This document shows positions 1 through 64,000 of a DNA stretch of 64,000 nucleotides, piece after piece. The DNA is from a virus. How positions within the stretch are numbered: position 1 is the first letter of the stretch; each line of letters begins with the position of its first letter. The stretch lies in IMG/VR virus record IMGVR_UViG_3300021077_000115, positions 46,064 to 110,063 of that record; one strand, 5' to 3'. The notes beneath the pieces are model-generated. The model was not told where the DNA came from. It did not search any database and saw only the letters and a program-made list of their open reading frames with translations. The position numbers and the translations under genes were made by a program.

Positions 1-462
1 ATTGTTGATGACGACAAGTACGACTATTTAAATCAATGGAAGTGGTTTGCTAGGAAAAGCCATAGAACATATTATGCGGAGAGGAAAATTAGACTCATAA
101 CTGGTAAGCAGAAAACGATTCATATGCACCACGATGTATTTAGCTCTACTACTCAATTAGATCATATAGATGGAAATGGTTTAAATAATCAATTACTGAA
201 TCTTAGGGCTGCAAATTCACTTCAAAATAGCAGAAACAAAAAGAAACGAAATAATTGTTCTTCTATTTTTTATGGTGTTTCTTTGTATAAACCAACTGGA
301 AAGTGGCATGCTCAAATTAGAGCTGGCAATCTTCAAGAAAATGGAAATCATAAGAGAATACATCTTGGATATTTTGATCTAGAAATTGAGGCGGCTATAG
401 CTTATGATATGGCTGCTAAAAAGCACTTCGGAGAATTTGCAAAACTCAACTTCTCTCTTTGA
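1..462 (+). CDS. HNH homing endonuclease with C-terminal AP2 DNA-binding domain (5' end truncated by window edge)
   Basis: The frame is open from nt 1 (IVDDDKYDYLNQWKWF...). An HNH motif (HIDGNGLNNQLLNLRAAN) is followed by an AP2-like block (YGVS..KPTGKWHAQI...HLGYFDLEIEAAIAYDMAAKKHFGEFAKLNF). It lies on the plus strand among minus-strand genes, as is typical of free-standing HEGs. Confidence 0.8.
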   Translation: MVDDDKYDYLNQWKWFARKSHRTYYAERKIRLITGKQKTIHMHHDVFSSTTQLDHIDGNGLNNQLLNLRAANSLQNSRNKKKRNNCSSIFYGVSLYKPTGKWHAQIRAGNLQENGNHKRIHLGYFDLEIEAAIAYDMAAKKHFGEFAKLNFSL

Positions 463-715
463 GTAGAGCTACGGCTTTGCTAACCCAATCGGCATTATCT
501 ATGTCTCTGTAATTTATATCTGAATCTTCTCCTACTCTAATAAGATCACGCAGCCCATGCTCATCACAAAACAATGGTATATGGTGTAATGCTTGGCGAG
601 TTGCCGGTCCCTTGCAAACTTCACAGCATAAACGTGAGGCTCGAATGTCTAGCGCTTCGCGTATAAGTTGCGTGGCAGAATCATTCTTCTTAGCGTAGAA
701 TGGATTTTCACTCAT
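446..715 (-). CDS. hypothetical protein
   Basis: An 89-aa ORF on the dominant minus strand, contiguous with neighbours. It has a CxxC pair (CCEVCKG). Confidence 0.4.
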   Translation of the reverse strand: MSENPFYAKKNDSATQLIREALDIRASRLCCEVCKGPATRQALHHIPLFCDEHGLRDLIRVGEDSDINYRDIDNADWVSKAVALLKERS

Positions 716-972
716 AGCCCACCAACCGGATCTTTATAGAGACGTTTCTTGAATTCTGTTTGCAACTCTTCCAAGTCATACGATGCGTGGTATTGATCTT
801 CCCATGCCACTACAGCATCACACGCGCCCTGCATCGCCTCAAGCATACTTGTGTCGTGCAAATCAGCTCTCGCCTTCTGTATAGCAGCTCTGGTCTCTGG
901 AGTGTCCACAATCGGTATCGGTTTCGCAACACGCCGCATCAATTCATCGAATGTTATCTGTTCATATGTCAT
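712..972 (-). CDS. hypothetical protein
   Basis: An 86-aa minus-strand ORF with a 4-nt overlap to each neighbour. Confidence 0.45.
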   Translation of the reverse strand: MTYEQITFDELMRRVAKPIPIVDTPETRAAIQKARADLHDTSMLEAMQGACDAVVAWEDQYHASYDLEELQTEFKKRLYKDPVGGL

Positions 973-1250
973 ACCGTCTCCAGAATGTAGATCGGTTTAT
1001 ACTTGTTATCGATTGATATATCAAAAGATTCCATAACTACTGAGACAAATGATTCCCAATCCTCAAGTGTCGTACCTTTTCTGCTATGGAGAACCTTCTG
1101 TGGCTTCTTCCAATGCACATTATACTCCCTAAATGATTGGCAAAATCTAGCAACACAACGACCGTTTTTGTTTATCAAAACATTAAGTCCATCAATCTCG
1201 ATATTATGTGCCATTTTGTATATCTTCAAATGCCAATCTGGCTTCTTCAA
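969..1250 (-). CDS. hypothetical protein
   Basis: A 93-aa minus-strand ORF in an operon-like tiling. Confidence 0.45.
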   Translation of the reverse strand: MKKPDWHLKIYKMAHNIEIDGLNVLINKNGRCVARFCQSFREYNVHWKKPQKVLHSRKGTTLEDWESFVSVVMESFDISIDNKYKPIYILETV

Positions 1251-1384
1251 TTGTGCAGCGAAATGAAGTTCTTATTACTTCCGCATCTAATCTATCACCA
1301 ATCAATTTATGGAGTACTTTAACTCTCTCGACCAGATCATTATGAGGTAATTTATTCCTAACCAAATATACAGAGCATTCTCTT

Positions 1385-1666
1385 TCAAATAGTTTTTCTG
1401 AAATGATTCCCTGGGCTAGGGCCAATTGAAGGCCAAGGTGCATCTGCGCTAGTCAGCATAGTTGCTGACGCCATCATCTCAGGAGATTCTGGGTCAGCAT
1501 ACACCGCTCGAACAATCTTTGAATCGTGCAGTAGATAGTGAGCGCCGCCAGGTGTTTTGCTTTTGACTATTGGCTCGGGGCTAACATCTTCTTCCCAACT
1601 TGTAGGCAGCTCCAGTTCATACACTGAAAAATCCATTGCTGCCCACGTGGGGATTTCAATCGACAT
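1385..1666 (-). CDS. hypothetical protein (start taken at the MSIEI ATG that overlaps the upstream TGA)
   Basis: The 1385..1840 ORF overlaps the 1666..2238 ORF by 175 nt. An internal ATG at 1664-1666 forms an ATGA overlap with the upstream stop at 1666-1668. Confidence 0.4.
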   Translation of the reverse strand: MSIEIPTWAAMDFSVYELELPTSWEEDVSPEPIVKSKTPGGAHYLLHDSKIVRAVYADPESPEMMASATMLTSADAPWPSIGPSPGNHFRKTI

Positions 1667-2127
1667 CAGATTGGCCCTGAAGTTCTCGGCACCTTTCCAT
1701 GTACGCCAGACCCAACCGCCTTCGTAGGATGGCTCGTTTGCATCTGCGTCTCTGCGACCAAGCTTCTTGGTACCACCTGGCTCATTGATAGCTTGGTTGT
1801 AAGATGTAGTTCTGCCACATCTGGATTCTCTAGTACGCACGTAAGAGTTCCAGTATCTGGATAAGCCAATAAATGAATCATTGACTTGCAGTTTTTTCTA
1901 GTCCAACCATTACTAGTCCAGGATGCGTGAGATTCTCTATCTTTATACACAAAGACTTCCTTATAAACTCCTCCAAATAACTCTTGCAATTGAAGTAGTT
2001 TATTCTCTGTATCTGCTGCTTCAATGACGCCCTTGAGCCAGATACTTAAGATTGCATCAGCGGCACGATGGATCAAATCCTCAATAAGACAGGATGAATG
2101 TAGAGTGATATCACACCCGCCTATCAT
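1666..2127 (-). CDS. hypothetical protein (start taken at internal M adjacent to the upstream stop)
   Basis: The 190-aa ORF 1666..2238 overlaps ORF 2124..2327. The internal start MIGGCDITL at about 2127 abuts the upstream stop. Confidence 0.4.
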   Translation of the reverse strand: MIGGCDITLHSSCLIEDLIHRAADAILSIWLKGVIEAADTENKLLQLQELFGGVYKEVFVYKDRESHASWTSNGWTRKNCKSMIHLLAYPDTGTLTCVLENPDVAELHLTTKLSMSQVVPRSLVAETQMQTSHPTKAVGSGVHGKVPRTSGPI

Positions 2128-2327
2128 GGTGCCTCTAACATTCCTAAGAATCTGCCAGTCCCATCTATTGTCTCGGGCCCCACAAACTCGGCGAGAATCC
2201 CACGCTCCTGTGCATCGCGCGTGATAAGAGCACACCACATCATTATCGACGCCATGCTAACAGGATCCTTTGCGCAACTACATAGAATTAAACAAACAAT
2301 TGCTAAAAACTTATTCGTCATATTCAA
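2124..2327 (-). CDS. small putative secreted/lipoprotein
   Basis: The N-terminus MNMTNKFLAIVCLILCSCAKD looks like a signal peptide with Cys residues after the hydrophobic core. The ORF is 67 aa. Confidence 0.35.
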   Translation of the reverse strand: MNMTNKFLAIVCLILCSCAKDPVSMASIMMWCALITRDAQERGILAEFVGPETIDGTGRFLGMLEAP

Positions 2328-2965
2328 ACCTTCTTAATAATTGCTAATGGCTCTTGAGAGTATTTCATCGGAGTATCAAAACTAACTTGAAGCCCACCCT
2401 TTGGGTTTCGGTCCCAAGCTAAGCGATGGCGAATCACTTGGTGAAGATCCCAAGCTACACGGAATGTATCGCCAATCTCTTCGCTGGATATTCCACGACA
2501 ACCGAAATGATTTCCCGTCCAAACATTGGAGGCTTCCCTGGCTAGCCTTTTTACTTCTTCCAACCTCTCCGGCAACAGAGAGCTGGATTCTGATGGCTTG
2601 GTATATGAACCAAGAATGTGAGCTATCTCCTCAAGTTGTCCCATACCAATCCTTGAGAATAAATCCAAGGCTTCCGTAATTACCCGCGCTTGACGCTCAG
2701 TAAGAGATAAATGATATGGCCTAGGATAATCATCCTTTGGTAACTCAACTTGAGATTTTAGCTTTATTCTAAGAACTCTATCAGCAGAACCCTTGGTTGG
2801 ATGAGTTGATACTAAGCTATACCATTCATCATCCATCTTGAAACTCTGATGGGCGCGCTCTTTGCCCTCTAGAATATCTGTGGTAACCACCGCCCATTTA
2901 TGAGACGCCACCTCTGGGTATACAATGTGGTGCGGAATATCTCTGATGAGAACTGCTTTATACAT
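2324..2965 (-). CDS. hypothetical protein
   Basis: A 213-aa minus-strand ORF with no recognised motif. Confidence 0.5.
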   Translation of the reverse strand: MYKAVLIRDIPHHIVYPEVASHKWAVVTTDILEGKERAHQSFKMDDEWYSLVSTHPTKGSADRVLRIKLKSQVELPKDDYPRPYHLSLTERQARVITEALDLFSRIGMGQLEEIAHILGSYTKPSESSSLLPERLEEVKRLAREASNVWTGNHFGCRGISSEEIGDTFRVAWDLHQVIRHRLAWDRNPKGGLQVSFDTPMKYSQEPLAIIKKV

Positions 2966-2972
2966 TAGTTTA

Positions 2973-3470
2973 TTATACCCTCTTTAGGTCTTCAACATAT
3001 CTAGATTGAACCACTTCCAGTTTCTTATTTCCGGGCCTGATTGCTTTCGCTGCGGCATCAACCGGTGAAATAAAAACAAGTGATAACAATTCATCTTTCG
3101 TGAAGTGCCTTGGATTCTTTGAGTTTGGTGATATAAAGGAACAACCAAGAAGGCCAATAGCAACAACATTCCATCCCTCGAACTTACCTGAAAAGTTGCT
3201 GCCGCTAGCACGAAAGTTACTGGCAGGAATAGTTATTGACAGTCTCTTTAGCTTACCAGAAATCTTAATCGGCTTCTTTGTTTTGGCTATGTAGTAGCCA
3301 TAGCTCTTACCAGCGTCGCAAATCTCTGGTGTAATTCCGAATTTGGCTTCAAAGATCTTTGTTGCCTCATCGACACCTTCAGCCAGGACGGCTTCATAAA
3401 CCATCCTATGTACATTTGAATTGTGCCCACGGAAGACTCCAATACACGGAAAGAATGTGCGACGTTGCAT
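2973..3470 (-). CDS. hypothetical protein; paralogous to the C-terminal domain of the 15390..16397 product
   Basis: Shared blocks VYEA(V/I)..A.EA.K.FEAK(F/Y)G..P.ICD.G..Y....YY(I/V)AK, ITIPA...R.SG.NF(S/T)G.FKGWNV(V/I)A.G and KDEL(L/M)S.V also occur in the 335-aa protein at 15390..16397. Confidence 0.5.
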   Translation of the reverse strand: MQRRTFFPCIGVFRGHNSNVHRMVYEAVLAEGVDEATKIFEAKFGITPEICDAGKSYGYYIAKTKKPIKISGKLKRLSITIPASNFRASGSNFSGKFEGWNVVAIGLLGCSFISPNSKNPRHFTKDELLSLVFISPVDAAAKAIRPGNKKLEVVQSRYVEDLKRV

Positions 3471-3841
3471 CAGTGAGCCTCACTTACCTTGCCATCCCTA
3501 CGCCGCTCTTCTGCAATTGCAGTCTCCGCAATCAATCTGAACCTCTCCCATAGCGGAGCGAACTCAGCCTGTATATCTTGATGTTCGCCCTTGAAAGTTT
3601 GGTAGCCAACTACCTCTTCAAGCTCCTTCCAATCGCCTTGGATGACGGCTTCAATAGCCATTTCTCCGAACGATGTAGAGAAGATGCTGACCTTCTTGAT
3701 CTCCTCAAGCTCAACAGCAAGGGCAATGATAGTCTTCAATCGATGCTTGCGCGTAGCCTTATCAGCCAAACACCATGAACGCATGATTGCTTCTAGTTGA
3801 CGTTCCTCGAACATCGCCATTAGCTTTTCAGATATTGACAT
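3470..3841 (-). CDS. hypothetical protein
   Basis: A 123-aa ORF whose start overlaps the upstream stop at 3470. Confidence 0.5.
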   Translation of the reverse strand: MSISEKLMAMFEERQLEAIMRSWCLADKATRKHRLKTIIALAVELEEIKKVSIFSTSFGEMAIEAVIQGDWKELEEVVGYQTFKGEHQDIQAEFAPLWERFRLIAETAIAEERRRDGKVSEAH

Positions 3842-4013
3842 TACGAATCTTCTTCAGGTAGGTATTGGTTCTTTATCCGGAGATCTGGCGGCCCAATTTC
3901 GGCAGTGTCCATATTTATTTCTGTCTTTACAGGATGATATGGAGCTGAGCCTGGCTTATTGTGAGCCGTTGCCTTACAATGATCGCACTCTGCACAAATC
4001 GTAATAGCACTCA

Positions 4014-5105
4014 TTAGTATTCAATCTCCAAGAAATCGTCTAGCTTAAAATACTTATCAAGCAAGTGCAGGGCTTCATCATAAGTGAAATCATCAAGGCC
4101 TGTGTATGGAGACTTATCCATAATAGTAACCTTGGCTCCTGAGTATGGGAGTATTTCGCATATGCGTTTGGCAATCAACTCTCCAGCAAGACAATCATCG
4201 AATCGATCGCGAGAGATATGCCGGCCAAGATTACCAGCAAAGAACTCAGTGTATACTTTTCGTAGCGCCTTCTTTTTCCGATTGCTTGTGCATGATACAA
4301 ACGTTAGCACACCATACCCATGCAGCTGATAGATCATACCCATGCTGAAGTAGGAGAGCCCACGCTTATCTCTAATCTCTTGGAGCAGCGGAGACTCAAT
4401 GCCATCATTGATGCACTTGAGAACCAAACCAACTCTATTCATTTCGCTATCTGGTATTATACACTCTCCCAACAAACCAACTACAGTCTTGCCTTTCTTT
4501 AGAACCGTCTCTAGCGGTACGTCGTAATTCCCAAGCATTGGCATTGGCGATCCAATACCAGGTAGAGATTCAATTTCCTGCGATAAATAAAGCTGCTTAC
4601 CAACTTGACATAACAACATCGGAGTTGTGAAGTTCTTTCGAAAGTCCAATGAGTCTTGGTATGAGAAGCGCTCGATGTCAGGCCTGAAGCCAATAGGATC
4701 GAAGTAATTGTAGTGCCTACGAAACACATTAGAGATTGTGCCACTCACCTGCTCATTGAATGCATCTTCGTATTCTTGTATGACCGTTAGCTTCTCGTTG
4801 TTGAATTCTTCTTCCGTCCACGTGTATGTGCCGGAAGTAATCAGGTTATAAAGTTCCTGGGCCATAACACCCAGGCTTTTATCGAGACCTTCGAAGTAGA
4901 ACACTAGGCGATTAGTGTCGGTGTACACTTCGTAGTTCAACCCAAGCCTCTTGAGCCTGGGCAGCAGGCTATCGAAGCACTTGCTCATCAAATGTTCCAT
5001 GAGATGGTTCGTGCCGCGCACGCCATCGTATTCGAAATCGCTACCCATTCGGTAGGCAATTCCCAGAAAGCCCATGCCGATGTCACTTGGTATGTAGATG
5101 TTCAT
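4014..5105 (-). CDS. M16-family (pitrilysin/insulinase-like) zinc peptidase homolog
   Basis: The inverted zinc-binding motif HxxEH (GTNHLMEHLMSKCF) sits near the N-terminus of a ~364-aa protein. The start is taken at MNIYIPSD (5103-5105), which makes an ATGA-type overlap with the stop of ORF 5102..5518. Confidence 0.6.
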   Translation of the reverse strand: MNIYIPSDIGMGFLGIAYRMGSDFEYDGVRGTNHLMEHLMSKCFDSLLPRLKRLGLNYEVYTDTNRLVFYFEGLDKSLGVMAQELYNLITSGTYTWTEEEFNNEKLTVIQEYEDAFNEQVSGTISNVFRRHYNYFDPIGFRPDIERFSYQDSLDFRKNFTTPMLLCQVGKQLYLSQEIESLPGIGSPMPMLGNYDVPLETVLKKGKTVVGLLGECIIPDSEMNRVGLVLKCINDGIESPLLQEIRDKRGLSYFSMGMIYQLHGYGVLTFVSCTSNRKKKALRKVYTEFFAGNLGRHISRDRFDDCLAGELIAKRICEILPYSGAKVTIMDKSPYTGLDDFTYDEALHLLDKYFKLDDFLEIEY

Positions 5106-5518
5106 AATGAAGAATCCTTTTTGATTGGCTGAGCCATCGCATAAGCAAGGCAATGAATGCAGTATTCCCGCGTCTTGCCAGGCGGATGCTCTAATGGCAA
5201 GACATGTTGGAAACCATGACGCCTGCACCATCTACGGGATTTTAACTCATCAAGGATTCGTTTAGATTCCTCCTTGACAACCTCCGCCGAGACGTAAGCC
5301 ATGATTGCTGCGGTTGCAATCTTCTCCCTAAGAGACCAATAAAAGATCTCTCCACACTTAGGGCAGGCATCGCCGTCTGCGCCATCTTTAGGATCATCTG
5401 ACGGTGGGATCTTGGTTCCGCAAGACTTGCATAAAGCCTCTGGAAGAAGAAACAGAGCTTCGTATGGGGCGTCGAATCCTCCCATGTCAGTTACTCTTTC
5501 TAGACTCATCAACATCAA
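5102..5518 (-). CDS. hypothetical zinc-ribbon protein
   Basis: The 138-aa ORF has a CKSCGTK...CPKCGE (CxxC...CxxC) motif. Confidence 0.45.
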   Translation of the reverse strand: MMLMSLERVTDMGGFDAPYEALFLLPEALCKSCGTKIPPSDDPKDGADGDACPKCGEIFYWSLREKIATAAIMAYVSAEVVKEESKRILDELKSRRWCRRHGFQHVLPLEHPPGKTREYCIHCLAYAMAQPIKKDSSL

Positions 5519-6347
5519 TGGTCTTGCAAATGGTCGGATGAAGTTTTTGATCTATTTTTTGTTGTAGTTTGAAAAGATCTGTCGTTTGAAATATACTTAC
5601 CAAAGAAGAACAATGTTCAATGATAGAGTCTGCGACTTTAGCAATCTCTTGGTTCTCTTTGACCTCTCGCAGAACATCTTCTACTGACCAAGTGAGTGTC
5701 TTTCCTGTCAGTGGGTAATTTTTAATCTGATACGGCGACATCAATTCGGCGAGCCTCTCCATCTTGGCTAGGGCATGACGCCAAGCCCGAGCTTCGTCGT
5801 TATCATCGAAGGGCAATATAGCCTCGGTACCGAAACCATTCTCATGCAACCAGACATCTCCAGCAGATATCTTTGAAAGATCAACTACTGTTGATGGTGA
5901 GTGGCCATTGTAGAATCTGCTTATATCAATCTCATTACCCATGTACAGATTGGCAAAGAAGCAATCGACAGTTTTGTATCCTGGCATAGCCATCTCAATT
6001 CTAACGCTGCGCTGCTTGGTATTGAACATGAAGTAAGCATGCTCATCTTCATCTTCTCGCCTCCACTTGGACATGCACTTACCTTTATCCTCTGGGGCTA
6101 TATCCCAATGAAAGGTAAGCCAACCCGTGCTCAAGTCAAACTCAGTTTTCTTGTATGGCGCATCCTTGGTCATAACAATCGATTGAGTTACTTGAAGCGG
6201 CTCGCCCGCTGGACGCTCAGCAACATGGCGTGTGCAGTTGCAGATGGGATGATCGCATTCTTCTTTCGGCGGAGCATGCTCTGCGAAGCGAAGTGTTTGG
6301 GTTTCGCCCTTGAAGAAACTGTAACGTGTTACCGATATTTCGTTCAT
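5487..6347 (-). CDS. hypothetical protein
   Basis: An ORF of about 286 aa. The start is taken at MNEISVTRYS, next to the upstream stop at 6344. Confidence 0.5.
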   Translation of the reverse strand: MNEISVTRYSFFKGETQTLRFAEHAPPKEECDHPICNCTRHVAERPAGEPLQVTQSIVMTKDAPYKKTEFDLSTGWLTFHWDIAPEDKGKCMSKWRREDEDEHAYFMFNTKQRSVRIEMAMPGYKTVDCFFANLYMGNEIDISRFYNGHSPSTVVDLSKISAGDVWLHENGFGTEAILPFDDNDEARAWRHALAKMERLAELMSPYQIKNYPLTGKTLTWSVEDVLREVKENQEIAKVADSIIEHCSSLVSIFQTTDLFKLQQKIDQKLHPTICKTIDVDESRKSN

Positions 6348-6781
6348 ATCAATTCCTTTGTGTAGTAGCCATACACGCATCTAGTACCGTCTCGCGAGCA
6401 ATCGTGATTGTCATAGAGAACGCGATCAATGACTGCCGTTAAATGGTGAGAGACTCTAACAATAATCCTACCCATCGGCAGCTCATCGGCACTTAGATGA
6501 ACCTTGCAACCAGATCCAACATGCATTAAGGGAACCCAGATGAAGCCAAGGCTTAGGATGAATTTCTTGTGAGTGAAGTGCCCAAGCACATTACCACCAC
6601 CATCAGCATCCCAACCTTGCCACTCAGTCAGGGAGTCATGGACTTCCTTGTATGGGCGCTCAGATATGATTGCAATGGCCCGTGTAACGCAGTCCCCGGC
6701 TTCGCCCACGAAACCAGCAGCTGCTCGGCCTCCATCGTTATGTACGAATCTAATCCCCATGATACTTGGCCTCCATTTCAT
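6344..6781 (-). CDS. hypothetical protein
   Basis: The ORF 6344..6901 is trimmed to an internal M close to the upstream stop at 6750. The start is uncertain. Confidence 0.4.
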   Translation of the reverse strand: MKWRPSIMGIRFVHNDGGRAAAGFVGEAGDCVTRAIAIISERPYKEVHDSLTEWQGWDADGGGNVLGHFTHKKFILSLGFIWVPLMHVGSGCKVHLSADELPMGRIIVRVSHHLTAVIDRVLYDNHDCSRDGTRCVYGYYTKELI

Positions 6782-7388
6782 GCAACCATTGTTTGAGTGG
6801 TTCGTTACCAACACTGCAGGCCAATGGATCTTGGCAATCTCCAAGCTCATCATGTTTCCATTCGCCCGGCACAGACATCGTGTACGGCTTGCCCTCTCCA
6901 TTCACATAGCTTTTCTCTTGAGGCCCGTCTGGAAACATAATGTATGCGCAAGGCTTATCACATCTTTCACAAACTGTTCCGAGACTTGTATCTAACTTGA
7001 TATTAGTTGGAAGCTCTTCCAATAACTCTTCGGGCTTGACTGTACCAAAGGCTTCATTCTCCCAATGATATTCTTCGAATGGATACACGCTGCCGAACTT
7101 GGTACGCAACCCAATGAATCCGCCAGTAGCCTCACGGAAGACACCGAAGGTTAAATTCCGCGAATGAATGCGGTATAAGAAACGGTCTTTGCATTTAGCT
7201 CTGGAGATATATACTTCTTCAATATCACTAACATCCACAAGCCCACACTTTGGACAGTTAGCATGAGTCGCAAACCCAATGGCAGTTTCAACTCGCTGAC
7301 CACAAAAACAACATTTGAATACATTAGTTCTATCACCTGGCCTCATAGGATTACCTTTCGCATTCCAGCCTAACCCATCTTTGTCCAT
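6750..7388 (-). CDS. hypothetical protein with two CxxC...CxxC zinc-ribbon-like motifs
   Basis: The 212-aa ORF has CCFCGQ...CPKCG and CERCDKPC motifs. Confidence 0.5.
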   Translation of the reverse strand: MDKDGLGWNAKGNPMRPGDRTNVFKCCFCGQRVETAIGFATHANCPKCGLVDVSDIEEVYISRAKCKDRFLYRIHSRNLTFGVFREATGGFIGLRTKFGSVYPFEEYHWENEAFGTVKPEELLEELPTNIKLDTSLGTVCERCDKPCAYIMFPDGPQEKSYVNGEGKPYTMSVPGEWKHDELGDCQDPLACSVGNEPLKQWLHEMEAKYHGD

Positions 7389-7682
7389 GGCCGTCTATCA
7401 ATAGAACTTTAGCACCGACCTCGGCTAGCTTTGCGCGAACCTGTTCAGCCTCGGCTCTATTCACTCCGCGTCTAACGAATCTACCATAGGAGACTCCCGT
7501 TTGGGAGTCTCGCGCCACTTGAGCAACTCCTCCAACATCTCGCGGATTTTATCAATCCTATTACCTTCAATGAAGTAAGGGGTGTGTCTAGATACTGGAG
7601 CATGTCATCGATGTCTTTGTTTTCAATTCCCATATAACATCTCCATTATACCATAGATGTAATTGAAGTCAAGACATCTTAT

Positions 7683-8006
7683 TTAGCCATCATGTCTTGG
7701 CACTTTACCTTCAAGTACAGATTGTATTGCACTACTACATTCATCAAGCGTTTCTTTGAAGTCAGAGCGCTTAGCAACCGAATCTGAAGAGTCTAAATGT
7801 TGTGGACGCTTGATTCCAAACGCATCTCCAATGCGTATTAGCTCGCCACGCAGCGCTGTGTCATTGCGCATTCTGGAGAGAACCTTGTAGAAATATGCGT
7901 CCTCTATTATTATTAGATGTGAATTGTCCTTATACATATCACCAATACTTACGTAAGAAGTGTGCGATAACCCACACAACAAAACCGAAGATACCAACTC
8001 CGGCAA
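7683..8006 (-). CDS. hypothetical protein
   Basis: A 107-aa minus-strand ORF. Confidence 0.4.
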   Translation of the reverse strand: MPELVSSVLLCGLSHTSYVSIGDMYKDNSHLIIIEDAYFYKVLSRMRNDTALRGELIRIGDAFGIKRPQHLDSSDSVAKRSDFKETLDECSSAIQSVLEGKVPRHDG

Positions 8007-8106
8007 TTACTTGGAATATGATAACGTGAATCGCTTCACTGCCTGATTAAAGTTATTGTCGAAGTTTTCAAATTGCTTTTCGATCTCGCCAGGTAATTTG
8101 CCACCG

Positions 8107-8334
8107 TCATGGAACATAAGATAAATACTCCCGAATGGTTTCTTGTATGTGAGAAAGAAGACTGCGCTCCAACCTTCTCACTGTTGTAATTTTTACCAAA
8201 GAAATATGAGACTTTTCTACCAGGAACTTCAGCCAGGTATACTCCGGATGATACTGAACCAAGTGTTCCAGATGTTCTTTGAAATCTCTAAGCTTGTCAT
8301 CTGGGATATTAATTGGAACGGTAATTGTGATCAT
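8107..8334 (-). CDS. hypothetical protein
   Basis: A 75-aa ORF whose start overlaps the upstream stop at 8331-8334. Confidence 0.35.
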   Translation of the reverse strand: MITITVPINIPDDKLRDFKEHLEHLVQYHPEYTWLKFLVEKSHISLVKITTVRRLERSLLSHIQETIREYLSYVP

Positions 8335-8822
8335 GACAAGTCTTCTTTGTTTTGAACCTTATTCTGACGAGCCCCTCTCATTATCATCTCCATCAGATCA
8401 GACTTCATCATCTCAACGGTATCCTTGATCGCGGCCATCTCATAATGTTCGGCAGCATGCTTGACGAAGCTCGGCAAACCCTGCTTGCCAAGGCTGGCCA
8501 CCTCGGCGCAACCAGTCATTATAATGCACACCATCTCGTGAAAGATGTTGAACCCCACCAGCCCTATCAACAATGAACGATTTTCACCGCTTATTTCATT
8601 GGTGGCTTCTTCCAAAGCTACACGAAGCTTGCTTAGGAATTCGTTAGTCAAAACTTGAAAGTCTTTAGCAAACTCACCCACTAAGACTTTTGATTTATCT
8701 ATCAAGATATTAGCCATATCCTCACTGGCGGAGTGCTTGATCAGCTCGCTAACTAGTTCCTCTCTGCTTCTGTACCGAGCAGGATTTGTATCTTTATGCT
8801 CTTCCATATCTATCCTTTGCAA
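8331..8822 (-). CDS. hypothetical protein
   Basis: A 163-aa minus-strand ORF. Confidence 0.45.
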   Translation of the reverse strand: MQRIDMEEHKDTNPARYRSREELVSELIKHSASEDMANILIDKSKVLVGEFAKDFQVLTNEFLSKLRVALEEATNEISGENRSLLIGLVGFNIFHEMVCIIMTGCAEVASLGKQGLPSFVKHAAEHYEMAAIKDTVEMMKSDLMEMIMRGARQNKVQNKEDLS

Positions 8823-8859
8823 CTACTATCAAAAGCCAACTGGCTTAAAGGATTCGCTT

Positions 8860-9435
8860 TTACATTTGGGAACGCCCACATCCAGAATGATGTTCTTCTC
8901 CTGGTAAGATGCCGCATTCAGGGCAACGGCGCAGCTCAGCAGGAATCAGCTTCAGAATCTCTATGAAGTCCCAACCCACTTCGACGCGCCCCGAGGCCTG
9001 TATAGCAAGTGCTACTCGCGCTATGCGGTCAAGCAATTCCTCACGATTCTTCTTCTCAAGCTCAGGCCCGCCCATGAAGTATTCGAATCTCTTACGCTGA
9101 TCATCCGTCATTGCCTCGCCGGTATAGGACGCATGCCTTTTTACCCACTCATCAATCGGTACGAAGATGCGCGAATCGTAGAAGTCTTTGGCATCAGAGT
9201 TGAAACTAATCCAGCCTTTGCAAGAGGCTGCCAACTTGCGCAGCAACTTGATCTCGTGCTCTGGCCAGTTCCAATTGAGTTCATCATCTTCACTTGGCTT
9301 TGGCTCTGGGCTTATCAACATCTCCCACATCGTATGTTCGATGCCCCCCACCCATCCAGCACAATGATCTCTCTCGGAGATGCGCTCCAAGATGCTGATG
9401 ATAGCACAGGCCTCAGAAGGGAGTGGTGTTTTCAT
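8860..9435 (-). CDS. hypothetical protein with C-terminal CPECG...HSGCG zinc motif
   Basis: A 191-aa ORF. Confidence 0.45.
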   Translation of the reverse strand: MKTPLPSEACAIISILERISERDHCAGWVGGIEHTMWEMLISPEPKPSEDDELNWNWPEHEIKLLRKLAASCKGWISFNSDAKDFYDSRIFVPIDEWVKRHASYTGEAMTDDQRKRFEYFMGGPELEKKNREELLDRIARVALAIQASGRVEVGWDFIEILKLIPAELRRCPECGILPGEEHHSGCGRSQM

Positions 9436-9499
9436 TAGTCATCACTTGGTGGGGAGGTGACCGATCAAAGTCACCTCCCCAATGGCTGGTAAGCCTGAT

Positions 9500-10186
9500 T
9501 TATGGAGTGCCCAACTTGGCACGCATCTCGGCGATACGCGCTGCTGCTCTGGACTTCTGCAGCAATGCTTCTGGACTATCCTGTACGTTTCCTACGGCCT
9601 GCTTCAGTTCCTGGCGAGCCACTTCCGATTGCTGTCTTGCCCTATCCAGAGCTCCTCCCAGGTGTATCGAGTCAACGCCAGTTGTCAGGTCATTGACAGC
9701 GCGCACAGCCTCTAAAGCTCTGTTGTCAGTTTTCGCCTGACTGACGGCGCTTCGCAATGCGCGCAGCTCTTTCATCATCTGGGCGTGGCGATCCTTCAAC
9801 TTACCCAGAGTCTCGTTCAACAGCGTGTAGTTTTCGTTCGCTGCCTGTTCGCTGGCCTTCAGTTCATCGCGCTCGCCTTCCAGTTCGATGACGTGGTTCA
9901 TCATCGTCTCAGCTTCATGATCGTTACTCGGATCTCCATCGCTGAGGTTGGCTTGAATGCCAGCATTGAAATCATCAATCTGCTGTTGGATTGCAGCAAT
10001 CTTTGTATGCAGACTCTGAGCTTCCACCTGGGCCCGAATGGTTTCGGTGGACTCTGACTGCATTGCCGATTCCAAATCACGGATGAGTTGTTCGTGGGCT
10101 TCCACGGAATTCGCATCAATGATTCGATCAAGCACGCCATGTGAGGCTGCCTTGACTATTAGCTTTGTTTTACCAAAAAGATTCAT
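9500..10186 (-). CDS. PspA/IM30 (phage-shock protein A / Vipp1) family coiled-coil protein
   Basis: The N-terminus MNLFGKTKLIVKAASHGVLDRIIDANSVEAHEQLIRDLESAM follows the PspA pattern (F..IV.A....LD...D......L.IQ..ED). The 228-aa length and heptad-rich coiled-coil body fit the family. Confidence 0.55.
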   Translation of the reverse strand: MNLFGKTKLIVKAASHGVLDRIIDANSVEAHEQLIRDLESAMQSESTETIRAQVEAQSLHTKIAAIQQQIDDFNAGIQANLSDGDPSNDHEAETMMNHVIELEGERDELKASEQAANENYTLLNETLGKLKDRHAQMMKELRALRSAVSQAKTDNRALEAVRAVNDLTTGVDSIHLGGALDRARQQSEVARQELKQAVGNVQDSPEALLQKSRAAARIAEMRAKLGTP

Positions 10187-10214
10187 GTGTTTCTCTTTTC
10201 TTTATTGCTCATTG

Positions 10215-12170
10215 TCAGTCGTCATCGCCACTGCCGAAGTCACTACCACTATTGTCAGCAGAGCCAGAGTCTCCATCCATGTCAAGATCGTCACTGCGAG
10301 TAACTGGGCCAGAGTCTCCGTCCATGTCATCGCTACGAGAATTTGAATGACGATCTAAATCGCGATCCAAATCTCTGCGCTCTCGATATAGGTCTTCGCG
10401 CTCTCGGTTCAACTCATCCCTTTCGATGATATTGCCGAGCGCATCGAGAGTATTTATTCCGTATGGATCGTAGAAAGGATCTCTGGTGCCGCCAACTACC
10501 ACTGTAGTTTGATTGACGGTCGTATGAGAATGCGAATGCCCGCCATTGCCACTCTGCCTATATGATGGGACAGGTGCTGGCCTGAGCTCTTGCTCGATGC
10601 GCGCACCAAGGTCTTGAATAGCATTCAGCGCATTGTTAATTTCATCACCAGCCGTCATGGCGGCATTGATTTGTTGATCGGCTAGGTCCCAATTCTGAGC
10701 AAATGATGTGCTCTTTGCCTTGGCAATCGCCTGACGCCGTACATCAATGTTCTGAACAATCAAAGCACGATACGTAGCACAGCGTGTCGTGGCGCTATCA
10801 CCATACTTGGTGCGAAGTGAGATGCCTGTGGCATCTGCCGTGGTGAGTTTTGGACTTTGGTTATCGAGATCTAACTTCTGAATTTCAGCATCCACTCGCT
10901 GCTTTCGCAAGCCGAGTTCCTGAACATCCATCGCCGCAGACTGGGCAAGCTTAGTTGCTTCGAGGCATGTATCAGCCACTGCTTGGAATTGCTTGGTAGC
11001 TAGCTCTGTATTGGCGCGTCCCATGAGGGTAATGGCTTGCTGCAGAACTGACTTCGGGCCATCAGTCTTCAAGATCTTCTCACTCATTACAGCTTTTGTT
11101 GCCGTCTCAATCTCTGTGGCAAGAGCTTCAATGGCTGGCAGCGCACCATCTTTTAGAGAGTTGATCTTTCGAATAGATGATTCAAGTGACTTAACTTCTG
11201 AATCGATAGCTTGAATCGATTTCAAGCTTCGATCAAAGTCAGATGTCATCGAGTCATACTCTTCGGCAGTTCGCCCAACAGAATCAGGATCGTTACTTGA
11301 GCCTTGCAAGTTTACGAACTGAGTTTTGGCAGTGTTGATTCTCGTCTGAATGCCGCCAAGTTTCGTTTGTATAACCTGAAATTCAGAAGCATTGATGACC
11401 GACTTGAAAGAGCTTAGCAGCGCTCCAAGTTGTGCCATGCTGGCATCGAACCCGATGAGTAGGTTGTTGCACTCAGCGCGCCGTCCCTGGGCAGTCTGTT
11501 GAGCGGCTCGACACTTTGCCTTAGCTGATTGGCTCTTCACGTACAACCAGATGCCAGCGCCAACTACGCCAAGGAACAGAAGAGCCCATAAGAAGGTTAG
11601 GTTCATCGGCTTCGATGGGGCCTGGTTGATGATTGTTGTCGGGCCATTTGAAAGTATGCGTGTCTCTGACGCTCGCATCTTGCCAACGGATAGGCTGCCG
11701 TGAATCGCCTTGATACCGTTCTGGATCGAGGTCGTTACATCACTCTGTAGTGTGCTTGCCATCTCACTGCGCACGCCGGCAGTTTGCCCACGCAAAGCGG
11801 TAAGTGGTCCGCTTTTGCTAAAGTAGATTCCGACAGGGCTATCGACAGAGTCTTGAGTGACCGCCAAGATCAAGAGGTTGCTCTTCATGTTGCCGCCGGG
11901 CGATTGCCAAGCTGAGCAGCGCTTCACCATACCCTGGGCGTACTTATCTAGGTTGCCACCGGCTGCGTTGATTTGCGCAGCAGTAATGATGCGTACCCTC
12001 GGGTCAGCTCCATCATTAATCAATGAGCTAAGTGCTGACTTGATGGTGTCGGTATTGGCTTTGCCTGTCGAATCAACGACCTGGCCATTACACTCAGAGT
12101 CTGCATATGCCGGTGTCGCGAATACAATGAGTGTTAGAAACAGAACAATTGATCTGAATACTCTGAACAT
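10215..12170 (-). CDS. signal-peptide TPM-domain (TLP18.3/Psb32/MOLO-1-like) membrane protein with long coiled-coil and acidic tail
   Basis: The start is taken at MFRVFRSIVLFLTLIVFATPAYA (signal peptide), 7 nt after a GGAAGG RBS. A TPM-like block follows (VDSTG...LSS....L......G..VRIITAAQINAAGG..DKYAQGMVKRC..W....GNMKSNLLILAVTQDSVDSPVGIYFSK). One TM helix (LTFLWALLFLGVVGAGIWLYV) is followed by about 350 aa of coiled coil and a DG/DS-rich acidic C-terminus. Confidence 0.55.
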   Translation of the reverse strand: MFRVFRSIVLFLTLIVFATPAYADSECNGQVVDSTGKANTDTIKSALSSLINDGADPRVRIITAAQINAAGGNLDKYAQGMVKRCSAWQSPGGNMKSNLLILAVTQDSVDSPVGIYFSKSGPLTALRGQTAGVRSEMASTLQSDVTTSIQNGIKAIHGSLSVGKMRASETRILSNGPTTIINQAPSKPMNLTFLWALLFLGVVGAGIWLYVKSQSAKAKCRAAQQTAQGRRAECNNLLIGFDASMAQLGALLSSFKSVINASEFQVIQTKLGGIQTRINTAKTQFVNLQGSSNDPDSVGRTAEEYDSMTSDFDRSLKSIQAIDSEVKSLESSIRKINSLKDGALPAIEALATEIETATKAVMSEKILKTDGPKSVLQQAITLMGRANTELATKQFQAVADTCLEATKLAQSAAMDVQELGLRKQRVDAEIQKLDLDNQSPKLTTADATGISLRTKYGDSATTRCATYRALIVQNIDVRRQAIAKAKSTSFAQNWDLADQQINAAMTAGDEINNALNAIQDLGARIEQELRPAPVPSYRQSGNGGHSHSHTTVNQTTVVVGGTRDPFYDPYGINTLDALGNIIERDELNREREDLYRERRDLDRDLDRHSNSRSDDMDGDSGPVTRSDDLDMDGDSGSADNSGSDFGSGDDD

Positions 12171-12198
12171 TAGATTGCCTTCCCGTGATTGTGTTTTC

Positions 12199-12651
12199 TT
12201 ATGGAGCTGAAGTTTCTTGCCAACCAGAATCAATGAACGCTTGTCTGAATTCAGTAACTGGTTCGATAGTATATTCGCCACCGCCGCCTACTTCGTACTT
12301 CTTGGAAGCAATCAGCGAGACGCAATAGTTGAGGGCTTCTTGAAAATGGTCTGCAGATCTTAATGTAATCGGGAGGCCACCCTTCCAATCCATAATCTCC
12401 AGACGATACTGCTCATTCTTTCCTGAGCAGCCTTCGCGTATGGCCCAGAATGCATGGTAAATACAAAGCTCAGGAATGTATGTTGTTGAGAATCTCAAAT
12501 AAAGAAAGATGCTATTAGATCTTCCTGCCAATTTTTTAGTCTCAACCTTACACAAACAAACATCGCTTGAGGCACAAATTCTGACATCAGTCTTTGTGTC
12601 AAGTCTCATGCCTTCTGTTTCTGCTCCGCTAATTATATTTGATAGGAACAT
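12199..12651 (-). CDS. hypothetical protein
   Basis: A 150-aa minus-strand ORF. Confidence 0.45.
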   Translation of the reverse strand: MFLSNIISGAETEGMRLDTKTDVRICASSDVCLCKVETKKLAGRSNSIFLYLRFSTTYIPELCIYHAFWAIREGCSGKNEQYRLEIMDWKGGLPITLRSADHFQEALNYCVSLIASKKYEVGGGGEYTIEPVTEFRQAFIDSGWQETSAP

Positions 12652-12657
12652 ACATCC

Positions 12658-13086
12658 TCAATTAGGTTGAGTTGATTTGCCAATTGACTCGTAGTCAACC
12701 ACCGGGCCAAATATTTGAACGAATGACCGGAGCACATCTGAGTCAGACCGGTCGTATATTGGGAATGCCACCCTATCAAAGAACGGTAGCTTCTTCAAGT
12801 TCTCTTTGAACAATTCCGCAACCAGCAATGGATCATTGCCAAATACGCCACAACCCCAAGCCCCTAGGATGATCGTTCGATGTCCATGAAGTGCCATTAT
12901 CGATAGAATTTGATTCATTCTCTTAAATAGCGTCTCTTCAATTCTAATCTCCATTACCTCTTCTTGATCATCATCCATCTTGTTATCTTCATCATTGAAG
13001 ATTGCATGACGATTAGGAGCCGGAGATGTCAAAACTGATGTCAAGTATGATTGTTCTAGCCAATCACCAGCGTCATTCCTAAACAC
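12658..13086 (-). CDS. macro-like domain protein fragment (DUF2263/TIGR02452, bacterial-type PARG-like C-terminal region)
   Basis: The motif ILGAWGCGVFGNDPLLVAELF matches, from memory, the conserved GAWGCGAFGNDP block of the TIGR02452 macro-like family. Three short same-strand ORFs continue upstream in other frames. Confidence 0.4.
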   Translation of the reverse strand: MFRNDAGDWLEQSYLTSVLTSPAPNRHAIFNDEDNKMDDDQEEVMEIRIEETLFKRMNQILSIMALHGHRTIILGAWGCGVFGNDPLLVAELFKENLKKLPFFDRVAFPIYDRSDSDVLRSFVQIFGPVVDYESIGKSTQPN

Positions 13087-13779
13087 TGGAACATCAGGAG
13101 AGTAAATTGCATAGTCCTTGCATAGTCCAAATACAAGCCAATATTATCCCTTTGAGACTTCTTGTTCTCTTCATAGAACTCGGGATGCTTAATTAGCGTT
13201 GGGTACTTCCATCTGGAAAGATTGCTTGCTTCCATCCACCCTTGCACAAGCCACATCTTAAATGTTCACTACTAAATACAGATACCCACTCTTCGTAAGT
13301 ATACACCTTGCGTCGTCGTGGGTTTATTGCCACGGCATTAATAAATATTAGTGTGCGTCCTGATATCTGATTGCAAATATCCAAAACTCTAACAGCCAAT
13401 TCAGATGCTCGCTCTGGTTCATTCTTAGTATCTATATATATATATATATAATCTCTGGCCTGAATGTTCCTATTGAATATGCTTTCGTCATATTACTGAC
13501 GATGTCACCCTCATACAGATGAGATTGTGGATATTCTTTTTGAAAGACATCCTTTGATACTTTATACGCATCATTGTCTATTTCAGATCCATAATATTGA
13601 TTTGGTGTAATTAGTCCAGAATCAACCATCTGAACAATTTCAGAATTAGAATTTAATGATAAGTATTTTCCGGCCAGCGTCCAATACTGCCGAGATCTTT
13701 CAATTGAAATTCTACCAGTTAGATCTCGATATGGTAAAATTATACTTTCTTCTCTGGCGCTGGATTTTGACCAAGTCAT
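13056..13779 (-). pseudogene. possible frameshifted upstream part of the PARG-like macro gene (three consecutive ORFs of 66, 68 and 115 aa in different frames)
   Basis: ORFs 13056..13256, 13193..13399 and 13432..13779 tile the region in three frames. The middle one carries LIFINAVAINPRRRKVYTYEE, which resembles the LNFASA.NPGGG...QEE PARG signature block with GGG replaced by RRR. A (TA)9 microsatellite at 13433-13450 lies at a frame junction. Confidence 0.3.
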
Positions 13780-14093
13780 TCGGTCCTCACATCGCTCCTA
13801 AATATGGTTGCGCAATCCTTGCAGCAATGCGTCAGATGATGTGGAGTAATAGGTGCCGAAACATCCCAACCACCAAGCTCGCCACTCCCTGGCCCATTTG
13901 GTTTGACCTTATGACAAAGCGATGGCGTTGTAATGCCGCCATTAGGATGCTTACCAGACTCATCTAGCTTTCGGATATGCCATAGGTTTAGGGTGGCGGT
14001 GCTTGATTCACAGAACGAATACGCCTCTGATCCTAGAACGCTTGTGTGGCGATCTTTTTCAGTGAATAACACATTATTAAATGTTTGATACAT
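13776..14093 (-). CDS. hypothetical protein
   Basis: A 105-aa ORF that overlaps the radical SAM gene start by 17 nt. Confidence 0.4.
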   Translation of the reverse strand: MYQTFNNVLFTEKDRHTSVLGSEAYSFCESSTATLNLWHIRKLDESGKHPNGGITTPSLCHKVKPNGPGSGELGGWDVSAPITPHHLTHCCKDCATIFRSDVRTE

Positions 14094-15042
14094 TGCTAAT
14101 ACTCTCTACTTTATCATTAAATCTACACTTGAAGTCCATGCAATATGTACGGCATAGCTCATCATTATGAGAGTTGTGATCAGCAAACCACGCTTCGCGT
14201 AGCTCAACGTTATCTGGTCCAAACTTACCTATTGATGGCCCTCCCTCACGAATGTACACAGCACAAGGATAAAAATCATCTCCAAAGATTGTAATGTCAT
14301 CCCTAACCAAATGACATCTGGACGTTTGGGATAAGCCAGAGCCCCTCATGTTCCTGCCAGCATTGAAGTTATCAACCCTAAACTTTAGGATTGGATGTTT
14401 TGCAAGCAAGATACTATCCAGTTCAAAAGCGAGAATCTTGTTGTACTTTGTAGCTGTCATGATCCTGATATCGTGAGTCCCCAAACCGGATATGAATTCA
14501 ATAATCTCTCTATACTTACCCGCATTGTCATCATTGAATACAACTCCAACGTTCGTGTATACCATCTTAGATAATTCTCGAATGTTAGAGGTCACCACAT
14601 CAAAGACATTTGCCGGCACCATGGTAAACTTTGGATTAAGATTTCGCTGGTGAACATCAAGTGAAATTGAAAACAACTCAACTCCAGCTTCAATCAAATC
14701 CTTATAGTAAATTATCCTTCTAGATCCGTTGGTGGAGATACCAACCCTGATACCGAAATTCCTAATCAGCCGCACGATGTCAATGAGGTCTTTGCGGGTG
14801 GTTGGTTCTCCGCCGGTAAGGTGAATATACTTACAACCCATACCGGCTAGAATTTTGGTATAAGATCGGATTTGTTCCAGAGTTAAGTCTGCGGTGTGTC
14901 TCGGTTCCAGGCGATTGCAGTATGGACAGTTGAAGTTGCAATTGGATGTGATGATCCATTCGCAATAGGAGATCTTCCCATGGGTGATTCTTTCGGCACG
15001 CTCCTCAACTACTTCTAAGAATCCTATATCTTCTAGCTTCAT
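14077..15042 (-). CDS. radical SAM enzyme (MoaA/PqqE/SPASM-twitch-like maturase)
   Basis: It has the CNFNCPYC (CxxxCxxC) cluster, a GGEP motif (HLTGGEPT), an ISTNG block, and a C-terminal Cys-rich region (CHLVRD...YPCAVY...CRTYCMDFKC). Confidence 0.8.
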   Translation of the reverse strand: MKLEDIGFLEVVEERAERITHGKISYCEWIITSNCNFNCPYCNRLEPRHTADLTLEQIRSYTKILAGMGCKYIHLTGGEPTTRKDLIDIVRLIRNFGIRVGISTNGSRRIIYYKDLIEAGVELFSISLDVHQRNLNPKFTMVPANVFDVVTSNIRELSKMVYTNVGVVFNDDNAGKYREIIEFISGLGTHDIRIMTATKYNKILAFELDSILLAKHPILKFRVDNFNAGRNMRGSGLSQTSRCHLVRDDITIFGDDFYPCAVYIREGGPSIGKFGPDNVELREAWFADHNSHNDELCRTYCMDFKCRFNDKVESISNVSNI

Positions 15043-15335
15043 AAACTTATAACCTCAACAATCCATGTTAATTTGATTTGGACTTCGTTTACTCCACATT
15101 TGGCACACGGCATTCCTGTTCCATCATCAGGCTCAACGAATACCTCGGTCGTAGCAGGATTGAAGTCTGGTGTTGGGGATCGTATGTGGCGTACCACGCC
15201 AGTGATTGATATGGCAATTGCTGTTGTCTTGATTTGCATTCCAGTCAGAGCTGCCTTGTCGAACGGTTCTGCCTTGAACCATTCCGCCCGAATGCGTGAA
15301 CCTTTTTGGATTATGCCTTCCATGCGCGTCTCCAT
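15039..15335 (-). CDS. hypothetical small protein; paralog of the 55820..56197 product; translationally coupled to the radical SAM gene
   Basis: Shared blocks QKGSRIRAEWF, DDGTG..C.KCGV.EVQIK and a C-terminal ...EVISL occur in both paralogs. A CAKCG motif is present. The stop overlaps the radical SAM start. Confidence 0.5.
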   Translation of the reverse strand: METRMEGIIQKGSRIRAEWFKAEPFDKAALTGMQIKTTAIAISITGVVRHIRSPTPDFNPATTEVFVEPDDGTGMPCAKCGVNEVQIKLTWIVEVISL

Positions 15336-15345
15336 TGCCCGCCCG

Positions 15346-15390
15346 GCCTCCCCTGCCCCGCTCCGAGGCGCGACAGGGGTTTAGCAGGCC
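15346..15390 (-). promoter_or_regulatory. conserved ~40-bp upstream motif (copy 1), 10-25 nt upstream of the 15039..15335 start
   Basis: The plus-strand text is cccctgccccgctccgaggcgcgacaggggtttagcag. It contains a CCCCTG...CAGGGG dyad. It is near-identical to 56222..56265, which lies upstream of the paralog. Confidence 0.4.
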
Positions 15391-16397
15391 TATATCTTTT
15401 GTAGATTCTCGATGCTGTCGCGCCTAACCAATTCGAGTTTCTTGATCTTTGGCTTATCGATCTTCACTTTTGGATTGGACTGGGACACGCATACCACCGA
15501 CATCAATTCATCACGATTATATTTCTTACCATCCAGATCGAAAGAGGATATTCCACTAGCGATTACATTCCAACCTTTGAATGTTCCAGTGAAATTACAG
15601 CCGCTTGGACGATAACATCTAGCTGGAATTGTTATACTAACTCTCAACTCGTTCATCGCGGTGCCCTTGGCTACATAATAGCCGTCACCGCCTTCGTATT
15701 TCTCTCCATTATCACAGATTGTTGGAGAGGATCCATACTTGGCCTCGAAAAGTTTCTTTGCCTCATTGGCATCCTTGGCCACAATTGCCTCGTAAACAAT
15801 CTTTGACTTGATAATTACGGCACAAGGAAACCTTCGGTCACGTGGACCGCGCTTAGCAGATGTAGAATACTGATTGTCAGTAGAGTCATGAGATTCAGCC
15901 AAAGCTTCCGCCCCAGCCTCTTCTGGTTCTGATTCTGCTTCGGTCGCGACTTCCTGGTCGTGTGATGCAATCGTGAAAACACGTACCCCTTTGGTCTGTG
16001 CCAATTCGGCAGCGTATTCCTTTGCTTCATCCTTGCTTTTGCGCGGCTCCACAACGAGATTCAACTTGATTGCCAAATCACTGCAGAGTTTTGCGACAGA
16101 CTTAGCCGTTTCCGGATTGTCAAAGAGTCTGGCCAAACATGTATTAGATCCATTGATGCCGTAGAAATGAGCCCGATATGGTCCAGTTCCAGATCGATAT
16201 GATCCAGTCTTTCCCGTACCGCGAGTGCCATCTATATACAGTACTGAATGGCCATTGACGATGATGTCACCGCAACTAACCATATCCAATAGGCCCATCT
16301 CATGTACAAGTTCATTTAGTAAACTTTGCAACCCTGTATTCTTCTTAGACATATCACCATTATCCTTTGTCATGCTTAACCAATTTGATATACTCAT
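15390..16397 (-). CDS. hypothetical protein; C-terminal domain paralogous to the 2973..3470 product, with an acidic linker
   Basis: The 335-aa ORF has an N-terminal region with GTRGTGKTG, an acidic low-complexity linker (EAESEPEEAGAEALAESHD), and a C-terminal domain shared with the 165-aa protein at 2973..3470. Confidence 0.5.
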   Translation of the reverse strand: MSISNWLSMTKDNGDMSKKNTGLQSLLNELVHEMGLLDMVSCGDIIVNGHSVLYIDGTRGTGKTGSYRSGTGPYRAHFYGINGSNTCLARLFDNPETAKSVAKLCSDLAIKLNLVVEPRKSKDEAKEYAAELAQTKGVRVFTIASHDQEVATEAESEPEEAGAEALAESHDSTDNQYSTSAKRGPRDRRFPCAVIIKSKIVYEAIVAKDANEAKKLFEAKYGSSPTICDNGEKYEGGDGYYVAKGTAMNELRVSITIPARCYRPSGCNFTGTFKGWNVIASGISSFDLDGKKYNRDELMSVVCVSQSNPKVKIDKPKIKKLELVRRDSIENLQKI

Positions 16398-16504
16398 AAA
16401 TCCTCAATCCATAACCGCATCAATGATAGAGCTGCAAGCCCATGCAAACAGATACAAGGCTACACAGATTACAACAAGAGTATTGAAGAATAACCTTGCC
16501 ATAA

Positions 16505-16813
16505 TTATTTCTCGTTGGCCATTCTTTCATCTGCGTCATACAACTTATCCAAGAAGACATTGCCTGGCTCGCCGCAGATGGAGCAAGCTTCCATTACATT
16601 TGGGTAGCAAATATCACACAGATGCCTTCCGCACACTGAGCATCCCATATCACCAGGATGAGTCCCGCAAATCTCGCAGAACTCTTCCTCCAAGGCCAGC
16701 CGCGCTAGTTCTCCAAGATCATTTGAAGATGCAACATCTGAAATGCCAGCAATTGATTCAAGTACCGTCTTGAAAAATTGCATCTTCTTCTCAGTGAGTT
16801 CGACTGGTGTCAT
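16505..16813 (-). CDS. hypothetical Cys-rich zinc-ribbon protein (family A, full length)
   Basis: Four C-x-x-C pairs (CEICGTH, CSVCGRHLC, CDICYP, CSICGEPGN) sit in one 102-aa ORF. Paralogs are at 17706..18047 and a fragment at about 56362..56480. Confidence 0.5.
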   Translation of the reverse strand: MTPVELTEKKMQFFKTVLESIAGISDVASSNDLGELARLALEEEFCEICGTHPGDMGCSVCGRHLCDICYPNVMEACSICGEPGNVFLDKLYDADERMANEK

Positions 16814-17013
16814 AATACCACCTCGATCATCTCAAGCCCAACATGGCGATAGCTGCCTGGAACTTCAACCACCAAGCTTGGCAGGGTAACTAGGTGTGTA
16901 TTGCCAGAACGGCAACTGATGCAATCGCATTCCAAAATCTCGAAGATGCCCTCATTGAGCAACAACGGATCCTTGTAACGAACTTTTGTTCTTGGTGCCA
17001 TAATTAAATTCAC
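16810..17013 (-). CDS. hypothetical protein
   Basis: A 67-aa ORF with a 4-nt overlap downstream. Confidence 0.35.
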   Translation of the reverse strand: MNLIMAPRTKVRYKDPLLLNEGIFEILECDCISCRSGNTHLVTLPSLVVEVPGSYRHVGLEMIEVVL

Positions 17014-17152
17014 CTCTCTTTACCAGAGTAGCAATGCAAAGGGCAGCCACAATAAGGCACAGGAAAACACAAGCTATTAGCATTCTACCAGCCTTACGAT
17101 CAGATTCTTCATCCGCTCTCCAATTCAGACCTTTGTGATATCGCTCTACCAT
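16952..17152 (-). CDS. small hydrophobic (single-TM) protein
   Basis: It has a predicted TM segment, MLIACVFLCLIVAALCIATLV. It overlaps its neighbour, so the call is uncertain. Confidence 0.3.
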   Translation of the reverse strand: MVERYHKGLNWRADEESDRKAGRMLIACVFLCLIVAALCIATLVKRGEFNYGTKNKSSLQGSVVAQ

Positions 17153-17159
17153 ATTTCAC

Positions 17160-17666
17160 CTATGGATTATCCTTGTGATCAAAGTCTGTACAGCGATGAT
17201 AGGTTTGTCGTGCCCATGCTCCCTCTGTGTTCCACATATAATCACACAGAGCATAGAAGGTTGGCTCATCTATATTGCCAACCGTCAAGAAGTAGGTAGA
17301 GTGTTCCGGATCTCCTGGCCATCCCGCCTTTTGTATTGACGCCTTATTGGCTAGGTCTTTGCAGAAATCCTCACTGCAATCAATAAGGTACCCCTTGAGC
17401 TTTGCTAGGTCTTGCTGGGCACCTTCCATCGTTTCGAACTGACCAACATCAGCCGTCACGTTTTGGTATGGCAGATTGAAGATCTTGCACTTGGTTGGAA
17501 TCCAGGCTGAACTCTTGATGCTTGGATTTTCATACTCTTGAGGTAGAGTCATTGGGTGCTTGGCTCGAAGCCTGTCCAAAGTTATAGGCTCATCACTCCA
17601 AGCGCTACTGGATAATATTGGCATAGGATGTGGCTCGGGTACGAATAGCATTATCACGCTAGCCAA
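17160..17666 (-). CDS. hypothetical protein (family B, long paralog)
   Basis: The 168-aa ORF shares the block DEPTFYALCDYMWN....W.R.TYH.C.DF with the 18102..18350 product. Candidate starts are a TTG at 17664-17666 and an ATG 15 nt downstream. Confidence 0.5.
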   Translation of the reverse strand: MASVIMLFVPEPHPMPILSSSAWSDEPITLDRLRAKHPMTLPQEYENPSIKSSAWIPTKCKIFNLPYQNVTADVGQFETMEGAQQDLAKLKGYLIDCSEDFCKDLANKASIQKAGWPGDPEHSTYFLTVGNIDEPTFYALCDYMWNTEGAWARQTYHRCTDFDHKDNP

Positions 17667-17670
17667 AAGT

Positions 17671-17706
17671 GTTTCAACTCACGCTCCTTCTCAGGAGCGA
17701 TGTAAC
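17671..17706 (-). repeat. solitary (orphan) CRISPR repeat, 36/36 identical to the array repeat and in the same orientation
   Basis: The text is gtttcaactcacgctccttctcaggagcgatgtaac. No second repeat or degenerate copy lies within ±100 nt. It sits between the stop of 17706..18047 and the start of 17160..17666. Confidence 0.9.
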
Positions 17707-18047
17707 TAACATTTGGCCGAATGAGTTCCACAAATCTCGCAGAACGTTTCCTCCAAAGCTTTACGCGCCAAGGTTGCGATGTATTCTGGGTCCATTACAT
17801 CAGCACAGTTGACAATAGTTTCAAGTACCGTTTTGAAAAGTTGAAGTTTCTTTTCGGCAACTTCGTACTTGGTTATACAATCTTTCTCGTATGGATTCTT
17901 TAGAGATTTTCCTTGATGAAGACGTCTATTGATTCTTTTGAGATTGGTAGTTGTTCCATGATCATCTTCGTAATCAAAGTTTGCCCCAAGCATTTCTGCT
18001 CTAGCTTTCCAGCCAAGAAATAGTTCCCTTTGAAGTTTTGATTTCAT
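17706..18047 (-). CDS. hypothetical zinc-ribbon protein (family A paralog, C-terminally truncated at the orphan repeat)
   Basis: The 113-aa ORF ends ...EETFCEICGTHSAKC, whereas the paralog 16505..16813 continues with three more CxxC pairs. The stop codon overlaps the first nt of the orphan repeat. Confidence 0.45.
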   Translation of the reverse strand: MKSKLQRELFLGWKARAEMLGANFDYEDDHGTTTNLKRINRRLHQGKSLKNPYEKDCITKYEVAEKKLQLFKTVLETIVNCADVMDPEYIATLARKALEETFCEICGTHSAKC

Positions 18048-18101
18048 TGTAACTCCTCAATCATCTCGTGACCAACGTGACGGCTGGGCCATGATTGGTT
18101 G

Positions 18102-18350
18102 TTATTCCTCTAGGTATTTGAAGTCTGAGCAAACGTGATAGGTTTCCCTCGCCCACCGCTCAGGATACCCGTTCCACATGTAATTGCAGAGCGCGTAGAA
18201 TGTTGGATCGTCCATGTGCTCAATCACCAAATGGTAAGTAACACCACCTGGCCAGTTCGTTGGCTTCATCGCAACTTGCTCAGATAGGCCCTGACAAAAA
18301 TCCTCATTGCATGCATTGAGTGGGCTGTATTTCAATGGTTTGCTATTCAT
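18102..18350 (-). CDS. hypothetical protein (family B, short paralog)
   Basis: The 82-aa ORF shares DDPTFYALCNYMWNGYPERWARETYHVCSDF with the 17160..17666 product. Confidence 0.45.
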   Translation of the reverse strand: MNSKPLKYSPLNACNEDFCQGLSEQVAMKPTNWPGGVTYHLVIEHMDDPTFYALCNYMWNGYPERWARETYHVCSDFKYLEE

Positions 18351-18396
18351 TGGGTAAATCCATCTGCTTGTTTCATAAATATCCTTTCAGCCTGAA

Positions 18397-18669
18397 TTAA
18401 TCTACTTCCCAACCAGCTTCTAGCATTGCCTCAAAGCTTTCGAACTCGATTGTGGGAACTCCAACCAATCGAGTAGATAGAGGACCGCCTTCCAGTTCGA
18501 ACAGTTCGAACATGTTCTTGTGGTATAGCTTTGGACCATGCCCCTTTACCAAGAAGGCGCAATCAGGCCATCTATTATCGCCGCGCTTGACCATTGCAAA
18601 CACTATACTTGCCCATTGGTTATGGTCTGTGATGATGGCCAAATCTGCCTTCTGATCGTCATTCAACAT
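18397..18669 (-). CDS. hypothetical protein
   Basis: A 90-aa ORF. Confidence 0.4.
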   Translation of the reverse strand: MLNDDQKADLAIITDHNQWASIVFAMVKRGDNRWPDCAFLVKGHGPKLYHKNMFELFELEGGPLSTRLVGVPTIEFESFEAMLEAGWEVD

Positions 18670-18905
18670 AATAATGTCCCGTCTGTAAATCCATAGACAC
18701 CGAAGCCTTGGATTTCAACAATGTAAGTGTCCCAGTTGATGCGCTTATCAAACCCGTAATGCTTCACGCTCAACGAGTCATCGGCAACGCTTAATGGAGC
18801 CATGGAAGTCCTGACAGCTGCCATAAGAGCATCCATGGTTGGTTCGATTTCAATTGTGGTAGCCATCGATTCTTCCAAGCCACCACGGGCCTGTCGTAAT
18901 TTCAT
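18663..18905 (-). CDS. hypothetical protein
   Basis: An 80-aa ORF whose start overlaps the upstream stop. Confidence 0.4.
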   Translation of the reverse strand: MKLRQARGGLEESMATTIEIEPTMDALMAAVRTSMAPLSVADDSLSVKHYGFDKRINWDTYIVEIQGFGVYGFTDGTLLC

Positions 18906-20486
18906 TCAAGCCGCCTTCCGTAAACCAACTATTCGTTTCTTCACCGCACACTCTGGACACCATTGTTTGGTGTTTTTTATCTGGTCAGCTCTTCCACACC
19001 AACGATGTCCTTCGGCACATTCAAGTTCTATTTTATCAAAACAACTAGTTATTGATGTGGAAAGACACTGACCGCCCTTCTTTTCGGCGGCTACTTGATA
19101 AGCCTCAATTCCAATATGTTTGGCCTTTGAACGCTTAATTATTCCACACTTAGGACACCAATCACCCCTCTGAATTGCGTTGTAGGTTGCCATCCAAACA
19201 TTACCACAAGAACATTGCCACTCAAGTTTTGTATAGTTGTTTTTGTATTCTGTAGATAGACAGACCCCACCACGATCACCAGCAATCTTTTGAATATCGG
19301 CTATAGATATTTTTGTCTTATGAGAACAAACCGAACACCAATTACCGTTCTTTATTCTGGTTGGCGTGGATGTCCATTCATGATTAAGACCACACACTAA
19401 TTTGATGGTACAATTGTGACCGCTATAAATTGTTGAAAGACAATCACCACCTTTGCTTTGTGCAATGTCTTTTATTTTTTGTAACTCTTTATCACGTTCA
19501 ATAAGGTTTACCGCATCAAAATCTATAATTTCAGAAGCTGGTTGAAGTCTTTTTAAATCATACTTTATTTTTGTATTATCCAATTGCAAACCTATAACGG
19601 TATGAAGGAGATCTAGTGCGGTTATATAAAACAACGCTGGGATTTCTATTAGTATTACTCCCGCTTGTTGGCATATAAATCTTTTTCTAGAATCTCTGAT
19701 TTGTATATCTGTGGTATTGCCTTTAAAACATGAAATGTTTTCGTAATGCTGAAGACCTTGATGTTCGAAAGCAATACCAATTTCTTTGCAATACCCATCA
19801 AGTTCCATTAATTTATCATTATAATTAGTTAGCCAAAGCGGTCGTATTTTAGGAAACGGTTTTCTAAATAAGAATTCAAGATACTGCCTGCATATGTTTT
19901 CAGAAAAGCTAGAACTACAATGTGGACACCAAGAATGTTTGTATATGACATTCTGGAATGTGGCCTCCCATTTATGACCAGCATCACATTCCCAAATCAT
20001 TTTTTCTTTTAATGAAATATATTCTGATACTAATTTACCACCGCGCTTAAGTGCTGTCTCCTTTGCTAGTTCCAGTTTGTCAGCATAAGAACCTCCAAGT
20101 TGGCAAGTTGGACACCATGAGCCATGATTAATAGTCTTGAAATCAGTTTCCCACTTATGACCTTCCGAACATATGAATTTAAGCTTTTTTCTATTATTGA
20201 TGTAGGTTTCTGAAAGGCATTTTCCTCCATGGGATATAGCAATATCTTTAGCTTCTTGTATCTTATGCGGCTGCGCTTTTACTGCCATACGTTTATTAGT
20301 ATCGTTATAACAAGTAGCACAACCACCACCATTTCTTATACTCTTAGCTGTTGGATGACAAAGATGCCCTTCTGAACAAATTACATCAAGTTTTTGATTG
20401 TTGTCTTTATATTCAACAGTCAACAATTTAAAGCCTTTTACCTCTACCAACTCCCGAACTAGATCTAGTGTTAATTTCTTTGACAA
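18906..20486 (-). CDS. multi-zinc-ribbon repeat protein with a central PD-(D/E)XK-like nuclease-type block
   Basis: At least six copies of a ~45-aa unit (GG.CLS..Y.N....KL.F.C..GH.W......I..G.WCP.C) flank a central region. That region (FSENICRQYLEFLF...LMELDGYCKEIGIAFEHQGLQHYE) resembles E..D...IAFEYQG nuclease cores, read by eye. Confidence 0.45.
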   Translation of the reverse strand: MSKKLTLDLVRELVEVKGFKLLTVEYKDNNQKLDVICSEGHLCHPTAKSIRNGGGCATCYNDTNKRMAVKAQPHKIQEAKDIAISHGGKCLSETYINNRKKLKFICSEGHKWETDFKTINHGSWCPTCQLGGSYADKLELAKETALKRGGKLVSEYISLKEKMIWECDAGHKWEATFQNVIYKHSWCPHCSSSFSENICRQYLEFLFRKPFPKIRPLWLTNYNDKLMELDGYCKEIGIAFEHQGLQHYENISCFKGNTTDIQIRDSRKRFICQQAGVILIEIPALFYITALDLLHTVIGLQLDNTKIKYDLKRLQPASEIIDFDAVNLIERDKELQKIKDIAQSKGGDCLSTIYSGHNCTIKLVCGLNHEWTSTPTRIKNGNWCSVCSHKTKISIADIQKIAGDRGGVCLSTEYKNNYTKLEWQCSCGNVWMATYNAIQRGDWCPKCGIIKRSKAKHIGIEAYQVAAEKKGGQCLSTSITSCFDKIELECAEGHRWCGRADQIKNTKQWCPECAVKKRIVGLRKAA

Positions 20487-21937
20487 GTAAACTCCAGCAA
20501 ATATCTAAGATTGTGCTGGTCAGTTCTATACAACATCATCTCGTCATTAATAACTCCACTTTGCCCACCCTTAGCCCATACAGAATGATATGGAGCTATT
20601 GATTTTAAAGTATATTGCCCAGGTGATTTTGCCATAAATTGATTTCCTAATGCACAATCGGATACAAATAAGAAAGCCCTATCATCAGAGCCTTTCGCCC
20701 AATATGATGACCTAATATTAGTATAATTGATGCTCTTTGTTGAAGAACTTGATTTATATATTGCCTCCGAGCCGTACATAGAACCAGTAATAATAGCACC
20801 AGCTGGACGAATCAACAAACCAGACTTCAATATACCTGTAATATTTTGTGATCTTGAGCCATGAAACAAAGGAATTACATTGGCATTATGAAACAGATCT
20901 GTATCATATACATCCTTTCTCTTTGTAACAATACCCATCTGATCTGGAATTACTTGCTTACCACATTGTTTTGATATTTCTTTAGCTCTGCCTAAGAAGC
21001 GATCACGTTCTCCATTGCGCTGTATATCCCAAGCATTCAAAAGAGTAATCTTGCCGAGGTAATGATGATTACTGGCTCGTGTATCTTGTACTAACCTATC
21101 CAACCAACCGAACCTATAATCTGTTTTTTCTATAAAACAAAACTCTGTATCCAAAGATTTGTATTGATCATATACTGAGTTGCTTGTAAGTGTAGCCCCA
21201 ATGGATTTTGCATCCAATAAGGTATCAAGCTCATCCTCTAAAACAGCAACCTTCTGATCACTATCAATCAATAAATGCATCATCTGACCACGAGCACCAG
21301 CTCCAAGATTATGAGGAATCAATCCATAGAATTGATTAGTTAAATCCAATAAATCATTATAGTTCTTATTAGAAGCCAAGATGCGTTTAGCTGCCACTAG
21401 ACAGGCACGACCACGATCTACCTGATCATTGGTTAGCTGTCCAAGAGGACACTTTAGAGTTTTAATAACCCAATTATTGGTTGCTCCCATTAGCACAGAA
21501 ACAATTCTGAATGTTTCTACATGAATAGAAGGCTGTGATGGAGTTGCGGATGAGTCAGCATTTTTTAACTGAACAGTCTTAACATGCTTCTTGGCCTCAT
21601 CGCTACCGAGGGTGCGCTGAGCTACATCAATTTCAACATAACCTTTCTTGAGCTTGGCCTTCTTGATAGAGTTGAACTCAGCCTCGGCAGCAGCACGATC
21701 TGTACCGAAATATCTCCAGTTACTTGCTTGAATTGTTCCAGTGGGTCCGTGTTGAGAAAAAATCTGACATGTATCATCTTTACCTACTTGCAGTTCCATA
21801 TGATACATCTTGTTACTTGAACCACAAGTGCCGGATTTTTCTCCTATCATATCGAAGAAGTTTAGTTCTAAAATCCAGCCTGCAGGAACTTCGTAATCTG
21901 TAATTGTTGCTCGTTTATCTGCTTTTACTTTTGCCAT
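20471..21937 (-). CDS. poly(ADP-ribose) polymerase (PARP) homolog with WGR, helical regulatory and catalytic ART domains
   Basis: A WGR-like N-terminus (WILELNFFDMIGEKSG...NKMYHMELQV...RYFGTDRAAAEAEFNSIKKAKLKKGY) is present. The catalytic signature is LFHGSRSQNITGILKSGLLIRP (H), MYGSEAIYKSSSS (Y) and VINDEMMLYRTDQHNLRYLLEF (E). This matches the PARP1 blocks HGSR..N..GIL..GL, YF...SKSA.Y and YNEYIVY...NLKYLL. Confidence 0.8.
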   Translation of the reverse strand: MAKVKADKRATITDYEVPAGWILELNFFDMIGEKSGTCGSSNKMYHMELQVGKDDTCQIFSQHGPTGTIQASNWRYFGTDRAAAEAEFNSIKKAKLKKGYVEIDVAQRTLGSDEAKKHVKTVQLKNADSSATPSQPSIHVETFRIVSVLMGATNNWVIKTLKCPLGQLTNDQVDRGRACLVAAKRILASNKNYNDLLDLTNQFYGLIPHNLGAGARGQMMHLLIDSDQKVAVLEDELDTLLDAKSIGATLTSNSVYDQYKSLDTEFCFIEKTDYRFGWLDRLVQDTRASNHHYLGKITLLNAWDIQRNGERDRFLGRAKEISKQCGKQVIPDQMGIVTKRKDVYDTDLFHNANVIPLFHGSRSQNITGILKSGLLIRPAGAIITGSMYGSEAIYKSSSSTKSINYTNIRSSYWAKGSDDRAFLFVSDCALGNQFMAKSPGQYTLKSIAPYHSVWAKGGQSGVINDEMMLYRTDQHNLRYLLEFTCQRN

Positions 21938-22164
21938 TATTTTACCAAAGAGTTAGAATATTAGATTCTCTATTCATTTCATTCACCATTTAACATAATC
22001 CGGCTCACATTATCACTTTCTATTCGCACTTACAATAACTAAGTTCCGGCCGGACGAAAAGCCTGGCTATGGAGTTCCACTCTTTCCTGGTGACGAACCT
22101 TGGATGTATCCTGACAATGGCGGATTGCAGACAATGAAATGCGTATCTACCCAACTAGCGCTAC

Positions 22165-22416
22165 TTAAAACCCTTCACCAGAATGAGCATCAAGTAGATA
22201 TGAAGAACATATAGACAATCCCATCTGGAAAGTTCCAATTTCAGTTGGAGTTAAAACAACTTTATTAGTGGCAACTTTTGTCTCGTTCGAATCAGCACGT
22301 ACATTAGCGTTGATACAGCTAAGCTCTGGAGTTGGTACATCAAAGTGAGAAAATAAAAAACCAATAACAGTCGCCATAACCACAGCAACTACAAATCCCA
22401 TTGGACGTATTCTCAT
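22165..22416 (-). CDS. small membrane protein
   Basis: The 83-aa ORF has an N-terminal TM/signal segment, MGFVVAVVMATVIGFLF. Confidence 0.4.
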   Translation of the reverse strand: MRIRPMGFVVAVVMATVIGFLFSHFDVPTPELSCINANVRADSNETKVATNKVVLTPTEIGTFQMGLSICSSYLLDAHSGEGF

Positions 22417-22587
22417 TATTTCCTCACTGGTCGGTCGGCTGCCTCGGCAACTATTTCCAATTTAGTTCTGCCAAGTTCAGTGAATGCAATGCTCTTGGCC
22501 ATCAATCTAATCTCTCTAGAATTATGTGTCTCACGAAGTACACGTCGAATACCAGCGTTCTCATTACCTGGAAACGGTTATCGGCGT

Positions 22588-22824
22588 TCAGATAATTACA
22601 ACGACATTCACTGGGTCGTCATTACCATCTACATCGGAATTCGCCCAATACTGCCATCCGTTTGCAGTCGGTGTTTCGTGGAGCCGATTAACGCCAAGAA
22701 CTTCTCTCGCCCACGCTCTTGCTGCACGTTCAGAGCGTACAATAGTATGATACCTATTCATGTAAGAAAGTTGTAAACGTCTTTTGATTCGACTTCGAAG
22801 TAAACTAACAGGTTTACGAGCCAT
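22588..22824 (-). CDS. hypothetical basic protein
   Basis: The 78-aa ORF is Arg-rich. Confidence 0.35.
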   Translation of the reverse strand: MARKPVSLLRSRIKRRLQLSYMNRYHTIVRSERAARAWAREVLGVNRLHETPTANGWQYWANSDVDGNDDPVNVVVII

Positions 22825-22835
22825 GATTCTACTTT

Positions 22836-22961
22836 CTATCGGTTATCAGTTATCAGTCAGAAATCTGCAGTCGGCGGTCGGCAGTCGGCAGTCAGCTATC
22901 GGAGGTCGGCGGTCGGAGGTCGGAGGTCGGCGGTCGGCTATCAGCTATCGGCTATCGGTAG
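22836..22961. repeat. intergenic tandem array of ~18 degenerate 7-bp units (consensus TCGG[A/C]GG on plus strand)
   Basis: The tract ctatcgg ttatcag ... tcggcgg tcggcag tcggcag tcagcta tcggagg tcggcgg tcggagg tcggagg tcggcgg tcggcta tcagcta tcggcta tcggtag has 7-nt periodicity throughout, with one phase slip near 22857. It lies exactly between two minus-strand genes. Confidence 0.85.
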
Positions 22962-23173
22962 TCCAGCTTCTCAGAGAACCCAGGTTGGAATACTTGGAGT
23001 TCCCTTTGCTTCATGTTGCTATTTTCAATCTGAGCCAATCGAACCTTACCCCAGCCGCCAGATAAGCAGCACATCAATACAACGCCATTTTGCAAGAACT
23101 GCAACGCCTCCCAGGCTTCCAGCACTTGCATGCCCTCAGGCTCACAACGCATCTCACTATCTAATTCAGACAT
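22952..23173 (-). CDS. hypothetical protein
   Basis: A 73-aa ORF. Confidence 0.35.
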   Translation of the reverse strand: MSELDSEMRCEPEGMQVLEAWEALQFLQNGVVLMCCLSGGWGKVRLAQIENSNMKQRELQVFQPGFSEKLDYR

Positions 23174-23207
23174 AATCTATACCTCCACAATCTCAATTCG
23201 AGGGTAC

Positions 23208-23414
23208 CTAGGACTCCAATGTTTCAACATGAAGTTTAGGTTCTTTTCCATTCCGATAAACGCCATCCACCATCAGGAAGTTATCTGGACATAGAACTAC
23301 TTTCACACCAGAGCACGGATAGGCTTTGGCCCACGTACTCTTTCCAACACCAGGCAGACCAGTGAGTAGAATGTTACGCTTCTCCCATAGCTTGTTTATT
23401 ACCAAAGATGCCAT
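23208..23414 (-). CDS. small P-loop NTPase-like protein (Walker A only)
   Basis: The 68-aa ORF carries LLTGLPGVGKSTWAKAY. Confidence 0.4.
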   Translation of the reverse strand: MASLVINKLWEKRNILLTGLPGVGKSTWAKAYPCSGVKVVLCPDNFLMVDGVYRNGKEPKLHVETLES

Positions 23415-23679
23415 CCCAATTATTCCGAAAGGCCTTTGAGTTTACCTTCGAGGGCTTGCTTATCGGAACTTCACTGGTGACCTGATAGATAGGTCCGGCA
23501 ATTTGCTCTGTCTCAACTCGCGTGAGCTCTCCTTCCCCGCAGTCTGCTGGGGCTTCTCCTTCGCGAAACATCACTCCCTCTTGTGTACCTTCTTTGGTAA
23601 CACGAAGAGCGGCCCGGCCGCCATTGCTTAGCTCCGGGCCCATTACAACGAAACCTTTATCTTCTTTGTCGTCAGCCAT
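23374..23679 (-). CDS. hypothetical protein
   Basis: A 101-aa ORF. It overlaps the next ORF by 41 nt, so the start is uncertain. Confidence 0.35.
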   Translation of the reverse strand: MADDKEDKGFVVMGPELSNGGRAALRVTKEGTQEGVMFREGEAPADCGEGELTRVETEQIAGPIYQVTSEVPISKPSKVNSKAFRNNWDGIFGNKQAMGEA

Positions 23680-23681
23680 AG

Positions 23682-23909
23682 TTATTTTCTCGCTATTGCT
23701 CTTCGACCTTCATCAGTAGGTTCCAATACCAATCGGTAGTTTTCATCACTCCGATGGTCATCCTTTTTCACATAACCAAGCTTGAGTAACGTTATCGCTG
23801 GTTTGTAGTCTGGCACACACGACCACATCACAAAACCCTTATCAGCAACTTCAATTACTTCTTGAAGAGTTCGAAGTTGTGCAGAGCTCAGCCTAACTTT
23901 ATTGGCCAT
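23682..23909 (-). CDS. hypothetical protein
   Basis: A 75-aa ORF. Confidence 0.4.
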   Translation of the reverse strand: MANKVRLSSAQLRTLQEVIEVADKGFVMWSCVPDYKPAITLLKLGYVKKDDHRSDENYRLVLEPTDEGRRAIARK

Positions 23910-25575
23910 GGTTTCCTATTTCAGGTTCAACTAAATGAAACTCTCGAACAAAGTACGACTTCCTATTCTTCGGATCTCCATACGAAATGACAGCAACACT
24001 TCCGGGCTTGGCTTGGAATACCTCCACGCTCCGAGGATCTCCAACGTACAGAATACGAATCTCCCAAAGTTCTTTGGGATGATCTTTGAGCGTTACAATA
24101 TAGCTTGTGTTGCTGTTGACTGTAATGGATTCGACGCTGTCGATTACACCCTTGACCTCTTTATCCTCCAGAACGTTCGAGCCAGTTCTAGCGGATTGAC
24201 TCATGACAAGGTGTTGCTCATATCGCAAGAAGGTATCCTGCTTGTTGTTGGCCCATATTACATTGGCGGGCTTGACATCGTAATTAGCGCGCAGAAGGAA
24301 AGTTGCCGCATAGAGAGCGCCATACTCCTTGTTATCGTTATCAACTGCCGGCTTGGTAAGAACTCCCTCCCATGTCCGTTCTCCGTAGATGGAATGAATC
24401 GTCATATCTTCTGGAGTGTATCCATAGAGCGCAGTTGCTTGCTTGACGGCATTGAGCGCTGCGCTTTTTGTCGCCATGCTCTGCTTACCTTCAGTCAAGT
24501 AATAGGTGCACTCGCCTGTCCTTGGGTCGCAAAGCATAATCCCTGATGTTGAAACATCTGGCATCGAGCTGGTAATGTAGGCCGTGTAAACTAGATTGGT
24601 ATTAGCCTCGTTCATTACCGGATACAGATCGTTACCATCAACCTGAAATTGATTTAGCTTTGATGTCTTCCCAAAGTTTTCTGTATTGTAGCCCCAATAA
24701 TTTATAGCATCACACAACACATTCTCAGAATAGATTTGGTCAATCCACTCCGGAATCTTAGGATCCCGTTCATTCTTTTCAGTGAAAGGATTGTCGAGCA
24801 AGAACTCCTGAAGTTTTTCTTCTTGAGGATCAACCAGAATAAACTTCTCAGCCCAGTATCCATGTCCATTTTCAAGTTTATCGGCGTCATCCATTACATA
24901 CGTAACTGTAAAGAATGGACGCCAGTTGTCATCAACCTCCAACGTTGGGTTGTCTAGCCTGTGATATCCTACAGTCCAATAGCCACGATTACGCAGGAAG
25001 CGATAGATGTTGTGGTCATCCCTTGTAGTTGATTGATCACCGAGATACAGCTTGATTTTGTACGGGTGCCCATCTTCGTCCTGGATCCGAATCCAAGCTG
25101 GCCGTGTTTCATCTTCTGCATCGGCTACACCAATAGCTGGAATGGCTCTTCCAGTCTGTTCGTATGCCGCTCGATTTGCTTCATCCTTTGGATAGTCGAG
25201 CATCGCAATATAATACTGATGCCCTTTGACTACGACCGGAGTAATTGCAGGGCCACCATCGCCACCTTCATCGGTGTCCGTTTTGGCAATTTGAAAAACG
25301 GTGCTCAACCGATAATTGAACTTGCCATCGTATGTCTCAAGTGCCTGATTGATTTTGGCCGCCGCCATAAGACGGCTGACATTTGAGATCTGAGTGCGCG
25401 TTGTAGCAAGCGGCTTGTTGGGTTCCGCAATCTTTACCTTGAGTATCTTCTTCCACTTGATTCGATTGGAAAGCTTCGGTGCCCCAGTCTCATCCTTTAT
25501 TGTGCTTCCATTGCATCCACTAAACATTAGCAATGAGCACAGAATCAGCAATGCGATCTTGAATAGTTGTTTCAT
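23899..25575 (-). CDS. putative lipoprotein
   Basis: The signal peptide MKQLFKIALLILCSLLMFSGC has a lipobox-like FSGC. The mature domain is 558 aa with no recognised motifs. Confidence 0.55.
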   Translation of the reverse strand: MKQLFKIALLILCSLLMFSGCNGSTIKDETGAPKLSNRIKWKKILKVKIAEPNKPLATTRTQISNVSRLMAAAKINQALETYDGKFNYRLSTVFQIAKTDTDEGGDGGPAITPVVVKGHQYYIAMLDYPKDEANRAAYEQTGRAIPAIGVADAEDETRPAWIRIQDEDGHPYKIKLYLGDQSTTRDDHNIYRFLRNRGYWTVGYHRLDNPTLEVDDNWRPFFTVTYVMDDADKLENGHGYWAEKFILVDPQEEKLQEFLLDNPFTEKNERDPKIPEWIDQIYSENVLCDAINYWGYNTENFGKTSKLNQFQVDGNDLYPVMNEANTNLVYTAYITSSMPDVSTSGIMLCDPRTGECTYYLTEGKQSMATKSAALNAVKQATALYGYTPEDMTIHSIYGERTWEGVLTKPAVDNDNKEYGALYAATFLLRANYDVKPANVIWANNKQDTFLRYEQHLVMSQSARTGSNVLEDKEVKGVIDSVESITVNSNTSYIVTLKDHPKELWEIRILYVGDPRSVEVFQAKPGSVAVISYGDPKNRKSYFVREFHLVEPEIGNHGQ

Positions 25576-26492
25576 TTCTTTATCTCTTGCGGTTTGAAGT
25601 TTCGAGTAGATAGTAACGTTCCCTGAGTTGAGAATTGATAGGCGCGCACAGCATCATTCTCAAACAAGAACACTTGTCCGACATTGATGTGCAGCTTGTT
25701 GTGTCGTTCATCATGGAAGGTTACTTGATTCCCATCCACATGAGCGTCAGCGATGTGCTCCGATACATAGGGTGTGAACCCAGCCGTACCTGAGGTATAT
25801 CGCTGTGAATACTTTATGATTCCTGTATCGCTAATCAGTGCCAGATTCAGGAATGAAGCTTTGCTGCGCTCATCCATTACTTCAGCGCTGTTCGACCACG
25901 GACCAAAGTCAGTCTCCTGTTTATCAGCAACCTGCTGTTGGTAGACTTCAACCTTGGGCGGTTCTGGTGGAGTTGTTGAAACAACTGGAGCTTCCGTATA
26001 GTAACGTTGGATACCCCAAACTGATAATACCAGAATAGCTGAGTAGATGAAGTCAACAATAGCTACTAGTGAGATTAGAGATTGGAACATGAAGATGGCA
26101 AGGACAACCACACTCTCGCCATTATAGTAGGATGACCATGATGCCGATGGCGAAACATCCCATGTTGGTGGAGACCATTCAACATGAGGGGCTGGCTTGG
26201 CGGCTTTTGCTTTCTTTGCCTTCCGTGCTTCATTCCATGGAACGAATTCTTGATAGTATGTACAGCGTACATGAAGCCACATGCGCGTAGCCATTACGGC
26301 AATTTCACGCCATGGATTTTTGAGACGCGCCATCCACTTCCAGCTCTTAGTTGCCGTAGCAATGATTACAGGAATCAATAGTGTGATTCCTATCGCTGCT
26401 TGGATGGCTACATAGCCAATGAAGATGGGACAGATTATACAATAGAAGAGAAGCTCTCTTCCAATTATATTCCACGATGATGACTTAGACAT
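25572..26492 (-). CDS. integral membrane protein
   Basis: Two strongly hydrophobic stretches (IICPIFIGYVAIQAAIGITLLIPVIIATA and VVVLAIFMFQSLISLVAIVDFIYSAILVLSV) are present. A KAKKAKAAK basic patch follows. Confidence 0.5.
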   Translation of the reverse strand: MSKSSSWNIIGRELLFYCIICPIFIGYVAIQAAIGITLLIPVIIATATKSWKWMARLKNPWREIAVMATRMWLHVRCTYYQEFVPWNEARKAKKAKAAKPAPHVEWSPPTWDVSPSASWSSYYNGESVVVLAIFMFQSLISLVAIVDFIYSAILVLSVWGIQRYYTEAPVVSTTPPEPPKVEVYQQQVADKQETDFGPWSNSAEVMDERSKASFLNLALISDTGIIKYSQRYTSGTAGFTPYVSEHIADAHVDGNQVTFHDERHNKLHINVGQVFLFENDAVRAYQFSTQGTLLSTRNFKPQEIKK

Positions 26493-27015
26493 TTTGAATC
26501 CCCATTTCGGCGAAGCATTCAGATACTTCGTCAGACATATATGTTACCAAGAAGATTTCCTCAAGAGATGTTTCGCCCTGGAGAAATGACTCCACCTCAC
26601 GTACAGCAATCTCACATGCTTGCTGTATTGGGTAGCCGAAGATGCCGGTACTGATTGCCGGAATGGCTATTGAATTACCGTGAAGCTCGCCAAGCTTCAG
26701 TGAGTTTCTGTAGCACGAAGCAAGCAGCTCGGCTTCGTGACGCTTCCCACCACGCCATGTGGGACCAGCTGTATGGATTACGAATTTACAAGGCAGCTTG
26801 AACGCCGGAGTAATTCGGACATACCCCGTTGGACACCGAACTCCTTTGGATACTTCTGGAATCAGAGCGCAAGCGTCAACTAAACTAGTACCAGCCGCTC
26901 TGTGAATTGCTCCATCAACCCCACCGCCACCAAGCATTCGTTCGTTGGCCGCGTTGACAATGCAGTCAACGTTCATAGTAGTTATGTCTTGTTCGATAGT
27001 TCTATAGCGTGCCAT
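26485..27015 (-). CDS. macrodomain protein (MacroD/YmdB-type ADP-ribose-binding / ADP-ribosylhydrolase)
   Basis: The canonical macro motifs VDCIVNAANERMLGGGGVDGAIHRAAG and IAIPAISTGIFGYP are present. Confidence 0.85.
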   Translation of the reverse strand: MARYRTIEQDITTMNVDCIVNAANERMLGGGGVDGAIHRAAGTSLVDACALIPEVSKGVRCPTGYVRITPAFKLPCKFVIHTAGPTWRGGKRHEAELLASCYRNSLKLGELHGNSIAIPAISTGIFGYPIQQACEIAVREVESFLQGETSLEEIFLVTYMSDEVSECFAEMGIQNV

Positions 27016-27016
27016 G

Positions 27017-27352
27017 TTAGACTCCAGTGGATCTCGAAATCACCCTATCAACCGTGTCAGTGAGAGACAGCCACACCCCTGTCCAACCAACAATCTCTGC
27101 GCATAGTTCGCGCACGATTGCTCGTCGAGGAGATCGATTCTTATCACCAACCCTTGCCAATGCATCTCGCGTCGCAATGATTGAGGCGAAGTCGCAAGTT
27201 GTATTAGCGACTGCCGCCTCATGTTCAGGAGCCAATTGGCTACCGAGCTGAGTGAACAATCTCGGCAACGCTTTCCAATCAATAGCCGAGATAGCAAATT
27301 CTGCTTGCGCCCTTGACTTCGAAGCCTTGATTAGTGCTTGGATATTTTGCAT
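27017..27352 (-). CDS. hypothetical protein
   Basis: A 111-aa ORF. Confidence 0.4.
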   Translation of the reverse strand: MQNIQALIKASKSRAQAEFAISAIDWKALPRLFTQLGSQLAPEHEAAVANTTCDFASIIATRDALARVGDKNRSPRRAIVRELCAEIVGWTGVWLSLTDTVDRVISRSTGV

Positions 27353-27492
27353 GTTACCAACCGATTTTCTTATTCAACCAGGACAAAATACCCACAAAAC
27401 ATAAGCATCCAGATAGAAGACTAATCACTTCATTTGTGGAATGGGTATAGACAATCAACATCATTGTCGAGAATATCAACAATTCAAATGGT

Positions 27493-27894
27493 TCAATTTT
27501 CTTCATCTAATTTCCTTGCCGAATTATAACTGGGTAACGCAATAACGCTGCTCGTTAGGCAATTGACATAATCAACCTCTTGCATCCTTGTGAGTAGGGC
27601 GTTGATAAATACAAACAAGCAAACAATAAACACACAAAGCAATGAAGCGAAAGTCCATGCTCCAAACAAATCATTAGGTCCTAATTCATACTTAATCCAG
27701 AATGGTATGGGCGACATAGCTAACACCAATATTCCACATACCGATGACCAAAAGATCTGCCTGCTCCTATTCTTGTTTTGCCGTGACGCCCAATCATCTA
27801 AACCCTGAGCGTTTGTGACCATCTTGGCAAATTCAAAAGGCGTGATTCTAAGCATGCCCCTTCTGCTGTCGTATTTTGCTTGTTGAACTTGCAT
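27493..27894 (-). CDS. hypothetical membrane protein
   Basis: The 133-aa ORF has hydrophobic segments (ILVLAMSPIPFWI and FASLLCVFIVCLFVFINALL). Confidence 0.4.
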   Translation of the reverse strand: MQVQQAKYDSRRGMLRITPFEFAKMVTNAQGLDDWASRQNKNRSRQIFWSSVCGILVLAMSPIPFWIKYELGPNDLFGAWTFASLLCVFIVCLFVFINALLTRMQEVDYVNCLTSSVIALPSYNSARKLDEEN

Positions 27895-27900
27895 TATTAA

Positions 27901-28953
27901 TCAATTCCTTTCTTTGAGCAATCGGAATAGATCGATTGTCATTTTAGGCGTGGTGTACGCTACTTGAAAGCGAACACTTTCATACTTCTGATTCTTGAGA
28001 ACAGCATCACCTCGGCCCAACAAAGTCTCCGCCCCGATGCGATCTAGAATCACAACGCTATCGGTTTTGGATGCCGTCTTGCAAGCAATACGACCTGGGA
28101 AGTTGGCTTTGATCAGGCCAGTGATAACGCTAACGCTCGGACGTTGCGTTGCCAGCACCATGAAAATGCCAGCGGCGCGACCCTTTTGAGCCAACTTCAC
28201 GATCAGGGTTTCGAGCTTGTGACCCTTGTCCTGAATCATTAGGTCTGCAACCTCATCAATGATACACAGCACGAGCGGGATTTTCTTAGGATCCTCTTCG
28301 ATGCTGCGCATACCAATCTCACCCATCTCGCGGTAGCGGCGCTCCATCATTGCTGATAGGCCTTCGAGTTGGTTGAGAGTTTCTGTGTACGTGGAGGCTA
28401 CTTCTGAAACTACACCACTAAGTTCTTCAGACCTATAGTCTTGAAACTCAATTCGTTTCGGATCATTTAGATAGATCCAAACGTTGCGCCAGCGCACCGT
28501 ATCAAGCATAATGCAATTTGCAATCAGCGTGTGAAGCAAAGTGGACTTGCCTGAGCCGGTGCTGCCGGCGATTAGTAGATGGGGATTGTTGTTCATATCC
28601 ATCCACAGCTTGCGTCCCTCATCACTCTCGCCCAACAACATGGGGAACACCATGTTGTCAGGTATCATCTCGTTGTAGAACAGGTTTGTCAGCGGTATGG
28701 GCTGTGCTTTTTCAAGCGCAACCTGTAGCCGTACAATACCCTGCTCGGGCACGAGCCTCATGATCGGGACGGTTTCCGATTGAATGGCCAATGCAATTTG
28801 CTTGGCACTGCGTTCGAGCCTTCCAAGCACTGATGGTTTGGTTGCTAGTTTGACGTCGAAGAACGCCAGGTGGCGATTCCTCTCTGCCCGTACGCAACTT
28901 CCATCAATGCCGAGATCACTCAACACACCATTCATTTGAGCTTGAATAGACAT
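27901..28953 (-). CDS. FtsK/SpoIIIE-family DNA translocase ATPase domain protein
   Basis: Walker A is HLLIAGSTGSGKST. Walker B is LCIIDEVADLM. The FtsK motor blocks LATQRPSVSVITGLIKANFPGRIACKTASKTDSVVILD..GAETLLGRGD are present. Confidence 0.8.
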   Translation of the reverse strand: MSIQAQMNGVLSDLGIDGSCVRAERNRHLAFFDVKLATKPSVLGRLERSAKQIALAIQSETVPIMRLVPEQGIVRLQVALEKAQPIPLTNLFYNEMIPDNMVFPMLLGESDEGRKLWMDMNNNPHLLIAGSTGSGKSTLLHTLIANCIMLDTVRWRNVWIYLNDPKRIEFQDYRSEELSGVVSEVASTYTETLNQLEGLSAMMERRYREMGEIGMRSIEEDPKKIPLVLCIIDEVADLMIQDKGHKLETLIVKLAQKGRAAGIFMVLATQRPSVSVITGLIKANFPGRIACKTASKTDSVVILDRIGAETLLGRGDAVLKNQKYESVRFQVAYTTPKMTIDLFRLLKERN

Positions 28954-29069
28954 GGCACTTCCAATCTATTATCTTGAGAATCTAAATGATGTCAAGATAA
29001 TTCATCTGTAGTAATTCAACTGATGATATTGGTGTTCGGTTGGTTGACCGAACCGGCCAGCCAATTTAC

Positions 29070-30104
29070 TTAGTCATTATCTCGAACCCCAATGCCAACT
29101 TCATTCGAATCAATTAGTGATTGAATCGCAGCCAGAACATCTTCCGATCTGGCGTTGGAAGGTAAGTGGAGCTTGCTGCATATCTTGCCCCAATCCCTTT
29201 CAACCATTGCAGACTTGATAACCTCAGTAATATGTGCCTCGGCCTCGCTAAGCTTTTGCTCCAACTGTGAGAAGTCAATGCTGCCAGCGAAGTCCTTGAT
29301 ATGATTATCAACTATCCTGCGAGCAATGCCGCGAACCATATCTCCAGAGTTGCCGAAGTATGCTGTGCTCTGCCACGTTTTGCCGTAACGTATTTGATAG
29401 CCCCAATTTTTCTCATCCAAAGCCACAATCCTGTGTGAAGCATCAATAACAATTTCACACCCCTTGGTATATGAATCACCAGAAGAATCCTCAACCTCGG
29501 AATCCTCTACGACTTCCTCAGCTGATTCATCGGTATCATCTGAGCCAGTGCTCTGGTAACCAAGCCTCTTGGCGCTTTCAATCCCGGTAATCTTGCCTTC
29601 GCTTATTGCACATTTGAAAGCTCGAATGAAATCATCCTCACCCATAGTGCAAGTTCCGTTTTCAGAGAGGAACTTTTGATAGATGGCAGCAGCAGTCATT
29701 CGCTTTTGACCGCGAATGTTCTTGCCAATAAATTCACGTACCTTATCCAAGTACGGAAGAAAGGCAGCCAATGCCGGATCGGTTGGAATTACCTTGGGGG
29801 TACGCACCGTATTAGAATGCTTGTAGCCGTGGCGGCCAGCTCCCTCTAGCCCAGTGATGAGGCATTCGCGAATAGCCAAGCGTAAGCTCTTGACAAAATC
29901 ATCATTCGAAATATCGCACTTCGAACCTCTCATGAATGCTTCAGCAATCATGAGAGCCGTCATCGTCTTGTTGCCAATGACATTCTTATCAATGAATTCT
30001 TGGATGTCTGGAATGAACGCATTGATTAGTGCCAATTGTTTTGTTTCACTGTTGTTCACTGTAGTCTCCTGGTAGGAAGGTAGCCTGCTCTGCAAGAAAT
30101 ACAC
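29070..30104 (-). CDS. hypothetical protein with internal tandem duplication and acidic linker
   Basis: Two ~110-aa repeats share (FI.KN..G.K.MTA..I...F......DDF...AI.E..ITG.E.A.R.GY). A D/E/S-rich linker (TGSDDTDESAEEVVEDSEVEDSSGDS) is present. It likely begins with GTG. Confidence 0.45.
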   Translation of the reverse strand: MYFLQSRLPSYQETTVNNSETKQLALINAFIPDIQEFIDKNVIGNKTMTALMIAEAFMRGSKCDISNDDFVKSLRLAIRECLITGLEGAGRHGYKHSNTVRTPKVIPTDPALAAFLPYLDKVREFIGKNIRGQKRMTAAAIYQKFLSENGTCTMGEDDFIRAFKCAISEGKITGIESAKRLGYQSTGSDDTDESAEEVVEDSEVEDSSGDSYTKGCEIVIDASHRIVALDEKNWGYQIRYGKTWQSTAYFGNSGDMVRGIARRIVDNHIKDFAGSIDFSQLEQKLSEAEAHITEVIKSAMVERDWGKICSKLHLPSNARSEDVLAAIQSLIDSNEVGIGVRDND

Positions 30105-30270
30105 GAGTTGTGTTGTTGCTCGTACGTATCGTTACATCATATCGTTTTGATAGCTCAAACAATCGCTCGGCAGTTACTTTCATTGGGAAGTGAGTGAGAC
30201 CGTCTTGCTCCATCATTTGAGCAACAGATTTTTTACCAAAGAGATTTAGAAATATTACTTCGATGTCCAT
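30046..30270 (-). CDS. hypothetical protein
   Basis: A 74-aa ORF. It overlaps the upstream gene by about 58 nt, so the call is uncertain. Confidence 0.3.
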   Translation of the reverse strand: MDIEVIFLNLFGKKSVAQMMEQDGLTHFPMKVTAERLFELSKRYDVTIRTSNNTTRVFLAEQATFLPGDYSEQQ

Positions 30271-30418
30271 ACTTATCCGTCAGCGTGAAAATCTTCTCTA
30301 TCTGGATCCGAATGTGGACGGTCATCATAGCCGTCATCGTAAAGCGTGCAGATGTTGCCTTCCGAGTCAACCTCTTCGTCTTCTTCTACGTCATCTTCAT
30401 CATCGATATCGTTTGTTG

Positions 30419-31186
30419 TCATAGATCTTCCCTAGCTCTAACGAATATTGCCGGCCGTGGAATTCCTTCTTTTGTCAGCAACTCCCATTCATAGGTTATA
30501 ATCTTTCCAATAGGCGGCGGGTTCTTTGCCATCGCCTCCGTCATACCCGAAGCAACTTTGAATCTCAGGCCCTTGCTGTTCATTACCTCAAGAGATCCGC
30601 AAAGCCCTGGACGAGTTCCTTCAATGTGTCCAATGACCACGGCCTCTGCATCGAACCTAGGCTTTACTTTGAGCAGTGTGCTGCTTCGCTTTTTCTCATA
30701 TCGAGAACCAGGCTTGCGAAGCATCAGGCCCTCACCTCCGGCAGCTACGATTTCTTTGAGCTGCTTGAGAAGTTGTTCTTTGCTTTCACATACCCAAAAA
30801 TCAATTACCTTCGCATTGACGGCTCGATTGAGAACCATCTGAGCATACTTGATACGCTGTTCAAACCCTTGCAGATAATCAGGCGCATCATATACCGAGT
30901 AATGAATGGCTTTCCAATCCTGCTCGCGTTTACCACTGACTGCTGAAGTTACCTTTCCAATCTCACCACGTCCGGCGTACAGCTCTCCATCAAGCGCTTC
31001 GTGTGGAAGGCCCTGAGTGAACCATGCCGGAGGCTCAATGACGCGCCCGAAGCTACCATCAGCTTTGCGGCTATGAAAGTGTTTGCCATTCCAATGAGCT
31101 CTGTGTCCGTCCAATTTTTCGCTAACCAAATATCCCTTTGGATCGAGTTTATGATCCCATCTATTAGCTAATAGAAAGTCAGTCAT
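30419..31186 (-). CDS. ATP-dependent DNA ligase (minimal, Chlorella-virus/T7-like size)
   Basis: The adenylation motif I KxDGxR is present (SEKLDGHRAHW). Motifs IV/V are EGLMLRKP and LLKVK. The 255-aa length fits a minimal ligase. Confidence 0.85.
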   Translation of the reverse strand: MTDFLLANRWDHKLDPKGYLVSEKLDGHRAHWNGKHFHSRKADGSFGRVIEPPAWFTQGLPHEALDGELYAGRGEIGKVTSAVSGKREQDWKAIHYSVYDAPDYLQGFEQRIKYAQMVLNRAVNAKVIDFWVCESKEQLLKQLKEIVAAGGEGLMLRKPGSRYEKKRSSTLLKVKPRFDAEAVVIGHIEGTRPGLCGSLEVMNSKGLRFKVASGMTEAMAKNPPPIGKIITYEWELLTKEGIPRPAIFVRAREDL

Positions 31187-31301
31187 TATTAGCCTTTCGG
31201 TTTTTGAACGAGGCCATTAGGTATTCCTAATGAGATGGCCCACTGTCTCCAAATACTTCTCCCATATTCTTGGAGAAATATCTTGTCACTCTCAAACATA
31301 A

Positions 31302-32189
31302 TCATGGAAACTCTCGCTCCTCTTTTTTACCAGAAGAATTCAATACCTCAATCTTTCCGGCACCCACATCAATCTTACCCGCCAGTTCCGGAAAGTAATA
31401 TTTCGCACCACCAGTATATACAACCAGGTTATCTCGCCTCTCATAAATACCGGGCGAATGTGTATGTCCCGTCAGAACCACAAACTTCTTGTCTGTATTC
31501 TTCTCGGCATATTTATCAAGCACAGCCCCTATGCTAGCGCTTGTAAACCAAGGCTGCCAATCTCGATCGCTATGACTCCCCTCATGCCAAGCTGATTCTG
31601 GATATGGAGGGACATGCGTCGCAACCAGGATTATATCCTTTGGCGTTTCACAAACCATTTTGAGCATATCATCCAAACGATCCGCTTCTTTCTTTGCTCG
31701 CTCTCGAACCAGATCGATCATCAGATCTCTGTAGTTGAGTCCAGATAACTCTTTGATAGCCGTGAAATCATTAATCTCAATGAATGTTTTGGTGTTGCCG
31801 TGATAAGCATCATACCAACCATTAACACCAACGATGGCCATTCGGTTTGCATTGTCGTTCGGACTGCGCGGGTGAAATTCGCTTACCCAACCCTCGTTGA
31901 GCCAAAATAAATTACCAAACTTCTTGGTAAGTTTTGGAATCAACTCATCAATTTCTTTGAATGAACTGTTGTAATGATCATGATTACCAAGAATGAAGTA
32001 AATTGGATTAGGAAATCCTTGTGCAATTTGCGTGAGATGTTTCTCAAGCACTTCGCCACTTGAAATATCTCCTGTGAGTATTAGACCATCAGCATTTGGA
32101 TTCTCTTCAGCAAGACATTGCACAAACCTAAATGCTCCATCGTCTCGTTTTAGAAAATTTAGGTGGCTGTCTGAAACCCATAATAACAT
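31302..32189 (-). CDS. calcineurin-like metallophosphoesterase
   Basis: The motifs VSDSHL, LTGDIS, GNHDH, ATHVPP and GHTHSPG match the MPP signature (D-X-H...GD...GNH[DE]...GH-X-H). Confidence 0.8.
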   Translation of the reverse strand: MLLWVSDSHLNFLKRDDGAFRFVQCLAEENPNADGLILTGDISSGEVLEKHLTQIAQGFPNPIYFILGNHDHYNSSFKEIDELIPKLTKKFGNLFWLNEGWVSEFHPRSPNDNANRMAIVGVNGWYDAYHGNTKTFIEINDFTAIKELSGLNYRDLMIDLVRERAKKEADRLDDMLKMVCETPKDIILVATHVPPYPESAWHEGSHSDRDWQPWFTSASIGAVLDKYAEKNTDKKFVVLTGHTHSPGIYERRDNLVVYTGGAKYYFPELAGKIDVGAGKIEVLNSSGKKEEREFP

Positions 32190-32230
32190 AAAAATCTCCG
32201 TCTGTGCTGATATATCTATAAGGCATGTAA

Positions 32231-32940
32231 AAGATATGCGCAGCCTGTGGTAAGGCCTATAATAAATTAAACAAGAAGTATTGTTCAGCAGAATGTTTCA
32301 AAGAATCTCCACGCCAATGGACTAAATACAAGGAATTCGATGATTCTGATACATCTTATATCAAGATTGAGTCTGCTGAATTTGCCTATACTCTTGGATT
32401 CCTTTGGGGAGATGGATCTCTGAAGGAAAAGAAATGTAAACTTTATAATCTTCACTATCCGGTTATCCATATTGTACGAGATGATTTTGAAGAGATCAAA
32501 CACTGTTTTGAAATTATGGGTAAATGGAAAGTTAGAATAGCCAAGCCGCGTAAAAGACAGCCAAAGGAACAATCCCACGCAACACTCTACGATAAGTCAA
32601 TGGATGTTTTTATATTAGCAAAGACAAAAAATGTATTCAATTTTCCTTTGCTGGATCCTTTGATCAAGATTGGTCTGCGACCAGTATCTTACTAACTGAA
32701 CTTAATGTAAAATACAAAGCATCTAAGAGAGAAGTAAAAACTGGTCGGTCGTCAGACGTTAAAGGCTCTGGAGTATTCAATGTCAGCAAGCTTGGTGAGT
32801 ATCTCTATCAAGGATCGTTGACTCCAAAGCTCACAAGAAAATACGAAAAGTTTCTAAAAATTAGAGAGCTGGCGCAGATAGCCGGTGAGAAATCTATGAA
32901 TAAAGGTCGTTCTGGTAACTACTTCAAACAGGCTGCGTAA
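32231..32940 (+). pseudogene. free-standing double-motif LAGLIDADG homing endonuclease gene, apparently disrupted (no in-frame start codon; -1 frame change at an A6 tract)
   Basis: The first frame (from 32231) reads KICAACGKAY..YCSAECF...EFAYTLGFLWGDGSLKEKK... with LAGLIDADG motif 1 (LGFLWGDGS), and stops at about 32693. The -1 frame from 32596 carries a degenerate motif 2 (FSFAGSFDQDWS) and a C-terminal region ending KYEKFLKIRELAQ...NYFKQAA at 32940. The frames switch at a_aaa_aat (32626-32632). No ATG, GTG or TTG lies in frame upstream of motif 1. Confidence 0.55.
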
Positions 32941-32955
32941 CTTTACTTGCTTTCT

Positions 32956-33897
32956 TTATGCGGCTGGTGGAAATTTAGTTGTCGTAAAGTCCATCTTCTC
33001 GCTAGCTGGCGTGAATTGTATCTGTCGTACCGCAGCATCAATCTTAGAAGCTATTGCCGGATTCGCCGGAGTGGTAATAATAGTTACGCCAGCAGCCTTT
33101 CCGTTCTGTATGGCCGCTCGAATTTCAACCGCCATCGTCTCTGGAAGATCAGGTGGTAAATAAGAACCGCTATTTAGGAGTGCTGCGTACTGTCCTTGTG
33201 TTACGTCAGCCTTTCCTCTTTGGCCAATGTTCATCTTATCACCACCCTTGGCTTGATAAGAGGCATAGACCTGTTCATAACTCTGTCCTGCTGCCGTCTT
33301 CTTGCTCAGATAATTGGCAACCTTCAATAGGCTAGAGATGTTTTTGCTTGCTCCGGTATAGCTAGGATCATCTGGTCCTGGAGTATAGCCCAAATAGTCA
33401 GGATCGTCTGGGCCCGGCGTATATGTTCGTGGAGGAAGAATTCCAGCTGGGCTATCCATTGTCTGTCGTAGGTTGAATTGTGGAGCCGGCTGGGAGATTG
33501 GAGCGGCAGCAGGAACTGGCTGACCTTGCCTTGGAACTGGACGCCGTGCAGGAGCCGCAGGGCGCTGTACGTGAGCAGCGCCCGTTGGAGCCGATGGACG
33601 AAGCAATTGTCCAAGCTCATCTGTGGAGTTTTGATTCCAGGCGGCGACGTCTTGAGGATTATTCAGTGTGCCATGACGTAATGATTCTTCCAATTCCTCA
33701 TAACTTTGCGGTTTGTTCCAAGCTGCAACCTGCTCTGGAGTAGCAGATGGAGGAAGCGCAGCTTGCTGCTGTGCTAGTTTTGACCAGAGAATCTTTCGCT
33801 CTGCAACTCTGATGGCGTGACCATCTAAATCCGGAATCCCTCGTCCAGCAGATTCGAATAGGTTATGAATTGCAGCGTTATTAAGTTCTCTAGCCAT
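32956..33897 (-). CDS. hypothetical proline-rich protein
   Basis: The 313-aa ORF has a central P/A/Q-rich low-complexity region and YTPGPDDP(D/S)Y repeats. Confidence 0.5.
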   Translation of the reverse strand: MARELNNAAIHNLFESAGRGIPDLDGHAIRVAERKILWSKLAQQQAALPPSATPEQVAAWNKPQSYEELEESLRHGTLNNPQDVAAWNQNSTDELGQLLRPSAPTGAAHVQRPAAPARRPVPRQGQPVPAAAPISQPAPQFNLRQTMDSPAGILPPRTYTPGPDDPDYLGYTPGPDDPSYTGASKNISSLLKVANYLSKKTAAGQSYEQVYASYQAKGGDKMNIGQRGKADVTQGQYAALLNSGSYLPPDLPETMAVEIRAAIQNGKAAGVTIITTPANPAIASKIDAAVRQIQFTPASEKMDFTTTKFPPAA

Positions 33898-34003
33898 ATC
33901 ATTCCTCTGATAACAACAAATAAACCCTTACTTCACAATGCATAATTATTGATGTAGGGATTTCTTTAATTATTACCAGGGAATTTCTAGGAAAATGGCC
34001 GTA

Positions 34004-34342
34004 TTAGCTACTGCCATTCCTATTACCGAAATACAATTGGCCTATCATTCTGCCATCTCTTCTTGCGGCAGCGTTGATTGCCTCCCATTCTTCTTGACGA
34101 AGAAGGCTTTGTGGACTGATTTTCCAAACCGCCTGATCGGAAGTTAGCTCCCCAGACTTTGCCTTCTCTATAGTTGACCGTACCGATTCGGTAACACGGT
34201 CAACCACGCCCTGCTCAGCAAATATAATCAGTACGGCAATGTTCTTCAACCAAAGGTTCCAGAGAGTCTCGTTCTTGGAGTCCCATCCGGAAACTTTACA
34301 ATCACCCCACAGGTCTTCTGGAGTAGGAGGATTATGGGCCAA
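34004..34342 (-). CDS. hypothetical protein
   Basis: A 112-aa ORF. Confidence 0.4.
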   Translation of the reverse strand: MAHNPPTPEDLWGDCKVSGWDSKNETLWNLWLKNIAVLIIFAEQGVVDRVTESVRSTIEKAKSGELTSDQAVWKISPQSLLRQEEWEAINAAARRDGRMIGQLYFGNRNGSS

Positions 34343-34548
34343 ATTTATTCTGATCTACTGGAATCATATATTACCTGCAGCTACAAGAGCATGGACAGGC
34401 GCAAGGGTGTTTGCTGACCAAAGCCAAGCCAATGAACACCACTGCCAGTGCCACAACAATAGCAATTACAGGACAAGCTTCTTTGAGTATTTTCATAATG
34501 CCTCGGGGTTGGAGGGCTCGCTTTCGAGCCCTCCAATTACTTCTTGCT

Positions 34549-35481
34549 CTAGCTGGCCTTTGCCGTCTTCGCTCGGGTTCGCTTTGCCTTTGGCTCCTTA
34601 GCCACTGGCGCTGTCAACGTCAAAGGCTCTACAGCCTTAGTCACAACAGGTGCTGCAGCTGGCGCAGCTTCAATACCAATCTTAGCCATCTCCTCGGCGA
34701 TCTTTTCTTCCGACATGCCAATGGCACGCAGTGAAGCACGAAGAGCATCCGCCATACCGGTGTTCTTGACTGGCGCTGACACTTCAGTAATCGTGGCGCT
34801 CGGATTCTCAATCTTCACCTGCACCGCAGCGTTCAGCTTCTCGATGAACCTGTCAGAATATCTGGAAGAATCGAAGGTGGGCTTGGACAACGTATCCATG
34901 AGCACCTTGCCCATTGCCATCTCGACCGGAGAAATCTGTACGTTCGCACACTTGTTATCGAAGCCGCGAACCTCTGTGTCGTAGAACATCTGGTACATGA
35001 CGAGGCCGTGTTGATAAGCACGGATTGCCACAAGATGTTCCTTGCCACGTGCTACGTATGTTCCAACTGCCGCTCGATTATGAGCCTTGAGAAGTTCATA
35101 CAAGAACTTGTAACCCTTATCCATGCCCTTGTCAGGCGCGGTGTAGTACGTTTGCTCGACATGCAGAGGATCAATTTCGCTTGTCGGCACGAACTCGGCA
35201 ATGTCCAGCGAGTCTTTCTTCGCCGCTTGCATGTTCGCCACTTCTTCTTCCGTGAATATAACGTATTGGTCCTTGGCGTATTCGTAGCCCTTTACAGAGT
35301 CACTACGCAGAACCTCTGCTAGCGTAACCGAATCAACCAACTTCTGACTGAGTCGGTTCCCAGTTTTGGGATTGATCATGTTGAAGCTCACAGACTCGGC
35401 ACCCGCCGCCTTGTATAGCTTGATAGCAATTTGTGCCATTCCAAAACTAAGAACTACTCGTCCGACTGATCGTGCTGACAT
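34549..35481 (-). CDS. ku: Ku (NHEJ DNA-end-binding protein) homolog
   Basis: The N-terminus SVGRVVLSFGMAQIAIKLYKA matches the bacterial Ku pattern (isFGLV.iPVkLysA). The core LVAIRAYQHGLVMYQMFYDTEVR is present. A lysine/alanine-rich basic C-terminal tail is present. Confidence 0.8.
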   Translation of the reverse strand: MSARSVGRVVLSFGMAQIAIKLYKAAGAESVSFNMINPKTGNRLSQKLVDSVTLAEVLRSDSVKGYEYAKDQYVIFTEEEVANMQAAKKDSLDIAEFVPTSEIDPLHVEQTYYTAPDKGMDKGYKFLYELLKAHNRAAVGTYVARGKEHLVAIRAYQHGLVMYQMFYDTEVRGFDNKCANVQISPVEMAMGKVLMDTLSKPTFDSSRYSDRFIEKLNAAVQVKIENPSATITEVSAPVKNTGMADALRASLRAIGMSEEKIAEEMAKIGIEAAPAAAPVVTKAVEPLTLTAPVAKEPKAKRTRAKTAKAS

Positions 35482-35484
35482 TTG

Positions 35485-35667
35485 TTATGTTTCCTTTTTT
35501 GTGGTTTCATCATCTAAAGAAATGAAAGCTCCCTGATCACCAGTTAGACGCTCAGCCTCTTTGGAAAGTAAAGCGAACCTTCCAATACTCGAAGCGGTTA
35601 GCGGCTTGCTGGAGCGAAGCTCAATTGTGACGTCTTCATTACTCCACCGAACACAGAGGCATTCCAT
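35485..35667 (-). CDS. hypothetical protein
   Basis: A 60-aa ORF directly downstream of Ku. Confidence 0.3.
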   Translation of the reverse strand: MECLCVRWSNEDVTIELRSSKPLTASSIGRFALLSKEAERLTGDQGAFISLDDETTKKET

Positions 35668-35868
35668 TGCTTAGCTCACTTTTATAAAACAAAGCCTGTA
35701 TGACAAACTCTGGTAATCAATACGTTATCGAGTACCAGCTTCCCTTATTGTCGAGACTTTGGATAATTTGTAAACAACTAGTTGTTTATACCATGGCCGT
35801 CTCAAACTGTCAAGCAAAAAAGAGAGGGCTGCGTTTCCACAGCCCTCATCACCAACCTGCCGTTCGGT

Positions 35869-36306
35869 TCAAAGCCAGTTTTTTTCGATGTTGATTCCTT
35901 GCTGCTTGGCTATGTAAAGCCCACGAAGCAGATGGGCGGGAAGTTCTGCTGTAACTTCCTTGCTGCATAGATAATCAATCATGCTTTGAACTCTATCCGC
36001 ACCATATAGGTTTGTGTCGAATTCAATATCTCGGCTGATGTCTACCAGCAGTCGAAGCTTTGAAAGAACATCATGGGTCTGACGTTCAAGCATAGCTCTC
36101 ATCTTATTCACCGAAGGCCCAGGCTCTACTTTACTGCCTGCGCTTTTTAGCAAGCTGTTCACGGCCTGCCATTCCCAAGAATCCGCATCTGAATGAATCG
36201 CCTCCTCCGCTTGAGTCTGTTCAGCGACATCAATAAGCCTCGCAACGATGTCTGCGAAGTTTCTGCCAACCGTTGCTCGCTGTGAAATAGCTTCAATAGC
36301 TTTCAT
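35869..36306 (-). CDS. hypothetical protein
   Basis: A 145-aa ORF. A possible 44-aa ORF lies immediately upstream (36307..36438) with a TGA/ATG overlap. Confidence 0.45.
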   Translation of the reverse strand: MKAIEAISQRATVGRNFADIVARLIDVAEQTQAEEAIHSDADSWEWQAVNSLLKSAGSKVEPGPSVNKMRAMLERQTHDVLSKLRLLVDISRDIEFDTNLYGADRVQSMIDYLCSKEVTAELPAHLLRGLYIAKQQGINIEKNWL

Positions 36307-36464
36307 AGATCCTCTGGGTGAATGTGAACTGCGATGTCAGCGATATACCTCAAGGCAGAACGACGTTCGGTCGCGAGCCGGTTGAGCTTGAATGCCGCTT
36401 GAATCTTTGCCTTGAGTTGATGCATTAATTTGAACATATAGATCCTATGGTGTCGAGTTGATGG

Positions 36465-36884
36465 TTACAATTTAATAAGTTCGGCTGGATTGAAAAGATC
36501 AGAGAGGCTAGAAGCGGCGGTGGGGTCCTCAGGTCTACCGCTCAAAGTGCGAAATCCAGAGATAGCCGGAGCCGGTGGTACTAAAGTTACAGTAGTACAT
36601 GAAGCTTTGGCGGAGTTGATTGGAATGCCGTATAAATCAACTGGTTCCCATTTAGATGGATGAGTGTCTGATTTGAAGGCATCACTCAACAGTGTTCTGA
36701 AGTACGTGTTGCTGGTATAGCTCATCTTGTAGAGCCATATGCCTTGGCAAGCGAAAGCATTGCCAGTACCATCTTGTATCCAGTTAAATTTTAGTAACTG
36801 CGGAATAGAATTCATCTTGTTCCTCCCCTTCTGATTAGTGTATTTCCTCCCAAGGATTTCCACATCTAACTCTCGTGTCCTCAC
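36465..36884 (-). CDS. hypothetical protein
   Basis: A 139-aa ORF. Confidence 0.4.
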   Translation of the reverse strand: MRTRELDVEILGRKYTNQKGRNKMNSIPQLLKFNWIQDGTGNAFACQGIWLYKMSYTSNTYFRTLLSDAFKSDTHPSKWEPVDLYGIPINSAKASCTTVTLVPPAPAISGFRTLSGRPEDPTAASSLSDLFNPAELIKL

Positions 36885-37068
36885 AAACCATCACACCCCG
36901 ATCTCCGCAAACATGATTGCATTTATCGCTGATTTTATTAAGGTGTGTGCGCCAAATTTTAACCACCGGTATTTGTGAACAAATTGCACAGACAATAAGC
37001 ATCACAATGAAACATACCGGAATCCAAAATCTATCTGGTATTTTTGATATCCTCATTTTACCTCCCAA
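36835..37068 (-). CDS. small membrane protein
   Basis: A TM segment, FWIPVCFIVMLIVCAICSQIPVV, is present. A Cys-rich tail follows. Confidence 0.35.
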   Translation of the reverse strand: MGGKMRISKIPDRFWIPVCFIVMLIVCAICSQIPVVKIWRTHLNKISDKCNHVCGDRGVMVCEDTRVRCGNPWEEIH

Positions 37069-37306
37069 TCAACCCACGCGCCAGTAGGTAGCCCTGGATG
37101 GTTGATAAATCTCGATTGGTAGCCGAGAATGCCAAGTAGAATTCAGGGCACCTATCACCAAGGTATGGCAGCGCGTTTTTCAATTGTTCTTCCATGGCTA
37201 GCAAATCGTTATCGGAGATATGATTCCCCATTCGAAGTGCTTTCCATGCATTGTTCAATGATCTCTCTTTGGGCTTACTCATGTGCCGGTTTCCAAATCT
37301 CTTCAA
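37058..37306 (-). CDS. hypothetical protein
   Basis: An 82-aa ORF. Confidence 0.4.
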   Translation of the reverse strand: MKRFGNRHMSKPKERSLNNAWKALRMGNHISDNDLLAMEEQLKNALPYLGDRCPEFYLAFSATNRDLSTIQGYLLARGLIGR

Positions 37307-40300
37307 ACCGTCCCTTGAGTTGTCGTCGATACCTCACCAGGATCCTTTCCAAAACCCTGTATGAAACCTCGTCTTCTTCTCGTAGGCACATTCCAATCCA
37401 TCGAGACATAAAGGCGTCCGGCTTATTGAACCCCATTTGGTCTCGTGTCTCAGCGCCATCGCATACGCTGATCATGTATTCCAATGCGTCCCGTAACATT
37501 GCCATGCGACCTGGCGTTAGCTCCGGTTCCGGGACGTTGTTGACCTTCGCCGATTCGCGAGCAAGCACTCCATGCAACCGTTCAAGCGCCAACTCTCGGT
37601 CAACCTCTTCGCCAGCTGCATTGATACGAGCCATCATCTCGTCATCGGTCTCTTCAATCACCGCAACCCCAGGTAGCCGAGGCGGTGGTGGGTTGAATTT
37701 TATGCTGGCCTCAAGCGCCTTGTACGCAAGAGCAATCTTACGAGCAAGTAGCTTTTGGATGTGTCGATCAAGTGGATGATTTGACCGCATCCTCATGATC
37801 AAAACGTGGCTGCCAGAAGCACCGATACGAACAAGACGATCCTCAGCTTGGATATTCCATGAAGGAGTCCAGTGCAAGTCAACGAACAGAGCATTCGTTG
37901 CCCGAGTCAACGTAAACCCTACGCCACCAGTCTTGATTGTTAGGGCTATTCCCTTCAACAATCCGTCTTGGAATTCCTTGACGAAGTTGCGTCTGGTTTC
38001 TGGGTCAGTGTCCCCAGTGATGATTCTCCAACCAGCACGATCCTGCAGTGCTTCGATTGGTTCCTTGTGAGCGCTGAACACTACCAGTGGCGTTCCTGAA
38101 TCTTCGTAGCTTTCTACCATCTCAAGCATCGCTGGGATGCGTGACCTGGCCAGCATTGCACGAATCTCCGAGAACTCCTTGAAGTCCGGAAGCTCTTCGA
38201 GATCAAGTTCCGCTTCGTAGTCGAAATCATCGTCGATTTTCTTGCCGGTTACTTTACCAACAAAGGTATTAAGTGTCTTGTTCAGCGTTCCGTCACAATC
38301 AACCTCGATGTCCTGGTAGACCTTGGGCGGTAGGTCTTTCAACACCTCAGTCTTCAACCTCCGTAACATGACCCGTTGCATTCGCTCGGGTACCTCGGGC
38401 ATCGGATCTCCGAATTCGTATCCTCCCCATCCATTCTTGTACCCATTGAACAACCTCAGGAAGTTGTCCCAGCTACCAAACACATTTATGTTGCCAGCTG
38501 ACAAGACGCCAAACAAATCCAGAGGGTTATTCATCAATGGCGTGCCAGATAGAGCCCAGACTCGCTTGCTGATTCTTGTGATTTGGCTAACCTTCTGTGA
38601 CCGTGCCGTCTTGTAGTTTTTGACGAGGTGAAATTCGTCTCCAATCACTGTCGTTTCACTCAGCGCTTGCTCTTGTGCCGGTGTTAGGTTGGCTACAAGA
38701 ATCGGCTTGCCCTTCTTCGATACCTTACCACTATCTTTCTTCGGCGAGAGATAGTTAGGAAGGATGTCGTAGTTGACAATCACAATCTCACCAGGCTCAG
38801 GGATCTTGAACGGTATCGCTTTGGTCTTCTTACCTTCAGCTAATGCCTTTTCTACCGTCTCTTCTTTGCCGCTGCAGATTGTAACTCGGTAACTCGGACG
38901 CCACATCTGAATTTCGTCGCGCCAATTGTACTTCAACGACGCCGGGCAAATTACCAACACCCTTTCGTTGTCGGGCAGCGCTACGATTGCCTGCACCGTG
39001 TTGTGCGTTAGAATATAGTCTCGTGTAACGTATAGATGATCCTTTGCTTCGACACGAATACAAACACAATCCTCCTGACCAGCTGGGAAGATATCTGTGA
39101 TAGCGTGTGTCGATGGGTATTTTGTAGGAGGAATGAACCGCTCTACCTTGCGCGGAATTCTGAACGGTACCATTCCACTAGGAAGTTTGATACGAATTCT
39201 AAAATCTGGCAGCCCAGCTTTCTTTTCTCCGTTATGTGTGAAGAGCGGAATCCGGCTTGACATCAATGCGATACCACCGAGGCTTCGCACCAAAGAACAA
39301 ACCTGACTTGCAAGAACAGGGGAAGTTGTATTGTATTCAATACACATTCCATCCTTAGAAATTGTCCCATCATTATCCAATAGGCCTTGTAGCAGGTTAA
39401 GTCTTTGACCTGCTGAGGCAAGCATGTACTCTTCTGGAACAAATCTATCTTGGCTCTGTAGCCCTTTCAGGCACAAGTTATCAAGTACTTGGGTAATCGG
39501 ATTGGTATCTTGATTTTCAGGACCTAGATACGAAAGACGGTATGTGCAATCGTCACTCTGTGATAGGTAAATTCCAACTGGAAGATACTCCTTGAATGCA
39601 GCTCGTTGTTCATCATCACCGGCATGAGTTATTGTAGTTGCACACAATCCGCCGTTTGCAATCAACGCACCCAATAAGTAGGGATGCATCGGAAGGTCTG
39701 TTTCATCAAACTCAACCGGCTGTACCATTGGAATGAAGAATTTATGATTTTCATTCCTATCTTTCAAACCCAATGCATTCAGATCCTTCAATGAATGCAC
39801 TCGAATTCTGCCTGGATTGCGAACACGATCATTTGGAGTTTGAACAGCCCAAAGATGATCTTCACAACAGCGGGTACGAGCATCATCAGAAAGGACGATC
39901 TCGAAGATATCTTTTACACCCTGGGGAAACACCCCATCAACTCTAGTTGGTCTTCCATTGGAACCAATTACAAAATCACCAACTTTCAAAGTCCCGATTG
40001 GAACCCATCCTTTTGGTGTGAGAACTGGTTCTGAAACAGGCTGCGCCTTGCCCAAACCCATGTCGTCGGCCAAGAAGAACCGTTCGTGCAACGCGAGGGC
40101 TTTGACACCCTCCGTCTGAAACCCGAACAACGTCTTGCCATTGACGCTAATCGCATTCGCACGAGCAACTGCTTCGCGACTCTCTTCAGTACCAGCTTCA
40201 ACCAACGCACGAAGCGATTCCGGAACTTCCAACTTGAGCTGATCGGCAATTTCAACCACTCGCGGAAGGTCGGCAGGCTTCATACTCACTTGCCAGTAGA

Positions 40301-40589
40301 CCTGATCCTTCGGAAGGTTCTCTGGATTGAAGCGCGCCCCCGGAAATGATCTAATCAGTGGAATTGCGTCTCTGTCAAATGGCATGTATACTTTGCCATC
40401 CTCGGTGAGTTTGCGCACCACATTCTTATCAGTAACACTTGAACTAATTTCAAGACCGAGATGGCGATGGCAAGCAGCAGAAGCACAGGCCGTAAACCAT
40501 CCGCTGCCATTGTTGTACGCAAACCCAGCACCAACCTTGACCAACATCCCACAACATTGGCATTTTTTGGAGTATTTATTAACAATCAT
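37275..40589 (-). CDS. SNF2/SWI2-family helicase (Rad5/RapA-like) interrupted by an intein in motif I
   Basis: The extein motif I is LADDMGLGK|TVQAIVAL once residues 212-560 are removed. Motif II is DEFHLVKNY. Motif III is LSGTPLMNNPLDLFGVL. Motifs IV-VI are VVFSAHKEP..., GGVGFTLTRATNALFVDLHWTPSWNIQAEDRLVRIG. An N-terminal CQCCG zinc motif is present. The start is taken at M31 (MIVNKYSKK, AGGAA 9 nt upstream). The track start at 40679 would overlap the HNH gene on the opposite strand. Confidence 0.85.
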   Translation of the reverse strand: MIVNKYSKKCQCCGMLVKVGAGFAYNNGSGWFTACASAACHRHLGLEISSSVTDKNVVRKLTEDGKVYMPFDRDAIPLIRSFPGARFNPENLPKDQVYWQVSMKPADLPRVVEIADQLKLEVPESLRALVEAGTEESREAVARANAISVNGKTLFGFQTEGVKALALHERFFLADDMGLGKAQPVSEPVLTPKGWVPIGTLKVGDFVIGSNGRPTRVDGVFPQGVKDIFEIVLSDDARTRCCEDHLWAVQTPNDRVRNPGRIRVHSLKDLNALGLKDRNENHKFFIPMVQPVEFDETDLPMHPYLLGALIANGGLCATTITHAGDDEQRAAFKEYLPVGIYLSQSDDCTYRLSYLGPENQDTNPITQVLDNLCLKGLQSQDRFVPEEYMLASAGQRLNLLQGLLDNDGTISKDGMCIEYNTTSPVLASQVCSLVRSLGGIALMSSRIPLFTHNGEKKAGLPDFRIRIKLPSGMVPFRIPRKVERFIPPTKYPSTHAITDIFPAGQEDCVCIRVEAKDHLYVTRDYILTHNTVQAIVALPDNERVLVICPASLKYNWRDEIQMWRPSYRVTICSGKEETVEKALAEGKKTKAIPFKIPEPGEIVIVNYDILPNYLSPKKDSGKVSKKGKPILVANLTPAQEQALSETTVIGDEFHLVKNYKTARSQKVSQITRISKRVWALSGTPLMNNPLDLFGVLSAGNINVFGSWDNFLRLFNGYKNGWGGYEFGDPMPEVPERMQRVMLRRLKTEVLKDLPPKVYQDIEVDCDGTLNKTLNTFVGKVTGKKIDDDFDYEAELDLEELPDFKEFSEIRAMLARSRIPAMLEMVESYEDSGTPLVVFSAHKEPIEALQDRAGWRIITGDTDPETRRNFVKEFQDGLLKGIALTIKTGGVGFTLTRATNALFVDLHWTPSWNIQAEDRLVRIGASGSHVLIMRMRSNHPLDRHIQKLLARKIALAYKALEASIKFNPPPPRLPGVAVIEETDDEMMARINAAGEEVDRELALERLHGVLARESAKVNNVPEPELTPGRMAMLRDALEYMISVCDGAETRDQMGFNKPDAFMSRWIGMCLREEDEVSYRVLERILVRYRRQLKGRFEEIWKPAHE
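39000..40046 (-). mobile_element. intein (349 aa) with double-LAGLIDADG homing endonuclease domain, inserted in the SNF2 P-loop; class-3-like (N-terminal Ala, W-C-T pattern, terminal HN, +1 Thr)
   Basis: Block A is AQPVSEPVLTPKGWVPIGTLKVGDFV. Block B is RTRCCEDHLW. The endonuclease motifs are YLLGALIANGG and LLQGLLDNDGTI. Blocks F and G are CVCIRVEAKDHLYV...ILTHN, followed by T. Removing this span restores a canonical GLGKTVQAI in the extein. Confidence 0.75.
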
Positions 40590-40636
40590 GATATTATTCC
40601 TAGTCGAGGCTTTGTTGTTAGCGCCATCTAATTCAG

Positions 40637-41242
40637 ATGAAGAAGACTTGCCCAAAATGTAACAGTGAAAAACTAACAAAGTTCTTCAGCAAGAATCATA
40701 AAGCACCAGACGGATTAGCTTATTACTGCAAGAAGTGCAGTTCTGATTGTGCAAAGGATTTTAGAAGTAAACCTCTTCCAAATATCAAAACAACAATTAA
40801 GAGGTTTGAATCTAAGTTTGAAAAGTCTGGCAGTAATGATTGCTGGTTGTGGAAGTCTTCAATTAATCAAAATGGGTATGGTGTCTTTGGGGTTGGCGGT
40901 AAAGTTCTGACAGCTTCGCGAGTGGCATATGAACTTTACATTGGCCAAATTCCAACAGATAAACTTGTACGTCACAAGTGTGACAACCCGCCATGTGTAA
41001 ATCCAAATCACCTTGAGCTTGGAACAAACCTTGATAACTCTGGAGATATGGTAAACAGAGAGCGGGTTGCGCGAGGAGAGTCTAGTGGATTATCTAAGAT
41101 TAGCGAGACTGATGTTAGAAATATCATCAGGTTAAGAAGTGAAGGGATAACTCAACAAGCAGTTGGAGATATGTTTGGTTTGTCTAGATCACAAATATCA
41201 AACATTGAAAGAGGGATTAGCTGGAATCAACAGGCCCAATAG
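40637..41242 (+). CDS. HNH homing endonuclease (HNH_3 type) with N-terminal zinc ribbon and C-terminal HTH
   Basis: An N-terminal CPKCNS...CKKCS ribbon is present. The HNH core is CWLWKSSINQNGYGVF...ASRVAYELYIGQIP.DKLVRHKCDNPPCVNPNHLELGT. The C-terminal HTH is ITQQAVGDMFGLSRSQISNIERG. It lies on the plus strand among minus-strand genes. Confidence 0.8.
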   Translation: MKKTCPKCNSEKLTKFFSKNHKAPDGLAYYCKKCSSDCAKDFRSKPLPNIKTTIKRFESKFEKSGSNDCWLWKSSINQNGYGVFGVGGKVLTASRVAYELYIGQIPTDKLVRHKCDNPPCVNPNHLELGTNLDNSGDMVNRERVARGESSGLSKISETDVRNIIRLRSEGITQQAVGDMFGLSRSQISNIERGISWNQQAQ

Positions 41243-41371
41243 TGAAGTGCTTAACCGTAGCTATACCTACGCAGCCCTCAGGAACCTTGTTTACCATTGG
41301 AATGAACATAAAAACCTCTCTGGTAAAACCCTGATATATATTCTGGCGAGTCTAAACCAAAAGGTGACAGA

Positions 41372-42418
41372 ATGAAATATGCTTATTTGACAACAATCGT
41401 AACATCCGCAATGCTGAGTGGCTGCCCATCCCCCACACCAACTCCCGTAGCAAATACCGGAGGAAACTTTTCAACCGGGGGAAAATTTGCAACTGGTGGA
41501 AGGTTTTCAACCGGAGGCAATCTTGCAACTGGAGGTGCATCACGCGGTGGCTCTTCTGCAACAGGCGGAAGCTTCGGCGGCGCTGCAACAGGTGGAGAAT
41601 CTTCGGCAACAGGCGGAAGCTTACCATGCGTAACCACCGTTTGGCCAAGCGTCATAATCACCCCACCAAAAACAGCAACAAAAACACAGCATAAGTTCAT
41701 CGAACGTCACGTGCGGCCTCGTGCCAGAGCTATGTCAGCCACCGCTTTCTACGGAGCGGCTCCCGTGCAATGTGATTTGGCTCATTTTCCGAATAGTACA
41801 ACGCCACTGAACCAAGGCAAGTACGGAGCTTGTACTGGTTGCGCGTCTGATGGTGTTATCTCCAGCTTACCATTCATTGGAATCCCACATTTCAACCTGA
41901 CAACCGCCCTTCAGATCTATCAAGGAGGAACATGTAAAGATAATGGGTGTGCGTTCCCATGTACCTGTGCCTCTTGTCCTGCAGCATTTTGCCCAGCCAC
42001 AGGAGCAAATGATAACGGAAGCCAAGGAAGCTCTGTATTTGACTACCTAGTTTACATGGGCTGGATGAAAGGCTACGTAACAGCCGATACTACAGACGAT
42101 CTTCTCGCCGGTCTTTCGTATAGCTCATGCGAAATTGGTATTGATTACTACTATTCCATGATGACGCCAGCTTCAAACGGTAGGTTGGTTGTTACAATCT
42201 CCTCAGGAATCGCGGGCGGACACGAACTCGATGTCGTTGGCTATCGAAGTGACTTCCAAGGCGTTGTGATTCGCAATAGCTGGGGCCCTTGGGGTCAGTG
42301 CTATCCAAACCAAGAGACTTCCAATACATCGAAGGACGGAACAGGTTGCGGTTTCGCTTGGATCGCTGTTAGCGACTTGCCAACATTGAACTTCGATGGT
42401 GATTGTGTTGTATTGTAA
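41372..42418 (+). CDS. secreted lipoprotein with Gly-rich TGG repeats and papain-like (C1 family) cysteine peptidase domain
   Basis: The lipobox is MKYAYLTTIVTSAMLSGC. The low-complexity stretch (FSTGG/FATGG/SATGG) x7 follows. The C1 triad context is QGKYGACTGCAS (Cys), GGHELDVVGY (His) and VIRNSWGPWG (Asn). Confidence 0.55.
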   Translation: MKYAYLTTIVTSAMLSGCPSPTPTPVANTGGNFSTGGKFATGGRFSTGGNLATGGASRGGSSATGGSFGGAATGGESSATGGSLPCVTTVWPSVIITPPKTATKTQHKFIERHVRPRARAMSATAFYGAAPVQCDLAHFPNSTTPLNQGKYGACTGCASDGVISSLPFIGIPHFNLTTALQIYQGGTCKDNGCAFPCTCASCPAAFCPATGANDNGSQGSSVFDYLVYMGWMKGYVTADTTDDLLAGLSYSSCEIGIDYYYSMMTPASNGRLVVTISSGIAGGHELDVVGYRSDFQGVVIRNSWGPWGQCYPNQETSNTSKDGTGCGFAWIAVSDLPTLNFDGDCVVL

Positions 42419-42449
42419 TAAGAAAAAAGAAAGCACTAAAGAAAGCCGC

Positions 42450-42638
42450 TTAGCTATCCTCAATCTCTGTTTGAGATGTGAAATACGTGTGCGTATGTCG
42501 CTCCCAAAAGAACTTGCGGCCACAATGAGGGCAGGTATCCTCACCAGAATCTACCCTCATCGCTATCGAAATACAGTAGCCAAGCTCTTGTGAATCTAGT
42601 AACTCGCCGCAGTGCGGGCAGTACGCTGATGCACTCAT
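42450..42638 (-). CDS. small zinc-ribbon protein
   Basis: The 62-aa ORF has a CPHCG...CPHCG pair. Confidence 0.4.
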   Translation of the reverse strand: MSASAYCPHCGELLDSQELGYCISIAMRVDSGEDTCPHCGRKFFWERHTHTYFTSQTEIEDS

Positions 42639-43429
42639 TGTAAAAATCCTAACAGTTGTTGCAGAACTTTCAACATGATGTTGACCTTATTCCTTCTGGT
42701 TCCGTGGCTCCTGAATGTCCTGTCCTTCGCGCACAGTTGACATTTGGCGCATTGCACAGTAGGAAGAACCTTTGGTCGATGACTGCCCATTTCAGCCTTC
42801 GTTCGCCTCTTTTGTTTGGGCATCTCGGCAGGACATACAATCACATGCCGACCTTGAGGAGTCCGCATCTTCTTTGGTGCGTCACTATCAACCACCACAA
42901 CCACCGGAGCAATGCCAAGCTCCGCAAGTTCATCGGCTTCACTCAAACTATCAGCACTGACGTTGATATGAAAGCCTGATTTGTTTGCGGCATAGATTGC
43001 TTGGGCGTTTACCAATGCCTGACCGCTACGTCCAACAGGTTTGTGCGTGTATGTAAAGCCGCAAGCCCTTGATTTATTGTTGGCATCAACCAATTGTTGT
43101 AGGGCTTTGGTATCAATCGAGTTTCCAATCCCAGGAAGATCCCCTGCAGTGTTGTGACGCCACAATTGATTCTTCGGAAGCTGGCCAATGTTGCCGCAAA
43201 ACTCATCCCATGTGATTGGTGTGATTGCCTTTCGATGGCCATTCCCACCAACGTTATATCCGCCGTTGTTCAGAGCCTCCCACATGAATCCAAGGGGTGA
43301 AAAGTATGGGTAACATAACTTACCAGCCTTGAATGGACATGCCGAAGGACATGATGATTGTTCTGTCATACTGGTTGGGATTGGGCCAGTCTTCACGTTC
43401 ATCGAAACACGAGAAAATCCTACTAGCAT
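42635..43429 (-). CDS. hypothetical protein with N- and C-terminal Cys clusters
   Basis: The 264-aa ORF has N-terminal SCPSACPF...C and C-terminal CAKCQLC motifs. Confidence 0.45.
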   Translation of the reverse strand: MLVGFSRVSMNVKTGPIPTSMTEQSSCPSACPFKAGKLCYPYFSPLGFMWEALNNGGYNVGGNGHRKAITPITWDEFCGNIGQLPKNQLWRHNTAGDLPGIGNSIDTKALQQLVDANNKSRACGFTYTHKPVGRSGQALVNAQAIYAANKSGFHINVSADSLSEADELAELGIAPVVVVVDSDAPKKMRTPQGRHVIVCPAEMPKQKRRTKAEMGSHRPKVLPTVQCAKCQLCAKDRTFRSHGTRRNKVNIMLKVLQQLLGFLQ

Positions 43430-43551
43430 TGTAGTATCTTTCTATTGTTTGCGCGCTTTGTTGTTGCGCTCTTTATTGGCCGCTATCCAACCAACGGTGG
43501 CCATTATACCAAGTGCAATGGTAAGGCCTATAAGATATGTATAATCGCCCA

Positions 43552-43785
43552 TTAGGATGTTTTCTTTGTCCTTCCAACGAGACTTTCCAATTGATTCTTG
43601 ATCGCCGTCAACGAAGCCTCGGGCGTAACCCTGAGCGGACCCTTCGCAAGCATAATCTTATTGTCTGTATTGATGACAATGCATTTCCAAGCACGTTCCG
43701 CAACCTTGATGTACCAAACTCTAATTGGCAAAGGTTTGAAGAACTTCTCTGCGGCATTTGTGGTGTCTATGAGTAGCTGTTGCAT
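43552..43785 (-). CDS. hypothetical protein
   Basis: A 77-aa ORF. A possible 36-aa hydrophobic peptide ORF (43441..43552) lies immediately downstream. Confidence 0.4.
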   Translation of the reverse strand: MQQLLIDTTNAAEKFFKPLPIRVWYIKVAERAWKCIVINTDNKIMLAKGPLRVTPEASLTAIKNQLESLVGRTKKTS

Positions 43786-43836
43786 TCTGCTCCACTAAAG
43801 ATATTGCCTGATAGGCATAGAAAATATGCGTAGTTA

Positions 43837-43876
43837 GAAAAAAGAATGGGTGGATGAAAGGATCATCCACCCATTC
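43837..43876 (-). terminator. rho-independent terminator downstream of the AT-hook/H1-like gene
   Basis: The minus-strand text is GAATGGGTGGATGA-tcctt-TCATCCACCCATTC, a 14-bp perfect stem, followed by TTTTTTCT. Confidence 0.6.
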
Positions 43877-43912
43877 TTGTCAAATGCCTAGGAAGCAGCC
43901 ACCATCAGGGTC

Positions 43913-44539
43913 TTACTTGGAACCCTTTTTGCCGGCCTTCTTGCCAGTCTTCTTCGTGGCCTTGGCTTTGGCAGCCTTCTTGGCAGCCCTTGCTTCGGCA
44001 GCAGCAACGGCTTCCTTCTTGACGTTCTGGCGCACATTGTAAACGTTGGCCGGAACAACTTTCTTCAGGCCGAGCGAGTGGCAATGATCAACAACTTCCG
44101 TGGCCTTGGCTTCGGGATTCTCATCATCGTAGTCACGAATGACCTGAGAGGCCGTACGCCCATCCTTCGTCAGTACGCGCTTGCCAGCTTTGCTGGGCTT
44201 CACTGCGGCGGTAGCCTTAGCTTTCTTCGCGCGACCGCTCGGGCCAATATCGCCGTCATCATCCTTCGCCTTGTTCTTGGAACCTGCTGGGCGTCCTGGA
44301 CCTCTCTTCACAGGCGTCTCGACCGTCTTGCTCTTTGACCCAGCAGGACGACCGGGGCCACGCTTCGTGGGCTGCTCGGTAGTATCAGTTGCGTCGGCGA
44401 CGACTGCGGCCGGTGCAGAAATAGTAGAGGACATTGCAGCCACGAATTTATTGAAGAAGAGACCTTCGAGAGCTTTGACGGTCTTGGGGTGAAGGGTCTC
44501 AAGTACTTCCGCTGCATTGATGTTTGTTATTGCGTTCAT
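43913..44539 (-). CDS. AT-hook / histone H1-like basic DNA-binding protein
   Basis: Two AT-hook motifs, KRGPGRPAGSK, are present. The C-terminus is Lys/Ala-rich (AKKAAKAKATKKTGKKAGKKGSK). It has its own consensus promoter and terminator. Confidence 0.6.
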   Translation of the reverse strand: MNAITNINAAEVLETLHPKTVKALEGLFFNKFVAAMSSTISAPAAVVADATDTTEQPTKRGPGRPAGSKSKTVETPVKRGPGRPAGSKNKAKDDDGDIGPSGRAKKAKATAAVKPSKAGKRVLTKDGRTASQVIRDYDDENPEAKATEVVDHCHSLGLKKVVPANVYNVRQNVKKEAVAAAEARAAKKAAKAKATKKTGKKAGKKGSK

Positions 44540-44615
44540 TTGATTTGCCTTTTGTGTTTTTCTGTTGATGGTGGCTGCTTGCTTTCATTTGACAAGCTGC
44601 CATTTGACAATTCCG

Positions 44616-44643
44616 ATTATACCTATTGACATTTGACTGTCAA
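44616..44643 (-). promoter_or_regulatory. sigma70-type consensus promoter for the H1-like gene (-35 TTGACA, 16-nt spacer, -10 TATAAT) with flanking GTCAAATG direct repeats
   Basis: The minus-strand text is TTGACAgtcaaatgtcaataggTATAAT. Two more copies of TTGTCAAATG lie in the predicted 5' leader. One more copy sits beside the terminator at about 43880. Confidence 0.5.
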
Positions 44644-44829
44644 TAAGTTTTTTCAATATCGACTATATCAAATCGAAAAAGATAAGTTATCAAGGTATTA
44701 AAGCTGTGCGGTTTGAGGTTACCAATTGTATATCGGCAGTTCTCTTGCCAAATTGTTCGGGCATCCGGCCAGTCATAGCCCGCGTGTCATTAATAAGGTG
44801 CGCGTGCGCTAGTTTTTCGGCCAGCCGGT

Positions 44830-45438
44830 CTAGTAATCTGATTCTGTGATTGGACCAGGAATCCCAGAAGGTCGAACGCTACGAGAATTAGCTTCGTTCA
44901 ACCTACCTTTGCGATACGGAATCCCATAACGATCTACAATCTCTCGAAAGACCTCAGCGACAGCGCCCAACGCATACGCTGGGCTCATACAAATACCAAC
45001 ACCCACGCAATCGCGAAGGTACGTCATGATATTTAGTCTGTCTCGCTTGATGTGTCGAGATGAGCAACGGCCCCAATCAGTGTCTTCGGTCCAATGCCCG
45101 CGATCATTGCCATTGCATGAGCCTTGGAAATCGCGGTGCGAACGAATCCAAATGTATTCACCATCTTTTCTCCACCTTACATACGATATCCAGGTTCCAC
45201 AATTCAACTTACTAACGCTACTCTCAGCTAAATCTGAGTGCTCATCGATGTTGATTAGTCTATTTGCTCCTGATACGTTGACGGCCGGCAGCATCTGCTG
45301 ATGATTCATACAGGCCATGACCGGAATCTTCTTACCAAGATTCTTCATAAGAAGATGTAATTGTTTTCGACAGGGCTCCGGCTTATCCCAAAAATCTACA
45401 TCAACACTGACGAATGTTTTCATGACCAACTCTTTCAA
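44830..45438 (-). CDS. hypothetical protein (possible metal-dependent hydrolase fold)
   Basis: A 202-aa ORF. The motifs VSVDVDFWD and LINIDEHSD are weakly reminiscent of arginase/deacetylase-fold metal ligands. The call is low confidence. Confidence 0.4.
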   Translation of the reverse strand: MKELVMKTFVSVDVDFWDKPEPCRKQLHLLMKNLGKKIPVMACMNHQQMLPAVNVSGANRLINIDEHSDLAESSVSKLNCGTWISYVRWRKDGEYIWIRSHRDFQGSCNGNDRGHWTEDTDWGRCSSRHIKRDRLNIMTYLRDCVGVGICMSPAYALGAVAEVFREIVDRYGIPYRKGRLNEANSRSVRPSGIPGPITESDY

Positions 45439-45600
45439 TTATTCATTGCCAGGTACATCAAAAGCGTCCACTGGATCGTGAGGTGTCACATGACCCTTTG
45501 TTTGATGTTCGTTGTACTCTTCTAATGTTTCCGATTCGTGGCCACACACTCCACAGAAACCTTCGCATTGCAAAAATTCATAAGCCGCAGGATCTTTCAT
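45439..45600 (-). CDS. small Cys-rich protein (53 aa) between the array end and upstream gene
   Basis: An ATG at 45598-45600 opens MKDPAAYEFLQCEGFCGVCGHESE... It is not in the track because it is shorter than 60 aa. Confidence 0.3.
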   Translation of the reverse strand: MKDPAAYEFLQCEGFCGVCGHESETLEEYNEHQTKGHVTPHDPVDAFDVPGNE

Positions 45601-45660
45601 TACAAAACCTTATTTGGTAAAAGATAGTAGCTGTTAGAATCGTTATGTTGTGTAAATCCC

Positions 45661-46555
45661 ATCCTTGCTCCTTCTCAGGAGCGATGTAACCTCAGGAGCG
45701 ATGTAACGATGCCCATCATGCACAGGTTTCAACTCACGCTCCTTCTCAGGAGCGATGTAACCTTTCTTTGGTAACATTACTTAATTACACTCACACCCGT
45801 TTCAACTCACGCTCCTTCTCAGGAGCGATGTAACAGGGTCTTGTCGTTCTGAAGGTCGAGAGTGCCGATGTTTCAACTCACGCTCCTTCTCAGGAGCGAT
45901 GTAACCTGTAAGACGACAACCGACCTCCGACCTCAGACCTCCGTTTCAACTCACGCTCCTTCTCAGGAGCGATGTAACCAATCACGTAGCGAACTAGCCT
46001 TATTCTGTGGAATAGGTTTCAACTCACGCTCCTTCTCAGGAGCGATGTAACGACGATCAGCGCTCGCACCTGCGGTATCAAGGCGCAGTTTCAACTCACG
46101 CTCCTTCTCAGGAGCGATGTAACTTTACACCAAGTGGAAATCACTTCCCCGATTCTGTTTCAACTCACGCTCCTTCTCAGGAGCGATGTAACCTAGTTCG
46201 CATTGCCACGGAGTATTTAGTGGGTAATGGTTTCAACTCACGCTCCTTCTCAGGAGCGATGTAACCAATGGCATCTAAGAAACGCGGTCGTCCAAAGGGC
46301 TTGTTTCAACTCACGCTCCTTCTCAGGAGCGATGTAACTTGGTAAGAGTCATGGGGTCGGAAATCGTGGCTCCGTTTCAACTCACGCTCCTTCTCAGGAG
46401 CGATGTAACCGCCAGGCCCGTTGCAGTCTGGAGACTCTCCCGGCCCGTTTCAACTCACGCTCCTTCTCAGGAGCGATGTAACCCGTCAGGAGTCGTTATC
46501 CCTTCTCCGTCAATTCCAAGTTTCAACTCACGCTCCTTCTCAGGAGCGATGTAAC
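45661..46555 (-). CRISPR. CRISPR array with 12 identical 36-bp repeats and 11 spacers (33-37 nt), plus two truncated degenerate repeats at the leader-distal end; type I-C-like repeat transcribed on the minus strand
   Basis: The plus-strand repeat is GTTTCAACTCACGCTCCTTCTCAGGAGCGATGTAAC. It starts at 45726, 45799, 45870, 45943, 46016, 46088, 46157, 46230, 46303, 46374, 46447 and 46520. The reverse complement ends GTGAGTTGAAAC, and I-C repeats typically end ATTGAAAC. An internal palindrome GCTCC-ttctca-GGAGC is present. The partial repeats at 45661-45707 mark the old end. The leader lies next to cas7. Confidence 0.95.
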
Positions 46556-46779
46556 TCATTCGTCAATAACCTAACAATTTCAAAGACTTGAAGTTTGATT
46601 TGCGAGAGGGTGTCACAATAATGATGTGACTACCCAACACAGTAGTCGGCCATCAGTATTATCTATAACAATATCCACTACATATGCGCTGCGAGCGGCT
46701 ACTGGAATTTGTATACCATCAAGCCGCTCGCAGAAATAAATTATCAAAGAACCGGATGGCTAATTAGCCACACGTCAAT
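46556..46779 (-). promoter_or_regulatory. CRISPR leader region
   Basis: It is 224 bp, AT-rich, and sits between the cas7 stop and the first repeat. It contains an 11-bp inverted repeat, tgcgagcggct...agccgctcgca. Confidence 0.5.
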
Positions 46780-47616
46780 TCAGAATCCAGAAATCACTTC
46801 AGGCTTTAATCCAGTGAGCTCTGAAATATCTACCTCACCATTCGGCCTTGCCATCACAGATTGATGTACCTTGGCTGATGAGTATTGTCCAGCTTTACAG
46901 TTGTGCTCAAACCACACAACTTTCAATACCTCCATGCTGCCCTCGGGTCGCGACGATGAAGCGTCATTCTCAAACATTTTCGGCAGAATTTTCTTGATAA
47001 CTTCAGCATCCGTATCACTGAATCCTGTACGTTCTGCCAATTGAGGGTTCATACTGCCACGCATCACGTACACACCTTCACCTACCCGATGTTTCATTCC
47101 CATCGTATCCGAACCGCGCTTCTTCCCATCCCCATCCCCATTCACGCTCTTTGTAATTTGCGTGCTAGTAATTCTAATAGGTTCAACACTTACCGCAGAA
47201 TGAATCGATACAGGGCCACGAATACCTACCGATATCCCAGAGTCCTGGTCTTCGCCCTTCTTAACCTTCTTGGCGGCAAAGGCAAACAACTGTCCAAATG
47301 CACGAACATCGAACCAGGTTTTGCAAGACTCAGCAACCAGCTCGCTACTACCAAGCTTGCTTCCTAATGTCTTTTCCGCACGAGCCTTGAGGCTCTCTGC
47401 ATCATCTGTTTTACGATCATCAGACTGTACGAAGATCTTCTGACCACTCTCAAGCAATCGGTCTCGTAACTTACGCTTGAGACATACGTCAGTAACCTCA
47501 CCGAAGCCGTTGTAATCAGTGCGCGGACAATTTCCGTTAAGCGGGTCACCATTGGGATTGGCGTTGCGAACACGGAAGACTAGAATGAAATCGATTTTGC
47601 TGTTTAAAGTTTTCAT
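46780..47616 (-). CDS. cas7: Cas7 (Csd2), type I-C
   Basis: MKTLNSKIDFILVFRVRNANPNGDPLNGNCPRTDYNGFGEVTDVCLKRKLRDRL matches the Csd2/DevR signature (V.N.NPNGDPD.GN.PR.D...G.VTDVCLKRKIR). Confidence 0.85.
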   Translation of the reverse strand: MKTLNSKIDFILVFRVRNANPNGDPLNGNCPRTDYNGFGEVTDVCLKRKLRDRLLESGQKIFVQSDDRKTDDAESLKARAEKTLGSKLGSSELVAESCKTWFDVRAFGQLFAFAAKKVKKGEDQDSGISVGIRGPVSIHSAVSVEPIRITSTQITKSVNGDGDGKKRGSDTMGMKHRVGEGVYVMRGSMNPQLAERTGFSDTDAEVIKKILPKMFENDASSSRPEGSMEVLKVVWFEHNCKAGQYSSAKVHQSVMARPNGEVDISELTGLKPEVISGF

Positions 47617-47660
47617 ATCTGTAAATCTTTCTTCTGTAAATTGTCGCTAACTAAAAAAAC

Positions 47661-49553
47661 TTAATTCTTGACCGTTTTTGAAGGCTCATCCGCACTATTA
47701 CCTTCTCCTGACCCTTCTTGCTTTTCCCACAACACAGCACGTTGGCAGTAGTAGCCAAGTTGATATTCTGTTGAAAGCCGCAGATCACTAATAAAGTCAT
47801 CATGCTTAAATGATGTAATGACACTTTCGAGCAATTGTTCCATATTATAAAGGAACCCACCAGCCTTAGATGCCAGCTGAGCTTTGTATGGAACAAGTGC
47901 TAGTGAAATCGTCCTCCACGTTGACGATGGCCTATCCGCAAAACACTGAGTCAACCGCGCAGCATTTGTCTGACGTTGATCCTTTGGGTTTGGATTTGAA
48001 AGATACAGAGCAAAGCCCTCTATGCGCTCGGCAATTGCCAACAATCTCCCAAACAAATAGTCTCTGGATGTACGGTTCTCTTCGAGTGTCATCTCATATT
48101 TCCTTTGGTAAAAAGTACCACGATAAAGGGCGCATGCAATCCCTAAACATTTTTCAAACTCCCATTTTTCCAAACCAACTCGATTCGATACTCTGCGAGA
48201 TATTGACTCAACCAAATCTCGTGGAACAGTTACATCATCAATAATACATGGCAGCAATCTCTCAACAGTTGCCTTCTTGAGCTTGTCATCCAACCGACGG
48301 CCATACGCCGCCTCTGCAATATCTCTCGGCGCTGGAGCTCCAACGAATCGGTGCTCCTTACCAAAATTCTGCTTCCATGAATATTGCAGATGCCACTTCT
48401 CAAGCCGTTCTAGAAAGTCCGAGCCCTTCAAATCCCTATAGTAAGGTATTGCTAAACGCCCAGGAGTTGCGGAGTCAAGAACCATCACCACTACATTTTC
48501 ATTACCAGAAAGATTTGATTTATATCCGGCAATTGCCCTCGATAGCCGCTTAGCAAACGCTTGACCTACGTCGGTGGCCCTATCTGTTTCTTCCTCAATT
48601 CCAAAGATGGTCATCGTGTCATCGCATAGGCTCGGTATCACCTTTCCACTTACGGCCCAAGAGACGATTGCCTGGGTATCATTTCTGAATGACTGTCTGC
48701 CAATCAACCACCGAAGCGCATTGTGGGCCTTGTGAGTTGCCTCGAACCCAATCGTTATTGCTTCATTGGAGTTTGTGAATTTTCCACGAAACGTGTAATT
48801 TTTATCGTCATTAGACGATATTAATTTTGCATTATCTGCCGTGTGTCGAATTTTTTTAGGATGCTTCGTTGTGAGTGGAACTTCCTGTCCCGTTATCATG
48901 CATATCCCAAATATAGATTCCTGCTTCGAAACATACTCTGACCACGCATTTAGAAGGGTAGGATCTTCCCAAGTGCCTGAGGCTAAGTCATTTTCATGCT
49001 CAACTCTCCAACGTACGAAAGCATCCGATTGGTTACCGCTGATGATCGCCTTACAAATTTCAGGCGTGTTATCTTTTCCACCAACCCATTGCGCAGGTAG
49101 CTTTCCCTTACTGTCGGCAAATAATACCTTGGCCCCTATAAGGTCTGTAATTACCTGCATCTTTTTGACATACTTAAGGATAGCAATTAGCTTCGGATGC
49201 TTTGAGGTGTTGGTAAAGTTTACAAGCGCATCAAGATATGCGCTATGAAATTTTTCTGCGCCAGAAACCTTTTCAGAGAAATCTCCCGCCACATACTTCA
49301 GCTTATCACAAAGGGGGTGGGCGGTTGAATCGCAGGTTCTGCACGCTGAATCATCTGTGCAAGGAATTATGGTTGGCTGATCCCGCTTGGCAAGTACAGA
49401 AGCCCTTCGAAAGTTACCATTGCCATCGAGGACAATCTCTATTTGTGCCAGCTGGCTTGTATGGGAGATTGGATAAATATCTTCAGATTCTGGAACGTTC
49501 TGATTGTCCTTACAGCAATCATACGTCTCTATCAATCTATGCATCCAGCTCAT
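47661..49553 (-). CDS. cas8c: Cas8c (Csd1), type I-C large subunit
   Basis: Its 630-aa size and position between cas5c and cas7 fit. The N-terminal pattern MSWMHRLIETYD...IYPISHTSQLAQIEIVLDGNGNF resembles Csd1 N-termini. Confidence 0.75.
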   Translation of the reverse strand: MSWMHRLIETYDCCKDNQNVPESEDIYPISHTSQLAQIEIVLDGNGNFRRASVLAKRDQPTIIPCTDDSACRTCDSTAHPLCDKLKYVAGDFSEKVSGAEKFHSAYLDALVNFTNTSKHPKLIAILKYVKKMQVITDLIGAKVLFADSKGKLPAQWVGGKDNTPEICKAIISGNQSDAFVRWRVEHENDLASGTWEDPTLLNAWSEYVSKQESIFGICMITGQEVPLTTKHPKKIRHTADNAKLISSNDDKNYTFRGKFTNSNEAITIGFEATHKAHNALRWLIGRQSFRNDTQAIVSWAVSGKVIPSLCDDTMTIFGIEEETDRATDVGQAFAKRLSRAIAGYKSNLSGNENVVVMVLDSATPGRLAIPYYRDLKGSDFLERLEKWHLQYSWKQNFGKEHRFVGAPAPRDIAEAAYGRRLDDKLKKATVERLLPCIIDDVTVPRDLVESISRRVSNRVGLEKWEFEKCLGIACALYRGTFYQRKYEMTLEENRTSRDYLFGRLLAIAERIEGFALYLSNPNPKDQRQTNAARLTQCFADRPSSTWRTISLALVPYKAQLASKAGGFLYNMEQLLESVITSFKHDDFISDLRLSTEYQLGYYCQRAVLWEKQEGSGEGNSADEPSKTVKN

Positions 49554-50260
49554 AACAAACCAACTTCTGTGTCTACTGATTGTACGTTTGTGCCAAGACC
49601 AAACATTTTCGGAGCCATATCCCTCACAAACCTACGAATCTTGCATTTGTCAGGACGAGGGAAATTAATAACTCCATTAACCATTGTTGGTTGGTACATT
49701 CGACACTCCAACTTGTGCTCTCCGGTTTCCTCAGGATAGTCGAAGCCATGGAACATCAACCCGTAAGCCAGCTCAGCGCTATCGTCATAGTAACCTTTGC
49801 TAGCGCCAAACTCACACGGTTCTACATATCCCTGGCAATCTCTAGTTCCAAGAAAGATGTCTTGCCGGCCACCAAGTTCCAAACACCGCTTCACTATCGC
49901 AAAGTGCTTGCCATCAATACGATCTTCTTTCAAACCAGGCTGGTGCAGGTTCCATTCGAAGTGAGCTTGAACTTGGTACTCGACATTTGATAGAAACGTG
50001 TAAATGGATAGGTCGTTGCCACCTGAAAACTTAAGAGGTTTAACACCCTTCGTCTGGGTTGTGATGCGATTCATGATCCGCACCCGGTCTACAATCCATG
50101 TGAACGTTGGTTTGAAGTATATGGACTTAACGATGCCTTTCACTGCTTCGTATGTGGGTATTTGATAGGAGCATTTCTCACCACCCACCCTGGTCACCGG
50201 GTCTGTGAAGAGGGCATAGCGCCCCCAAACTCTAAAGCTGATCGCATTCTTCATATTCAT
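49550..50260 (-). CDS. cas5c: Cas5c (Cas5d), type I-C pre-crRNA endoribonuclease/Cascade subunit
   Basis: AISFRVWGRYALFTDPVTRVGGEKCSYQIPTYEAVKGIVKSIYFKPTFTWIVDRVRIMN matches the Cas5d N-terminal signature (YALF.DP......SY.VPTYSALKGI.ESIYWKP). Confidence 0.85.
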   Translation of the reverse strand: MNMKNAISFRVWGRYALFTDPVTRVGGEKCSYQIPTYEAVKGIVKSIYFKPTFTWIVDRVRIMNRITTQTKGVKPLKFSGGNDLSIYTFLSNVEYQVQAHFEWNLHQPGLKEDRIDGKHFAIVKRCLELGGRQDIFLGTRDCQGYVEPCEFGASKGYYDDSAELAYGLMFHGFDYPEETGEHKLECRMYQPTMVNGVINFPRPDKCKIRRFVRDMAPKMFGLGTNVQSVDTEVGLL

Positions 50261-50382
50261 TCCTTTCTAAAACGCTTCAACTCACGAGCCACCTGCGAAT
50301 GGCGCGAACTTTCAAGCCCATGATAATGCATGGGCTTGAAAAGTCAAAGTGTTTCTTTCTAAAACAAAGATTATTAGGCCGG
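50261..50382 (-). promoter_or_regulatory. cas3-cas5c intergenic region with a 10-bp perfect hairpin and a CRISPR-repeat-like fragment just upstream of the cas5c start
   Basis: The plus-strand hairpin is caagcccatg-ataatg-catgggcttg. Read on the minus strand, 20 nt before the cas5c ATG, the segment GCTCGTGAGTTGAAGCG shares 11 nt (CGTGAGTTGAA) with the repeat 3' end GAGCGTGAGTTGAAAC. Confidence 0.35.
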
Positions 50383-52860
50383 TCAATCAGACCAAGTAAC
50401 CCCGAAGTCGTTGTAATAGCCATCATCTAAGTAGTAAATTGATGAGCCTTCTTGGATAGGGTGAATGGCATTAAGATCCATTAATTTTTTGCAATCAGTA
50501 TCAAAAATATTAACTGTGAATTGCTGCGCTCTGCGAAGTAGTTTGAATTCAGTTTCCAAATTAGCCGAACGTAGTTCATTGATTATTTCAATACCATCTT
50601 TATAAGGAACGACTACTCCAGTGGTTCGCGAATCAATAGGGTTAAAGGCCTTGGCGGCAGTAGAAAACGACTGCCACATCATATTCTTATCAAGATCTCC
50701 GTATGTTTTATCATAGGAGACTACTGAGATTGCGTTCGTTGAAAGCAGTTGAAGCAATGAATCAGATCTGCCAATATCATTAGCTTGATTGGCAGTAACG
50801 TTGTACTCCATTTCGCCGCGTCGTTTGAAGAAATAACCTTCGTAAAAAGCATTCATGGCAGCCAATCCAATTATATCACCATCAAATTTCTGTGGGTCTG
50901 CTTGGAAGTCTGCCAAGATTCTTTCTGAAACCTCAATGCCTTTTTTGATATCAACCAAGCTGCTTATGTTTTCAATCTCTTTCGCTGGATTAGTAATGGA
51001 CACAATTCCCATTTCACGCTCACCATTGCGGTTACAACGACCAGCCGCCTGAGCAATAGAATCCAGCCCAGCTAAACACCGTATAACTGCGCCAAAATCA
51101 ACATCAACTCCGGCCTCAATAAGCTGAGTGCTAACACAAATTATATTCTCCTTGCGTTTCAAGTGCCCTCGTACCTTAGCTAATATCTCACGCCGATGGG
51201 TTGAGCACATATTAGTGCTAAGATGATACAATGGTAACTTCGTATCCTTGAGTGCCAGACACACCGCCTTGGCTGTCTTTTTTGTATTCACAATCACCAA
51301 GCAACTTCCAGCTTGCTCTGCTTTTTCCTGAGCGGAGCTGGCAATCTCTGCAGCTTGCCAACCTTCAGGCTTTCTACAATCAACTACCTTTACACGTTTC
51401 AGGTCATTGAATAAACGCTGAACGTCTGGAATAATTTCTGTAGCCTGCTTGATCGCACCCTTCTTTTGGTCAACCTTGCTAAGAAGAGGTTGTGTCGCTG
51501 TGCAAAGAACTACTGAGCAGCCACATTGCTCAACTAAGAAGTTGATTGCGTTGTTGAACATATGAATGCATTTTATGGGTAGCGTTTGGATCTCGTCAAA
51601 TATAATAACCGAATTCGCCAGCTGATGTAGTCTCCTAACATTGCGTGTTCCACTACCAAAAATAGCTTCAAGAAATTGCACATGTGTAGAAAAAACTACC
51701 GGTGCATCCCAGTTCTCTGTTAGGATTCTATCTTTCCAAATTCTACTCTTATCTTGCCACTTAGAAACCATCTCATCATCGTCATTCTTTTTCTCATTCA
51801 CCACATTACAATGGTGTTCAAGCACCACCTGTGTGTTACCCTCTGGTCTATTCTTAGGTTCTAAGATTTCCCTAACTACATCAGCATTCTGATCAATGAT
51901 TGAGGTAAATGATATAAAATTAAATACTCGTTTTAAATTATGTATTTTGGCGTGATGTAAACCAAACCTTAAGCTACCAAGTGTTTTGCTTCCTCCAGTA
52001 GGAACTGATAACGTAAAAATACCAGGTAGACGAACAGCGGCTTCGCGACAATTCCTAGATACGTTATTTCGAATTAAATCAATTTGGCGAGTTCCAAGAG
52101 CATATGAATTAACTTTCTTCTCAAGCCGCTCAATCAACACATCCCATGATACGTAATTACCATTCAAACGAAATTTTCCAAAATTTGGTTTTTCGAAGTC
52201 GGCGGTATCGGTTCTATCAGCATCAATCAAACCACTAAATAAATATCTCACCAACAACCCAACTTGGAATTTTGATACCATTATGCTGTTGCTGGAGTTG
52301 GTTGCAATATTTTTGATTACATCTATCAATCTATCTACAAACCCAGGCCTTCCAATAATTTCCAAACTCCGCCTAACTAATTCATATTCTGCATTAGAAA
52401 CCACCTCATCGAAGTTCACGTCCTTACTAGCACGGCGCGTAAATTTATCTTCAGCCGGATTTGGTGCCAAGCAGTCAATTAAACCAGAATGGTGAGAACA
52501 TACACAAAGAAAAAGAATCTGACCAACAAGCCTGCCGCATACACCTTGCTTCGACAATTCACGCCAGATAAATTGTGCCCCAGCTGTTGCATGATCAATC
52601 TTGCCTTTGTATTCAGAAACGTCTACAAACCCCGCATCTCCGGGTTTTAGTAATCCAACTCCTGATTTGATGTAGTTCTGAAATTTAGAGCTGTACTTAC
52701 CGAGATCGTGTAGTAATCCGATTAGCTCACCATGATCTGCCAGCCCTATCTTTTCTGCGCAAATTCTGGATATCTTAGCTACACCTTCTAGATGTTCTTG
52801 AACGGTTTGTGTGATGCCATCTTCTTCTCGTAAATGAGCTATATAAGTCATCTTACCCAC
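50383..52860 (-). CDS. cas3: Cas3 (HD nuclease + DExH helicase), type I signature protein
   Basis: The N-terminal HD domain is HLEGVAKISRICAEKIG.ADHGELIGLLHDLGKYS..FQ. Helicase motif I is VPTGGSKT. Motif II is IFDEIQT. The C-terminal helicase domain runs for 825 aa in total. Confidence 0.9.
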   Translation of the reverse strand: MGKMTYIAHLREEDGITQTVQEHLEGVAKISRICAEKIGLADHGELIGLLHDLGKYSSKFQNYIKSGVGLLKPGDAGFVDVSEYKGKIDHATAGAQFIWRELSKQGVCGRLVGQILFLCVCSHHSGLIDCLAPNPAEDKFTRRASKDVNFDEVVSNAEYELVRRSLEIIGRPGFVDRLIDVIKNIATNSSNSIMVSKFQVGLLVRYLFSGLIDADRTDTADFEKPNFGKFRLNGNYVSWDVLIERLEKKVNSYALGTRQIDLIRNNVSRNCREAAVRLPGIFTLSVPTGGSKTLGSLRFGLHHAKIHNLKRVFNFISFTSIIDQNADVVREILEPKNRPEGNTQVVLEHHCNVVNEKKNDDDEMVSKWQDKSRIWKDRILTENWDAPVVFSTHVQFLEAIFGSGTRNVRRLHQLANSVIIFDEIQTLPIKCIHMFNNAINFLVEQCGCSVVLCTATQPLLSKVDQKKGAIKQATEIIPDVQRLFNDLKRVKVVDCRKPEGWQAAEIASSAQEKAEQAGSCLVIVNTKKTAKAVCLALKDTKLPLYHLSTNMCSTHRREILAKVRGHLKRKENIICVSTQLIEAGVDVDFGAVIRCLAGLDSIAQAAGRCNRNGEREMGIVSITNPAKEIENISSLVDIKKGIEVSERILADFQADPQKFDGDIIGLAAMNAFYEGYFFKRRGEMEYNVTANQANDIGRSDSLLQLLSTNAISVVSYDKTYGDLDKNMMWQSFSTAAKAFNPIDSRTTGVVVPYKDGIEIINELRSANLETEFKLLRRAQQFTVNIFDTDCKKLMDLNAIHPIQEGSSIYYLDDGYYNDFGVTWSD

Positions 52861-53239
52861 CCTCTCTTATCAACTCAGCTTCACATTCTGCACTGCAAGA
52901 GTATTTATGAATCGGTGGCCCATCTAAAGACTCAACCGCATCCCATATCTCGGCTCCGCACTGCATACAAGATCCAACCCGCACCTCAGTACCTGGCACC
53001 CACTCTTCGTACTCCATGAGGCAAGGGAACTGGCTCTTAGTAGGATCGACAATCTTCCCCTCTGCAGTCACCAACCACCAATGACTTCGCTGCCCCCACT
53101 GCAAGTCGAACACATGACCACGAACAATGCGAAGCTCAAGGAAATCCTTGACCATCGCAGCAACTGCAGAAGAGCATTTCCCATATACAATACCCTTCTG
53201 CGATTCTACATAGGCCTTGATCCATTCAGCGTAGGTCAT
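52853..53239 (-). CDS. hypothetical protein with C-terminal zinc ribbon, overlapping the cas3 start
   Basis: The 128-aa ORF has CMQCGAEIW...YSCSAECEAE. Its stop overlaps the cas3 start by 8 nt, suggesting translational coupling. Confidence 0.45.
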   Translation of the reverse strand: MTYAEWIKAYVESQKGIVYGKCSSAVAAMVKDFLELRIVRGHVFDLQWGQRSHWWLVTAEGKIVDPTKSQFPCLMEYEEWVPGTEVRVGSCMQCGAEIWDAVESLDGPPIHKYSCSAECEAELIREGG

Positions 53240-53769
53240 CCCGTCCTCAATATAATGTTGTAGCAGAAGACGCGCTCGATACCCTCTTCATCAGCCAGGT
53301 ACTCACACTGCTTCTCGTGAGTCCCAATATACGGTCCCCACTTGTGCCAGCGCCATCCACCTTTAGATGGTTGTTCATCCTTCCGAACCTCCGTCAAAGT
53401 TGCAATGAATTCCTCGGGCCGCTCGTTGTAGAACTTGTAAACATCACTGGCTAGGAATTGCTCAGCGCTATCACAAACACCATACGTACTGCGAAATCCT
53501 GAATCGATGAACCATTTCAAAGGATCGATCCCATCCTTGGCTGCCAAAGTACGCTCACAAAAACTTTCAAACTCTTTGGTAAGATAAGAGTTCTCAAAGT
53601 CATGTGTCCACGTTATCCAAACCCCAGGAGAAACTTCCTCCCCAGGCTCAGAATCACAAAAGCAATCAACCCAGACTTCATAACTTTGATTAGCCAAAAA
53701 CTCCATCCGGTTAGCCCTAGCGTGCGTCCAGGTAGAGTCCAGAGATAATAGATTAATTGACTTGAACAT
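53236..53769 (-). CDS. hypothetical protein
   Basis: A 177-aa ORF with a 4-nt overlap to the downstream gene. Confidence 0.45.
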   Translation of the reverse strand: MFKSINLLSLDSTWTHARANRMEFLANQSYEVWVDCFCDSEPGEEVSPGVWITWTHDFENSYLTKEFESFCERTLAAKDGIDPLKWFIDSGFRSTYGVCDSAEQFLASDVYKFYNERPEEFIATLTEVRKDEQPSKGGWRWHKWGPYIGTHEKQCEYLADEEGIERVFCYNIILRTG

Positions 53770-53792
53770 TATCTTGTGTCCTCGTTATCATG

Positions 53793-54110
53793 TTATCGCA
53801 TTGGTTCCTGAATTTCAACGTATCCACGCTCAACGAATACAGAAGAATCACGCGGTACCTTGGCGAGCTCAACAATTTTACCAGAAAGTTTATTTATATT
53901 TTCTTCTAGCTTGTCAATTGTACGCTGCTTTGAGAGGCATGCTTGACATGTTGTTGGCCCAATAAATTGATAAGATTCCATTTCGCGTTCCATTTCAATA
54001 TGTCCAACGAAGTCCTTGGAAACGCTATCAATCTGCTCTTGGGTAAGTTGTACTCCAAATTCAGCGAGTAAATCTCCCAACGTATCGGATCTTACCTGCG
54101 CAATTGTCAT
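53793..54110 (-). CDS. hypothetical protein
   Basis: A 105-aa ORF. Confidence 0.4.
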   Translation of the reverse strand: MTIAQVRSDTLGDLLAEFGVQLTQEQIDSVSKDFVGHIEMEREMESYQFIGPTTCQACLSKQRTIDKLEENINKLSGKIVELAKVPRDSSVFVERGYVEIQEPMR

Positions 54111-54131
54111 ATCATTACCTTTACTAACAAC

Positions 54132-54437
54132 CTAATCGAATAAACTTATGACTTCTTCCCAGTCATTCTCTGAGAAATCTACGATGTATGGTGTCCAGTT
54201 TTTTGGAGACAGATCAAGATACCCACCCACAAATACGAAAGAGCACTCAGGATGGCCAAGTCTAAAGCTGTCAGCATAGATATAAACACCAGCTACCCAT
54301 GCCTTGCGCCTAACCTTCCTGCCCTTGAGCAACAGTTTCCAGGCCCAAGCAAATGATCCTTTTGATGGACGCATTGACCACACAACTGACCATATACAAA
54401 TACCAGTTGCAATTATATACAACACCAATCTTAACAT
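54132..54437 (-). CDS. small membrane protein
   Basis: An N-terminal TM segment, LVLYIIATGICIWSVVW, is present. The ORF is 101 aa. Confidence 0.4.
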   Translation of the reverse strand: MLRLVLYIIATGICIWSVVWSMRPSKGSFAWAWKLLLKGRKVRRKAWVAGVYIYADSFRLGHPECSFVFVGGYLDLSPKNWTPYIVDFSENDWEEVISLFD

Positions 54438-54841
54438 CAGAACAACTCCCTTAGTGCTTTGTAGAAGTCCGAAGCGTTGCCACCCTCAGGAATTCCAGCA
54501 GTGCCACCGTCATTTACTTCAACCACAATCCATTCGCCTTCCTCTTTCTCCGCAACATCAATAGCAAAGAAGTTACTTTTGACATCCGAAACCAGATCAA
54601 TGATAATCTTCTTTAGTGGTCTGTTTGCGAAGTTGTAGAATAAAGAATCCCAATATGGAGCCGAGTAAAAAATCTGACCCTTAAATACAAAGAACCGGTG
54701 TTCATTGAATAATGGTGTCTTGCTCTTGGGGTGCGATCCAATTTGCTTGAGCTTGATGAACTCTCGGAACACAAGACCGCCAGCCAGATCATCGCCCTGC
54801 CCATTGATAAAGTTCGTAATTACTCGACGTAGATTTCCCAT
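54437..54841 (-). CDS. hypothetical protein with ATP-grasp-like C-terminal block
   Basis: FFAIDVAEKEEGEWIVVEVNDGGTAGIPEGG resembles the C-terminal Mg/ATP-binding strand of ATP-grasp enzymes (D.A....G.W.VIEVN...G). The ORF is 134 aa. Confidence 0.35.
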   Translation of the reverse strand: MGNLRRVITNFINGQGDDLAGGLVFREFIKLKQIGSHPKSKTPLFNEHRFFVFKGQIFYSAPYWDSLFYNFANRPLKKIIIDLVSDVKSNFFAIDVAEKEEGEWIVVEVNDGGTAGIPEGGNASDFYKALRELF

Positions 54842-54872
54842 GTCAGTTGGGTCGGGAATAAAACAAGCATCA

Positions 54873-54899
54873 AACCATGCTTATCCGGTTTACTCCCAT
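54873..54899. promoter_or_regulatory. 27-bp dyad motif copy 1 (AAACCATGCtTATCCGGTTTaCTCCCA), upstream of the 54437..54841 start
   Basis: It is one of three near-identical copies, each 20-60 bp upstream of three consecutive minus-strand genes. It has an AAACC...GGTTT inverted repeat. Confidence 0.45.
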
Positions 54900-54912
54900 G
54901 AACATGAAAGCT

Positions 54913-55107
54913 TTACTTTCGAGCCGCAGCTAGTGCCGCCGCCAATGTCGTGAAGCGATTCCCTTCCACGATGAAGACGGGCTTCCGTCTCATCGGAACA
55001 AGTTTCTCTACTTTTTTTCCGTCCACAACGGCTACGGATAGGTAGATGGGTCCGTCAGAATCGCCCTGTGAAATCATGCCTTTGAATGTCCACTCTGGTC
55101 GTTTCAT
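54913..55107 (-). CDS. hypothetical protein
   Basis: A 64-aa ORF. Confidence 0.35.
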   Translation of the reverse strand: MKRPEWTFKGMISQGDSDGPIYLSVAVVDGKKVEKLVPMRRKPVFIVEGNRFTTLAAALAAARK

Positions 55108-55167
55108 AATTATTACCTTTCGTTCGTTACTACTGGAAAAACTTCGTTCAACTCATGTCATGGGAGC

Positions 55168-55194
55168 AAACCATGCCTATCCGGTTGTTACCCA
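55168..55194. promoter_or_regulatory. 27-bp dyad motif copy 2 (AAACCATGCCTATCCGGTTgttaCCCA), upstream of the 54913..55107 start
   Basis: It is in the same orientation as copy 1 and is preceded by TGGGAG, which extends the dyad. Confidence 0.45.
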
Positions 55195-55196
55195 AT

Positions 55197-55430
55197 TCAA
55201 CGAGTTCGTCCCAATTTTTGGCCCATCGGGGCAAGTGAGACGGGCCAATCAACCTGTCCAGCTTGGATGCGGGCGCGTTGGTTCATCGTAATTGGATGGA
55301 TCTCGTGTTCGCCAAGCTCAGCACCTTCCAGCCACTGTTTTGAGTCTTTGAGGGCTGCATTTGCGCTCGTCCCCATTCCCCAGACCACAAGACGAATCCC
55401 GTCAGACGCGACAACAACATAGTATTTCAT
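55197..55430 (-). CDS. hypothetical protein
   Basis: A 77-aa ORF. Confidence 0.4.
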   Translation of the reverse strand: MKYYVVVASDGIRLVVWGMGTSANAALKDSKQWLEGAELGEHEIHPITMNQRARIQAGQVDWPVSLAPMGQKLGRTR

Positions 55431-55445
55431 TTTTCTACTTTCCTT

Positions 55446-55814
55446 TCAATTTACTGATTGTTGGGAGAAAACCGGATAGGCATGGTTTGAACGATGAGCT
55501 TCATGGAACATCTTCGTGCCCATCCAAGGAGGCAGCCCAGTATCCTTGAGGCCAACTTGCGCTGCAGTGAATTGCTCTAGCAAAGAATCATTGTAACCCC
55601 TGCCAATCCACTCCTCACAAATAGCCTTGCCATATTGTAACAATTGGTATTCATATCCAGCCCACATCTTCGTGGCAGGATGATGAACCCAACCCTTGTT
55701 CTGGGTTAGTGCATTGAATATCTGTTTTGTCTCTACGCGCTGCTTCCCAAGATGTTTGAAGTGAAGCGCTTTGGCAGATTTTTCAAAATCAGGATATGGA
55801 AGAAATGTTTGCAT
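55446..55814 (-). CDS. hypothetical protein (weak resemblance to the pyrimidine-dimer DNA glycosylase/TIGR02328-like N-terminus)
   Basis: The start is taken at MQTFLPYPDFEKSAKALHFKHLGKQRVE, adjacent to the upstream stop at 55820. The pattern M..W/F..LIP.LP..QLLGQ.RE is recalled only from memory. Confidence 0.3.
   Translation of the reverse strand: MQTFLPYPDFEKSAKALHFKHLGKQRVETKQIFNALTQNKGWVHHPATKMWAGYEYQLLQYGKAICEEWIGRGYNDSLLEQFTAAQVGLKDTGLPPWMGTKMFHEAHRSNHAYPVFSQQSVN
55461..55487. promoter_or_regulatory. 27-bp dyad motif copy 3 (inverted orientation), upstream of the 55197..55430 start and overlapping the 3' end of the 55446..55814 gene
   Basis: The plus-strand text is TGGGAGaAAACCGGATAGGCATGGTTT, which is the reverse complement of copies 1 and 2. 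It encodes the C-terminal ...NHAYPVFS of the upstream gene. Confidence 0.45.
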
Positions 55815-55819
55815 GATAC

Positions 55820-56197
55820 TTATAAAGAGATCACTTCTCGAATCCAACTCGGTTTGATTTGGACTTCCTTCACACCACACTTGTCGCAATGCTGTCCGGT
55901 ACCATCATCCTCATCCAGCTCAACGAACAGCACCACGTTCTCAGGTGCCCAGTTCGGATCGTTGGTTCTCAGGTGACGGATTGTGCCAGTGATTGACTTG
56001 GGCCTGCCGGTTGTCTTGAGCTGAACGCCGGCAAGGGACGCAGTGAAAAGGTCTGTCTCGAACCACTCAGCGCGAATACGAGAACCTTTTTGAACAACAA
56101 CATCGGTCTTCTGTTGTGTCATGGAATCCACTGCCTCGGCCTCCCCCATCTCCTGGAAGAAGTCCTGCAACGTTTCTGAGCTGATATGCTTGGTCAT
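55820..56197 (-). CDS. hypothetical small protein; paralog of the 15039..15335 product
   Basis: The 125-aa ORF shares the QKGSRIRAEWFE, DDGTGQHCDKCGVKEVQIK and ...REVISL C-terminal blocks with the 15039..15335 product. It has the same upstream 40-bp motif. Confidence 0.5.
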   Translation of the reverse strand: MTKHISSETLQDFFQEMGEAEAVDSMTQQKTDVVVQKGSRIRAEWFETDLFTASLAGVQLKTTGRPKSITGTIRHLRTNDPNWAPENVVLFVELDEDDGTGQHCDKCGVKEVQIKPSWIREVISL

Positions 56198-56221
56198 GTG
56201 TCTACGCGGCCTTCCTGGGCT

Positions 56222-56265
56222 CCCCTACCCCGCTCCGAGGCGCGACAGGGGGTTTAGCAGTCAGT
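56222..56265 (-). promoter_or_regulatory. conserved ~40-bp upstream motif (copy 2), 10-25 nt upstream of the 55820..56197 start
   Basis: The text is tcccctaccccgctccgaggcgcgacagggggtttagcag. It is near-identical to 15346..15390. Confidence 0.4.
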
Positions 56266-56361
56266 CTGGTAGGGCCTCAATAATAGAACTGCAGGCCCAT
56301 ACAAATAGAAATATTACTACACAAGCTCCAGCAAACAGTTTGAAAAGTACATCTCCCATAC

Positions 56362-56480
56362 TATTCTCCCATAAGTTTATCTGCATCAAACAACTTATCC
56401 AAGAATATGTTGCCGGCTTTTCCGCATATAGAACAAGCCTCCATAATATTCGGATAACAAATATCACAGAGAGTCCTGCC
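56362..56480 (-). pseudogene. C-terminal fragment of a family-A Cys-rich zinc-ribbon gene (third paralog), out of frame with the upstream ORF
   Basis: It translates to CSVCGRTLCDICYPNIMEACSICGKAGNIFLDKLFDADKLMGE*. The paralog at 16505..16813 reads CSVCGRHLCDICYPNVMEACSICGEPGNVFLDKLYDADERMANEK. No in-frame start exists. The upstream ORF 56501..56761 ends in a different frame. Confidence 0.4.
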
Positions 56481-56500
56481 ACATACAGAACAGCTTACCC

Positions 56501-56761
56501 TTAGATTGTTCCATGGCAATTCCCATTCGCGGCGCAGCCCCTCGCGGGGGCAACAGTGACAGGTGTCCTGTCTATCTCAACTCTAGCCTCATTGCAACTG
56601 ACACCTAAGATGCCCTCCCAATCCGGGAAAGAACGTACAAGCTCTTTGGCCGTTTCAATCGAGTACATCTCGGCCTGTTCCCGTGGACCCCAGTACCAAT
56701 GTAGGCCTTCGTGGCATAGGTAAACACCAGTGACCGTCCTGTGTGCGATTATAATGCTCAT
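56501..56761 (-). CDS. hypothetical protein
   Basis: An 86-aa ORF. Confidence 0.4.
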   Translation of the reverse strand: MSIIIAHRTVTGVYLCHEGLHWYWGPREQAEMYSIETAKELVRSFPDWEGILGVSCNEARVEIDRTPVTVAPARGCAANGNCHGTI

Positions 56762-56970
56762 GCTTTATCCACATCTTTTTTCTGCATAGCTTTCATCTTA
56801 CCCCTAAGCGTATCTTTCTCTTCAATCCAAGTCCCCAGCCCTCTTCGAATTGCTCGCCATGCCCCGCGTTCTTTGCCTCGCAAATTTCCAGGCGTAAACA
56901 TGCGGAATGTACGCTCAACGCATTCGGCTTGAGCGCGAGTCATCGTGATTGTTACAATATCATCAGCCAT
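56758..56970 (-). CDS. hypothetical protein
   Basis: A 70-aa ORF with a 4-nt overlap. Confidence 0.35.
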   Translation of the reverse strand: MADDIVTITMTRAQAECVERTFRMFTPGNLRGKERGAWRAIRRGLGTWIEEKDTLRGKMKAMQKKDVDKA

Positions 56971-56980
56971 TTTTAGTTTC

Positions 56981-57178
56981 TCAGGCCGGTTTAATCCAAG
57001 TAGGATCCAATTGGACAGCGTCCATTACTTTTCTTTGGTCTACTTCACTACCCTTCGCCGCACGCAACAACACAAACCGCATGTCATTATTGTGACGAAC
57101 GATTGCATTGTTCTCAAGCCATTCAAGTTGCTGGAATGTCAAGTTCTTGAAAAATTGTGGAATGTATTCTGACATCAA
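56981..57178 (-). CDS. hypothetical protein
   Basis: A 65-aa ORF. Confidence 0.35.
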   Translation of the reverse strand: MMSEYIPQFFKNLTFQQLEWLENNAIVRHNNDMRFVLLRAAKGSEVDQRKVMDAVQLDPTWIKPA

Positions 57179-57194
57179 TACTTACCTTACATTG

Positions 57195-57461
57195 TCAACA
57201 TGATCCAAATCTGAATGAAGACCAGCAATCGTAACTTTCATCCCAAGAGAAACCCAATTCTTCAAGACGCTCCGTGTCTTCAGCAGATACGGCATCTTCT
57301 CTAATGCCCGCGCACACCATGAAGACATCATGCTCACAATGCGTTGGAGCATATGCATCTTCCTTGATATACTTCTTGAAAATCGTCAGCGCTTCAATTA
57401 GATCATCCATAATTAATTCCAGAGTTAGGTCGATGGGTGCCCGAGACGCCCGTTCAGGCAC
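57195..57461 (-). CDS. hypothetical acidic protein
   Basis: An 88-aa ORF. Confidence 0.4.
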   Translation of the reverse strand: MPERASRAPIDLTLELIMDDLIEALTIFKKYIKEDAYAPTHCEHDVFMVCAGIREDAVSAEDTERLEELGFSWDESYDCWSSFRFGSC

Positions 57462-57601
57462 CCATCTTAAGACTTTATTATCGTTTCTTGGACGTCTTCT
57501 TCGCAGTAACCTTCTTGGGCTTGGTCAGAAGCCTTTTGCCCTTCTCGGTTAGTTGAACTGTTTCTTGATCATTCATTTGCAGTGCGTCAGACTTCTTGGT
57601 A

Positions 57602-58153
57602 TCACATCCATATCTGATCAGTTGGTGTTGCTTCTCGAACCATTTTCTCTGCCATTTCGGAATAAGCCTCCCGAACGCAAACTATTCGTTTCTTTACCAA
57701 ACGATAGAGTCTTTTTTCTTTCAAGCTCACGCCTTGCAGCGGCTTCATATGTGTCACACGAAATTCATTTGACGGATTATCGAGTGCCACAATCATTCCA
57801 ACTGCAATTCGCTTTACAATGGTATGATTGTTAAGCCTCTTTTCGTGGTAGTCAACAACCCTCTCTCGCCAACCAGAGTTGATTGCAGGTGCCAAAGCCA
57901 GAAATGCTAGCGGACATTTGTAGTAATGCGGACCAGCCTCCTCCGATATCTCCTTGAAGCCCCAACATAGGTTCTTCGACATTAGCAAGAATAGAAGAAT
58001 GATTTTGGTACCATCCTTCTTTTCCCAAACGGTCCAGAGTTCGTTGCCTTGGACCGACTGTTGCAAGCAAGTCATGCTGCAAATGCTCTTGACACACTCT
58101 TCAATGATCTCTTGCTTGCAACAGGGTAGTGCTCTGAAGTCCCAGCCCATCAT
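57602..58153 (-). CDS. hypothetical protein
   Basis: A 183-aa ORF. Confidence 0.45.
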   Translation of the reverse strand: MMGWDFRALPCCKQEIIEECVKSICSMTCLQQSVQGNELWTVWEKKDGTKIILLFLLMSKNLCWGFKEISEEAGPHYYKCPLAFLALAPAINSGWRERVVDYHEKRLNNHTIVKRIAVGMIVALDNPSNEFRVTHMKPLQGVSLKEKRLYRLVKKRIVCVREAYSEMAEKMVREATPTDQIWM

Positions 58154-58728
58154 TTCCTCCCAATCTTGGGGTGACGCAATCCTAACTTCTGACTGATGTA
58201 GATGATCTCTTCTTCACTCTTCGGAAAACCATCAGCCCGATTGATCCATAGGCTCTTATACTTGGTATCACCAGTATGAGAATTCTGATCGCCCTCAGAA
58301 GTAATCCAAGAACGTTGATCTGGACTGCTGCTCGACCACTCCAACCAATTTGCATCGGAACCAACACAACGCAGGATGTCGTCCAACGTATCGTAAGGCT
58401 CGGACCCCTCATTCTCCCAGCCCTTATCATCTGTCTCACCAATTTCTAGGGATTCTTCATCCCAGTTTTCGTACGTCATCTTGTAGACGTAGCCCTTCCA
58501 AGCAGCCTTCTGCTTTTCAGTCAGGGCCTCAAGGGCTTCATCATCTAAAACAACTATCATAGCTCCGTCTAGCGATTTCTGCTCAACAAGCAAATCGAGA
58601 ACTGAATCCATCGCATCTGCAATTACGGTCATTGCATTTGGATCGTTTGGAGACGTCTCCCGAACCTTTTGAACCAACTTACGAGGCTCAGCATAATATC
58701 GCCTAGCTCTTGTTTCTTCTATTGTCAT
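58150..58728 (-). CDS. hypothetical acidic protein
   Basis: A 192-aa ORF with a 4-nt overlap. Confidence 0.45.
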   Translation of the reverse strand: MTIEETRARRYYAEPRKLVQKVRETSPNDPNAMTVIADAMDSVLDLLVEQKSLDGAMIVVLDDEALEALTEKQKAAWKGYVYKMTYENWDEESLEIGETDDKGWENEGSEPYDTLDDILRCVGSDANWLEWSSSSPDQRSWITSEGDQNSHTGDTKYKSLWINRADGFPKSEEEIIYISQKLGLRHPKIGRK

Positions 58729-59036
58729 ATGAACTCCTCAACATCGTTTCTAGGAATGTCCCCGTCTGGCCAAGGCCCTGGGATACAGTTTACAACATGC
58801 TCAAGTACTCGAATCACCTTCTCGCGAGCCTCATCTTCGGACGATGCTCGAAAGATTAGGTCTCCGCCTTCCCCGATGGCCTTCCAAAGAGGTTCATCAA
58901 CACCGTAGTATTGATGCGGCGGTTCAACCGTGTATCCGCCTTCATCCAATTCGATTTCCCGAAGTCTGAACTCGGGTATCGGAGGCGGTGCGGGAGCTGT
59001 GTTTTCCCGTCGCGTTTGTTCAGACTCAATCACCAA
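58725..59036 (-). CDS. hypothetical protein
   Basis: A 103-aa ORF. Confidence 0.4.
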   Translation of the reverse strand: MVIESEQTRRENTAPAPPPIPEFRLREIELDEGGYTVEPPHQYYGVDEPLWKAIGEGGDLIFRASSEDEAREKVIRVLEHVVNCIPGPWPDGDIPRNDVEEFI

Positions 59037-59419
59037 CTCACGCTACCCCTTCCAGTGACCCTCAAGGCCATATCTTCATCAAACACATCATCATCGAACT
59101 CTCCATCAAGGAGACATGAATCATCAGTCAGGCGATTAGGTCGGCTTGACTCGTTTGATTCCATATACATCTCGTAGACTTCTTTTTCGATCTGTTCTTG
59201 TTCTCTCTTGTTAAGGTGGCCAATCCAAGGAATGCCACCGTCAGCCAAGAAAATCTCACCCGTCAACTCAGCTCGGCCACCATTGGAAGTTTCAATATCA
59301 GAGTTACGCTTGCTTCGGTGTGCGCGCCGCTGAACACCAACCGTTACTTCAAATGAGGCTCTCAATTCGCATTCGGTATCTTTACGCACTACCGTGAATT
59401 CATGTGCTATCTGTGGCAT
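59030..59419 (-). CDS. hypothetical protein
   Basis: A 129-aa ORF. Confidence 0.4.
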   Translation of the reverse strand: MPQIAHEFTVVRKDTECELRASFEVTVGVQRRAHRSKRNSDIETSNGGRAELTGEIFLADGGIPWIGHLNKREQEQIEKEVYEMYMESNESSRPNRLTDDSCLLDGEFDDDVFDEDMALRVTGRGSVSW

Positions 59420-59429
59420 TGCTATTCCC

Positions 59430-59816
59430 TCATGCTTTTATAGCATTCACAAGCTCCAGAATCTGATTGAGGCGCTGGATATTTTCCTCTGTCCACTTAT
59501 CACTACCATGCATTTCGGTATTTATCCCGTAAACGGCAAGCTTAAGAGCTTTGTCGTACTCGATCATCAATCTGTAATCTTCTGGTAAGTACATTCGGTG
59601 ACTGTATCCACCGTCAGCTATACAAAGCTCACCGTTTTTATACATGAATCTGAAGTGCCTATGCGTGGACCCCTCACGACCAATGGATATGTACTTATGC
59701 CCAACTGACATAATCACCATATCTTCGCCTTTGGAAGAGACACTGTGAGAGCTAACGAATATAACATTCTCACCAACTTTCCAATCGGATAATTTTGTTC
59801 TCATTTTTTCCCTCAC
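59430..59816 (-). CDS. hypothetical protein
   Basis: A 128-aa ORF. Confidence 0.4.
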   Translation of the reverse strand: MREKMRTKLSDWKVGENVIFVSSHSVSSKGEDMVIMSVGHKYISIGREGSTHRHFRFMYKNGELCIADGGYSHRMYLPEDYRLMIEYDKALKLAVYGINTEMHGSDKWTEENIQRLNQILELVNAIKA

Positions 59817-60172
59817 AATTTAGCTAGCAATTCGTTGGCCTCTTTGATTAGGGCCTCCTCATCAACCATCTCTGACTCGGTTGGAAAGAACTCAACCATC
59901 GCTGGAGTGCTCTCGCCATCCCAACCGTAAATTACCCCAGTCAATTTTGACATCTTAGAAAGCTTGATGTCGTCAATGGCCTCCTCTACAGTGGCAAAGC
60001 CAGAGGTATGATGTGAGCTTGACTTGTAACGCTCATGTTCACGCTTGACATATGGCCCAGGCGGCGGAGAGATATAGAAATATATCGGATGCCATCGCTT
60101 GGTTTGCATGTTCAACAACAAACAAGCCGGATAAACACTCATATCAAACCCTGTTCCTTCAGTACCTGCCAT
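59813..60172 (-). CDS. hypothetical protein
   Basis: A 119-aa ORF. Confidence 0.4.
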   Translation of the reverse strand: MAGTEGTGFDMSVYPACLLLNMQTKRWHPIYFYISPPPGPYVKREHERYKSSSHHTSGFATVEEAIDDIKLSKMSKLTGVIYGWDGESTPAMVEFFPTESEMVDEEALIKEANELLAKL

Positions 60173-60594
60173 GGATTGAATACGTTTTTTGTTTGCTCAA
60201 GTACATAAGCTTCGCATTCAGCCATCGCCTCATCCAAAGTCTTAGTGCCTTCACTAATCATAGGCTCAATTCGATATGGAAACTCATGAGTTGGGTTCAA
60301 ACTAGCAGAATACAACCAATCAACAGCTGTATCAGGATCACCAGATAAGGCAGGCATCACATGCCCAACGCCTATGCCGTTGAACATCAGGACTTTCGAG
60401 CCGCCAACCGCCTCACGCCAAATATATCTCTTACCAAGTTCCCAATCCTTTGGTAATATGCCATTGGTAAGAATCGAATTATCCAATGCACCGAATGCTA
60501 CAGCTAGGTCTAATCCAGCGTTAGCATCGGTTGGATCCGAAACAACTATTTCCGCACGCTTCCGAACATTGAACAGCAGATCATCGGCTTTCAT
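60139..60594 (-). CDS. hypothetical protein
   Basis: A 151-aa ORF. Confidence 0.4.
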   Translation of the reverse strand: MKADDLLFNVRKRAEIVVSDPTDANAGLDLAVAFGALDNSILTNGILPKDWELGKRYIWREAVGGSKVLMFNGIGVGHVMPALSGDPDTAVDWLYSASLNPTHEFPYRIEPMISEGTKTLDEAMAECEAYVLEQTKNVFNPWQVLKEQGLI

Positions 60595-60890
60595 TAGAAC
60601 CCTCGTTCGGTTTTGTCACTGCAGTCATCACATTGGTAACCATGCTGAACATCAATCGCCGTCAACCGATTTTCGGTTCCACAAGTAGGACAAGGATACA
60701 TCCTGGGATTGTCTATCGTCTCAGCACGTAGCGCTGAGCGCCCGCCAGGGTCGGCAAAGCCAACCCCATCAATGTTATTGCGGAGATCATCGTCATCCCC
60801 ATCGCGTTCTTCATTGAAGTCTTCGTCAAAGAATTCATCAGTCTCTTCGTCGAAGTCATCACAATCGCATTCATCACTACCTATACACAT
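60594..60890 (-). CDS. hypothetical protein with acidic N-terminus and C-terminal zinc ribbon
   Basis: A D/E-rich N-terminus is followed by CPTCGTEN...CDDCSDK. Confidence 0.4.
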   Translation of the reverse strand: MCIGSDECDCDDFDEETDEFFDEDFNEERDGDDDDLRNNIDGVGFADPGGRSALRAETIDNPRMYPCPTCGTENRLTAIDVQHGYQCDDCSDKTERGF

Positions 60891-60915
60891 ATAAGCCTCC
60901 TATATTTAGAATGCT

Positions 60916-61644
60916 CTATTCCGGAATGCCGGCGAAGCCATGTGCTTCGTGGAAATCCTTGGCTTCAGGAGTCATCGCATCAAGGTTGTTGTCGATTGTA
61001 TCCCAATCAATATCCTTACGGAACATTCCCTCGTGGTAATCTTCAAGCCCACTACCATCCTTGGAGGTAAAGGTTCCATAGAAACCCATACCACTTTCAG
61101 AATAGTGAATCTCAAAGGTCAACTCGGGGAATTTTGAACTTACCGCAACGACCCAATTGGTTGGCGGTGCCCATGCAGTATCAAATATTGAAACCAGAGC
61201 AGCATGCCCATCCTGATTCCAGGCTTCTGTCATCGTGGTATCACTGTCAGTGTCCCATTTGGTACCCCAGTTGGTCTGAGCCCAGCTGTACCAGTCCATC
61301 GAGCCGTACTTATTGACCAGGTATTCAGTCTCAACTTCGGAAACCGGAACCGTAACTCGTTTGCTGCCGCCGTTGCGCTCAATCTTGGCTCGGTAACTGG
61401 CAATTGCTGCCTTACGAGCCTTGCGGGTCTTGACGCGAGGAGGCGTTAGCGTTTGCTCGCGCCAATGAGTGACCTGCTTGCCATTGATTTTGGCATTGCC
61501 AACCATGATTCCTTGAAATCCCCTTGGCATCGGGATTGTTTGACTGAACTTGAAGTCACCATCGGAGCCAAGAGTCTTCTTGAACTCTGCTATTTTCTCA
61601 ACGGTACCACTAATCACAAGTTTGTTATTGCACCAGTTAGGCAT
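60916..61644 (-). CDS. DUF1281/Api92-like family protein
   Basis: The N-terminus MPNWCNNKLVISG matches the MxNWCxNxL signature recalled for DUF1281 (Api92-like ferredoxin-like) proteins. The ORF is 242 aa. Confidence 0.45.
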   Translation of the reverse strand: MPNWCNNKLVISGTVEKIAEFKKTLGSDGDFKFSQTIPMPRGFQGIMVGNAKINGKQVTHWREQTLTPPRVKTRKARKAAIASYRAKIERNGGSKRVTVPVSEVETEYLVNKYGSMDWYSWAQTNWGTKWDTDSDTTMTEAWNQDGHAALVSIFDTAWAPPTNWVVAVSSKFPELTFEIHYSESGMGFYGTFTSKDGSGLEDYHEGMFRKDIDWDTIDNNLDAMTPEAKDFHEAHGFAGIPE

Positions 61645-61808
61645 TGTCTATTCCCTTGCATTATGAGCTGCGATACAATGATCGCCTGCCCATTTTTCGC
61701 ACTTCAATTTTCCCAACAACATACCAAAAATTGTTCCCGCACAGAAAACAATTATTCCAAACATGAAAGCTGTAGTTTTAAGCTTCATTATTACACTCAG
61801 CTTACTAT

Positions 61809-62396
61809 TTAGCGAACAGGTCTGGCGTAGTAGTGGTGGTTGGGGTCCTTGCGATTTCTGGAGTCGGCTTCTTTTACCGCACCTTCATAAGATTTTGGCT
61901 TTGACCCAGCCCAAACTTCACTACTGGAGAAGCCGGAGAATATCCTTGGCTCACAGAATACGCAGTAGAGTCCCTCCGGGGCTGGCCCAATGGATTCATC
62001 TGAATATGTACGATCGAAGATGTCTTCAGGTTGTTGAGCAATTTCTTCGCAGGTTATGTACGTTCGGCCAGTACAATGACTGATGATTTCTGCCAAGCAG
62101 ACAGCGTCTGAGATGCTTGCACGCATCTTCTCCATCACATATTGCCAATGAAGTAGACCTCCATTATCAGTAACTACCATGGCTTTCAAATCATGGGAGT
62201 TTATCCACGTCACTAACCAACCGCCCTGGTCTCCAACATCATCTACACCGGTAATATTGGTGAAGATTAGATTATATTGAGTACCATTTCCTGGAGCGTA
62301 AGAACAATATGTCACGGCACCCGTTTTATCTAATAAAATGATGCCACTAATGATACCCTCTTCAATTGTTTTCTTGGTTCGTATATCTAGGTTCAT
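61809..62396 (-). CDS. hypothetical protein
   Basis: A 195-aa ORF. Confidence 0.4.
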   Translation of the reverse strand: MNLDIRTKKTIEEGIISGIILLDKTGAVTYCSYAPGNGTQYNLIFTNITGVDDVGDQGGWLVTWINSHDLKAMVVTDNGGLLHWQYVMEKMRASISDAVCLAEIISHCTGRTYITCEEIAQQPEDIFDRTYSDESIGPAPEGLYCVFCEPRIFSGFSSSEVWAGSKPKSYEGAVKEADSRNRKDPNHHYYARPVR

Positions 62397-62788
62397 GGTT
62401 GTAGCCTAATTGGACTATCATCTAAGGAAGCAGGTCGATCCGCAACCCTTTTGCGAAGCTCTATCAATTCCTTGCGCATCTGCTCAAGCTCATCTTGTCG
62501 AATTAACGCAAGACCCATATCGCCATTCAACTCAGCAGCGAACTCCTGAGCCTTATCAGCAATTGCCTTATCACCAGTCGCTACCGTTTGTAAAAGCGCA
62601 TATAAAAAGTAGCTGCTCAGGTCATTGGCAACTGCCGATACCGTTCGGGCCAGCATAAGAGCATGAATCAGAGCAAGAACCTCACCATCGGTTAGCTCAT
62701 TGAAGGCTACCGAATGTAGGTTTGTATTACTTGCATTCGTTTTGAATCCGCATCTGCTTATTATCTTCGTTGTCTTCCGAGCTACCAT
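62393..62788 (-). CDS. hypothetical protein
   Basis: A 131-aa ORF with a 4-nt overlap. Confidence 0.4.
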   Translation of the reverse strand: MVARKTTKIISRCGFKTNASNTNLHSVAFNELTDGEVLALIHALMLARTVSAVANDLSSYFLYALLQTVATGDKAIADKAQEFAAELNGDMGLALIRQDELEQMRKELIELRKRVADRPASLDDSPIRLQP

Positions 62789-62896
62789 TATCTACTTCCG
62801 TTCTGAGGCATTTTTCGGCCTCTGTTTGTGGTGCTTCCCCTCGTGTCTCAGCAGCAATCCTAGCGTGAGCATCCAAGAGCGCAGCAACTACTAAGT

Positions 62897-63163
62897 TCAT
62901 TTTATATCTCCACTAATTAGCGAATTTGAGCTTGGCAGTGAGGGGTCATTTGTCTTGAGACGAATCACCGGACAGTACTCGGAGTACTCGTCTTGTGTCC
63001 ATTCCCCGAGTTTAACGTTGAAAATCTCTAGTATGCGTTCAAGGTTAGCTATAGGGATAGCACTTGGATCCAACCAAGTATCCCGACGGTTCGTCAACCA
63101 GAGCTTCCCCTTACTTCGTCGAACTATTACGTCGGAGAACAGGCTTATCTTTAAGTTTAGCAT
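62897..63163 (-). CDS. hypothetical protein
   Basis: An 88-aa ORF. Confidence 0.35.
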   Translation of the reverse strand: MLNLKISLFSDVIVRRSKGKLWLTNRRDTWLDPSAIPIANLERILEIFNVKLGEWTQDEYSEYCPVIRLKTNDPSLPSSNSLISGDIK

Positions 63164-63447
63164 CTTTCTACCCCTATCAAACCACGGTCATACTTAGTGG
63201 TGATCATCCGGTAGGTCTTGGCTAACGACTCAGGAGGCATACATCCAAAGCGGTCTGCATAGAGAAACTCCAACCTCTCCAGATTCCAATTCAGATAGTC
63301 ATCAAAGATCTCTCTCTGGGCCGCAATACGAGCCTTGAGGATAGAGTACAGTAAGCTGGTATGAACAGTCCGAGCATCGACAATCATCATGCCCAATGCT
63401 TGGGTTTCTACAGAGGGCTTAATGTTTGAACTATTGGTCTTGAACAT
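63157..63447 (-). CDS. hypothetical protein
   Basis: A 96-aa ORF. Confidence 0.35.
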   Translation of the reverse strand: MFKTNSSNIKPSVETQALGMMIVDARTVHTSLLYSILKARIAAQREIFDDYLNWNLERLEFLYADRFGCMPPESLAKTYRMITTKYDRGLIGVERC

Positions 63448-63477
63448 GTTAGATCCTTGCTAGGAGCTAGTTCCATC

Positions 63478-63813
63478 TTACAAGCCCGCGAATTCTTCGC
63501 ATGCCTTGACGTTTGCGTCGAACCGATCATTGTATTCGGCCCATGTATCCAGGCTATCGATTAGCTTCCAATAGGTATTCGCAGGGTCCATCCTCTTACA
63601 AGGGCCTTCGCAATCACTTTCCGAAGTCGCCCCGATTGCCGAATGTAAATTGCTGGCGCAGCAGCAAACGTTGAAGTTCTTAGGGCTGACCGTACCACCA
63701 TCATCGCCAGTTTCAATCTGACTACCACAAGCGGTTATCATCAGAACCAAACTTATCATAAAAACCAACAGAATCAGAATTGGTTTAATGTTCTTCATAC
63801 TTCCTCCGCACAT
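63478..63813 (-). CDS. small lipoprotein
   Basis: The signal peptide with lipobox is MKNIKPILILLVFMISLVLMITAC. The Cys-rich mature part runs for 111 aa. Confidence 0.5.
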   Translation of the reverse strand: MCGGSMKNIKPILILLVFMISLVLMITACGSQIETGDDGGTVSPKNFNVCCCASNLHSAIGATSESDCEGPCKRMDPANTYWKLIDSLDTWAEYNDRFDANVKACEEFAGL

Positions 63814-63989
63814 TTAGCTGTGCATTCATTACAGCAATTGCATTGCGTGATATTGGACTCAGCTTCCTCATCACCAGCTGCCATCTCTGCATCGTAAGGG
63901 CATGGATGAAGCTCAGCTGCTGGTGCTCCGCACTTGCAAAGCTTGGCAGCTTTGCGTCGTTTTGGTTTGGGGTTTTCCGAGGCTGTCAC
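63795..63989 (-). CDS. small Cys-rich protein
   Basis: The 64-aa ORF has CKCGAP...CPYD...CNCCNECTAKC. Confidence 0.35.
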   Translation of the reverse strand: MTASENPKPKRRKAAKLCKCGAPAAELHPCPYDAEMAAGDEEAESNITQCNCCNECTAKCAEEV

Positions 63990-64000
63990 GTCTTGTATCT

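What the first reader, a model, noticed from the sequence alone, without database searches (positions are those of the whole stretch)
12658..27015. ADP-ribosylation writer and erasers on one element: WGR-PARP with intact H-Y-E triad, a MacroD-type macrodomain and a fragmented PARG-like macro locus
Seen: 20471..21937 encodes WGR plus a helical regulatory domain plus a catalytic domain. The H (HGSR), Y (MYGSEAIY) and E (NDEMMLY) residues match poly-ADP-ribosylating PARPs. 26485..27015 is a canonical macrodomain (IVNAAN...GGGGVDGAIHRAAG). 12658..13086 carries GAWGCGVFGNDP, the TIGR02452/DUF2263 bacterial-PARG-like block as recalled from memory. Its upstream part is split into three short ORFs, and one shows NPRRR where PARG has NPGGG. 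Inference: this is a phage-borne PARylation system. It may modify host or competitor proteins or DNA ends (it is co-encoded with Ku and ligase), with erasers to control or reverse the modification. The PARG-like gene may be inactivated, phase-variable (a (TA)9 tract at 13433-13450) or mis-assembled.
Basis: partly seen in the sequence, partly recalled or inferred. Interest (0 to 1): 0.6.

Follow-up and report, generated by a model that had tools for sequence, protein, structure and literature searches.

The report
Phage PARP, macrodomain, dead PARG remnant
A very large, probably viral genome carries an intact PARP-type ADP-ribose "writer" and one intact "eraser" (a MacroD/YmdB-type macrodomain), but its second eraser (a bacterial-type PARG) is a dead remnant; this is a new example of a known kind of system rather than a new kind.

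Summary
The three sequence observations are real. 20471..21937(-) is an intact WGR + helical-regulatory + catalytic PARP. Its H359/Y394/E466 align to human PARP1 H862/Y896/E988. 26485..27015(-) is an intact YmdB/MacroD-type macrodomain. 12658..13086(-) is the C-terminal part of a TIGR02452/bacterial-type PARG.

The reading of the "fragmented PARG locus" is partly wrong. PARG homology runs only from 12658 to about 13206, which is codons ~122-299 of intact 293-302 aa relatives. An 11-bp tandem duplication at 13107..13128 frameshifts it. The first ~121 codons, with the catalytic GGG-X6-8-QEE signature, are absent.

The two upstream ORFs, including "NPRRR", belong to an unrelated conserved 214-aa gene in which NPRRR is native. 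That gene is frameshifted by the (TA)9 expansion and has lost its 3' end at a chimeric junction with the PARG remnant. Three independent assemblies share this junction, so it is not a mis-assembly. (TA)n varies (9 or 10 units), and both alleles are out of frame.

Related huge-phage contigs carry PARP with intact PARG, and one carries Macro-PARP-PARG in the same order. The ancestral module was therefore writer plus two erasers, and this genome has decayed to writer plus MacroD. Linkage to Ku and ligase is not conserved. PARP, PARG and macro genes in phages are already documented.

The parts
20471..21937 (-). Intact PARP-type ADP-ribosyltransferase, 488 aa. It has a WGR-like domain (res ~20-105), a helical regulatory domain (~140-261) and an ART domain (~264-486). 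The triad is H359, Y394, E466; the acceptor-site equivalents are K401 and Y405.
   Evidence: Pfam PARP/PARP_reg/WGR, all above cutoff. phmmer to PARP1/2 PDB chains at E 1e-19. In a 30-sequence family alignment H359, K401, Y405 and E466 are invariant and Y394 is >=90% conserved. hhalign to the PARP1 catalytic domain gives prob 99.9 with H862/Y896/Y907/E988 matched. The AF2 model has pLDDT 84.9 and its top Foldseek hits are PARP1/PARP2 WGR-HD-ART chains on DNA breaks.
26485..27015 (-). Intact MacroD/YmdB-type macrodomain, 176 aa (VNAAN, GGGGVDGAIH, STGIFGYP).
   Evidence: Pfam Macro at E 3e-41 over the full profile 1-118. phmmer to E. coli YmdB 5CB3 at E 2e-45 and to MacroD1/2. NCBIfam O-acetyl-ADP-ribose deacetylase models score 187-195 bits, below their equivalog cutoffs of 200-291. 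The ortholog in L012 is 65% identical.
12658..13206 (-). Remnant (pseudogene) of a bacterial-type PARG (TIGR02452/PF10021). It corresponds to residues ~122-299 of intact relatives. It keeps the GAWGCGVFGNDP loop and lacks the GGG-X6-8-QEE catalytic signature.
   Evidence: TIGR02452 at 92 bits for the 142-aa ORF, rising to 139.5 bits (profile 114-264) after removing the 11-bp duplication. tblastn of intact P0001/P0002 matches residues 122-150 in one frame and 148-299 in another, with nothing for 1-121 (E>=0.58). DNA alignment to L006/L007.
13107..13128 (.). Perfect 11-bp tandem duplication (GGACTATGCAA x2 on the - strand) that frameshifts the PARG remnant.
13205..13779 (-). Pseudogene of an unrelated, conserved 212-219 aa family with no Pfam match. 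It is frameshifted at the (TA)9 tract and lacks its last ~25 codons. It contains the native NPRRR motif.
   Evidence: A fused query finds P0241-P0243 at 69-75% identity over 97-99% of its length. The intact 214-aa P0247 in L018/L019 is 100% identical over residues 1-189 apart from the TA expansion.
13433..13450 (.). (TA)9 microsatellite, an expansion of TATATACATA found in relatives. It adds 8 nt here and 10 nt in L004; both alleles are out of frame.
   Evidence: It is the only dinucleotide run of >=6 units in the 64-kb window.
13204..13206 (.). Chimeric junction between the 214-aa-family gene and PARG codon ~121, with 2-nt (GT) microhomology.
   Evidence: 97.3% nt identity to L018 ends exactly at 13205. 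The parental sequences are compared. The junction is identical in L004 and L005.
18906..20486 (-). 526-aa zinc-finger/HNH homing-endonuclease-like gene that overlaps the PARP 3' end. It travels with PARP in relatives.
   Evidence: Pfam DUF4379 and CapR. PHROG 559 and 681 HNH/endonuclease. Present next to PARP in L010, L013 and L018.
27901..35481 (-). Neighbouring DNA-end genes: FtsK-like ATPase (27901..28953), ATP-dependent DNA ligase (30419..31186), calcineurin-like phosphoesterase (31302..32189) and Ku (34549..35481). These are context, not shown to belong to the system.
   Evidence: Pfam. Synteny phosphoesterase-ligase-FtsK-PARP is seen only in L011.

Best explanation
The region is part of an accessory ADP-ribosylation module of a lineage of very large (about 200-460 kb) phage-like genomes.

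The writer is an intact PARP1/2-like enzyme (WGR-like domain, autoinhibitory helical domain, ART domain with H-Y-E). I infer that it uses NAD+ to ADP-ribosylate itself and other targets, probably building at least short poly(ADP-ribose) chains and probably in response to nucleic-acid ends.

One eraser is intact: a YmdB/MacroD-type macrodomain. It would remove the protein-proximal (or terminal) ADP-ribose or process free ADP-ribose derivatives.

The second eraser is a bacterial-type exo-PARG that is intact in related genomes. Here it is a recently killed gene. A rearrangement with 2-nt microhomology fused its codon ~121 to the 3'-truncated end of an unrelated 214-aa gene, deleting the GGG-X6-8-QEE active site. 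An 11-bp tandem duplication then frameshifts what is left. The neighbouring gene is additionally frameshifted by an unstable (TA)n expansion.

Shown: the gene identities, the lesions, their reproducibility across assemblies, and the intact state in relatives. Inferred: enzymatic activity, poly versus mono, DNA-break activation, and targets.
For: Writer. The family has at least 385 members, and 114 of 116 full-length members keep HG[ST] and NDE.

Macro.

PARG remnant and lesions.

The upstream ORFs belong to another gene.

Not an assembly artefact: the window, L004 (SRR13557794) and L005 (SRR35913720) are identical except for the TA count.

Ancestral trio:
- L012 has Macro (65% id), PARP and intact PARG (67% id) in the same order within 12 kb.
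- L007 and L011 have PARP plus intact PARG with the signature.

Retention of a PAR-specific glycohydrolase beside the PARP in several relatives argues that the PARP makes ribose-ribose bonds.

Literature: a PARG + MacroD duo accompanies active bacterial PARPs (PMC8120803). Phage PARPs and phage PARG are documented (PMC4245714, PMC9503650).
Against: - No biochemical data exist for this clade.
- H-Y-E is necessary but not sufficient for chain elongation; by established knowledge, PARP3 and PARP4 have it and are mono-transferases.
- Compared with PARP1, the family lacks ~27 residues of the acceptor-loop region and has N464 where PARP1 has Y986.
- The W and R of the WGR motif are not kept (H63-G64-P65), so DNA-break activation is not assured.
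- Macro and PARG are each missing near PARP in several relatives (L009, L010, L013, L018), so the three genes need not act together.
- A second PARG or an ARH elsewhere in the ~392-kb genome cannot be excluded, because only 64 kb were available.
- No phage structural gene lies in the window.
Confidence: 0.7

Rival explanations
1. DNA-break signalling coupled to phage NHEJ. The PARP senses breaks in the phage (or host) chromosome and ADP-ribosylates proteins or DNA ends. This coordinates the co-encoded Ku, ATP-dependent ligase, phosphoesterase and SNF2 helicase, as PARP1-3 do in eukaryotes.
For: Ku, ligase, calcineurin-like phosphoesterase, FtsK-like ATPase and SNF2 lie 6-19 kb upstream on the same strand. 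The order phosphoesterase-ligase-FtsK-PARP recurs in L011. The model superposes on PARP1/PARP2 chains from DNA-break complexes. A T4 endoV-like glycosylase is also in the window.
Against: Ku is not within 10 kb of PARP in L009, L010, L011 or L013, the four relatives that hold 9.5-10 kb on that side. Ligase and FtsK are absent near PARP in L009, L010 and L013. The WGR tryptophan and arginine that contact the DNA end and the helical domain in PARP1 are not conserved. Large phage genomes cluster many unrelated DNA-metabolism genes.
Confidence: 0.3
2. The genes serve host takeover and counter-defence rather than forming one reversible system. The PARP modifies host proteins or drains or redirects NAD+, as T4 Alt/Mod do. 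The macrodomain independently removes ADP-ribose placed on phage DNA, RNA or proteins by host defence transferases, or degrades ADP-ribose-derived immune signals.
For: Macro and PARP are separated by 8 genes, and macro is absent near PARP in most relatives. A Tad2-like (Thoeris anti-defence) gene is in the same window. Jumbo-phage Macro domains have been proposed to degrade host ADPr-derived signals (PMC7824862). Viral ARTs are mostly conflict enzymes (PMC9503650).
Against: The architecture is the regulated PARP1/2 type, with an autoinhibitory helical domain, not a toxin-like ART. A PAR-specific PARG is repeatedly co-located with the PARP. The orthologous Macro-PARP-PARG order in L012 persists although PARP identity is only 44-46%. 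Neither PARP nor macro matches any PADLOC model.
Confidence: 0.3
3. The (TA)n tract is a phase-variation switch (contingency locus) that turns the PARG-like locus, or a chimeric gene, on and off.
For: The tract length differs between samples: 9 units in the window and L005, 10 in L004. It is the only long dinucleotide run in 64 kb. (TA)8 or (TA)11 would restore the frame of the upstream gene.
Against: The tract is in an unrelated gene. Both observed expanded alleles are out of frame. Even in frame, the gene would end at TQR* without its conserved C-terminus, in a different frame from the PARG remnant. The PARG remnant lacks its catalytic half and has its own frameshift. The intact relative has no tract.
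Confidence: 0.05

Closest known systems
Bacterial PARP + bacterial-type PARG + MacroD modules (Herpetosiphon aurantiacus, Clostridioides difficile CD160, Butyrivibrio proteoclasticus; PMC8120803, PMC5966428, PMC4245714)
   Same: The PARP has the same three domains (WGR, PARP_reg, ART with H-Y-E). It is accompanied by the same eraser pair, DUF2263/TIGR02452 PARG and a MacroD homologue. The intact relatives' PARG matches T. curvata PARG 3SIG at E 2e-56 with the GGG-X6-8-QEE signature.
   Different: The module is carried by very large phage-like genomes rather than bacterial chromosomes. The three genes are spread over ~14 kb among orphan genes and homing endonucleases, not in an operon. In this genome the PARG is a truncated, frameshifted remnant. 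The WGR motif residues W and R are not kept.
Human PARP1/PARP2 (WGR-HD-ART, DNA-break activated)
   Same: The fold and domain order match (Foldseek E 2e-26, TM 0.6-0.7). H862/Y896/E988, K903 and Y907 equivalents are conserved.
   Different: Sequence identity is only ~20%. There are no zinc fingers or BRCT. There is a ~35-residue insertion (res 315-350) and a ~27-residue deletion in the acceptor-loop region. Y986 is replaced by N. WGR reads HGP.
Previously noted phage PAR-metabolism genes: PARP in Aeromonas phage Aeh1 and Cellulophaga phage phi4:1, bactPARG in Bacillus phage G (PMC4245714); 'PART' family ARTs in phages (PMC9503650)
   Same: These are phage-encoded PARP-family ARTs with H-Y-E, and phage-encoded bactPARG and Macro. 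tblastn finds these same phages.
   Different: In the INPHARED reference collection no isolate holds all three genes at the sensitivity used. Only the uncultured 595-kb LR756511 has PARP plus PARG, and phage G has PARG plus macro. The present clade is 25-40% identical to those and has no near DNA match.
E. coli YmdB / human MacroD1-2
   Same: Full-length Macro domain with N-x(6)-GGVD, H and G-[IV]-[YF]-G catalytic/ADPr-binding motifs (motif list in PMC8120803).
   Different: It scores below NCBIfam equivalog cutoffs. It has F where YmdB has Y126. The substrate is unknown.

Membership tests
PARP1/2/3-type ADP-ribosyltransferase (PF00644 + PF02877 + PF05406) | ART catalytic domain recognised above the curated threshold | tested here: met
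   PF00644 at 68.7 bits against a cutoff of 26.7. Fold match to PARP1 catalytic domains with TMt 0.74-0.79.
PARP1/2/3-type ADP-ribosyltransferase (PF00644 + PF02877 + PF05406) | H-Y-E catalytic triad | tested here: met
   H359=H862, Y394=Y896 and E466=E988 by hhalign at prob 99.9. H359 and E466 are invariant and Y394 is >=90% conserved in 30 relatives. 114 of 116 homologs keep HG[ST] and NDE.
PARP1/2/3-type ADP-ribosyltransferase (PF00644 + PF02877 + PF05406) | Helical (autoinhibitory) regulatory domain N-terminal to ART | tested here: met
   PF02877 at 43.3 bits against 26.8. The model has helices at 140-261.
PARP1/2/3-type ADP-ribosyltransferase (PF00644 + PF02877 + PF05406) | WGR domain with the Trp-Gly-Arg motif that reads the DNA end | tested here: inconclusive
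   The domain is recognised (PF05406 at 26.6 bits against 22) and the fold matches WGR-containing chains. The motif itself reads H63-G64-P65, and only the Gly is invariant in the family.
PARP1/2/3-type ADP-ribosyltransferase (PF00644 + PF02877 + PF05406) | Synthesis of poly(ADP-ribose) chains; activation by DNA breaks | not testable with these tools
   Indirect evidence only. The K903/Y907 equivalents K401/Y405 are invariant and a PARG is co-located in relatives. Against this, the acceptor loop is shortened and Y986 is replaced by N.
MacroD/YmdB-type macrodomain hydrolase | Complete Macro fold domain | tested here: met
   PF01661 at E 3e-41, profile 1-118/118.
MacroD/YmdB-type macrodomain hydrolase | Catalytic/ADPr-binding motifs N-x6-GGVD, His, G-x-[YF]-G (YmdB N22, N25, G32, D35, H39, Y126; PMC8120803) | tested here: met
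   Aligned to YmdB 5CB3 with VNAAN, GGGGVDGAIH and STGIFGYP. Position Y126 is F, as in some MacroD proteins.
MacroD/YmdB-type macrodomain hydrolase | Equivalog-level score to O-acetyl-ADP-ribose deacetylase models | tested here: not met
   195.4 bits against a cutoff of 291, and 187.1 against 200. It is a family member, but not callable as an equivalog.
Bacterial-type PARG (TIGR02452 / PF10021 / DUF2263) | Sequence similarity above the family threshold | tested here: met
   92 bits against a cutoff of 50 for the 142-aa ORF, and 139.5 bits after repairing the duplication. 86-93% aa identity to intact relatives.
Bacterial-type PARG (TIGR02452 / PF10021 / DUF2263) | PARG signature GGG-X6-8-QEE with the catalytic glutamates | tested here: not met
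   There is no counterpart of residues 1-121 anywhere in 12000..15200 (best E 0.58). 108 of 111 full-length homologs have the signature.
Bacterial-type PARG (TIGR02452 / PF10021 / DUF2263) | Single uninterrupted ORF of ~265-300 aa | tested here: not met
   The gene is 5'-truncated at codon ~121 and frameshifted by an 11-bp tandem duplication.
Phase-variable (contingency) locus | Simple-sequence repeat inside a coding region, with length polymorphism that toggles an otherwise intact ORF | tested here: not met
   The repeat is polymorphic at 9 or 10 units. Both alleles are out of frame, the gene is also 3'-truncated, and it is not PARG.

The most novel reading that the evidence does not exclude
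A widespread clade of huge phages (at least 385 PARP homologues, on contigs up to ~460 kb) runs a eukaryote-like, regulated poly(ADP-ribose) cycle: a WGR-HD-ART writer, an exo-PARG and a MacroD. The cycle would manage breaks in the phages' own very large genomes during infection, in some members together with phage-encoded Ku/ligase end joining. The module is being lost piecemeal in some lineages; here PARG has just died. If so, these phages would be a tractable prokaryotic model of PAR signalling and a plausible vehicle for horizontal spread of PARP/PARG genes.
Probability: 0.25. Interest if true: 0.65.

Novelty: new member of a known kind. Interest (0 to 1): 0.35.

Why it matters
PARP, bacterial-type PARG and MacroD modules are known in a few bacteria, and single genes are known in a few phages, but their biology outside eukaryotes is essentially untested. 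This locus and its relatives show three things. A large, conserved family of PARP1/2-like enzymes lives in huge phage-like genomes. The writer plus two-eraser set is ancestral there. PARG is dispensable enough to be lost while PARP and MacroD stay intact. That gives concrete constructs for biochemistry: this PARP, its macrodomain, and an intact PARG from L006, L011 or L012. It also provides a natural 'PARG-minus' comparison. The correction of the 'NPRRR/phase-variable PARG' reading prevents a false lead.

Tried and rejected
- Near-identical DNA in reference phages: none found.
- IMG/VR scans with single-protein patterns for macro and PARG found no relatives. The PARP scan found only two loci, without macro or PARG in +/-10 kb.
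- 'SGKHPNGG' in ORF 13776..14093 resembled PARG 'SAKHPGGG' (E 0.58). I rejected it because that ORF is a conserved unrelated gene, 68% identical to L006 3580..3822.
- The idea that 'NPRRR' is a decayed NPGGG was rejected by the homologues P0241-P0243 and P0247.
- A simple deletion between neighbouring genes could not be established. In relatives the 214-aa gene is followed by a 152-aa gene and a DEAD/ResIII helicase that are absent from the window, and PARG lies elsewhere. The event is best called a rearrangement or illegitimate recombination.
- PADLOC gave no defence-system match for PARP or macro.
- PHROG and Pfam scans of 10 large ORFs found no capsid, portal or terminase gene in the window. 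Viral origin therefore rests on indirect evidence.
- DNA for P0002's contig (the closest intact PARG) was unavailable.
Full report
**Observation**

- 20471..21937(-) encodes 488 aa with Pfam PARP (68.7 bits), PARP_reg (43.3) and WGR (26.6), each above its gathering score.
- 26485..27015(-) is a complete Macro domain (E 3e-41).
- 12658..13086(-) scores 92 bits on NCBIfam TIGR02452 against a cutoff of 50, covering only profile positions 147-264 of 266.
- (TA)9 is at 13433..13450 and is the only dinucleotide run of >=6 units in the window.
- Ku, an ATP-dependent ligase, a calcineurin-like phosphoesterase, an FtsK-like ATPase and an SNF2 helicase lie upstream on the same strand.

**The PARP**

phmmer finds human PARP1 and PARP2 chains at E ~1e-19. 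It aligns LFHGSR to LWHGSR (H862) and AIY...INY to GIY...ANY (Y896, Y907). The segment with the glutamate aligned only weakly.

I therefore built a 30-sequence family alignment (A3). In it H359, K401, Y405 and N464-D465-E466 are invariant, and Y394 is >=90% conserved.

I compared that profile with the PARP1 catalytic fragment. hhalign gives probability 99.9 and pairs H359/H862, Y394/Y896, K401/K903, Y405/Y907 and E466/E988.

The same alignment shows differences from PARP1:
- a ~35-residue insertion (315-350);
- loss of ~27 residues of the acceptor-loop region;
- N464 where PARP1 has Y986.

In the WGR-like domain only the glycine of the W-G-R motif is conserved (H63-G64-P65).

An AlphaFold2 model from A3 has pLDDT 84.9 and pTM 0.77. 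Its best Foldseek matches are the WGR-HD-ART chains of PARP1 and PARP2 bound to DNA breaks (E 2e-26, TM 0.6-0.7).

Membership in the PARP1/2/3-type family is therefore solid. Poly- versus mono-activity and DNA dependence remain inferences, because H-Y-E is necessary but not sufficient.

**The macrodomain**

The best solved relative is E. coli YmdB (E 2e-45), followed by MacroD-type domains and human MacroD1/2. The motifs listed for YmdB in PMC8120803 (N-GGVD-GVYG) are present as VNAAN, GGGGVDGAIH and STGIFGYP. NCBIfam equivalog cutoffs are not reached. It is a MacroD-type family member of unknown exact substrate.

**The 'fragmented PARG locus'**

A search with a repaired fragment found intact 293-302 aa proteins at 80-88% identity (P0001, P0002, P0003, P0005). 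P0001 matches T. curvata PARG 3SIG over its full length (E 2e-56) and has NFASAKHPGGGFLGGAAAQEE.

tblastn of these proteins against 12000..15200 matches only residues 122-150 (one frame) and 148-299 (another frame). Residues 1-121 have no counterpart (best E 0.58).

The two frames are separated by a perfect 11-bp tandem duplication at 13107..13128. Deleting one copy restores ...LYLDYAIYSPDVPVFRND... and raises the TIGR02452 score to 139.5 bits. DNA alignment with the intact genes of L006 and L007 shows ~85-90% identity downstream of the YPTLIKHP codons and noise upstream.

**What lies upstream**

I fused ORF 13432..13779 to the 'NPRRR' frame by removing one TA unit. The fused query retrieved 212-219 aa proteins covering 97-99% of it at 69-75% identity. 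NAVAINPRRRKVYTYEEW is conserved in them.

Their 90% cluster contains an intact 214-aa protein, P0247. It is 100% identical to the window over residues 1-189, except that it reads EIIYIDTK with no TA expansion.

At the DNA level, L018 3871..5982 equals window 15323..13205 at 97.3%, and homology stops exactly at 13205. The junction reads GATGGAAGT|ACCCAACGCTAATTAAGC. One parent continues ...AAGT|GGAGGTATCTTGTATCC, and the PARG parent reads ...CATTGT|ATCCAACG. That leaves 2 nt of microhomology.

Relatives have TATATACATA where the window has (TA)9 (+8 nt) and L004 has (TA)10 (+10 nt). Both are out of frame.

The genes that follow the 214-aa gene in relatives (a 152-aa gene and a DEAD/ResIII helicase) are absent from the window. 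The event was therefore a rearrangement rather than a demonstrable simple deletion.

The window, L004 and L005 come from different samples and are otherwise identical across the locus, so mis-assembly is excluded.

The locus is two adjacent pseudogenes: [214-aa family gene, TA-frameshifted and 3'-truncated] | [PARG, 5'-truncated and frameshifted]. Apart from these lesions the frames are open and nearly identical to intact relatives, so the decay is recent.

**Relatives and the 'system' question**

The PARP has at least 385 homologues of ~490 aa on contigs up to 458 kb. The window's own proteins sit on a 391,957-bp JGI contig.
- L012 (PARP 44-46% identity) carries Macro (65% identical to the window's), then 7 small genes, PARP, a LAGLIDADG endonuclease, R2K ATP-grasp genes, an AAA gene and an intact PARG, all within 12 kb.
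- L007 and L011 carry PARP and an intact PARG 4-10 kb downstream, with the signature.
- L009, L010, L013 and L018 show neither macro nor PARG in the DNA held around PARP (+/-10 kb for the first three).

The writer plus two-eraser set is thus ancestral or recurrent but patchy, and the window represents a PARG-loss state.

Linkage to NHEJ genes is weak. Phosphoesterase-ligase-FtsK-PARP recurs only in L011, and Ku is not near PARP in L009, L010, L011 or L013, the relatives that hold 9.5-10 kb on that side.

**Is it a phage?**

It is likely a phage, but this window does not prove it. No structural gene was found. The indirect evidence is:
- unidirectional dense genes, mostly orphans;
- several homing-endonuclease genes;
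- PHROG-only families;
- relatives catalogued as IMG/VR viral genomes of 209 kb and 54 kb;
- distant PARP and PARG hits in uncultured 460-640 kb phages.

One relative is labelled 'Candidatus Pacearchaeota' in NCBI. That label sits oddly with the I-C cas genes, phage-type families and IMG/VR-listed relatives seen across this clade, so I suspect a binning error; I did not test it.

**Comparison with what is known**

- PARG plus MacroD accompanying an active WGR-PARP is described for H. aurantiacus, C. difficile and B. proteoclasticus (PMC8120803).
- PARP genes in phages Aeh1 and phi4:1 and bactPARG in Bacillus phage G are listed in PMC4245714.
- PARP-like 'PARTs' are among the most frequent viral ARTs in PMC9503650.

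In the INPHARED reference set, at tblastn E<=1e-5, only the uncultured LR756511 has both PARP and PARG. Phage G has PARG and macro 4 kb apart. No record had all three.

The finding is therefore a new member of a known kind: a huge-phage clade version, here partly decayed. It is not a new kind of system.

**Verdict**

It is wrong on NPRRR and on phase variation, and unproven on the Ku/ligase coupling and on poly-ADP-ribosylation. Interest is moderate-low (0.35).

Noticed in passing
window 45650..46555 and 46780..52860: There is a CRISPR array of 13 copies of a ~36-nt repeat (GTTTCAACTCACGCTCCTTCTCAGGAGCGATGTAAC) with ~36-nt spacers. It lies directly beside type I-C effector genes cas7 (46780..47616), cas8c/csd1 (47661..49553), cas5 (49550..50260) and cas3 (50383..52860). 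I did not see cas1, cas2 or cas4 in the ORFs scanned. L011, a relative, also has cas7 near its PARP region.
   Followed up: partly
window 54132..54437 (-): A 101-aa protein carries a Tad2-like (Thoeris anti-defence 2) domain (PF11195, E 1.3e-8). It sits next to a short R2K ATP-grasp gene (54437..54841). The same R2K-Tad2 pair occurs in relative L018. It is another NAD+/ADP-ribose-related conflict gene on this element.
   Followed up: partly
window 55446..55889 (-): A T4 endonuclease V-like pyrimidine-dimer DNA glycosylase (PF03013, E 2e-24). It adds to the DNA-repair gene content (Ku, ligase, phosphoesterase, SNF2).
   Followed up: no
window 16505..18350 (-): A two-gene module is tandemly duplicated and diverged: 16505..16813 / 17160..17666 and 17706..18047 / 18102..18350, sharing ...FCEICGTH... 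and ...DPTFYALC.YMWN... motifs. All three Logan contigs that carry the PARP end here (window ~17,690), probably because the repeat breaks short-read assemblies.
   Followed up: partly
window 22837..22958: An intergenic array of ~17 degenerate heptamers (CCGAYNG on the - strand; TRF period 7, up to 9.9 copies). It lies just upstream of the small gene 22588..22824 and 0.9 kb upstream of PARP. It is identical in L001 and L002. Its function is unknown.
   Followed up: partly
window 14077..15042 (-): A radical SAM enzyme between PARP and the PARG remnant is conserved in relatives at 85-99% identity. It has weak viperin-like (pVip) and MoaA-like matches, well below the family cutoffs. In relatives an R2K ATP-grasp gene and an AAA ATPase lie between it and the PARG gene, with the AAA gene immediately upstream of PARG in L006 and L012; here they are missing.
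   Followed up: no
L018 versus window 13205..21454: The genomes are mosaic. The rSAM-105-214 segment is 97.3% identical at the DNA level to L018, while the adjacent PARP/endonuclease segment is only ~75% identical. This indicates recent recombination between related genomes.
   Followed up: no
window 18906..20486 (-); L007 231..1022; L012 4619..5410: The gene immediately downstream of PARP is always a homing-endonuclease-type gene. It is a zinc-finger/HNH-like 526-aa protein here and in L010, L013 and L018, and a LAGLIDADG gene on the opposite strand in L007 and L012. This suggests the PARP 3' flank is a hot spot for mobile endonucleases.
   Followed up: no

What the first reader, a model, noticed from the sequence alone, without database searches (positions are those of the whole stretch)
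17671..17706. Perfect solitary CRISPR repeat 28 kb from the array, in the 5' leader of a gene and at the junction of a tandem gene-pair duplication
Seen: a 36/36 identical copy of the array repeat sits alone, with no second repeat or degenerate copy within ±100 nt. It is in the same orientation as the array repeats, so it would be transcribed in functional sense with the surrounding minus-strand genes. It lies between the stop codon of gene A' (17706..18047, which overlaps its first nt) and the start of gene B (17160..17666; TTG 4 nt or ATG 19 nt downstream). The flanking genes form a tandem duplication: A (16505..16813) and B (17160..17666), versus A' (17706..18047) and B' (18102..18350). A' is C-terminally truncated exactly where the repeat begins. 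Established: Cas5c cleaves I-C repeats at the hairpin base. Solitary repeats in phages can act as RNA decoys or Cas-binding regulatory sites. Inference: processing by the element's own Cas5c would cut the polycistronic mRNA here and leave gene B's mRNA with a repeat-derived 5' handle. This could be an mRNA-processing or translation-control site, a crRNA-like guide made of gene B's 5' sequence, or a scar of repeat-mediated recombination that created the duplication.
Basis: partly seen in the sequence, partly recalled or inferred. Interest (0 to 1): 0.75.

Follow-up and report, generated by a model that had tools for sequence, protein, structure and literature searches.

The report
Orphan CRISPR repeat inside phage operon

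Summary
A 36/36 copy of the array repeat lies at 17671-17706. It has the same orientation as the 12 array repeats (45726-46555) and the same sense as the surrounding minus-strand genes. No second or degenerate copy exists anywhere in the 64 kb window or in about 15 kb of extra flank. Two other assemblies show the same A'-repeat-B junction, so it is neither a decayed array nor a collapse artefact.

The repeat is a canonical I-C unit: a 7-bp stem, a GAGA loop and exactly 11 nt of 3' handle. The element's Cas5c keeps the Tyr/Lys/His catalytic triad.

The "tandem duplication" is really two old, divergent B->A cassettes (47-56% aa identity). They sit in a mosaic, fast-shuffling region. B' is N-truncated, A' is cut 14 nt before the repeat, and B has lost its membrane helix. 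Eight syntenic relatives have no repeat.

My best reading is a recent orphan copy of the phage's own repeat left at a recombination joint. By inference, Cas5c would process it within the operon mRNA, separating A' from B and loading Cascade over B's start codon. A selected regulatory, decoy (Racr-like) or guide (crlRNA-like) role is not excluded. No target, conservation or acr neighbour was found.

The parts
17671..17706 (-). Solitary repeat unit (SRU): GTTACATCGCTCCTGAGAAGGAGCGTGAGTTGAAAC, read on the minus strand
   Evidence: 36/36 identical to all 12 array repeats; shuffles give 0 matches
17682..17699 (-). Repeat hairpin: stem CGCTCCT (17693-17699) and AGGAGCG (17682-17688), loop GAGA (17689-17692)
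   Evidence: RNA fold gives -13.2 kcal/mol, z -3.3
17671..17681 (-). 11-nt 3' flank TGAGTTGAAAC, the would-be crRNA 5' handle. The predicted Cas5c cut lies between 17682 and 17681
   Evidence: The sequence gives exactly 11 nt after the stem. Cas5d leaves an 11-nt tag (PMC5965381). The cut itself is inferred
17709..17717 (-). Upstream arm GCCAAATGT of a 9-nt inverted repeat that brackets the SRU
   Evidence: A flank match of >=8/9 occurs at 0.18% of random 36-mers in the window
17662..17670 (-). Downstream arm ACTTTTGGC of the bracketing inverted repeat. With the upstream arm it forms an outer stem of about 11 bp around the repeat hairpin
   Evidence: the 68-nt context folds at -22.9 kcal/mol, z -3.2
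17706..18047 (-). A', 113 aa: N-domain plus helical part of a 137-aa zinc-finger family. It is cut after CEICGTH and reads SAKC* into the junction
   Evidence: Alignment with P0008 and A; nt homology to A ends at the CAT codon
18102..18350 (-). B', 82 aa: only the C-terminal domain of the B family, closest to the P0005/L039 lineage
17160..17666 (-). B: the ORF opens at TTG 17666. The likely start is ATG 17651; other in-frame ATGs are at 17624 and 17552. It lacks the N-terminal membrane helix present in all homologues
   Evidence: Alignment shows an 18-aa gap over the TM segment. Gene callers chose 17552 or 17624. The C-domain model has pLDDT >85
16952..17152 (-). x, 66-aa small membrane protein that follows B, as in relative L017
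16810..17013 (-). y, 63-67 aa. Its homologue follows the full-length A-family gene in L015
16505..16813 (-). A, 102 aa: helical part plus zinc finger of the A family
45726..46555 (-). CRISPR array: 12 perfect repeats and 11 spacers of 33-37 nt
45667..45725 (-). Array trailer end: an 18-nt spacer stub, then a 17-nt and a 24-nt 5' fragment of the repeat
46780..52860 (-). Type I-C effector operon: cas3 (50383-52860), cas5c (49550-50260), cas8c (47661-49553), cas7 (46780-47616). No cas1, cas2 or cas4 among the neighbours scanned
   Evidence: Pfam. Cas5c aligns to 4F3M with E 2e-89 and Y48/K118/H119 align with the catalytic triad

Best explanation
The feature is an orphan copy of the element's own type I-C CRISPR repeat. 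It sits at an illegitimate-recombination joint inside a rapidly shuffling block of small accessory genes.

Origin (comparative evidence):
- Related huge phage-like elements carry 'B then A' cassettes, and often tandem B paralogues, between a conserved PARP gene and a conserved radical-SAM gene.
- In this genome two divergent cassettes are fused: B'-A' and B-x-y-A.
- At the joint, A' has lost its zinc finger and is followed by 14 nt of unknown origin. Then come exactly one repeat, about 19-34 nt of unknown origin, and B.
- The perfect identity to the array, and the absence of the repeat from all relatives, point to a recent event. The source was most likely the element's own array. The flanking 14 and 34 nt could be spacer remnants.

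Consequence (inferred from established Cas5d biochemistry, not shown):
- The repeat is transcribed in sense with the operon.
- The element's catalytically intact Cas5c should cut at the 3' base of the hairpin, between 17682 and 17681.
- The cut would separate A' from B and leave B's mRNA with the 11-nt crRNA handle.
- Cas5c-Cas7-Cas8c could then assemble over the next ~35 nt. That stretch contains B's likely start codon at positions 20-22 (ATG 17651), so B translation would be lowered.
- The RNP would amount to one extra crRNA-like particle with no target in the window.
- Self-targeting is avoided because the PAM position is the repeat's own AAC.

I regard these effects as by-products rather than as a selected function.
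For: - The repeat is perfect and solitary.
- It is real in independent assemblies.
- A' truncation and A-family architecture.
- The B family normally has a TM helix, which B lacks, and B' is only a C-terminal stub.
- Relatives show cassette shuffling with no repeat-like sequence (L008, L014, L015, L016, L017, L039, L040, L041). Neighbouring genes range from 56% to 100% identical, which marks a mosaic region.
- Canonical hairpin plus 11-nt handle.
- Cas5c triad conserved: with PMC5965381.
- cas7 and A' are on the same 391,957-bp contig.
- No ψ-spacer target in the window.
Against: - A 9-nt inverted repeat brackets the SRU almost exactly (empirical frequency 0.18%). It adds about -10 kcal/mol of outer stem. 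A pure scar does not predict this, and it hints at either an insertion mechanism or a selected RNA structure.
- The repeat boundaries coincide exactly with the unit, whereas a random array fragment would usually carry recognisable spacer sequence.
- All copies of the junction come from one clonal genome (99.98-100% identical). Absence of conservation therefore cannot be told apart from absence of sampled close relatives.
- No expression or cleavage data exist.
Confidence: 0.5

Rival explanations
1. Selected cis-acting control site. The repeat is kept because Cas5c cleavage and Cascade loading uncouple B from the upstream operon and repress or time its translation. The bracketing outer stem would tune access. 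This would be a natural counterpart of engineered Csy4/Cas6 mRNA-processing sites.
For: - Sense orientation, and placement from the A' stop codon to 19 nt before B's ATG.
- The start codon lies inside the ~35 nt that Cascade would cover.
- Flanking inverted repeat with 0.18% background frequency.
- Intact Cas5c.
- Engineered precedent for repeat hairpins controlling mRNA fate (PMC4604432).
Against: - No conservation: eight relatives lack it.
- B looks degraded (TM helix lost) and its start is uncertain.
- The intergenic position is created by the joint itself.
- No solitary copies occur within 10 kb of arrays in 10 other IMG/VR loci with I-C cas7.
Confidence: 0.2
2. Racr-type RNA decoy. The solitary repeat RNA titrates Cas5c/Cas7 of a host type I-C system, like RacrIC1, which sits 11 nt after acrIC5 in one transcript.
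For: - It meets SRUFinder-style criteria: a full-length, 100% identical repeat with no partial repeat within 100 bp, in an intergenic position.
- It lies immediately after a small ORF in the same transcript, as RacrIC1 does.
- An unrelated IMG/VR phage contig (L043) carries a solitary repeat with the same stem and handle.
- Other anti-defence genes are present, including a Tad2-like gene.
Against: - The repeat is identical to the element's own array, and the element's own Cas5c/Cas7 would be titrated equally.
- No GTDB species representative carries this repeat core. The 18-nt 3' part occurs only in a Testudinibacter array.
- A', A and B have no Acr, PHROG or PDB match.
- One promoter-like site overlaps the repeat but would start transcription downstream of it, and no promoter-like site lies upstream of the repeat. 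The count of promoter-like sites in the region does not exceed shuffles.
Confidence: 0.1
3. crlRNA-type or hard-wired guide. The repeat plus the following ~35 nt gives a crRNA-like RNA that directs Cascade to a partially matching promoter (regulation) or to a competitor's DNA.
For: - Type I-C SRUs with a single 5' repeat-like unit and an 11-nt handle are known to make 48-50-nt crlRNAs (bioRxiv 10.1101/2024.12.27.630466).
- Handle and hairpin are canonical here.
Against: - No site in the 64 kb matches >=8 seed positions of the ψ-spacer, with or without a TTC PAM.
- No match in fetched relatives or in IMG/VR.
- No clear 3' hairpin after the ψ-spacer.
- It lies 28 kb from the cas operon, not between cas3 and cas5c.
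Confidence: 0.08
4. Promoter donor. The repeat's 3' end TTGAAA serves as a -35 box, paired with GATAAT (17655-17650) 16 nt downstream. This would give B its own promoter, with translation from ATG 17624.
For: A 10/12 consensus match on the minus strand. One gene caller starts B at 17624.
Against: The number of promoter-like sites in the region does not exceed shuffles (9 versus 6.4 +/- 2.6). The element's promoter type is unknown.
Confidence: 0.05
5. Assembly artefact, or a collapsed or decayed second array.
For: k=31 assemblies break inside the repeat.
Against: - Three assemblies join A'-repeat-B directly (the window, L001, L006). The same window resolves the 12-repeat array.
- No degenerate repeat lies nearby.
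Confidence: 0.03

Closest known systems
Viral solitary repeat units / RNA anti-CRISPRs (Racr; RacrIC1) - Camara-Wilpert et al. 2023, PMC10651486
   Same: A single full-length type I-C repeat in a phage-like genome. It is intergenic, has no partial repeat nearby, and is co-transcribed directly after a small ORF.
   Different: The carrier encodes the cognate Cas3/5c/8c/7 and a 12-repeat array with the identical repeat. There is no acr neighbour, no evidence of its own promoter or of a small RNA, and no host with this repeat has been found.
Type I-C crRNA-like regulatory RNAs (crlRNA/CreR, CRISIS) - bioRxiv 10.1101/2024.12.27.630466
   Same: One repeat unit with a hairpin and an 11-nt handle, followed by non-repeat sequence. 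Cas5c would make the 5' end.
   Different: Those lie inside bacterial cas operons (between cas3 and cas5c), and the cited paper shows their repeat-like units as partial matches to the CRISPR repeat. They pair partially with a nearby TTC-flanked promoter and end in a 3' hairpin. Here the repeat is perfect and 28 kb away, and no target or 3' hairpin was found.
Engineered Csy4/Cas6 hairpins in mRNAs (PMC4604432)
   Same: A CRISPR repeat hairpin placed in an mRNA leader, so that the Cas endoribonuclease cuts and changes stability or translation.
   Different: Those are synthetic. Here the placement is natural and the effect is untested. In I-C the nuclease also nucleates Cascade on the downstream fragment.
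Mini-arrays and terminal degenerate repeats of CRISPR arrays in viruses
   Same: Derived from a CRISPR array. The element's own array shows truncated repeat fragments at its trailer end (45667-45707).
   Different: There is only one unit and no second full or partial repeat within the window, so it is not a mini-array.

Membership tests
Solitary repeat unit (SRU, SRUFinder definition) | Match of >=90% identity and >=90% coverage to a CRISPR repeat | tested here: met
   36/36 identical to the element's own array repeat
Solitary repeat unit (SRU, SRUFinder definition) | No full or partial repeat within 100 bp (not an array or mini-array) | tested here: met
   No copy with <=13 mismatches and no gapped alignment above background
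Solitary repeat unit (SRU, SRUFinder definition) | Intergenic position | tested here: met
   It overlaps only the last base of the A' stop codon and ends before every candidate B start
Racr (RNA anti-CRISPR) | [quoted passage not shown] | tested here: not met
   A cas3-cas5c-cas8c-cas7 operon and an identical-repeat array lie on the same contig. No GTDB representative genome carries the repeat core
Racr (RNA anti-CRISPR) | Expressed as an abundant small RNA that binds Cas proteins and inhibits interference | not testable with these tools
   Needs RNA-seq, pull-downs and plaque assays
Racr (RNA anti-CRISPR) | Frequent neighbourhood with acr genes | tested here: inconclusive
   A', A, B, B', x and y have no informative match in Pfam or PHROGs, and profiles of the A and B families have none among PDB sequences. 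Unknown Acrs cannot be excluded
Type I-C crlRNA / CreR regulator | Repeat-like unit with hairpin and conserved 11-nt 5' handle | tested here: met
   7-bp stem, GAGA loop and 11-nt TGAGTTGAAAC
Type I-C crlRNA / CreR regulator | ψ-spacer partially complementary to a promoter with a TTC/TTA PAM | tested here: not met
   No site in the 64 kb has >=8 matching seed positions. The rest of the 392-kb genome and the host were not available
Type I-C crlRNA / CreR regulator | Located within or next to the cas operon | tested here: not met
   28 kb from the array, 29 kb from cas7 and 32 kb from cas5c
Type I-C crlRNA / CreR regulator | 3' hairpin after the ψ-spacer | tested here: inconclusive
   Only weak small hairpins within positions +11 to +47; the post-cleavage RNA folds no better than shuffles (z 0.53)
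CRISPR array (second or decayed) | Two or more repeats at regular spacing | tested here: not met
   The junction is identical in three assemblies
[quoted passage not shown] | cas3, cas5c, cas8c and cas7; no cas6; Cas5c catalytic triad; repeat with 11-nt handle | tested here: met
   Pfam matches with E 1e-40 to 1e-120. Y48/K118/H119 align with Y46/K116/H117 of 4F3M. No cas1, cas2 or cas4 among the neighbouring ORFs scanned

The most novel reading that the evidence does not exclude
A huge phage uses a single copy of its own CRISPR repeat, held in a bracketing outer stem, as a Cas5c-dependent processing and Cascade-loading site inside an operon. This would control a downstream gene post-transcriptionally. 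It would be a natural, non-immune, RNA-level use of a type I crRNA-biogenesis nuclease on an mRNA.
Probability: 0.2. Interest if true: 0.7.

Novelty: new member of a known kind. Interest (0 to 1): 0.38.

Why it matters
Solitary CRISPR repeats in viruses are known as decoys against host systems, and in bacteria as sources of regulatory crRNA-like RNAs. This one sits in a phage-like genome that has the matching Cas proteins itself, inside a protein-coding operon and 19 nt from a start codon. If the repeat is processed, it offers a simple natural test of whether Cas5c and Cascade act on mRNAs. If it is only a scar, it shows that array repeats can be copied to distant sites during cassette shuffling in huge phages. 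It also leaves a 36-bp direct repeat that could recombine with the array 28 kb away.

Tried and rejected
- **Decayed second array.** Rejected: no degenerate copies by mismatch scan or gapped alignment, and a weak resemblance at the x/y junction (score 22) is below shuffle background of 24-30.
- **Assembly collapse.** Rejected on three concordant assemblies.
- **Recent tandem duplication.** Rejected: 60-68% nt identity.
- **Repeat in public collections.** The full repeat in IMG/VR and the 29-nt core in GTDB representative genomes and JGI metagenome contigs gave nothing. The 18-nt 3' part found only a Testudinibacter array, chance singletons, one true solitary repeat in IMG/VR (L043) and one chance hit.
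- **DNA search of the region against GenBank phages.** No match.
- **ψ-spacer targets.** None in the window, in relatives or in IMG/VR.
- **Array spacers against relatives.** No hits.
- **Cas8c close relatives in IMG/VR.** None.
- **Survey of 13 IMG/VR loci with I-C cas7.** Ten have arrays and none has a solitary copy within 10 kb. This is a limited test, because the present one is 28 kb away.
- **Rfam and tRNA scans of the window.** Nothing.
- **Function of B.** The AlphaFold C-domain is confident, but Foldseek against PDB gives only generic ferredoxin-like or SPOR-like hits at E >= 0.1.
- **Shine-Dalgarno analysis to fix B's start.** Uninformative: 24 of 54 genes here lack an SD-like match.
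- **Promoter and terminator scan.** Not above shuffles.
- **Walking the rest of the 392-kb genome.** Not possible with the look-ups allowed.

Full report
**Observation**

The 36-nt sequence at 17671-17706 is identical to each of the 12 repeats of the array at 45726-46555, and all 13 copies lie on the same strand. Shuffled sequence gives no match.

The cas genes are on the minus strand upstream of the array: cas3 50383-52860, cas5c 49550-50260, cas8c 47661-49553 and cas7 46780-47616. The functional reading of the repeat is therefore the minus strand: GTTACATCGCTCCTGAGAAGGAGCGTGAGTTGAAAC.

It folds into a 7-bp stem (CGCTCCT/AGGAGCG) with a GAGA loop, followed by exactly 11 nt, TGAGTTGAAAC. This is the canonical type I-C layout, in which Cas5d cuts at the 3' base of the hairpin and leaves an 11-nt 5' tag (PMC5965381).

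The copy at 17671-17706 is truly alone:
- No sequence with up to 13 mismatches exists elsewhere in the window, apart from the truncated repeat fragments at the trailer end of the array itself.
- No gapped local alignment rises above the level of shuffled sequence.
- About 15 kb of extra flank recovered from other contigs has no copy either.

**Is it an artefact?**

The A'-repeat-B junction is reproduced base for base in two other JGI assemblies (L001, 12.1 kb; L006).

De Bruijn contigs built with k=31 from four sequencing runs all stop 10-30 nt into the repeat coming from A'. An 81-kb contig from one of the same runs starts with the last 30 nt of the repeat and runs into B. That is what a 36-nt multi-copy sequence does to a k=31 graph.

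The assemblies that cross the repeat also resolve the 12-repeat array. I therefore reject collapse of a second array.

All these contigs are one genome (99.98-100% identical). They add reproducibility but no evolutionary depth.

**The element**

A' and Cas7 are both recorded on a contig of 391,957 bp. Nearly all genes in the window point the same way.

The window encodes PARP/WGR, Macro, FtsK-like, Ku-like, SNF2, a Tad2-like protein and an HNH endonuclease. Syntenic relatives are filed in IMG/VR, one on a 209-kb contig. It is best described as a huge phage-like element.

No cas1, cas2 or cas4 was found among the genes flanking the cas operon. This is usual for huge-phage CRISPR systems (PMC7162821).

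The Cas5c aligns without gaps to Bacillus halodurans Cas5d (4F3M, E 2e-89). Y48, K118 and H119 fall on the catalytic Y46, K116 and H117.

**The neighbourhood**

On the coding (minus) strand the order is: w80, w90, B' (82 aa), A' (113 aa), repeat, B (168-aa ORF), x, y, A (102 aa), w335, w98, radical SAM.

*B family.* Homologues are 171-219 aa, with an N-terminal membrane helix and a conserved C-terminal domain. The window's B has an in-frame gap over the helix, and B' is only the C-terminal domain. The C-domain model is confident (pLDDT >85) but has no informative structural match.

*A family.* The one full-length homologue found, P0008 (137 aa), has an N-domain, a helical part and a C-terminal zinc finger.
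- A' has the first two parts and stops after CEICGTH, then reads SAKC and a stop whose last base is the first base of the repeat.
- A has the last two parts.
- Nucleotide homology between A and A' ends at the His codon, 14 nt before the repeat.

A versus A' and B versus B' are 56% and 47% identical in protein, and 68% and 60% in DNA. This is not a recent duplication.

**Relatives**

| Locus | Gene order |
|---|---|
| L016 | B'-type (195 aa) directly followed by A |
| L017 | B-x-A |
| L015 | full-length A followed by y |
| L014 | PARP-526-168aa-B-w98-radical SAM |
| L008, L039 | two tandem B paralogues |
| L040, L041 | PARP, then other genes in place of the B/A cassettes |

Sources.

Identity to the window jumps from 56% (B) to 97-100% (w98, radical SAM, w115) within one relative, L014. 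That is the signature of mosaic recombination.

None of these eight loci contains anything resembling the repeat.

A second contig carrying the closest B homologue has only 37 nt between the upstream gene and B. That is too short to hold the repeat with its flanks.

The B->A cassette and B tandems are therefore older than the repeat. The repeat marks the joint between two divergent cassettes, at a point where A' is truncated.

**Flanks**

Downstream, protein homology of B to its relatives begins about 34 nt after the repeat. The most plausible start is ATG 17651, 19 nt after the repeat. Gene callers chose 17552 or 17624.

The 14 nt upstream and about 34 nt downstream have no match to the array's spacers, to the rest of the window, to relatives or to IMG/VR. 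They could be spacer remnants of an array fragment, but this cannot be shown.

A 9-nt inverted repeat (GCCAAATGT / ACTTTTGGC, 8 of 9 complementary) brackets the unit almost exactly. In RNA it extends to an outer stem of about 11 bp. The 68-nt context then folds at -22.9 kcal/mol, against -14.5 for shuffles. Such flanks occur at 0.18% of random 36-mers in the window, and none of the 12 array repeats has them. I cannot explain this feature. It is the main point against a pure scar.

**Tests of the known roles of solitary repeats**

*Racr decoy.* The unit meets the sequence definition of an SRU and follows a small ORF directly, as RacrIC1 follows acrIC5. Against this reading:
- The carrier has the cognate Cas proteins and an identical-repeat array, so a decoy would hit its own system.
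- No representative bacterial genome has the repeat core. The 18-nt 3' part occurs only in a Testudinibacter array with a different loop and 5' end.
- The neighbours have no Acr-like matches.

*crlRNA.* Type I-C SRUs in bacterial cas operons give 48-50-nt RNAs with the 11-nt handle. These RNAs pair partially with a TTC-flanked promoter. Here no site in the 64 kb matches even 8 seed positions. There is no clear 3' hairpin, and the unit lies 28 kb from the array and 32 kb from cas5c.

*Promoter.* The repeat's TTGAAA plus GATAAT 16 nt downstream matches a sigma-70 consensus at 10 of 12 positions. However, such matches are not enriched over shuffles.

*Recurrence.* Ten IMG/VR loci with I-C cas7 and an array have no solitary copy within 10 kb. 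One unrelated 42-kb IMG/VR contig does carry a solitary repeat with the same stem and handle, 27 nt before a 73-aa ORF.

**Conclusion**

The best-supported account has two parts.

Origin, from comparative evidence: this is a recent orphan copy of the element's own repeat, left at an illegitimate-recombination joint in a fast-shuffling accessory region.

Consequence, inferred from established Cas5d biochemistry: the operon transcript is cut between 17682 and 17681. A' mRNA would then end in the hairpin and B mRNA would begin with the crRNA handle. Cascade could assemble over the first ~35 nt, including B's likely start codon. The genome's own copy is protected from targeting because the PAM position is the repeat's AAC.

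Whether any of this is selected is open. I give about 0.5 to scar with by-product processing and 0.2 to a selected cis-regulatory site. Decoy, guide, promoter and artefact readings get smaller shares.

It is a new member of the known class of viral solitary repeat units, in an unusual carrier.

Noticed in passing
window 45667-45725: The trailer end of the array is rearranged. After the last full repeat come an 18-nt spacer stub, a 17-nt 5' fragment of the repeat and a 24-nt 5' fragment, then unique sequence. This shows that repeats in this genome undergo illegitimate recombination or slippage.
   Followed up: partly
window 45906-45942 and 22870-22958: Spacer 9 is made of GGAGGTC-like heptamers. 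It resembles (19 of 20 nt) a heptamer tandem repeat in an intergenic region of the same genome. The spacer probably came from the homologous region of a related element, which hints that the array targets relatives. The match to self is only partial.
   Followed up: partly
L043 6512-6543 (IMGVR_UViG_3300045988_099384): An unrelated 42-kb viral contig has a solitary I-C-type repeat, GTCGCTCCTCTCATAGGAGCGTGAGTTGAAAC. It has the same stem and 11-nt handle, lies between a QueE-like gene and a 73-aa ORF, and sits 27 nt before that ORF's ATG. No second copy occurs in the 9.9 kb held.
   Followed up: partly
window 54132-54841: A Tad2-like (anti-Thoeris) gene and a truncated R2K ATP-grasp gene lie about 1.3 kb upstream of cas3. 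Relative L014 has a full-length R2K gene next to a Tad2-like gene. The cas operon may therefore have been inserted into an anti-defence gene cluster.
   Followed up: no
window 20471-21937, 26485-27015; L008 12944-13852: PARP catalytic plus WGR protein and a Macro-domain protein in the window, with a PARG-like gene in relatives. Together these form an ADP-ribosylation toolkit conserved across this group of elements.
   Followed up: no
window 17160-17666 and 18102-18350; P0002-P0006: The B family is an uncharacterised protein family. It has an N-terminal membrane helix and a confidently modelled ferredoxin-like C-domain with conserved Cys/His/Trp, and gives weak SPOR-like fold hits only. Both copies in this genome lack the membrane helix.
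   Followed up: partly
window 40637-42418 (+ strand): An HNH endonuclease with an HTH domain and a peptidase-like gene lie on the opposite strand to nearly all other genes. This is likely a separate mobile insertion.
   Followed up: no
window 18906-20486: A 526-aa protein built of repeated treble-clef zinc-finger units (DUF4379, CapR homology). It is 64-68% identical in relatives L014 and L041 and lies next to PARP.
   Followed up: no

What the first reader, a model, noticed from the sequence alone, without database searches (positions are those of the whole stretch)
39000..40046. Intein with LAGLIDADG endonuclease splitting the Walker A motif of the SNF2 helicase
Seen: removing residues 212-560 (AQPVSEP...YILTHN) rejoins LADDMGLGK to TVQAIVAL, giving a canonical SNF2 motif I GLGKT. 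The insert begins with Ala rather than Cys or Ser, ends in His-Asn and is followed by Thr. It has block-A-like LTPKGWVPIGTLKVGDFV, block-B-like CCEDHLW, two LAGLIDADG motifs (YLLGALIANGG and LLQGLLDNDGT) and block F/G CVCIRVEAKDHLYV..ILTHN. Inference: the Trp (block B), Cys (block F) and Thr (block G-5) pattern with a non-nucleophilic first residue is what class 3 (WCT) inteins look like. Established: class 3 inteins are rare and occur mostly in phage helicases, DnaB and related proteins.
Basis: partly seen in the sequence, partly recalled or inferred. Interest (0 to 1): 0.55.

Follow-up and report, generated by a model that had tools for sequence, protein, structure and literature searches.

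The report
Class 3 intein in phage helicase
A self-splicing, mobile protein insert (a class 3 intein with a homing endonuclease) splits the ATP-binding loop of an SNF2 helicase gene; it is real and looks recently mobile, but it belongs to a large, already described family.

Summary
Window 39000-40046 (minus strand) is a 349-codon in-frame insert between Lys and Thr of the SNF2 Walker A motif GLGK|T.

An intein-free orthologue (87% identical protein) has an uninterrupted GLGKTVQAIVAL. Its DNA aligns to both flanks and leaves exactly this 1047-nt gap.

The interpretation also holds. The insert is a HINT domain plus a LAGLIDADG endonuclease (AlphaFold pLDDT 95.8; best fold match PI-SceI, E 7e-18). 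It has:
- Ala1, His64 and Trp66 in block B
- Cys329 at block F position 4
- Thr347-His348-Asn349 in block G, then Thr+1

These residues are invariant in 34 of 34 relatives. They align with the catalytic residues of the proven class 3 intein Msm DnaBi1.

The copy in a related contig is 97% identical in DNA, while the exteins are 81-91% identical (dS 0.09 against 0.35-0.78). This indicates recent horizontal transfer. Intein dN/dS is 0.11.

It is not new in kind. Class 3 inteins in the P-loops of phage SNF2, DnaB and terminase genes were described in 2010. The same intein type sits at the same site in Mycobacterium phage Alice gp175 and PhiPA3 gp233. The family has thousands of metagenomic members. 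Splicing itself is untested.

Verdict: new member of a known kind, low to moderate interest.

The parts
37275..40589 (-). SNF2-family helicase precursor gene (1104 aa plus stop), start at ATG 40589
   Evidence: Pfam SNF2-rel_dom 9.5e-25, one stretch 172-775 that spans the insert, and Helicase_C 3.2e-9. Orthologues start at the same Met.
40047..40589 (-). N-extein (aa 1-181), ending in the first half of Walker A, GLGK (40047-40058)
   Evidence: It aligns to the intein-free locus L001 at 82.6% DNA identity.
39000..40046 (-). Intein, 349 aa (aa 182-530): HINT splicing domain interrupted by a LAGLIDADG endonuclease domain
   Evidence: Exact 1047-nt gap against the empty allele L001. AlphaFold pLDDT 95.8. 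Foldseek top hits PI-SceI, TliVMA and PI-PfuI. GC 0.44 against 0.50 in the exteins.
40008..40046 (-). Block A (AQPVSEPVLTPKG); Ala1 at 40044-40046 is a non-nucleophilic first residue
   Evidence: In the family, position 1 is A21/E3/Q2/L2/F/M/S and never Cys.
39843..39878 (-). Block B (RTRCCEDHLWAV): His64 (B:10, 39855-39857) and Trp66 (B:12, 39849-39851)
   Evidence: Invariant in 34/34. They align to H-x-W of Msm and Mch DnaBi1 and to gp41-1_WCT His63/Trp65.
39132..39749 (-). LAGLIDADG homing endonuclease domain (about aa 100-305). Motif 1 is YLLGALIANGG (39648-39680), with Asn131 where the family consensus has Asp. Motif 2 is LLQGLLDNDGT (39363-39395), with Asp226.
   Evidence: Pfam LAGLIDADG_3 is weak, 0.005. 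Fold match to PI-SceI. Motif 2 aligns to the PI-PkoII and PI-SceI second motif.
39024..39071 (-). Block F (DCVCIRVEAKDHLYVT); Cys329 (F:4, 39060-39062) is the predicted initiating nucleophile
   Evidence: Invariant in 34/34. It aligns to the Cys in '..vrCvevd..' of Msm DnaBi1 (catalytic Cys118 per PMC6195587) and to the engineered Cys107 of gp41-1_WCT.
39000..39008 (-). Block G: Thr347 (G:5), His348, Asn349
   Evidence: Invariant in 34/34. THN is found in 134/135 full-length relatives.
38997..38999 (-). Thr+1: the first C-extein residue, which is also the Walker A Thr of GLGKT
   Evidence: In the family +1 is T30/S2 and T127/S7/C1.
37275..38999 (-). C-extein (aa 531-1104 plus stop), with DEFH motif II, SGTP motif III, Helicase_C and QAEDRLVRIG motif VI
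   Evidence: It aligns to L001 at 83.3% DNA identity. dN/dS against L002 is about 0.10.

Best explanation
The insert is a full-length class 3 (WCT) intein. It consists of a HINT splicing domain carrying a LAGLIDADG homing endonuclease, and it sits between Lys and Thr of the Walker A motif of an SNF2-family helicase. The host is probably a very large phage or a similar mobile genome. Inferred mechanism, following the pathway established for class 3 inteins: (1) The precursor is translated with a broken P-loop and is presumably unable to bind or hydrolyse ATP. (2) Cys329 (block F:4), assisted by His64 and Trp66 (block B) and Thr347 (block G:5), attacks the Lys(-1)-Ala1 peptide bond. This gives the block F branched thioester. 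(3) The N-extein is transferred to the hydroxyl of Thr+1, giving the block G branched ester. (4) Asn349 cyclises with help from His348 and releases the intein. (5) An O-to-N shift produces the native GLGKT P-loop and an active helicase. At the DNA level, the endonuclease is expected to cut intein-free alleles in co-infecting relatives and copy the intein in by repair (homing). What is shown: the anatomy, the exact boundaries, the conservation of the catalytic residues, the existence of an empty allele, and intein/extein divergences that indicate recent transfer. What is inferred: splicing competence, the order of the chemical steps, and endonuclease activity.
For: - Boundaries: the intein-free allele L001 reads TTGGGAAAG|ACAGTGCAAGC (GLGK|TVQ) and aligns to both flanks of an exact 1047-nt gap. 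About 96 of 120 orthologues are intein-free with GxGK[T/S].
- Fold: pLDDT 95.8. Foldseek gives PI-SceI at 7e-18, then TliVMA and PI-PfuI, and the class 3 mini-inteins 6riy, 6rix and 6bs8 at about 1e-5.
- Sequence: the best PDB matches are gp41-1_WCT and the class 3 DnaB inteins. The end-to-end alignment with Msm DnaBi1 places H64/W66, C329 and T347-H348-N349 on its H-x-W, block F Cys and THN.
- Conservation: H64, W66, C329, T347, H348 and N349 are invariant in 34 relatives of 31-56% identity. Position 1 is never Cys, and +1 is T or S. The same pattern holds in 135 further copies.
- Definition: these are the class-defining features in Tori et al. 2010 (PMC2807308) and Kelley et al. 2016 (PMC5050341).
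- Selection and mobility: against the copy in L002, intein dN/dS is 0.11. Intein dS is 0.094, against 0.78 for the N-extein and 0.35 for the C-extein (Fisher p = 5e-14). Flanking genes are only 64-75% identical.
- Independent invasions: P0055 has an 80% identical extein but only a 41% identical intein at the same site.
- Extein constraint: extein dN/dS is 0.10-0.14, which implies the helicase is still used and therefore that the intein splices.
Against: - No experiment supports splicing. Grafting the WCT triplet onto gp41-1 was not enough for splicing (PMC7664689), so the motifs alone do not prove activity.
- The first LAGLIDADG motif has Asn131 where 21 of 34 relatives have Asp. The endonuclease may therefore be impaired, a nickase, or inactive.
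- Pfam intein and LAGLIDADG models match only weakly, below their gathering scores.
- The phage origin of the window is inferred from relatives and gene content. No virion gene was identified.
Confidence: 0.88

Rival explanations
1. It is a decayed or non-splicing intein remnant. The HINT/LAGLIDADG insert is retained, but the helicase is permanently disrupted or works with the insert in place, as in the Arthrobacter Arth_1007 intein pseudogene case.
For: Splicing is untested. WCT alone was insufficient in an engineered intein. Asn131 in the endonuclease motif hints at some decay. Intein pseudogenes exist (PMC3196547, listed).
Against: All splicing residues are intact and invariant. Intein dN/dS is 0.11, with no frameshifts or stops. 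The exteins are under purifying selection (dN/dS about 0.1), and an insert inside GK|T would block nucleotide binding. The 349-aa length is kept exactly in the related copy.
Confidence: 0.07
2. It is a splicing intein that uses a class 2 (KlbA-like) route: Thr+1 attacks the N-terminal junction directly, without a block F branched intermediate.
For: Like class 2 inteins, it lacks a nucleophile at position 1.
Against: Class 2 inteins lack the WCT triplet (PMC2807308), and here W66, C329 and T347 are invariant. The closest solved and biochemically characterised relatives are class 3 DnaB inteins. In class 3 inteins the block F Cys is absolutely required.
Confidence: 0.03
3. The intein is splicing-competent, but its own endonuclease is dead. 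In that case the recent spread between genomes came from ordinary recombination between co-infecting relatives, or was driven by a neighbouring free-standing endonuclease such as the HNH gene at 40637-41242.
For: Asn131 replaces the consensus acidic residue of LAGLIDADG motif 1 in both near-identical copies. From my own knowledge, Asp-to-Asn changes at this position abolish cleavage in PI-SceI. An HNH endonuclease gene lies about 0.6 kb from the insertion site.
Against: The endonuclease domain shows no decay: dN/dS is 0.11 over the whole intein and the model pLDDT is high. Asn recurs in 8 of 34 family members, which suggests a tolerated variant. The related locus L002 has the same intein but no HNH gene.
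Confidence: 0.3

Closest known systems
Class 3 inteins as defined on the mycobacteriophage Bethlehem DnaB intein (Tori et al. 2010, PMC2807308)
   Same: Non-nucleophilic residue 1, Trp B:12, Cys F:4, Thr G:5, His-Asn C-terminus and Thr/Ser +1. P-loop insertion in a helicase-type ATPase, with a LAGLIDADG domain. That paper lists SNF2 among the host proteins.
   Different: Different host protein and a distant sequence. This copy sits in an uncultivated large genome and has not been assayed.
Msm DnaBi1 and Mch DnaB1 mini-inteins (PDB 6BS8, 6RIX, 6RIY; PMC6195587, PMC7664689)
   Same: Best natural PDB sequence matches: 1e-6 end to end for 6BS8, with the H-x-W, block F Cys and THN aligned. They sit at the same K|S/T P-loop position, and the +1 residue doubles as the Walker A hydroxyl.
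   Different: They are mini-inteins without an endonuclease and reside in bacterial DnaB. Msm DnaBi1 is redox-regulated through Cys48-Cys118. No equivalent was tested here, although this intein has extra Cys at 60, 61 and 327.
SNF2/HepA-like helicase inteins of cultured phages: Mycobacterium phage Alice gp175 (the 'HEL' intein of cluster C1, Kelley et al. 2016) and Pseudomonas phage PhiPA3 gp233
   Same: Same intein family (35-37% identity over the whole intein) at the same Walker A position: GSGK|AEPV...ALTHN|S and GTGK|AQPL...IVTHN|T.
   Different: The exteins are only distantly related. GenBank and RefSeq annotate these genes as helicase or 'DarB-like antirestriction' and do not mark the intein.
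PI-SceI (VMA1 intein) and other LAGLIDADG inteins (TliVMA, PI-PfuI)
   Same: Best whole-molecule fold matches (E 7e-18, TM 0.70-0.75), with the same HINT plus two-motif LAGLIDADG architecture.
   Different: They are class 1 inteins (Cys1 and Cys+1) in V-ATPase or RNR. Sequence identity is about 15%. PI-SceI has Asp in both LAGLIDADG motifs.

Membership tests
Intein (HINT-domain protein-splicing element) | In-frame insertion in a conserved host protein whose intein-free orthologues are contiguous at that point | tested here: met
   L001/P0043 reads GLGKTVQAIVAL. There is an exact 1047-nt gap, and about 96 intein-free orthologues exist.
Intein (HINT-domain protein-splicing element) | HINT fold with blocks A, B, F and G | tested here: met
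   AlphaFold pLDDT 95.8. Foldseek hits are to PI-SceI, class 3 DnaB inteins, Prp8 inteins and the Hedgehog Hint domain. PDB phmmer gives 1e-10.
Intein (HINT-domain protein-splicing element) | C-terminal His-Asn followed by a Ser/Thr/Cys nucleophile | tested here: met
   His348-Asn349|Thr+1, invariant in the family.
Intein (HINT-domain protein-splicing element) | Actual excision with ligation of the exteins | not testable with these tools
   Needs expression and SDS-PAGE or mass spectrometry. It is only inferred from purifying selection on the exteins and the intein.
Class 3 intein | No Cys/Ser/Thr requirement at position 1 (typically a non-nucleophilic residue) | tested here: met
   Ala1. In the family, position 1 is A21/E3/Q2/L2/F/M/S, and A in 98 of 135.
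Class 3 intein | WCT triplet: Trp at B:12, Cys at F:4, Thr at G:5 | tested here: met
   W66, C329 and T347 are invariant in 34/34. The positions were assigned by alignment to Msm DnaBi1 and gp41-1_WCT, using the residue numbers given in PMC7664689.
Class 3 intein | Thr or Ser at +1 | tested here: met
   Thr+1. Definition.
Class 3 intein | Obligate block F Cys nucleophile forming the block F branched intermediate | not testable with these tools
   A biochemical criterion (C329A phenotype, trapping of the intermediate). Not addressed here.
Class 1 intein | Cys, Ser or Thr at position 1 | tested here: not met
   Ala1. The boundary cannot be shifted, because the -1/last and 1/+1 residues differ (K/N and A/T) and the empty allele fixes the junction.
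Class 2 (KlbA-type) intein | No N-terminal nucleophile and no WCT triplet | tested here: not met
   The WCT triplet is present and invariant.
LAGLIDADG (two-motif) homing endonuclease | Two LAGLIDADG helices, each ending in a catalytic acidic residue | tested here: inconclusive
   Both motifs and the fold are present. Motif 2 has Asp226. Motif 1 has Asn131 where 21 of 34 relatives have Asp. Cleavage activity was not tested.
SNF2-family helicase (host protein) | SNF2 N-terminal ATPase domain plus Helicase_C, with motifs I, II and VI | tested here: met
   Pfam PF00176 at 9.5e-25 and PF00271 at 3.2e-9. After removing the insert in silico, GLGKT, DEFH and QAEDRLVRIG are present.

The most novel reading that the evidence does not exclude
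The intein spread recently between diverged genomes although its endonuclease has Asn instead of the canonical acidic residue in the first LAGLIDADG motif. One possibility is that this recurrent Asn variant (8 of 34 relatives) is a natural LAGLIDADG enzyme with one catalytic centre, possibly a nickase, that still promotes homing. A second possibility is that mobility is handed to neighbouring free-standing nucleases such as the adjacent HNH gene. A further unexcluded idea is that the extra cysteines near the active site (Cys60/61 at block B, Cys327 next to Cys329) make splicing, and therefore helicase activation, redox-conditional, as in Msm DnaBi1.
Probability: 0.15. Interest if true: 0.45.

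Novelty: new member of a known kind. Interest (0 to 1): 0.27.

Why it matters
For annotation, the gene should be recorded as an intein-containing SNF2 helicase (mature product 755 aa), not as an 1104- or 1134-aa helicase. Public records of related phage genes such as Alice gp175 and PhiPA3 gp233 do not mark the intein.

For biology, this locus is a clear natural example of intein mobility. There is an exact empty allele, an occupied allele whose intein is much younger than its host gene, and independent invasions of the same P-loop site by different class 3 lineages. Class 1 inteins also occupy motifs II and VI of the same orthologous helicase.

It adds a full-length, well-modelled class 3 intein with Thr+1 that could be tried as a protein-engineering tool. 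It does not change what is known about intein mechanisms.

Tried and rejected
- Near-identity DNA search of the gene against 50,697 phage records found nothing. The source is not a deposited phage.
- Pfam and NCBIfam intein models were nearly silent on this insert: LAGLIDADG_3 at 0.005, Hom_end_hint at 0.1, and DnaB/GyrA-with-intein models at 1e-5 to 6e-3. Standard domain annotation would miss it, and family-level evidence had to come from homologue searches and structure.
- A family HMM scanned against all six-frame ORFs of the window found no second copy.
- PHROGs and Pfam scans of large neighbouring ORFs found no capsid, portal or tail genes. Terminase appeared only as a weak secondary PHROG hit (1.5e-8) on the FtsK-like ORF 27901-28953. 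'Phage' therefore remains an inference.
- The papers on the D. radiodurans Snf2 intein (PMC2923505) and on the expanded class 3 definition (PMC3133030) are not held, and no supplement of PMC2807308 is held. I therefore could not compare the insertion site with the Dra Snf2 intein.
- Model coordinates are not exposed, so I could not measure the distances from Cys329 to the scissile bond or between cysteines.
- A group I intron or other RNA-level insertion was rejected, because the reading frame is continuous and the insert encodes a complete, conserved protein domain.
- The short plus-strand ORFs inside the intein (39036-39260, 39097-39306, 39795-40034) were treated as chance antisense ORFs.
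Full report
**1. What is in the sequence**

The minus strand carries one long ORF, 37275-40679. Its product matches Pfam SNF2-rel_dom (9.5e-25) and Helicase_C (3.2e-9). The SNF2 match is a single stretch, residues 172-775, that runs across a region with no SNF2 similarity.

The string LADDMGLGK | AQPVSEP...YILTHN | TVQAIVAL is present. The 349 codons between the bars are exactly window 40046 down to 39000.

One correction concerns numbering. The orthologues P0042 and P0001 begin at the Met encoded at 40589 (MIVNKYSKKCQCCG...), which has an AGGA 9 nt upstream. The protein is thus 1104 aa and the insert is residues 182-530.

**2. Is it an insertion?**

I removed the 349 residues in silico and searched with the 755-aa product. 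About 96 of the best 120 relatives are 680-800 aa long, cover the whole query and have an uninterrupted Walker A. The commonest form is GLGKTVQ, seen 33 times.

The closest of these, P0043 (87% identity, 757 aa), lies on contig L001. Its DNA aligns to window 37275-39002 and to 40047-40592, at 83% identity, with nothing in between. The empty site reads TTGGGAAAG|ACAGTGCAAGC, where the window has TTGGGCAAG|[1047 nt]|ACGGTGCAGGC.

The boundary cannot be slid. The residues on either side of each junction differ (K/N and A/T).

The insert also differs in composition: GC is 0.44, against 0.50 in both exteins.

**3. What the insert is**

Sequence. The best solved-structure matches are all inteins:
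- gp41-1 carrying an engineered WCT motif (6RIZ, 3e-9; 1e-10 for a mini-intein construct)
- the class 3 DnaB inteins of M. smegmatis and M. chimaera (6BS8, 6RIX, 6RIY)
- PI-SceI and PI-PkoII, matching weakly over the middle part

Structure. An AlphaFold model built on a 34-sequence alignment has mean pLDDT 95.8 and pTM 0.93. Its best fold matches are whole LAGLIDADG inteins: PI-SceI (E 7e-18, TM up to 0.75), TliVMA, PhoVMA and PI-PfuI. Class 3 mini-inteins, Prp8 inteins and the Hedgehog Hint domain follow.

The insert is therefore a HINT splicing domain, roughly residues 1-100 and 305-349, interrupted by a two-motif LAGLIDADG endonuclease domain.

**4. Which class of intein**

Tori et al. 2010 define class 3 by three features (PMC2807308; restated in PMC5050341, and PMC5222942):
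- a non-nucleophilic first residue
- the Trp-Cys-Thr triplet at block B:12, F:4 and G:5
- Thr or Ser at +1

This intein has Ala1, His64-Leu-Trp66, Cys329, Thr347-His348-Asn349 and Thr+1.

I assigned the block positions by alignment, not by eye. In the end-to-end alignment with Msm DnaBi1:
- H64/W66 fall on its H-x-W
- C329 falls on its block F Cys
- THN falls on its THN

In the alignment with gp41-1_WCT, the same residues fall on His63, Trp65, Cys107 and Thr123. These are the positions that Beyer et al. engineered to mimic the class 3 active site.

Among 34 relatives of 31-56% identity, H64, W66, C329, T347, H348 and N349 are invariant. Position 1 is never Cys (A21, E3, Q2, L2, F, M, S). Position +1 is T30/S2, and -1 is K22/R7.

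In 135 further full-length copies from an exhaustive search, position 1 is Ala in 98 and a nucleophile in only 5. The C-terminus is THN in 134. Position +1 is T127/S7/C1, and -1 is Lys in 117.

The criteria for class 1 (nucleophile at position 1) and class 2 (no WCT triplet) are both tested and not met.

**5. How it most likely works**

These steps are inferred from the established class 3 pathway:
- Cys329 attacks the Lys(-1)-Ala1 peptide bond, giving a block F branched thioester.
- The N-extein moves to the Thr+1 hydroxyl.
- Asn349 cyclises and releases the intein.
- An O-to-N shift restores GLGKT.

Thr+1 is also the Walker A hydroxyl, as noted for the P-loop Ser of Msm DnaBi1 (PMC6195587). 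The precursor should therefore be inactive as an ATPase until it splices.

Indirect support for splicing competence:
- The intein is under purifying selection (dN/dS 0.11).
- So are the exteins (dN/dS 0.10-0.14), which would be pointless if the P-loop stayed split.

Direct evidence is lacking. WCT motifs alone did not confer splicing on an engineered intein.

**6. Evidence of mobility**

The closest occupied allele is P0042 (1122 aa), on 196-463 kb contigs (loci L002 and L003). It carries the same 349-aa intein at the same codon.

| Region (window against L002) | DNA identity | dS |
|---|---|---|
| Intein | 97.1% | 0.094 |
| N-extein | 81.2% | 0.78 |
| C-extein | 91.4% | 0.35 |
| Neighbouring genes | 64-75% | not computed |

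The difference in synonymous divergence between intein and exteins is highly significant (Fisher p = 5e-14). The intein copies therefore share a much more recent ancestor than their host genes do. This is the expected footprint of homing or recombinational transfer.

The reverse pattern also occurs. P0055 has an 80% identical extein but only a 41% identical class 3 intein at the same site. Orthologues with Ser1 variants (SLxNGT...) also occur at this site. The P-loop has thus been invaded repeatedly.

One caveat: LAGLIDADG motif 1 has Asn131 where 21 of 34 relatives have Asp. Motif 2 has the expected Asp226. The same Asn is in the 97%-identical copy and in 8 of 34 relatives. Whether the endonuclease cuts, nicks or is inactive cannot be decided here.

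**7. Comparison with what is known**

Tori et al. [quoted passage not shown] Kelley et al. 2016 call K|T the 'classic' P-loop insertion and list a HepA-related helicase ('HEL') intein in cluster C1 mycobacteriophages.

I confirmed that two cultured phages carry the same intein type at the same site:
- Mycobacterium phage Alice gp175: GSGK|AEPV...ALTHN|S
- Pseudomonas phage PhiPA3 gp233: GTGK|AQPL...IVTHN|T

The family also sits in PhoH (two sites), RecA, thymidylate-kinase-like and AAA_24 ATPases. It has 5210 cluster representatives at E<=1e-30.

This is therefore a new member of a known kind. It is not a rare object once metagenomes are considered.

**8. Context**

No deposited phage is close. 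The best phage hit is a 484-kb uncultured phage at 29% identity.

The window also encodes Cas8c and Cas3, a PARP-like protein, Ku and an FtsK-like ATPase. A free-standing HNH endonuclease lies next to the SNF2 start. No virion gene was recognised.

A huge phage is the likeliest host genome, but this is not proven.

**9. Verdict**

Splicing and endonuclease activity remain untested. Novelty: new member of a known kind. Interest is about 0.27. Its main value is as a clean natural example of recent intein transfer and as a correction to annotation.

Noticed in passing
window 40637-41242 (+): A free-standing HNH endonuclease with a C-terminal HTH (Pfam HNH_3 2.4e-10; PHROG HNH endonuclease about 1e-30). 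It is transcribed divergently from the SNF2 start codon, about 0.6 kb from the intein insertion site. Together with the next ORF it lies in a roughly 2.2-kb stretch (40593-42822) that has no counterpart in the related loci L002 and L003, so it is probably a separate mobile insertion.
   Followed up: partly
window 41372-42418 (+): A 348-aa ORF with a lipoprotein-like N-terminus and Gly-rich TGG(x)F(S/A)TGG repeats. It has a weak PHROG 'peptidase' match (1.5e-7). By eye, the C-terminal half resembles a papain-like peptidase (GACTGC...GGHELDVVGY...IRNSWG). No Pfam hit at E <= 0.001.
   Followed up: partly
window 47661-49553 (-) and 50383-52860 (-): CRISPR-associated genes: Cas8c/Csd1 (Pfam 2.6e-120) and Cas3 (HD plus helicase plus Cas3 C-terminal domain). 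This suggests a type I-C-like system in what may be a huge phage genome. The CRISPR array and the other cas genes were not looked for.
   Followed up: no
window 20471-21937 (-), 34549-35481 (-), 27901-28953 (-): A PARP-like protein (WGR, PARP regulatory and PARP catalytic domains), a Ku homologue (2e-39) and an FtsK/SpoIIIE-like ATPase. Ku, a DNA ligase and FtsK are also found near the SNF2 gene in the related locus L002.
   Followed up: no
window 39654-39656 (-), intein residue Asn131: The first LAGLIDADG motif reads ALIANGG, with Asn where the family consensus has the catalytic Asp (family column: D21, N8, C3, E1, A1). The same Asn is in the 97%-identical copy in L002, even though the divergence pattern points to recent transfer.
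   Followed up: partly
orthologues P0053, P0058, P0067, P0069, P0099, P0048, P0057, P0068 (not in the window); equivalent window residues about 300, 570 and 225-247 of the spliced protein: The same orthologous SNF2 helicase carries other inserts elsewhere. There are class 1 inteins in motif II (DE|CFPG...VSN|CH) and in motif VI (QAEDRL|CIA...VHN|CRIGQ). A roughly 171-aa Cys-rich insert that does not look like an intein sits at 225-247. The gene is an intein hot spot with at least three independent insertion sites.
   Followed up: partly
relatives P0004, P0009-P0013, P0016, P0021, P0029, P0041 (PhoH-like proteins, not in the window): The same class 3 intein family also occupies a second, non-Walker-A site in PhoH-like ATPases. 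There it sits after a conserved (A/L)(F/Y)(M/L)RGR motif (MRGR|AQP...THN|T), with Arg at -1.
   Followed up: no
L004 (Mycobacterium phage Alice gp175) and L005 (PhiPA3 gp233): Public records annotate these intein-containing SNF2/HepA-like helicases as 'DNA helicase', 'DarB-like antirestriction' or 'putative SNF2 domain helicase', with no intein feature. Other hits label the intein part as 'homing endonuclease' or even 'terminase large subunit'.
   Followed up: partly
P0042 cluster (loci L002 and L003): The closest relative of the whole gene is named 'SNF2-related protein [Candidatus Pacearchaeota archaeon]' in NCBI, but it sits on 196-463 kb contigs full of short unannotated genes. This is possibly a mis-binned huge phage.
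   Followed up: no
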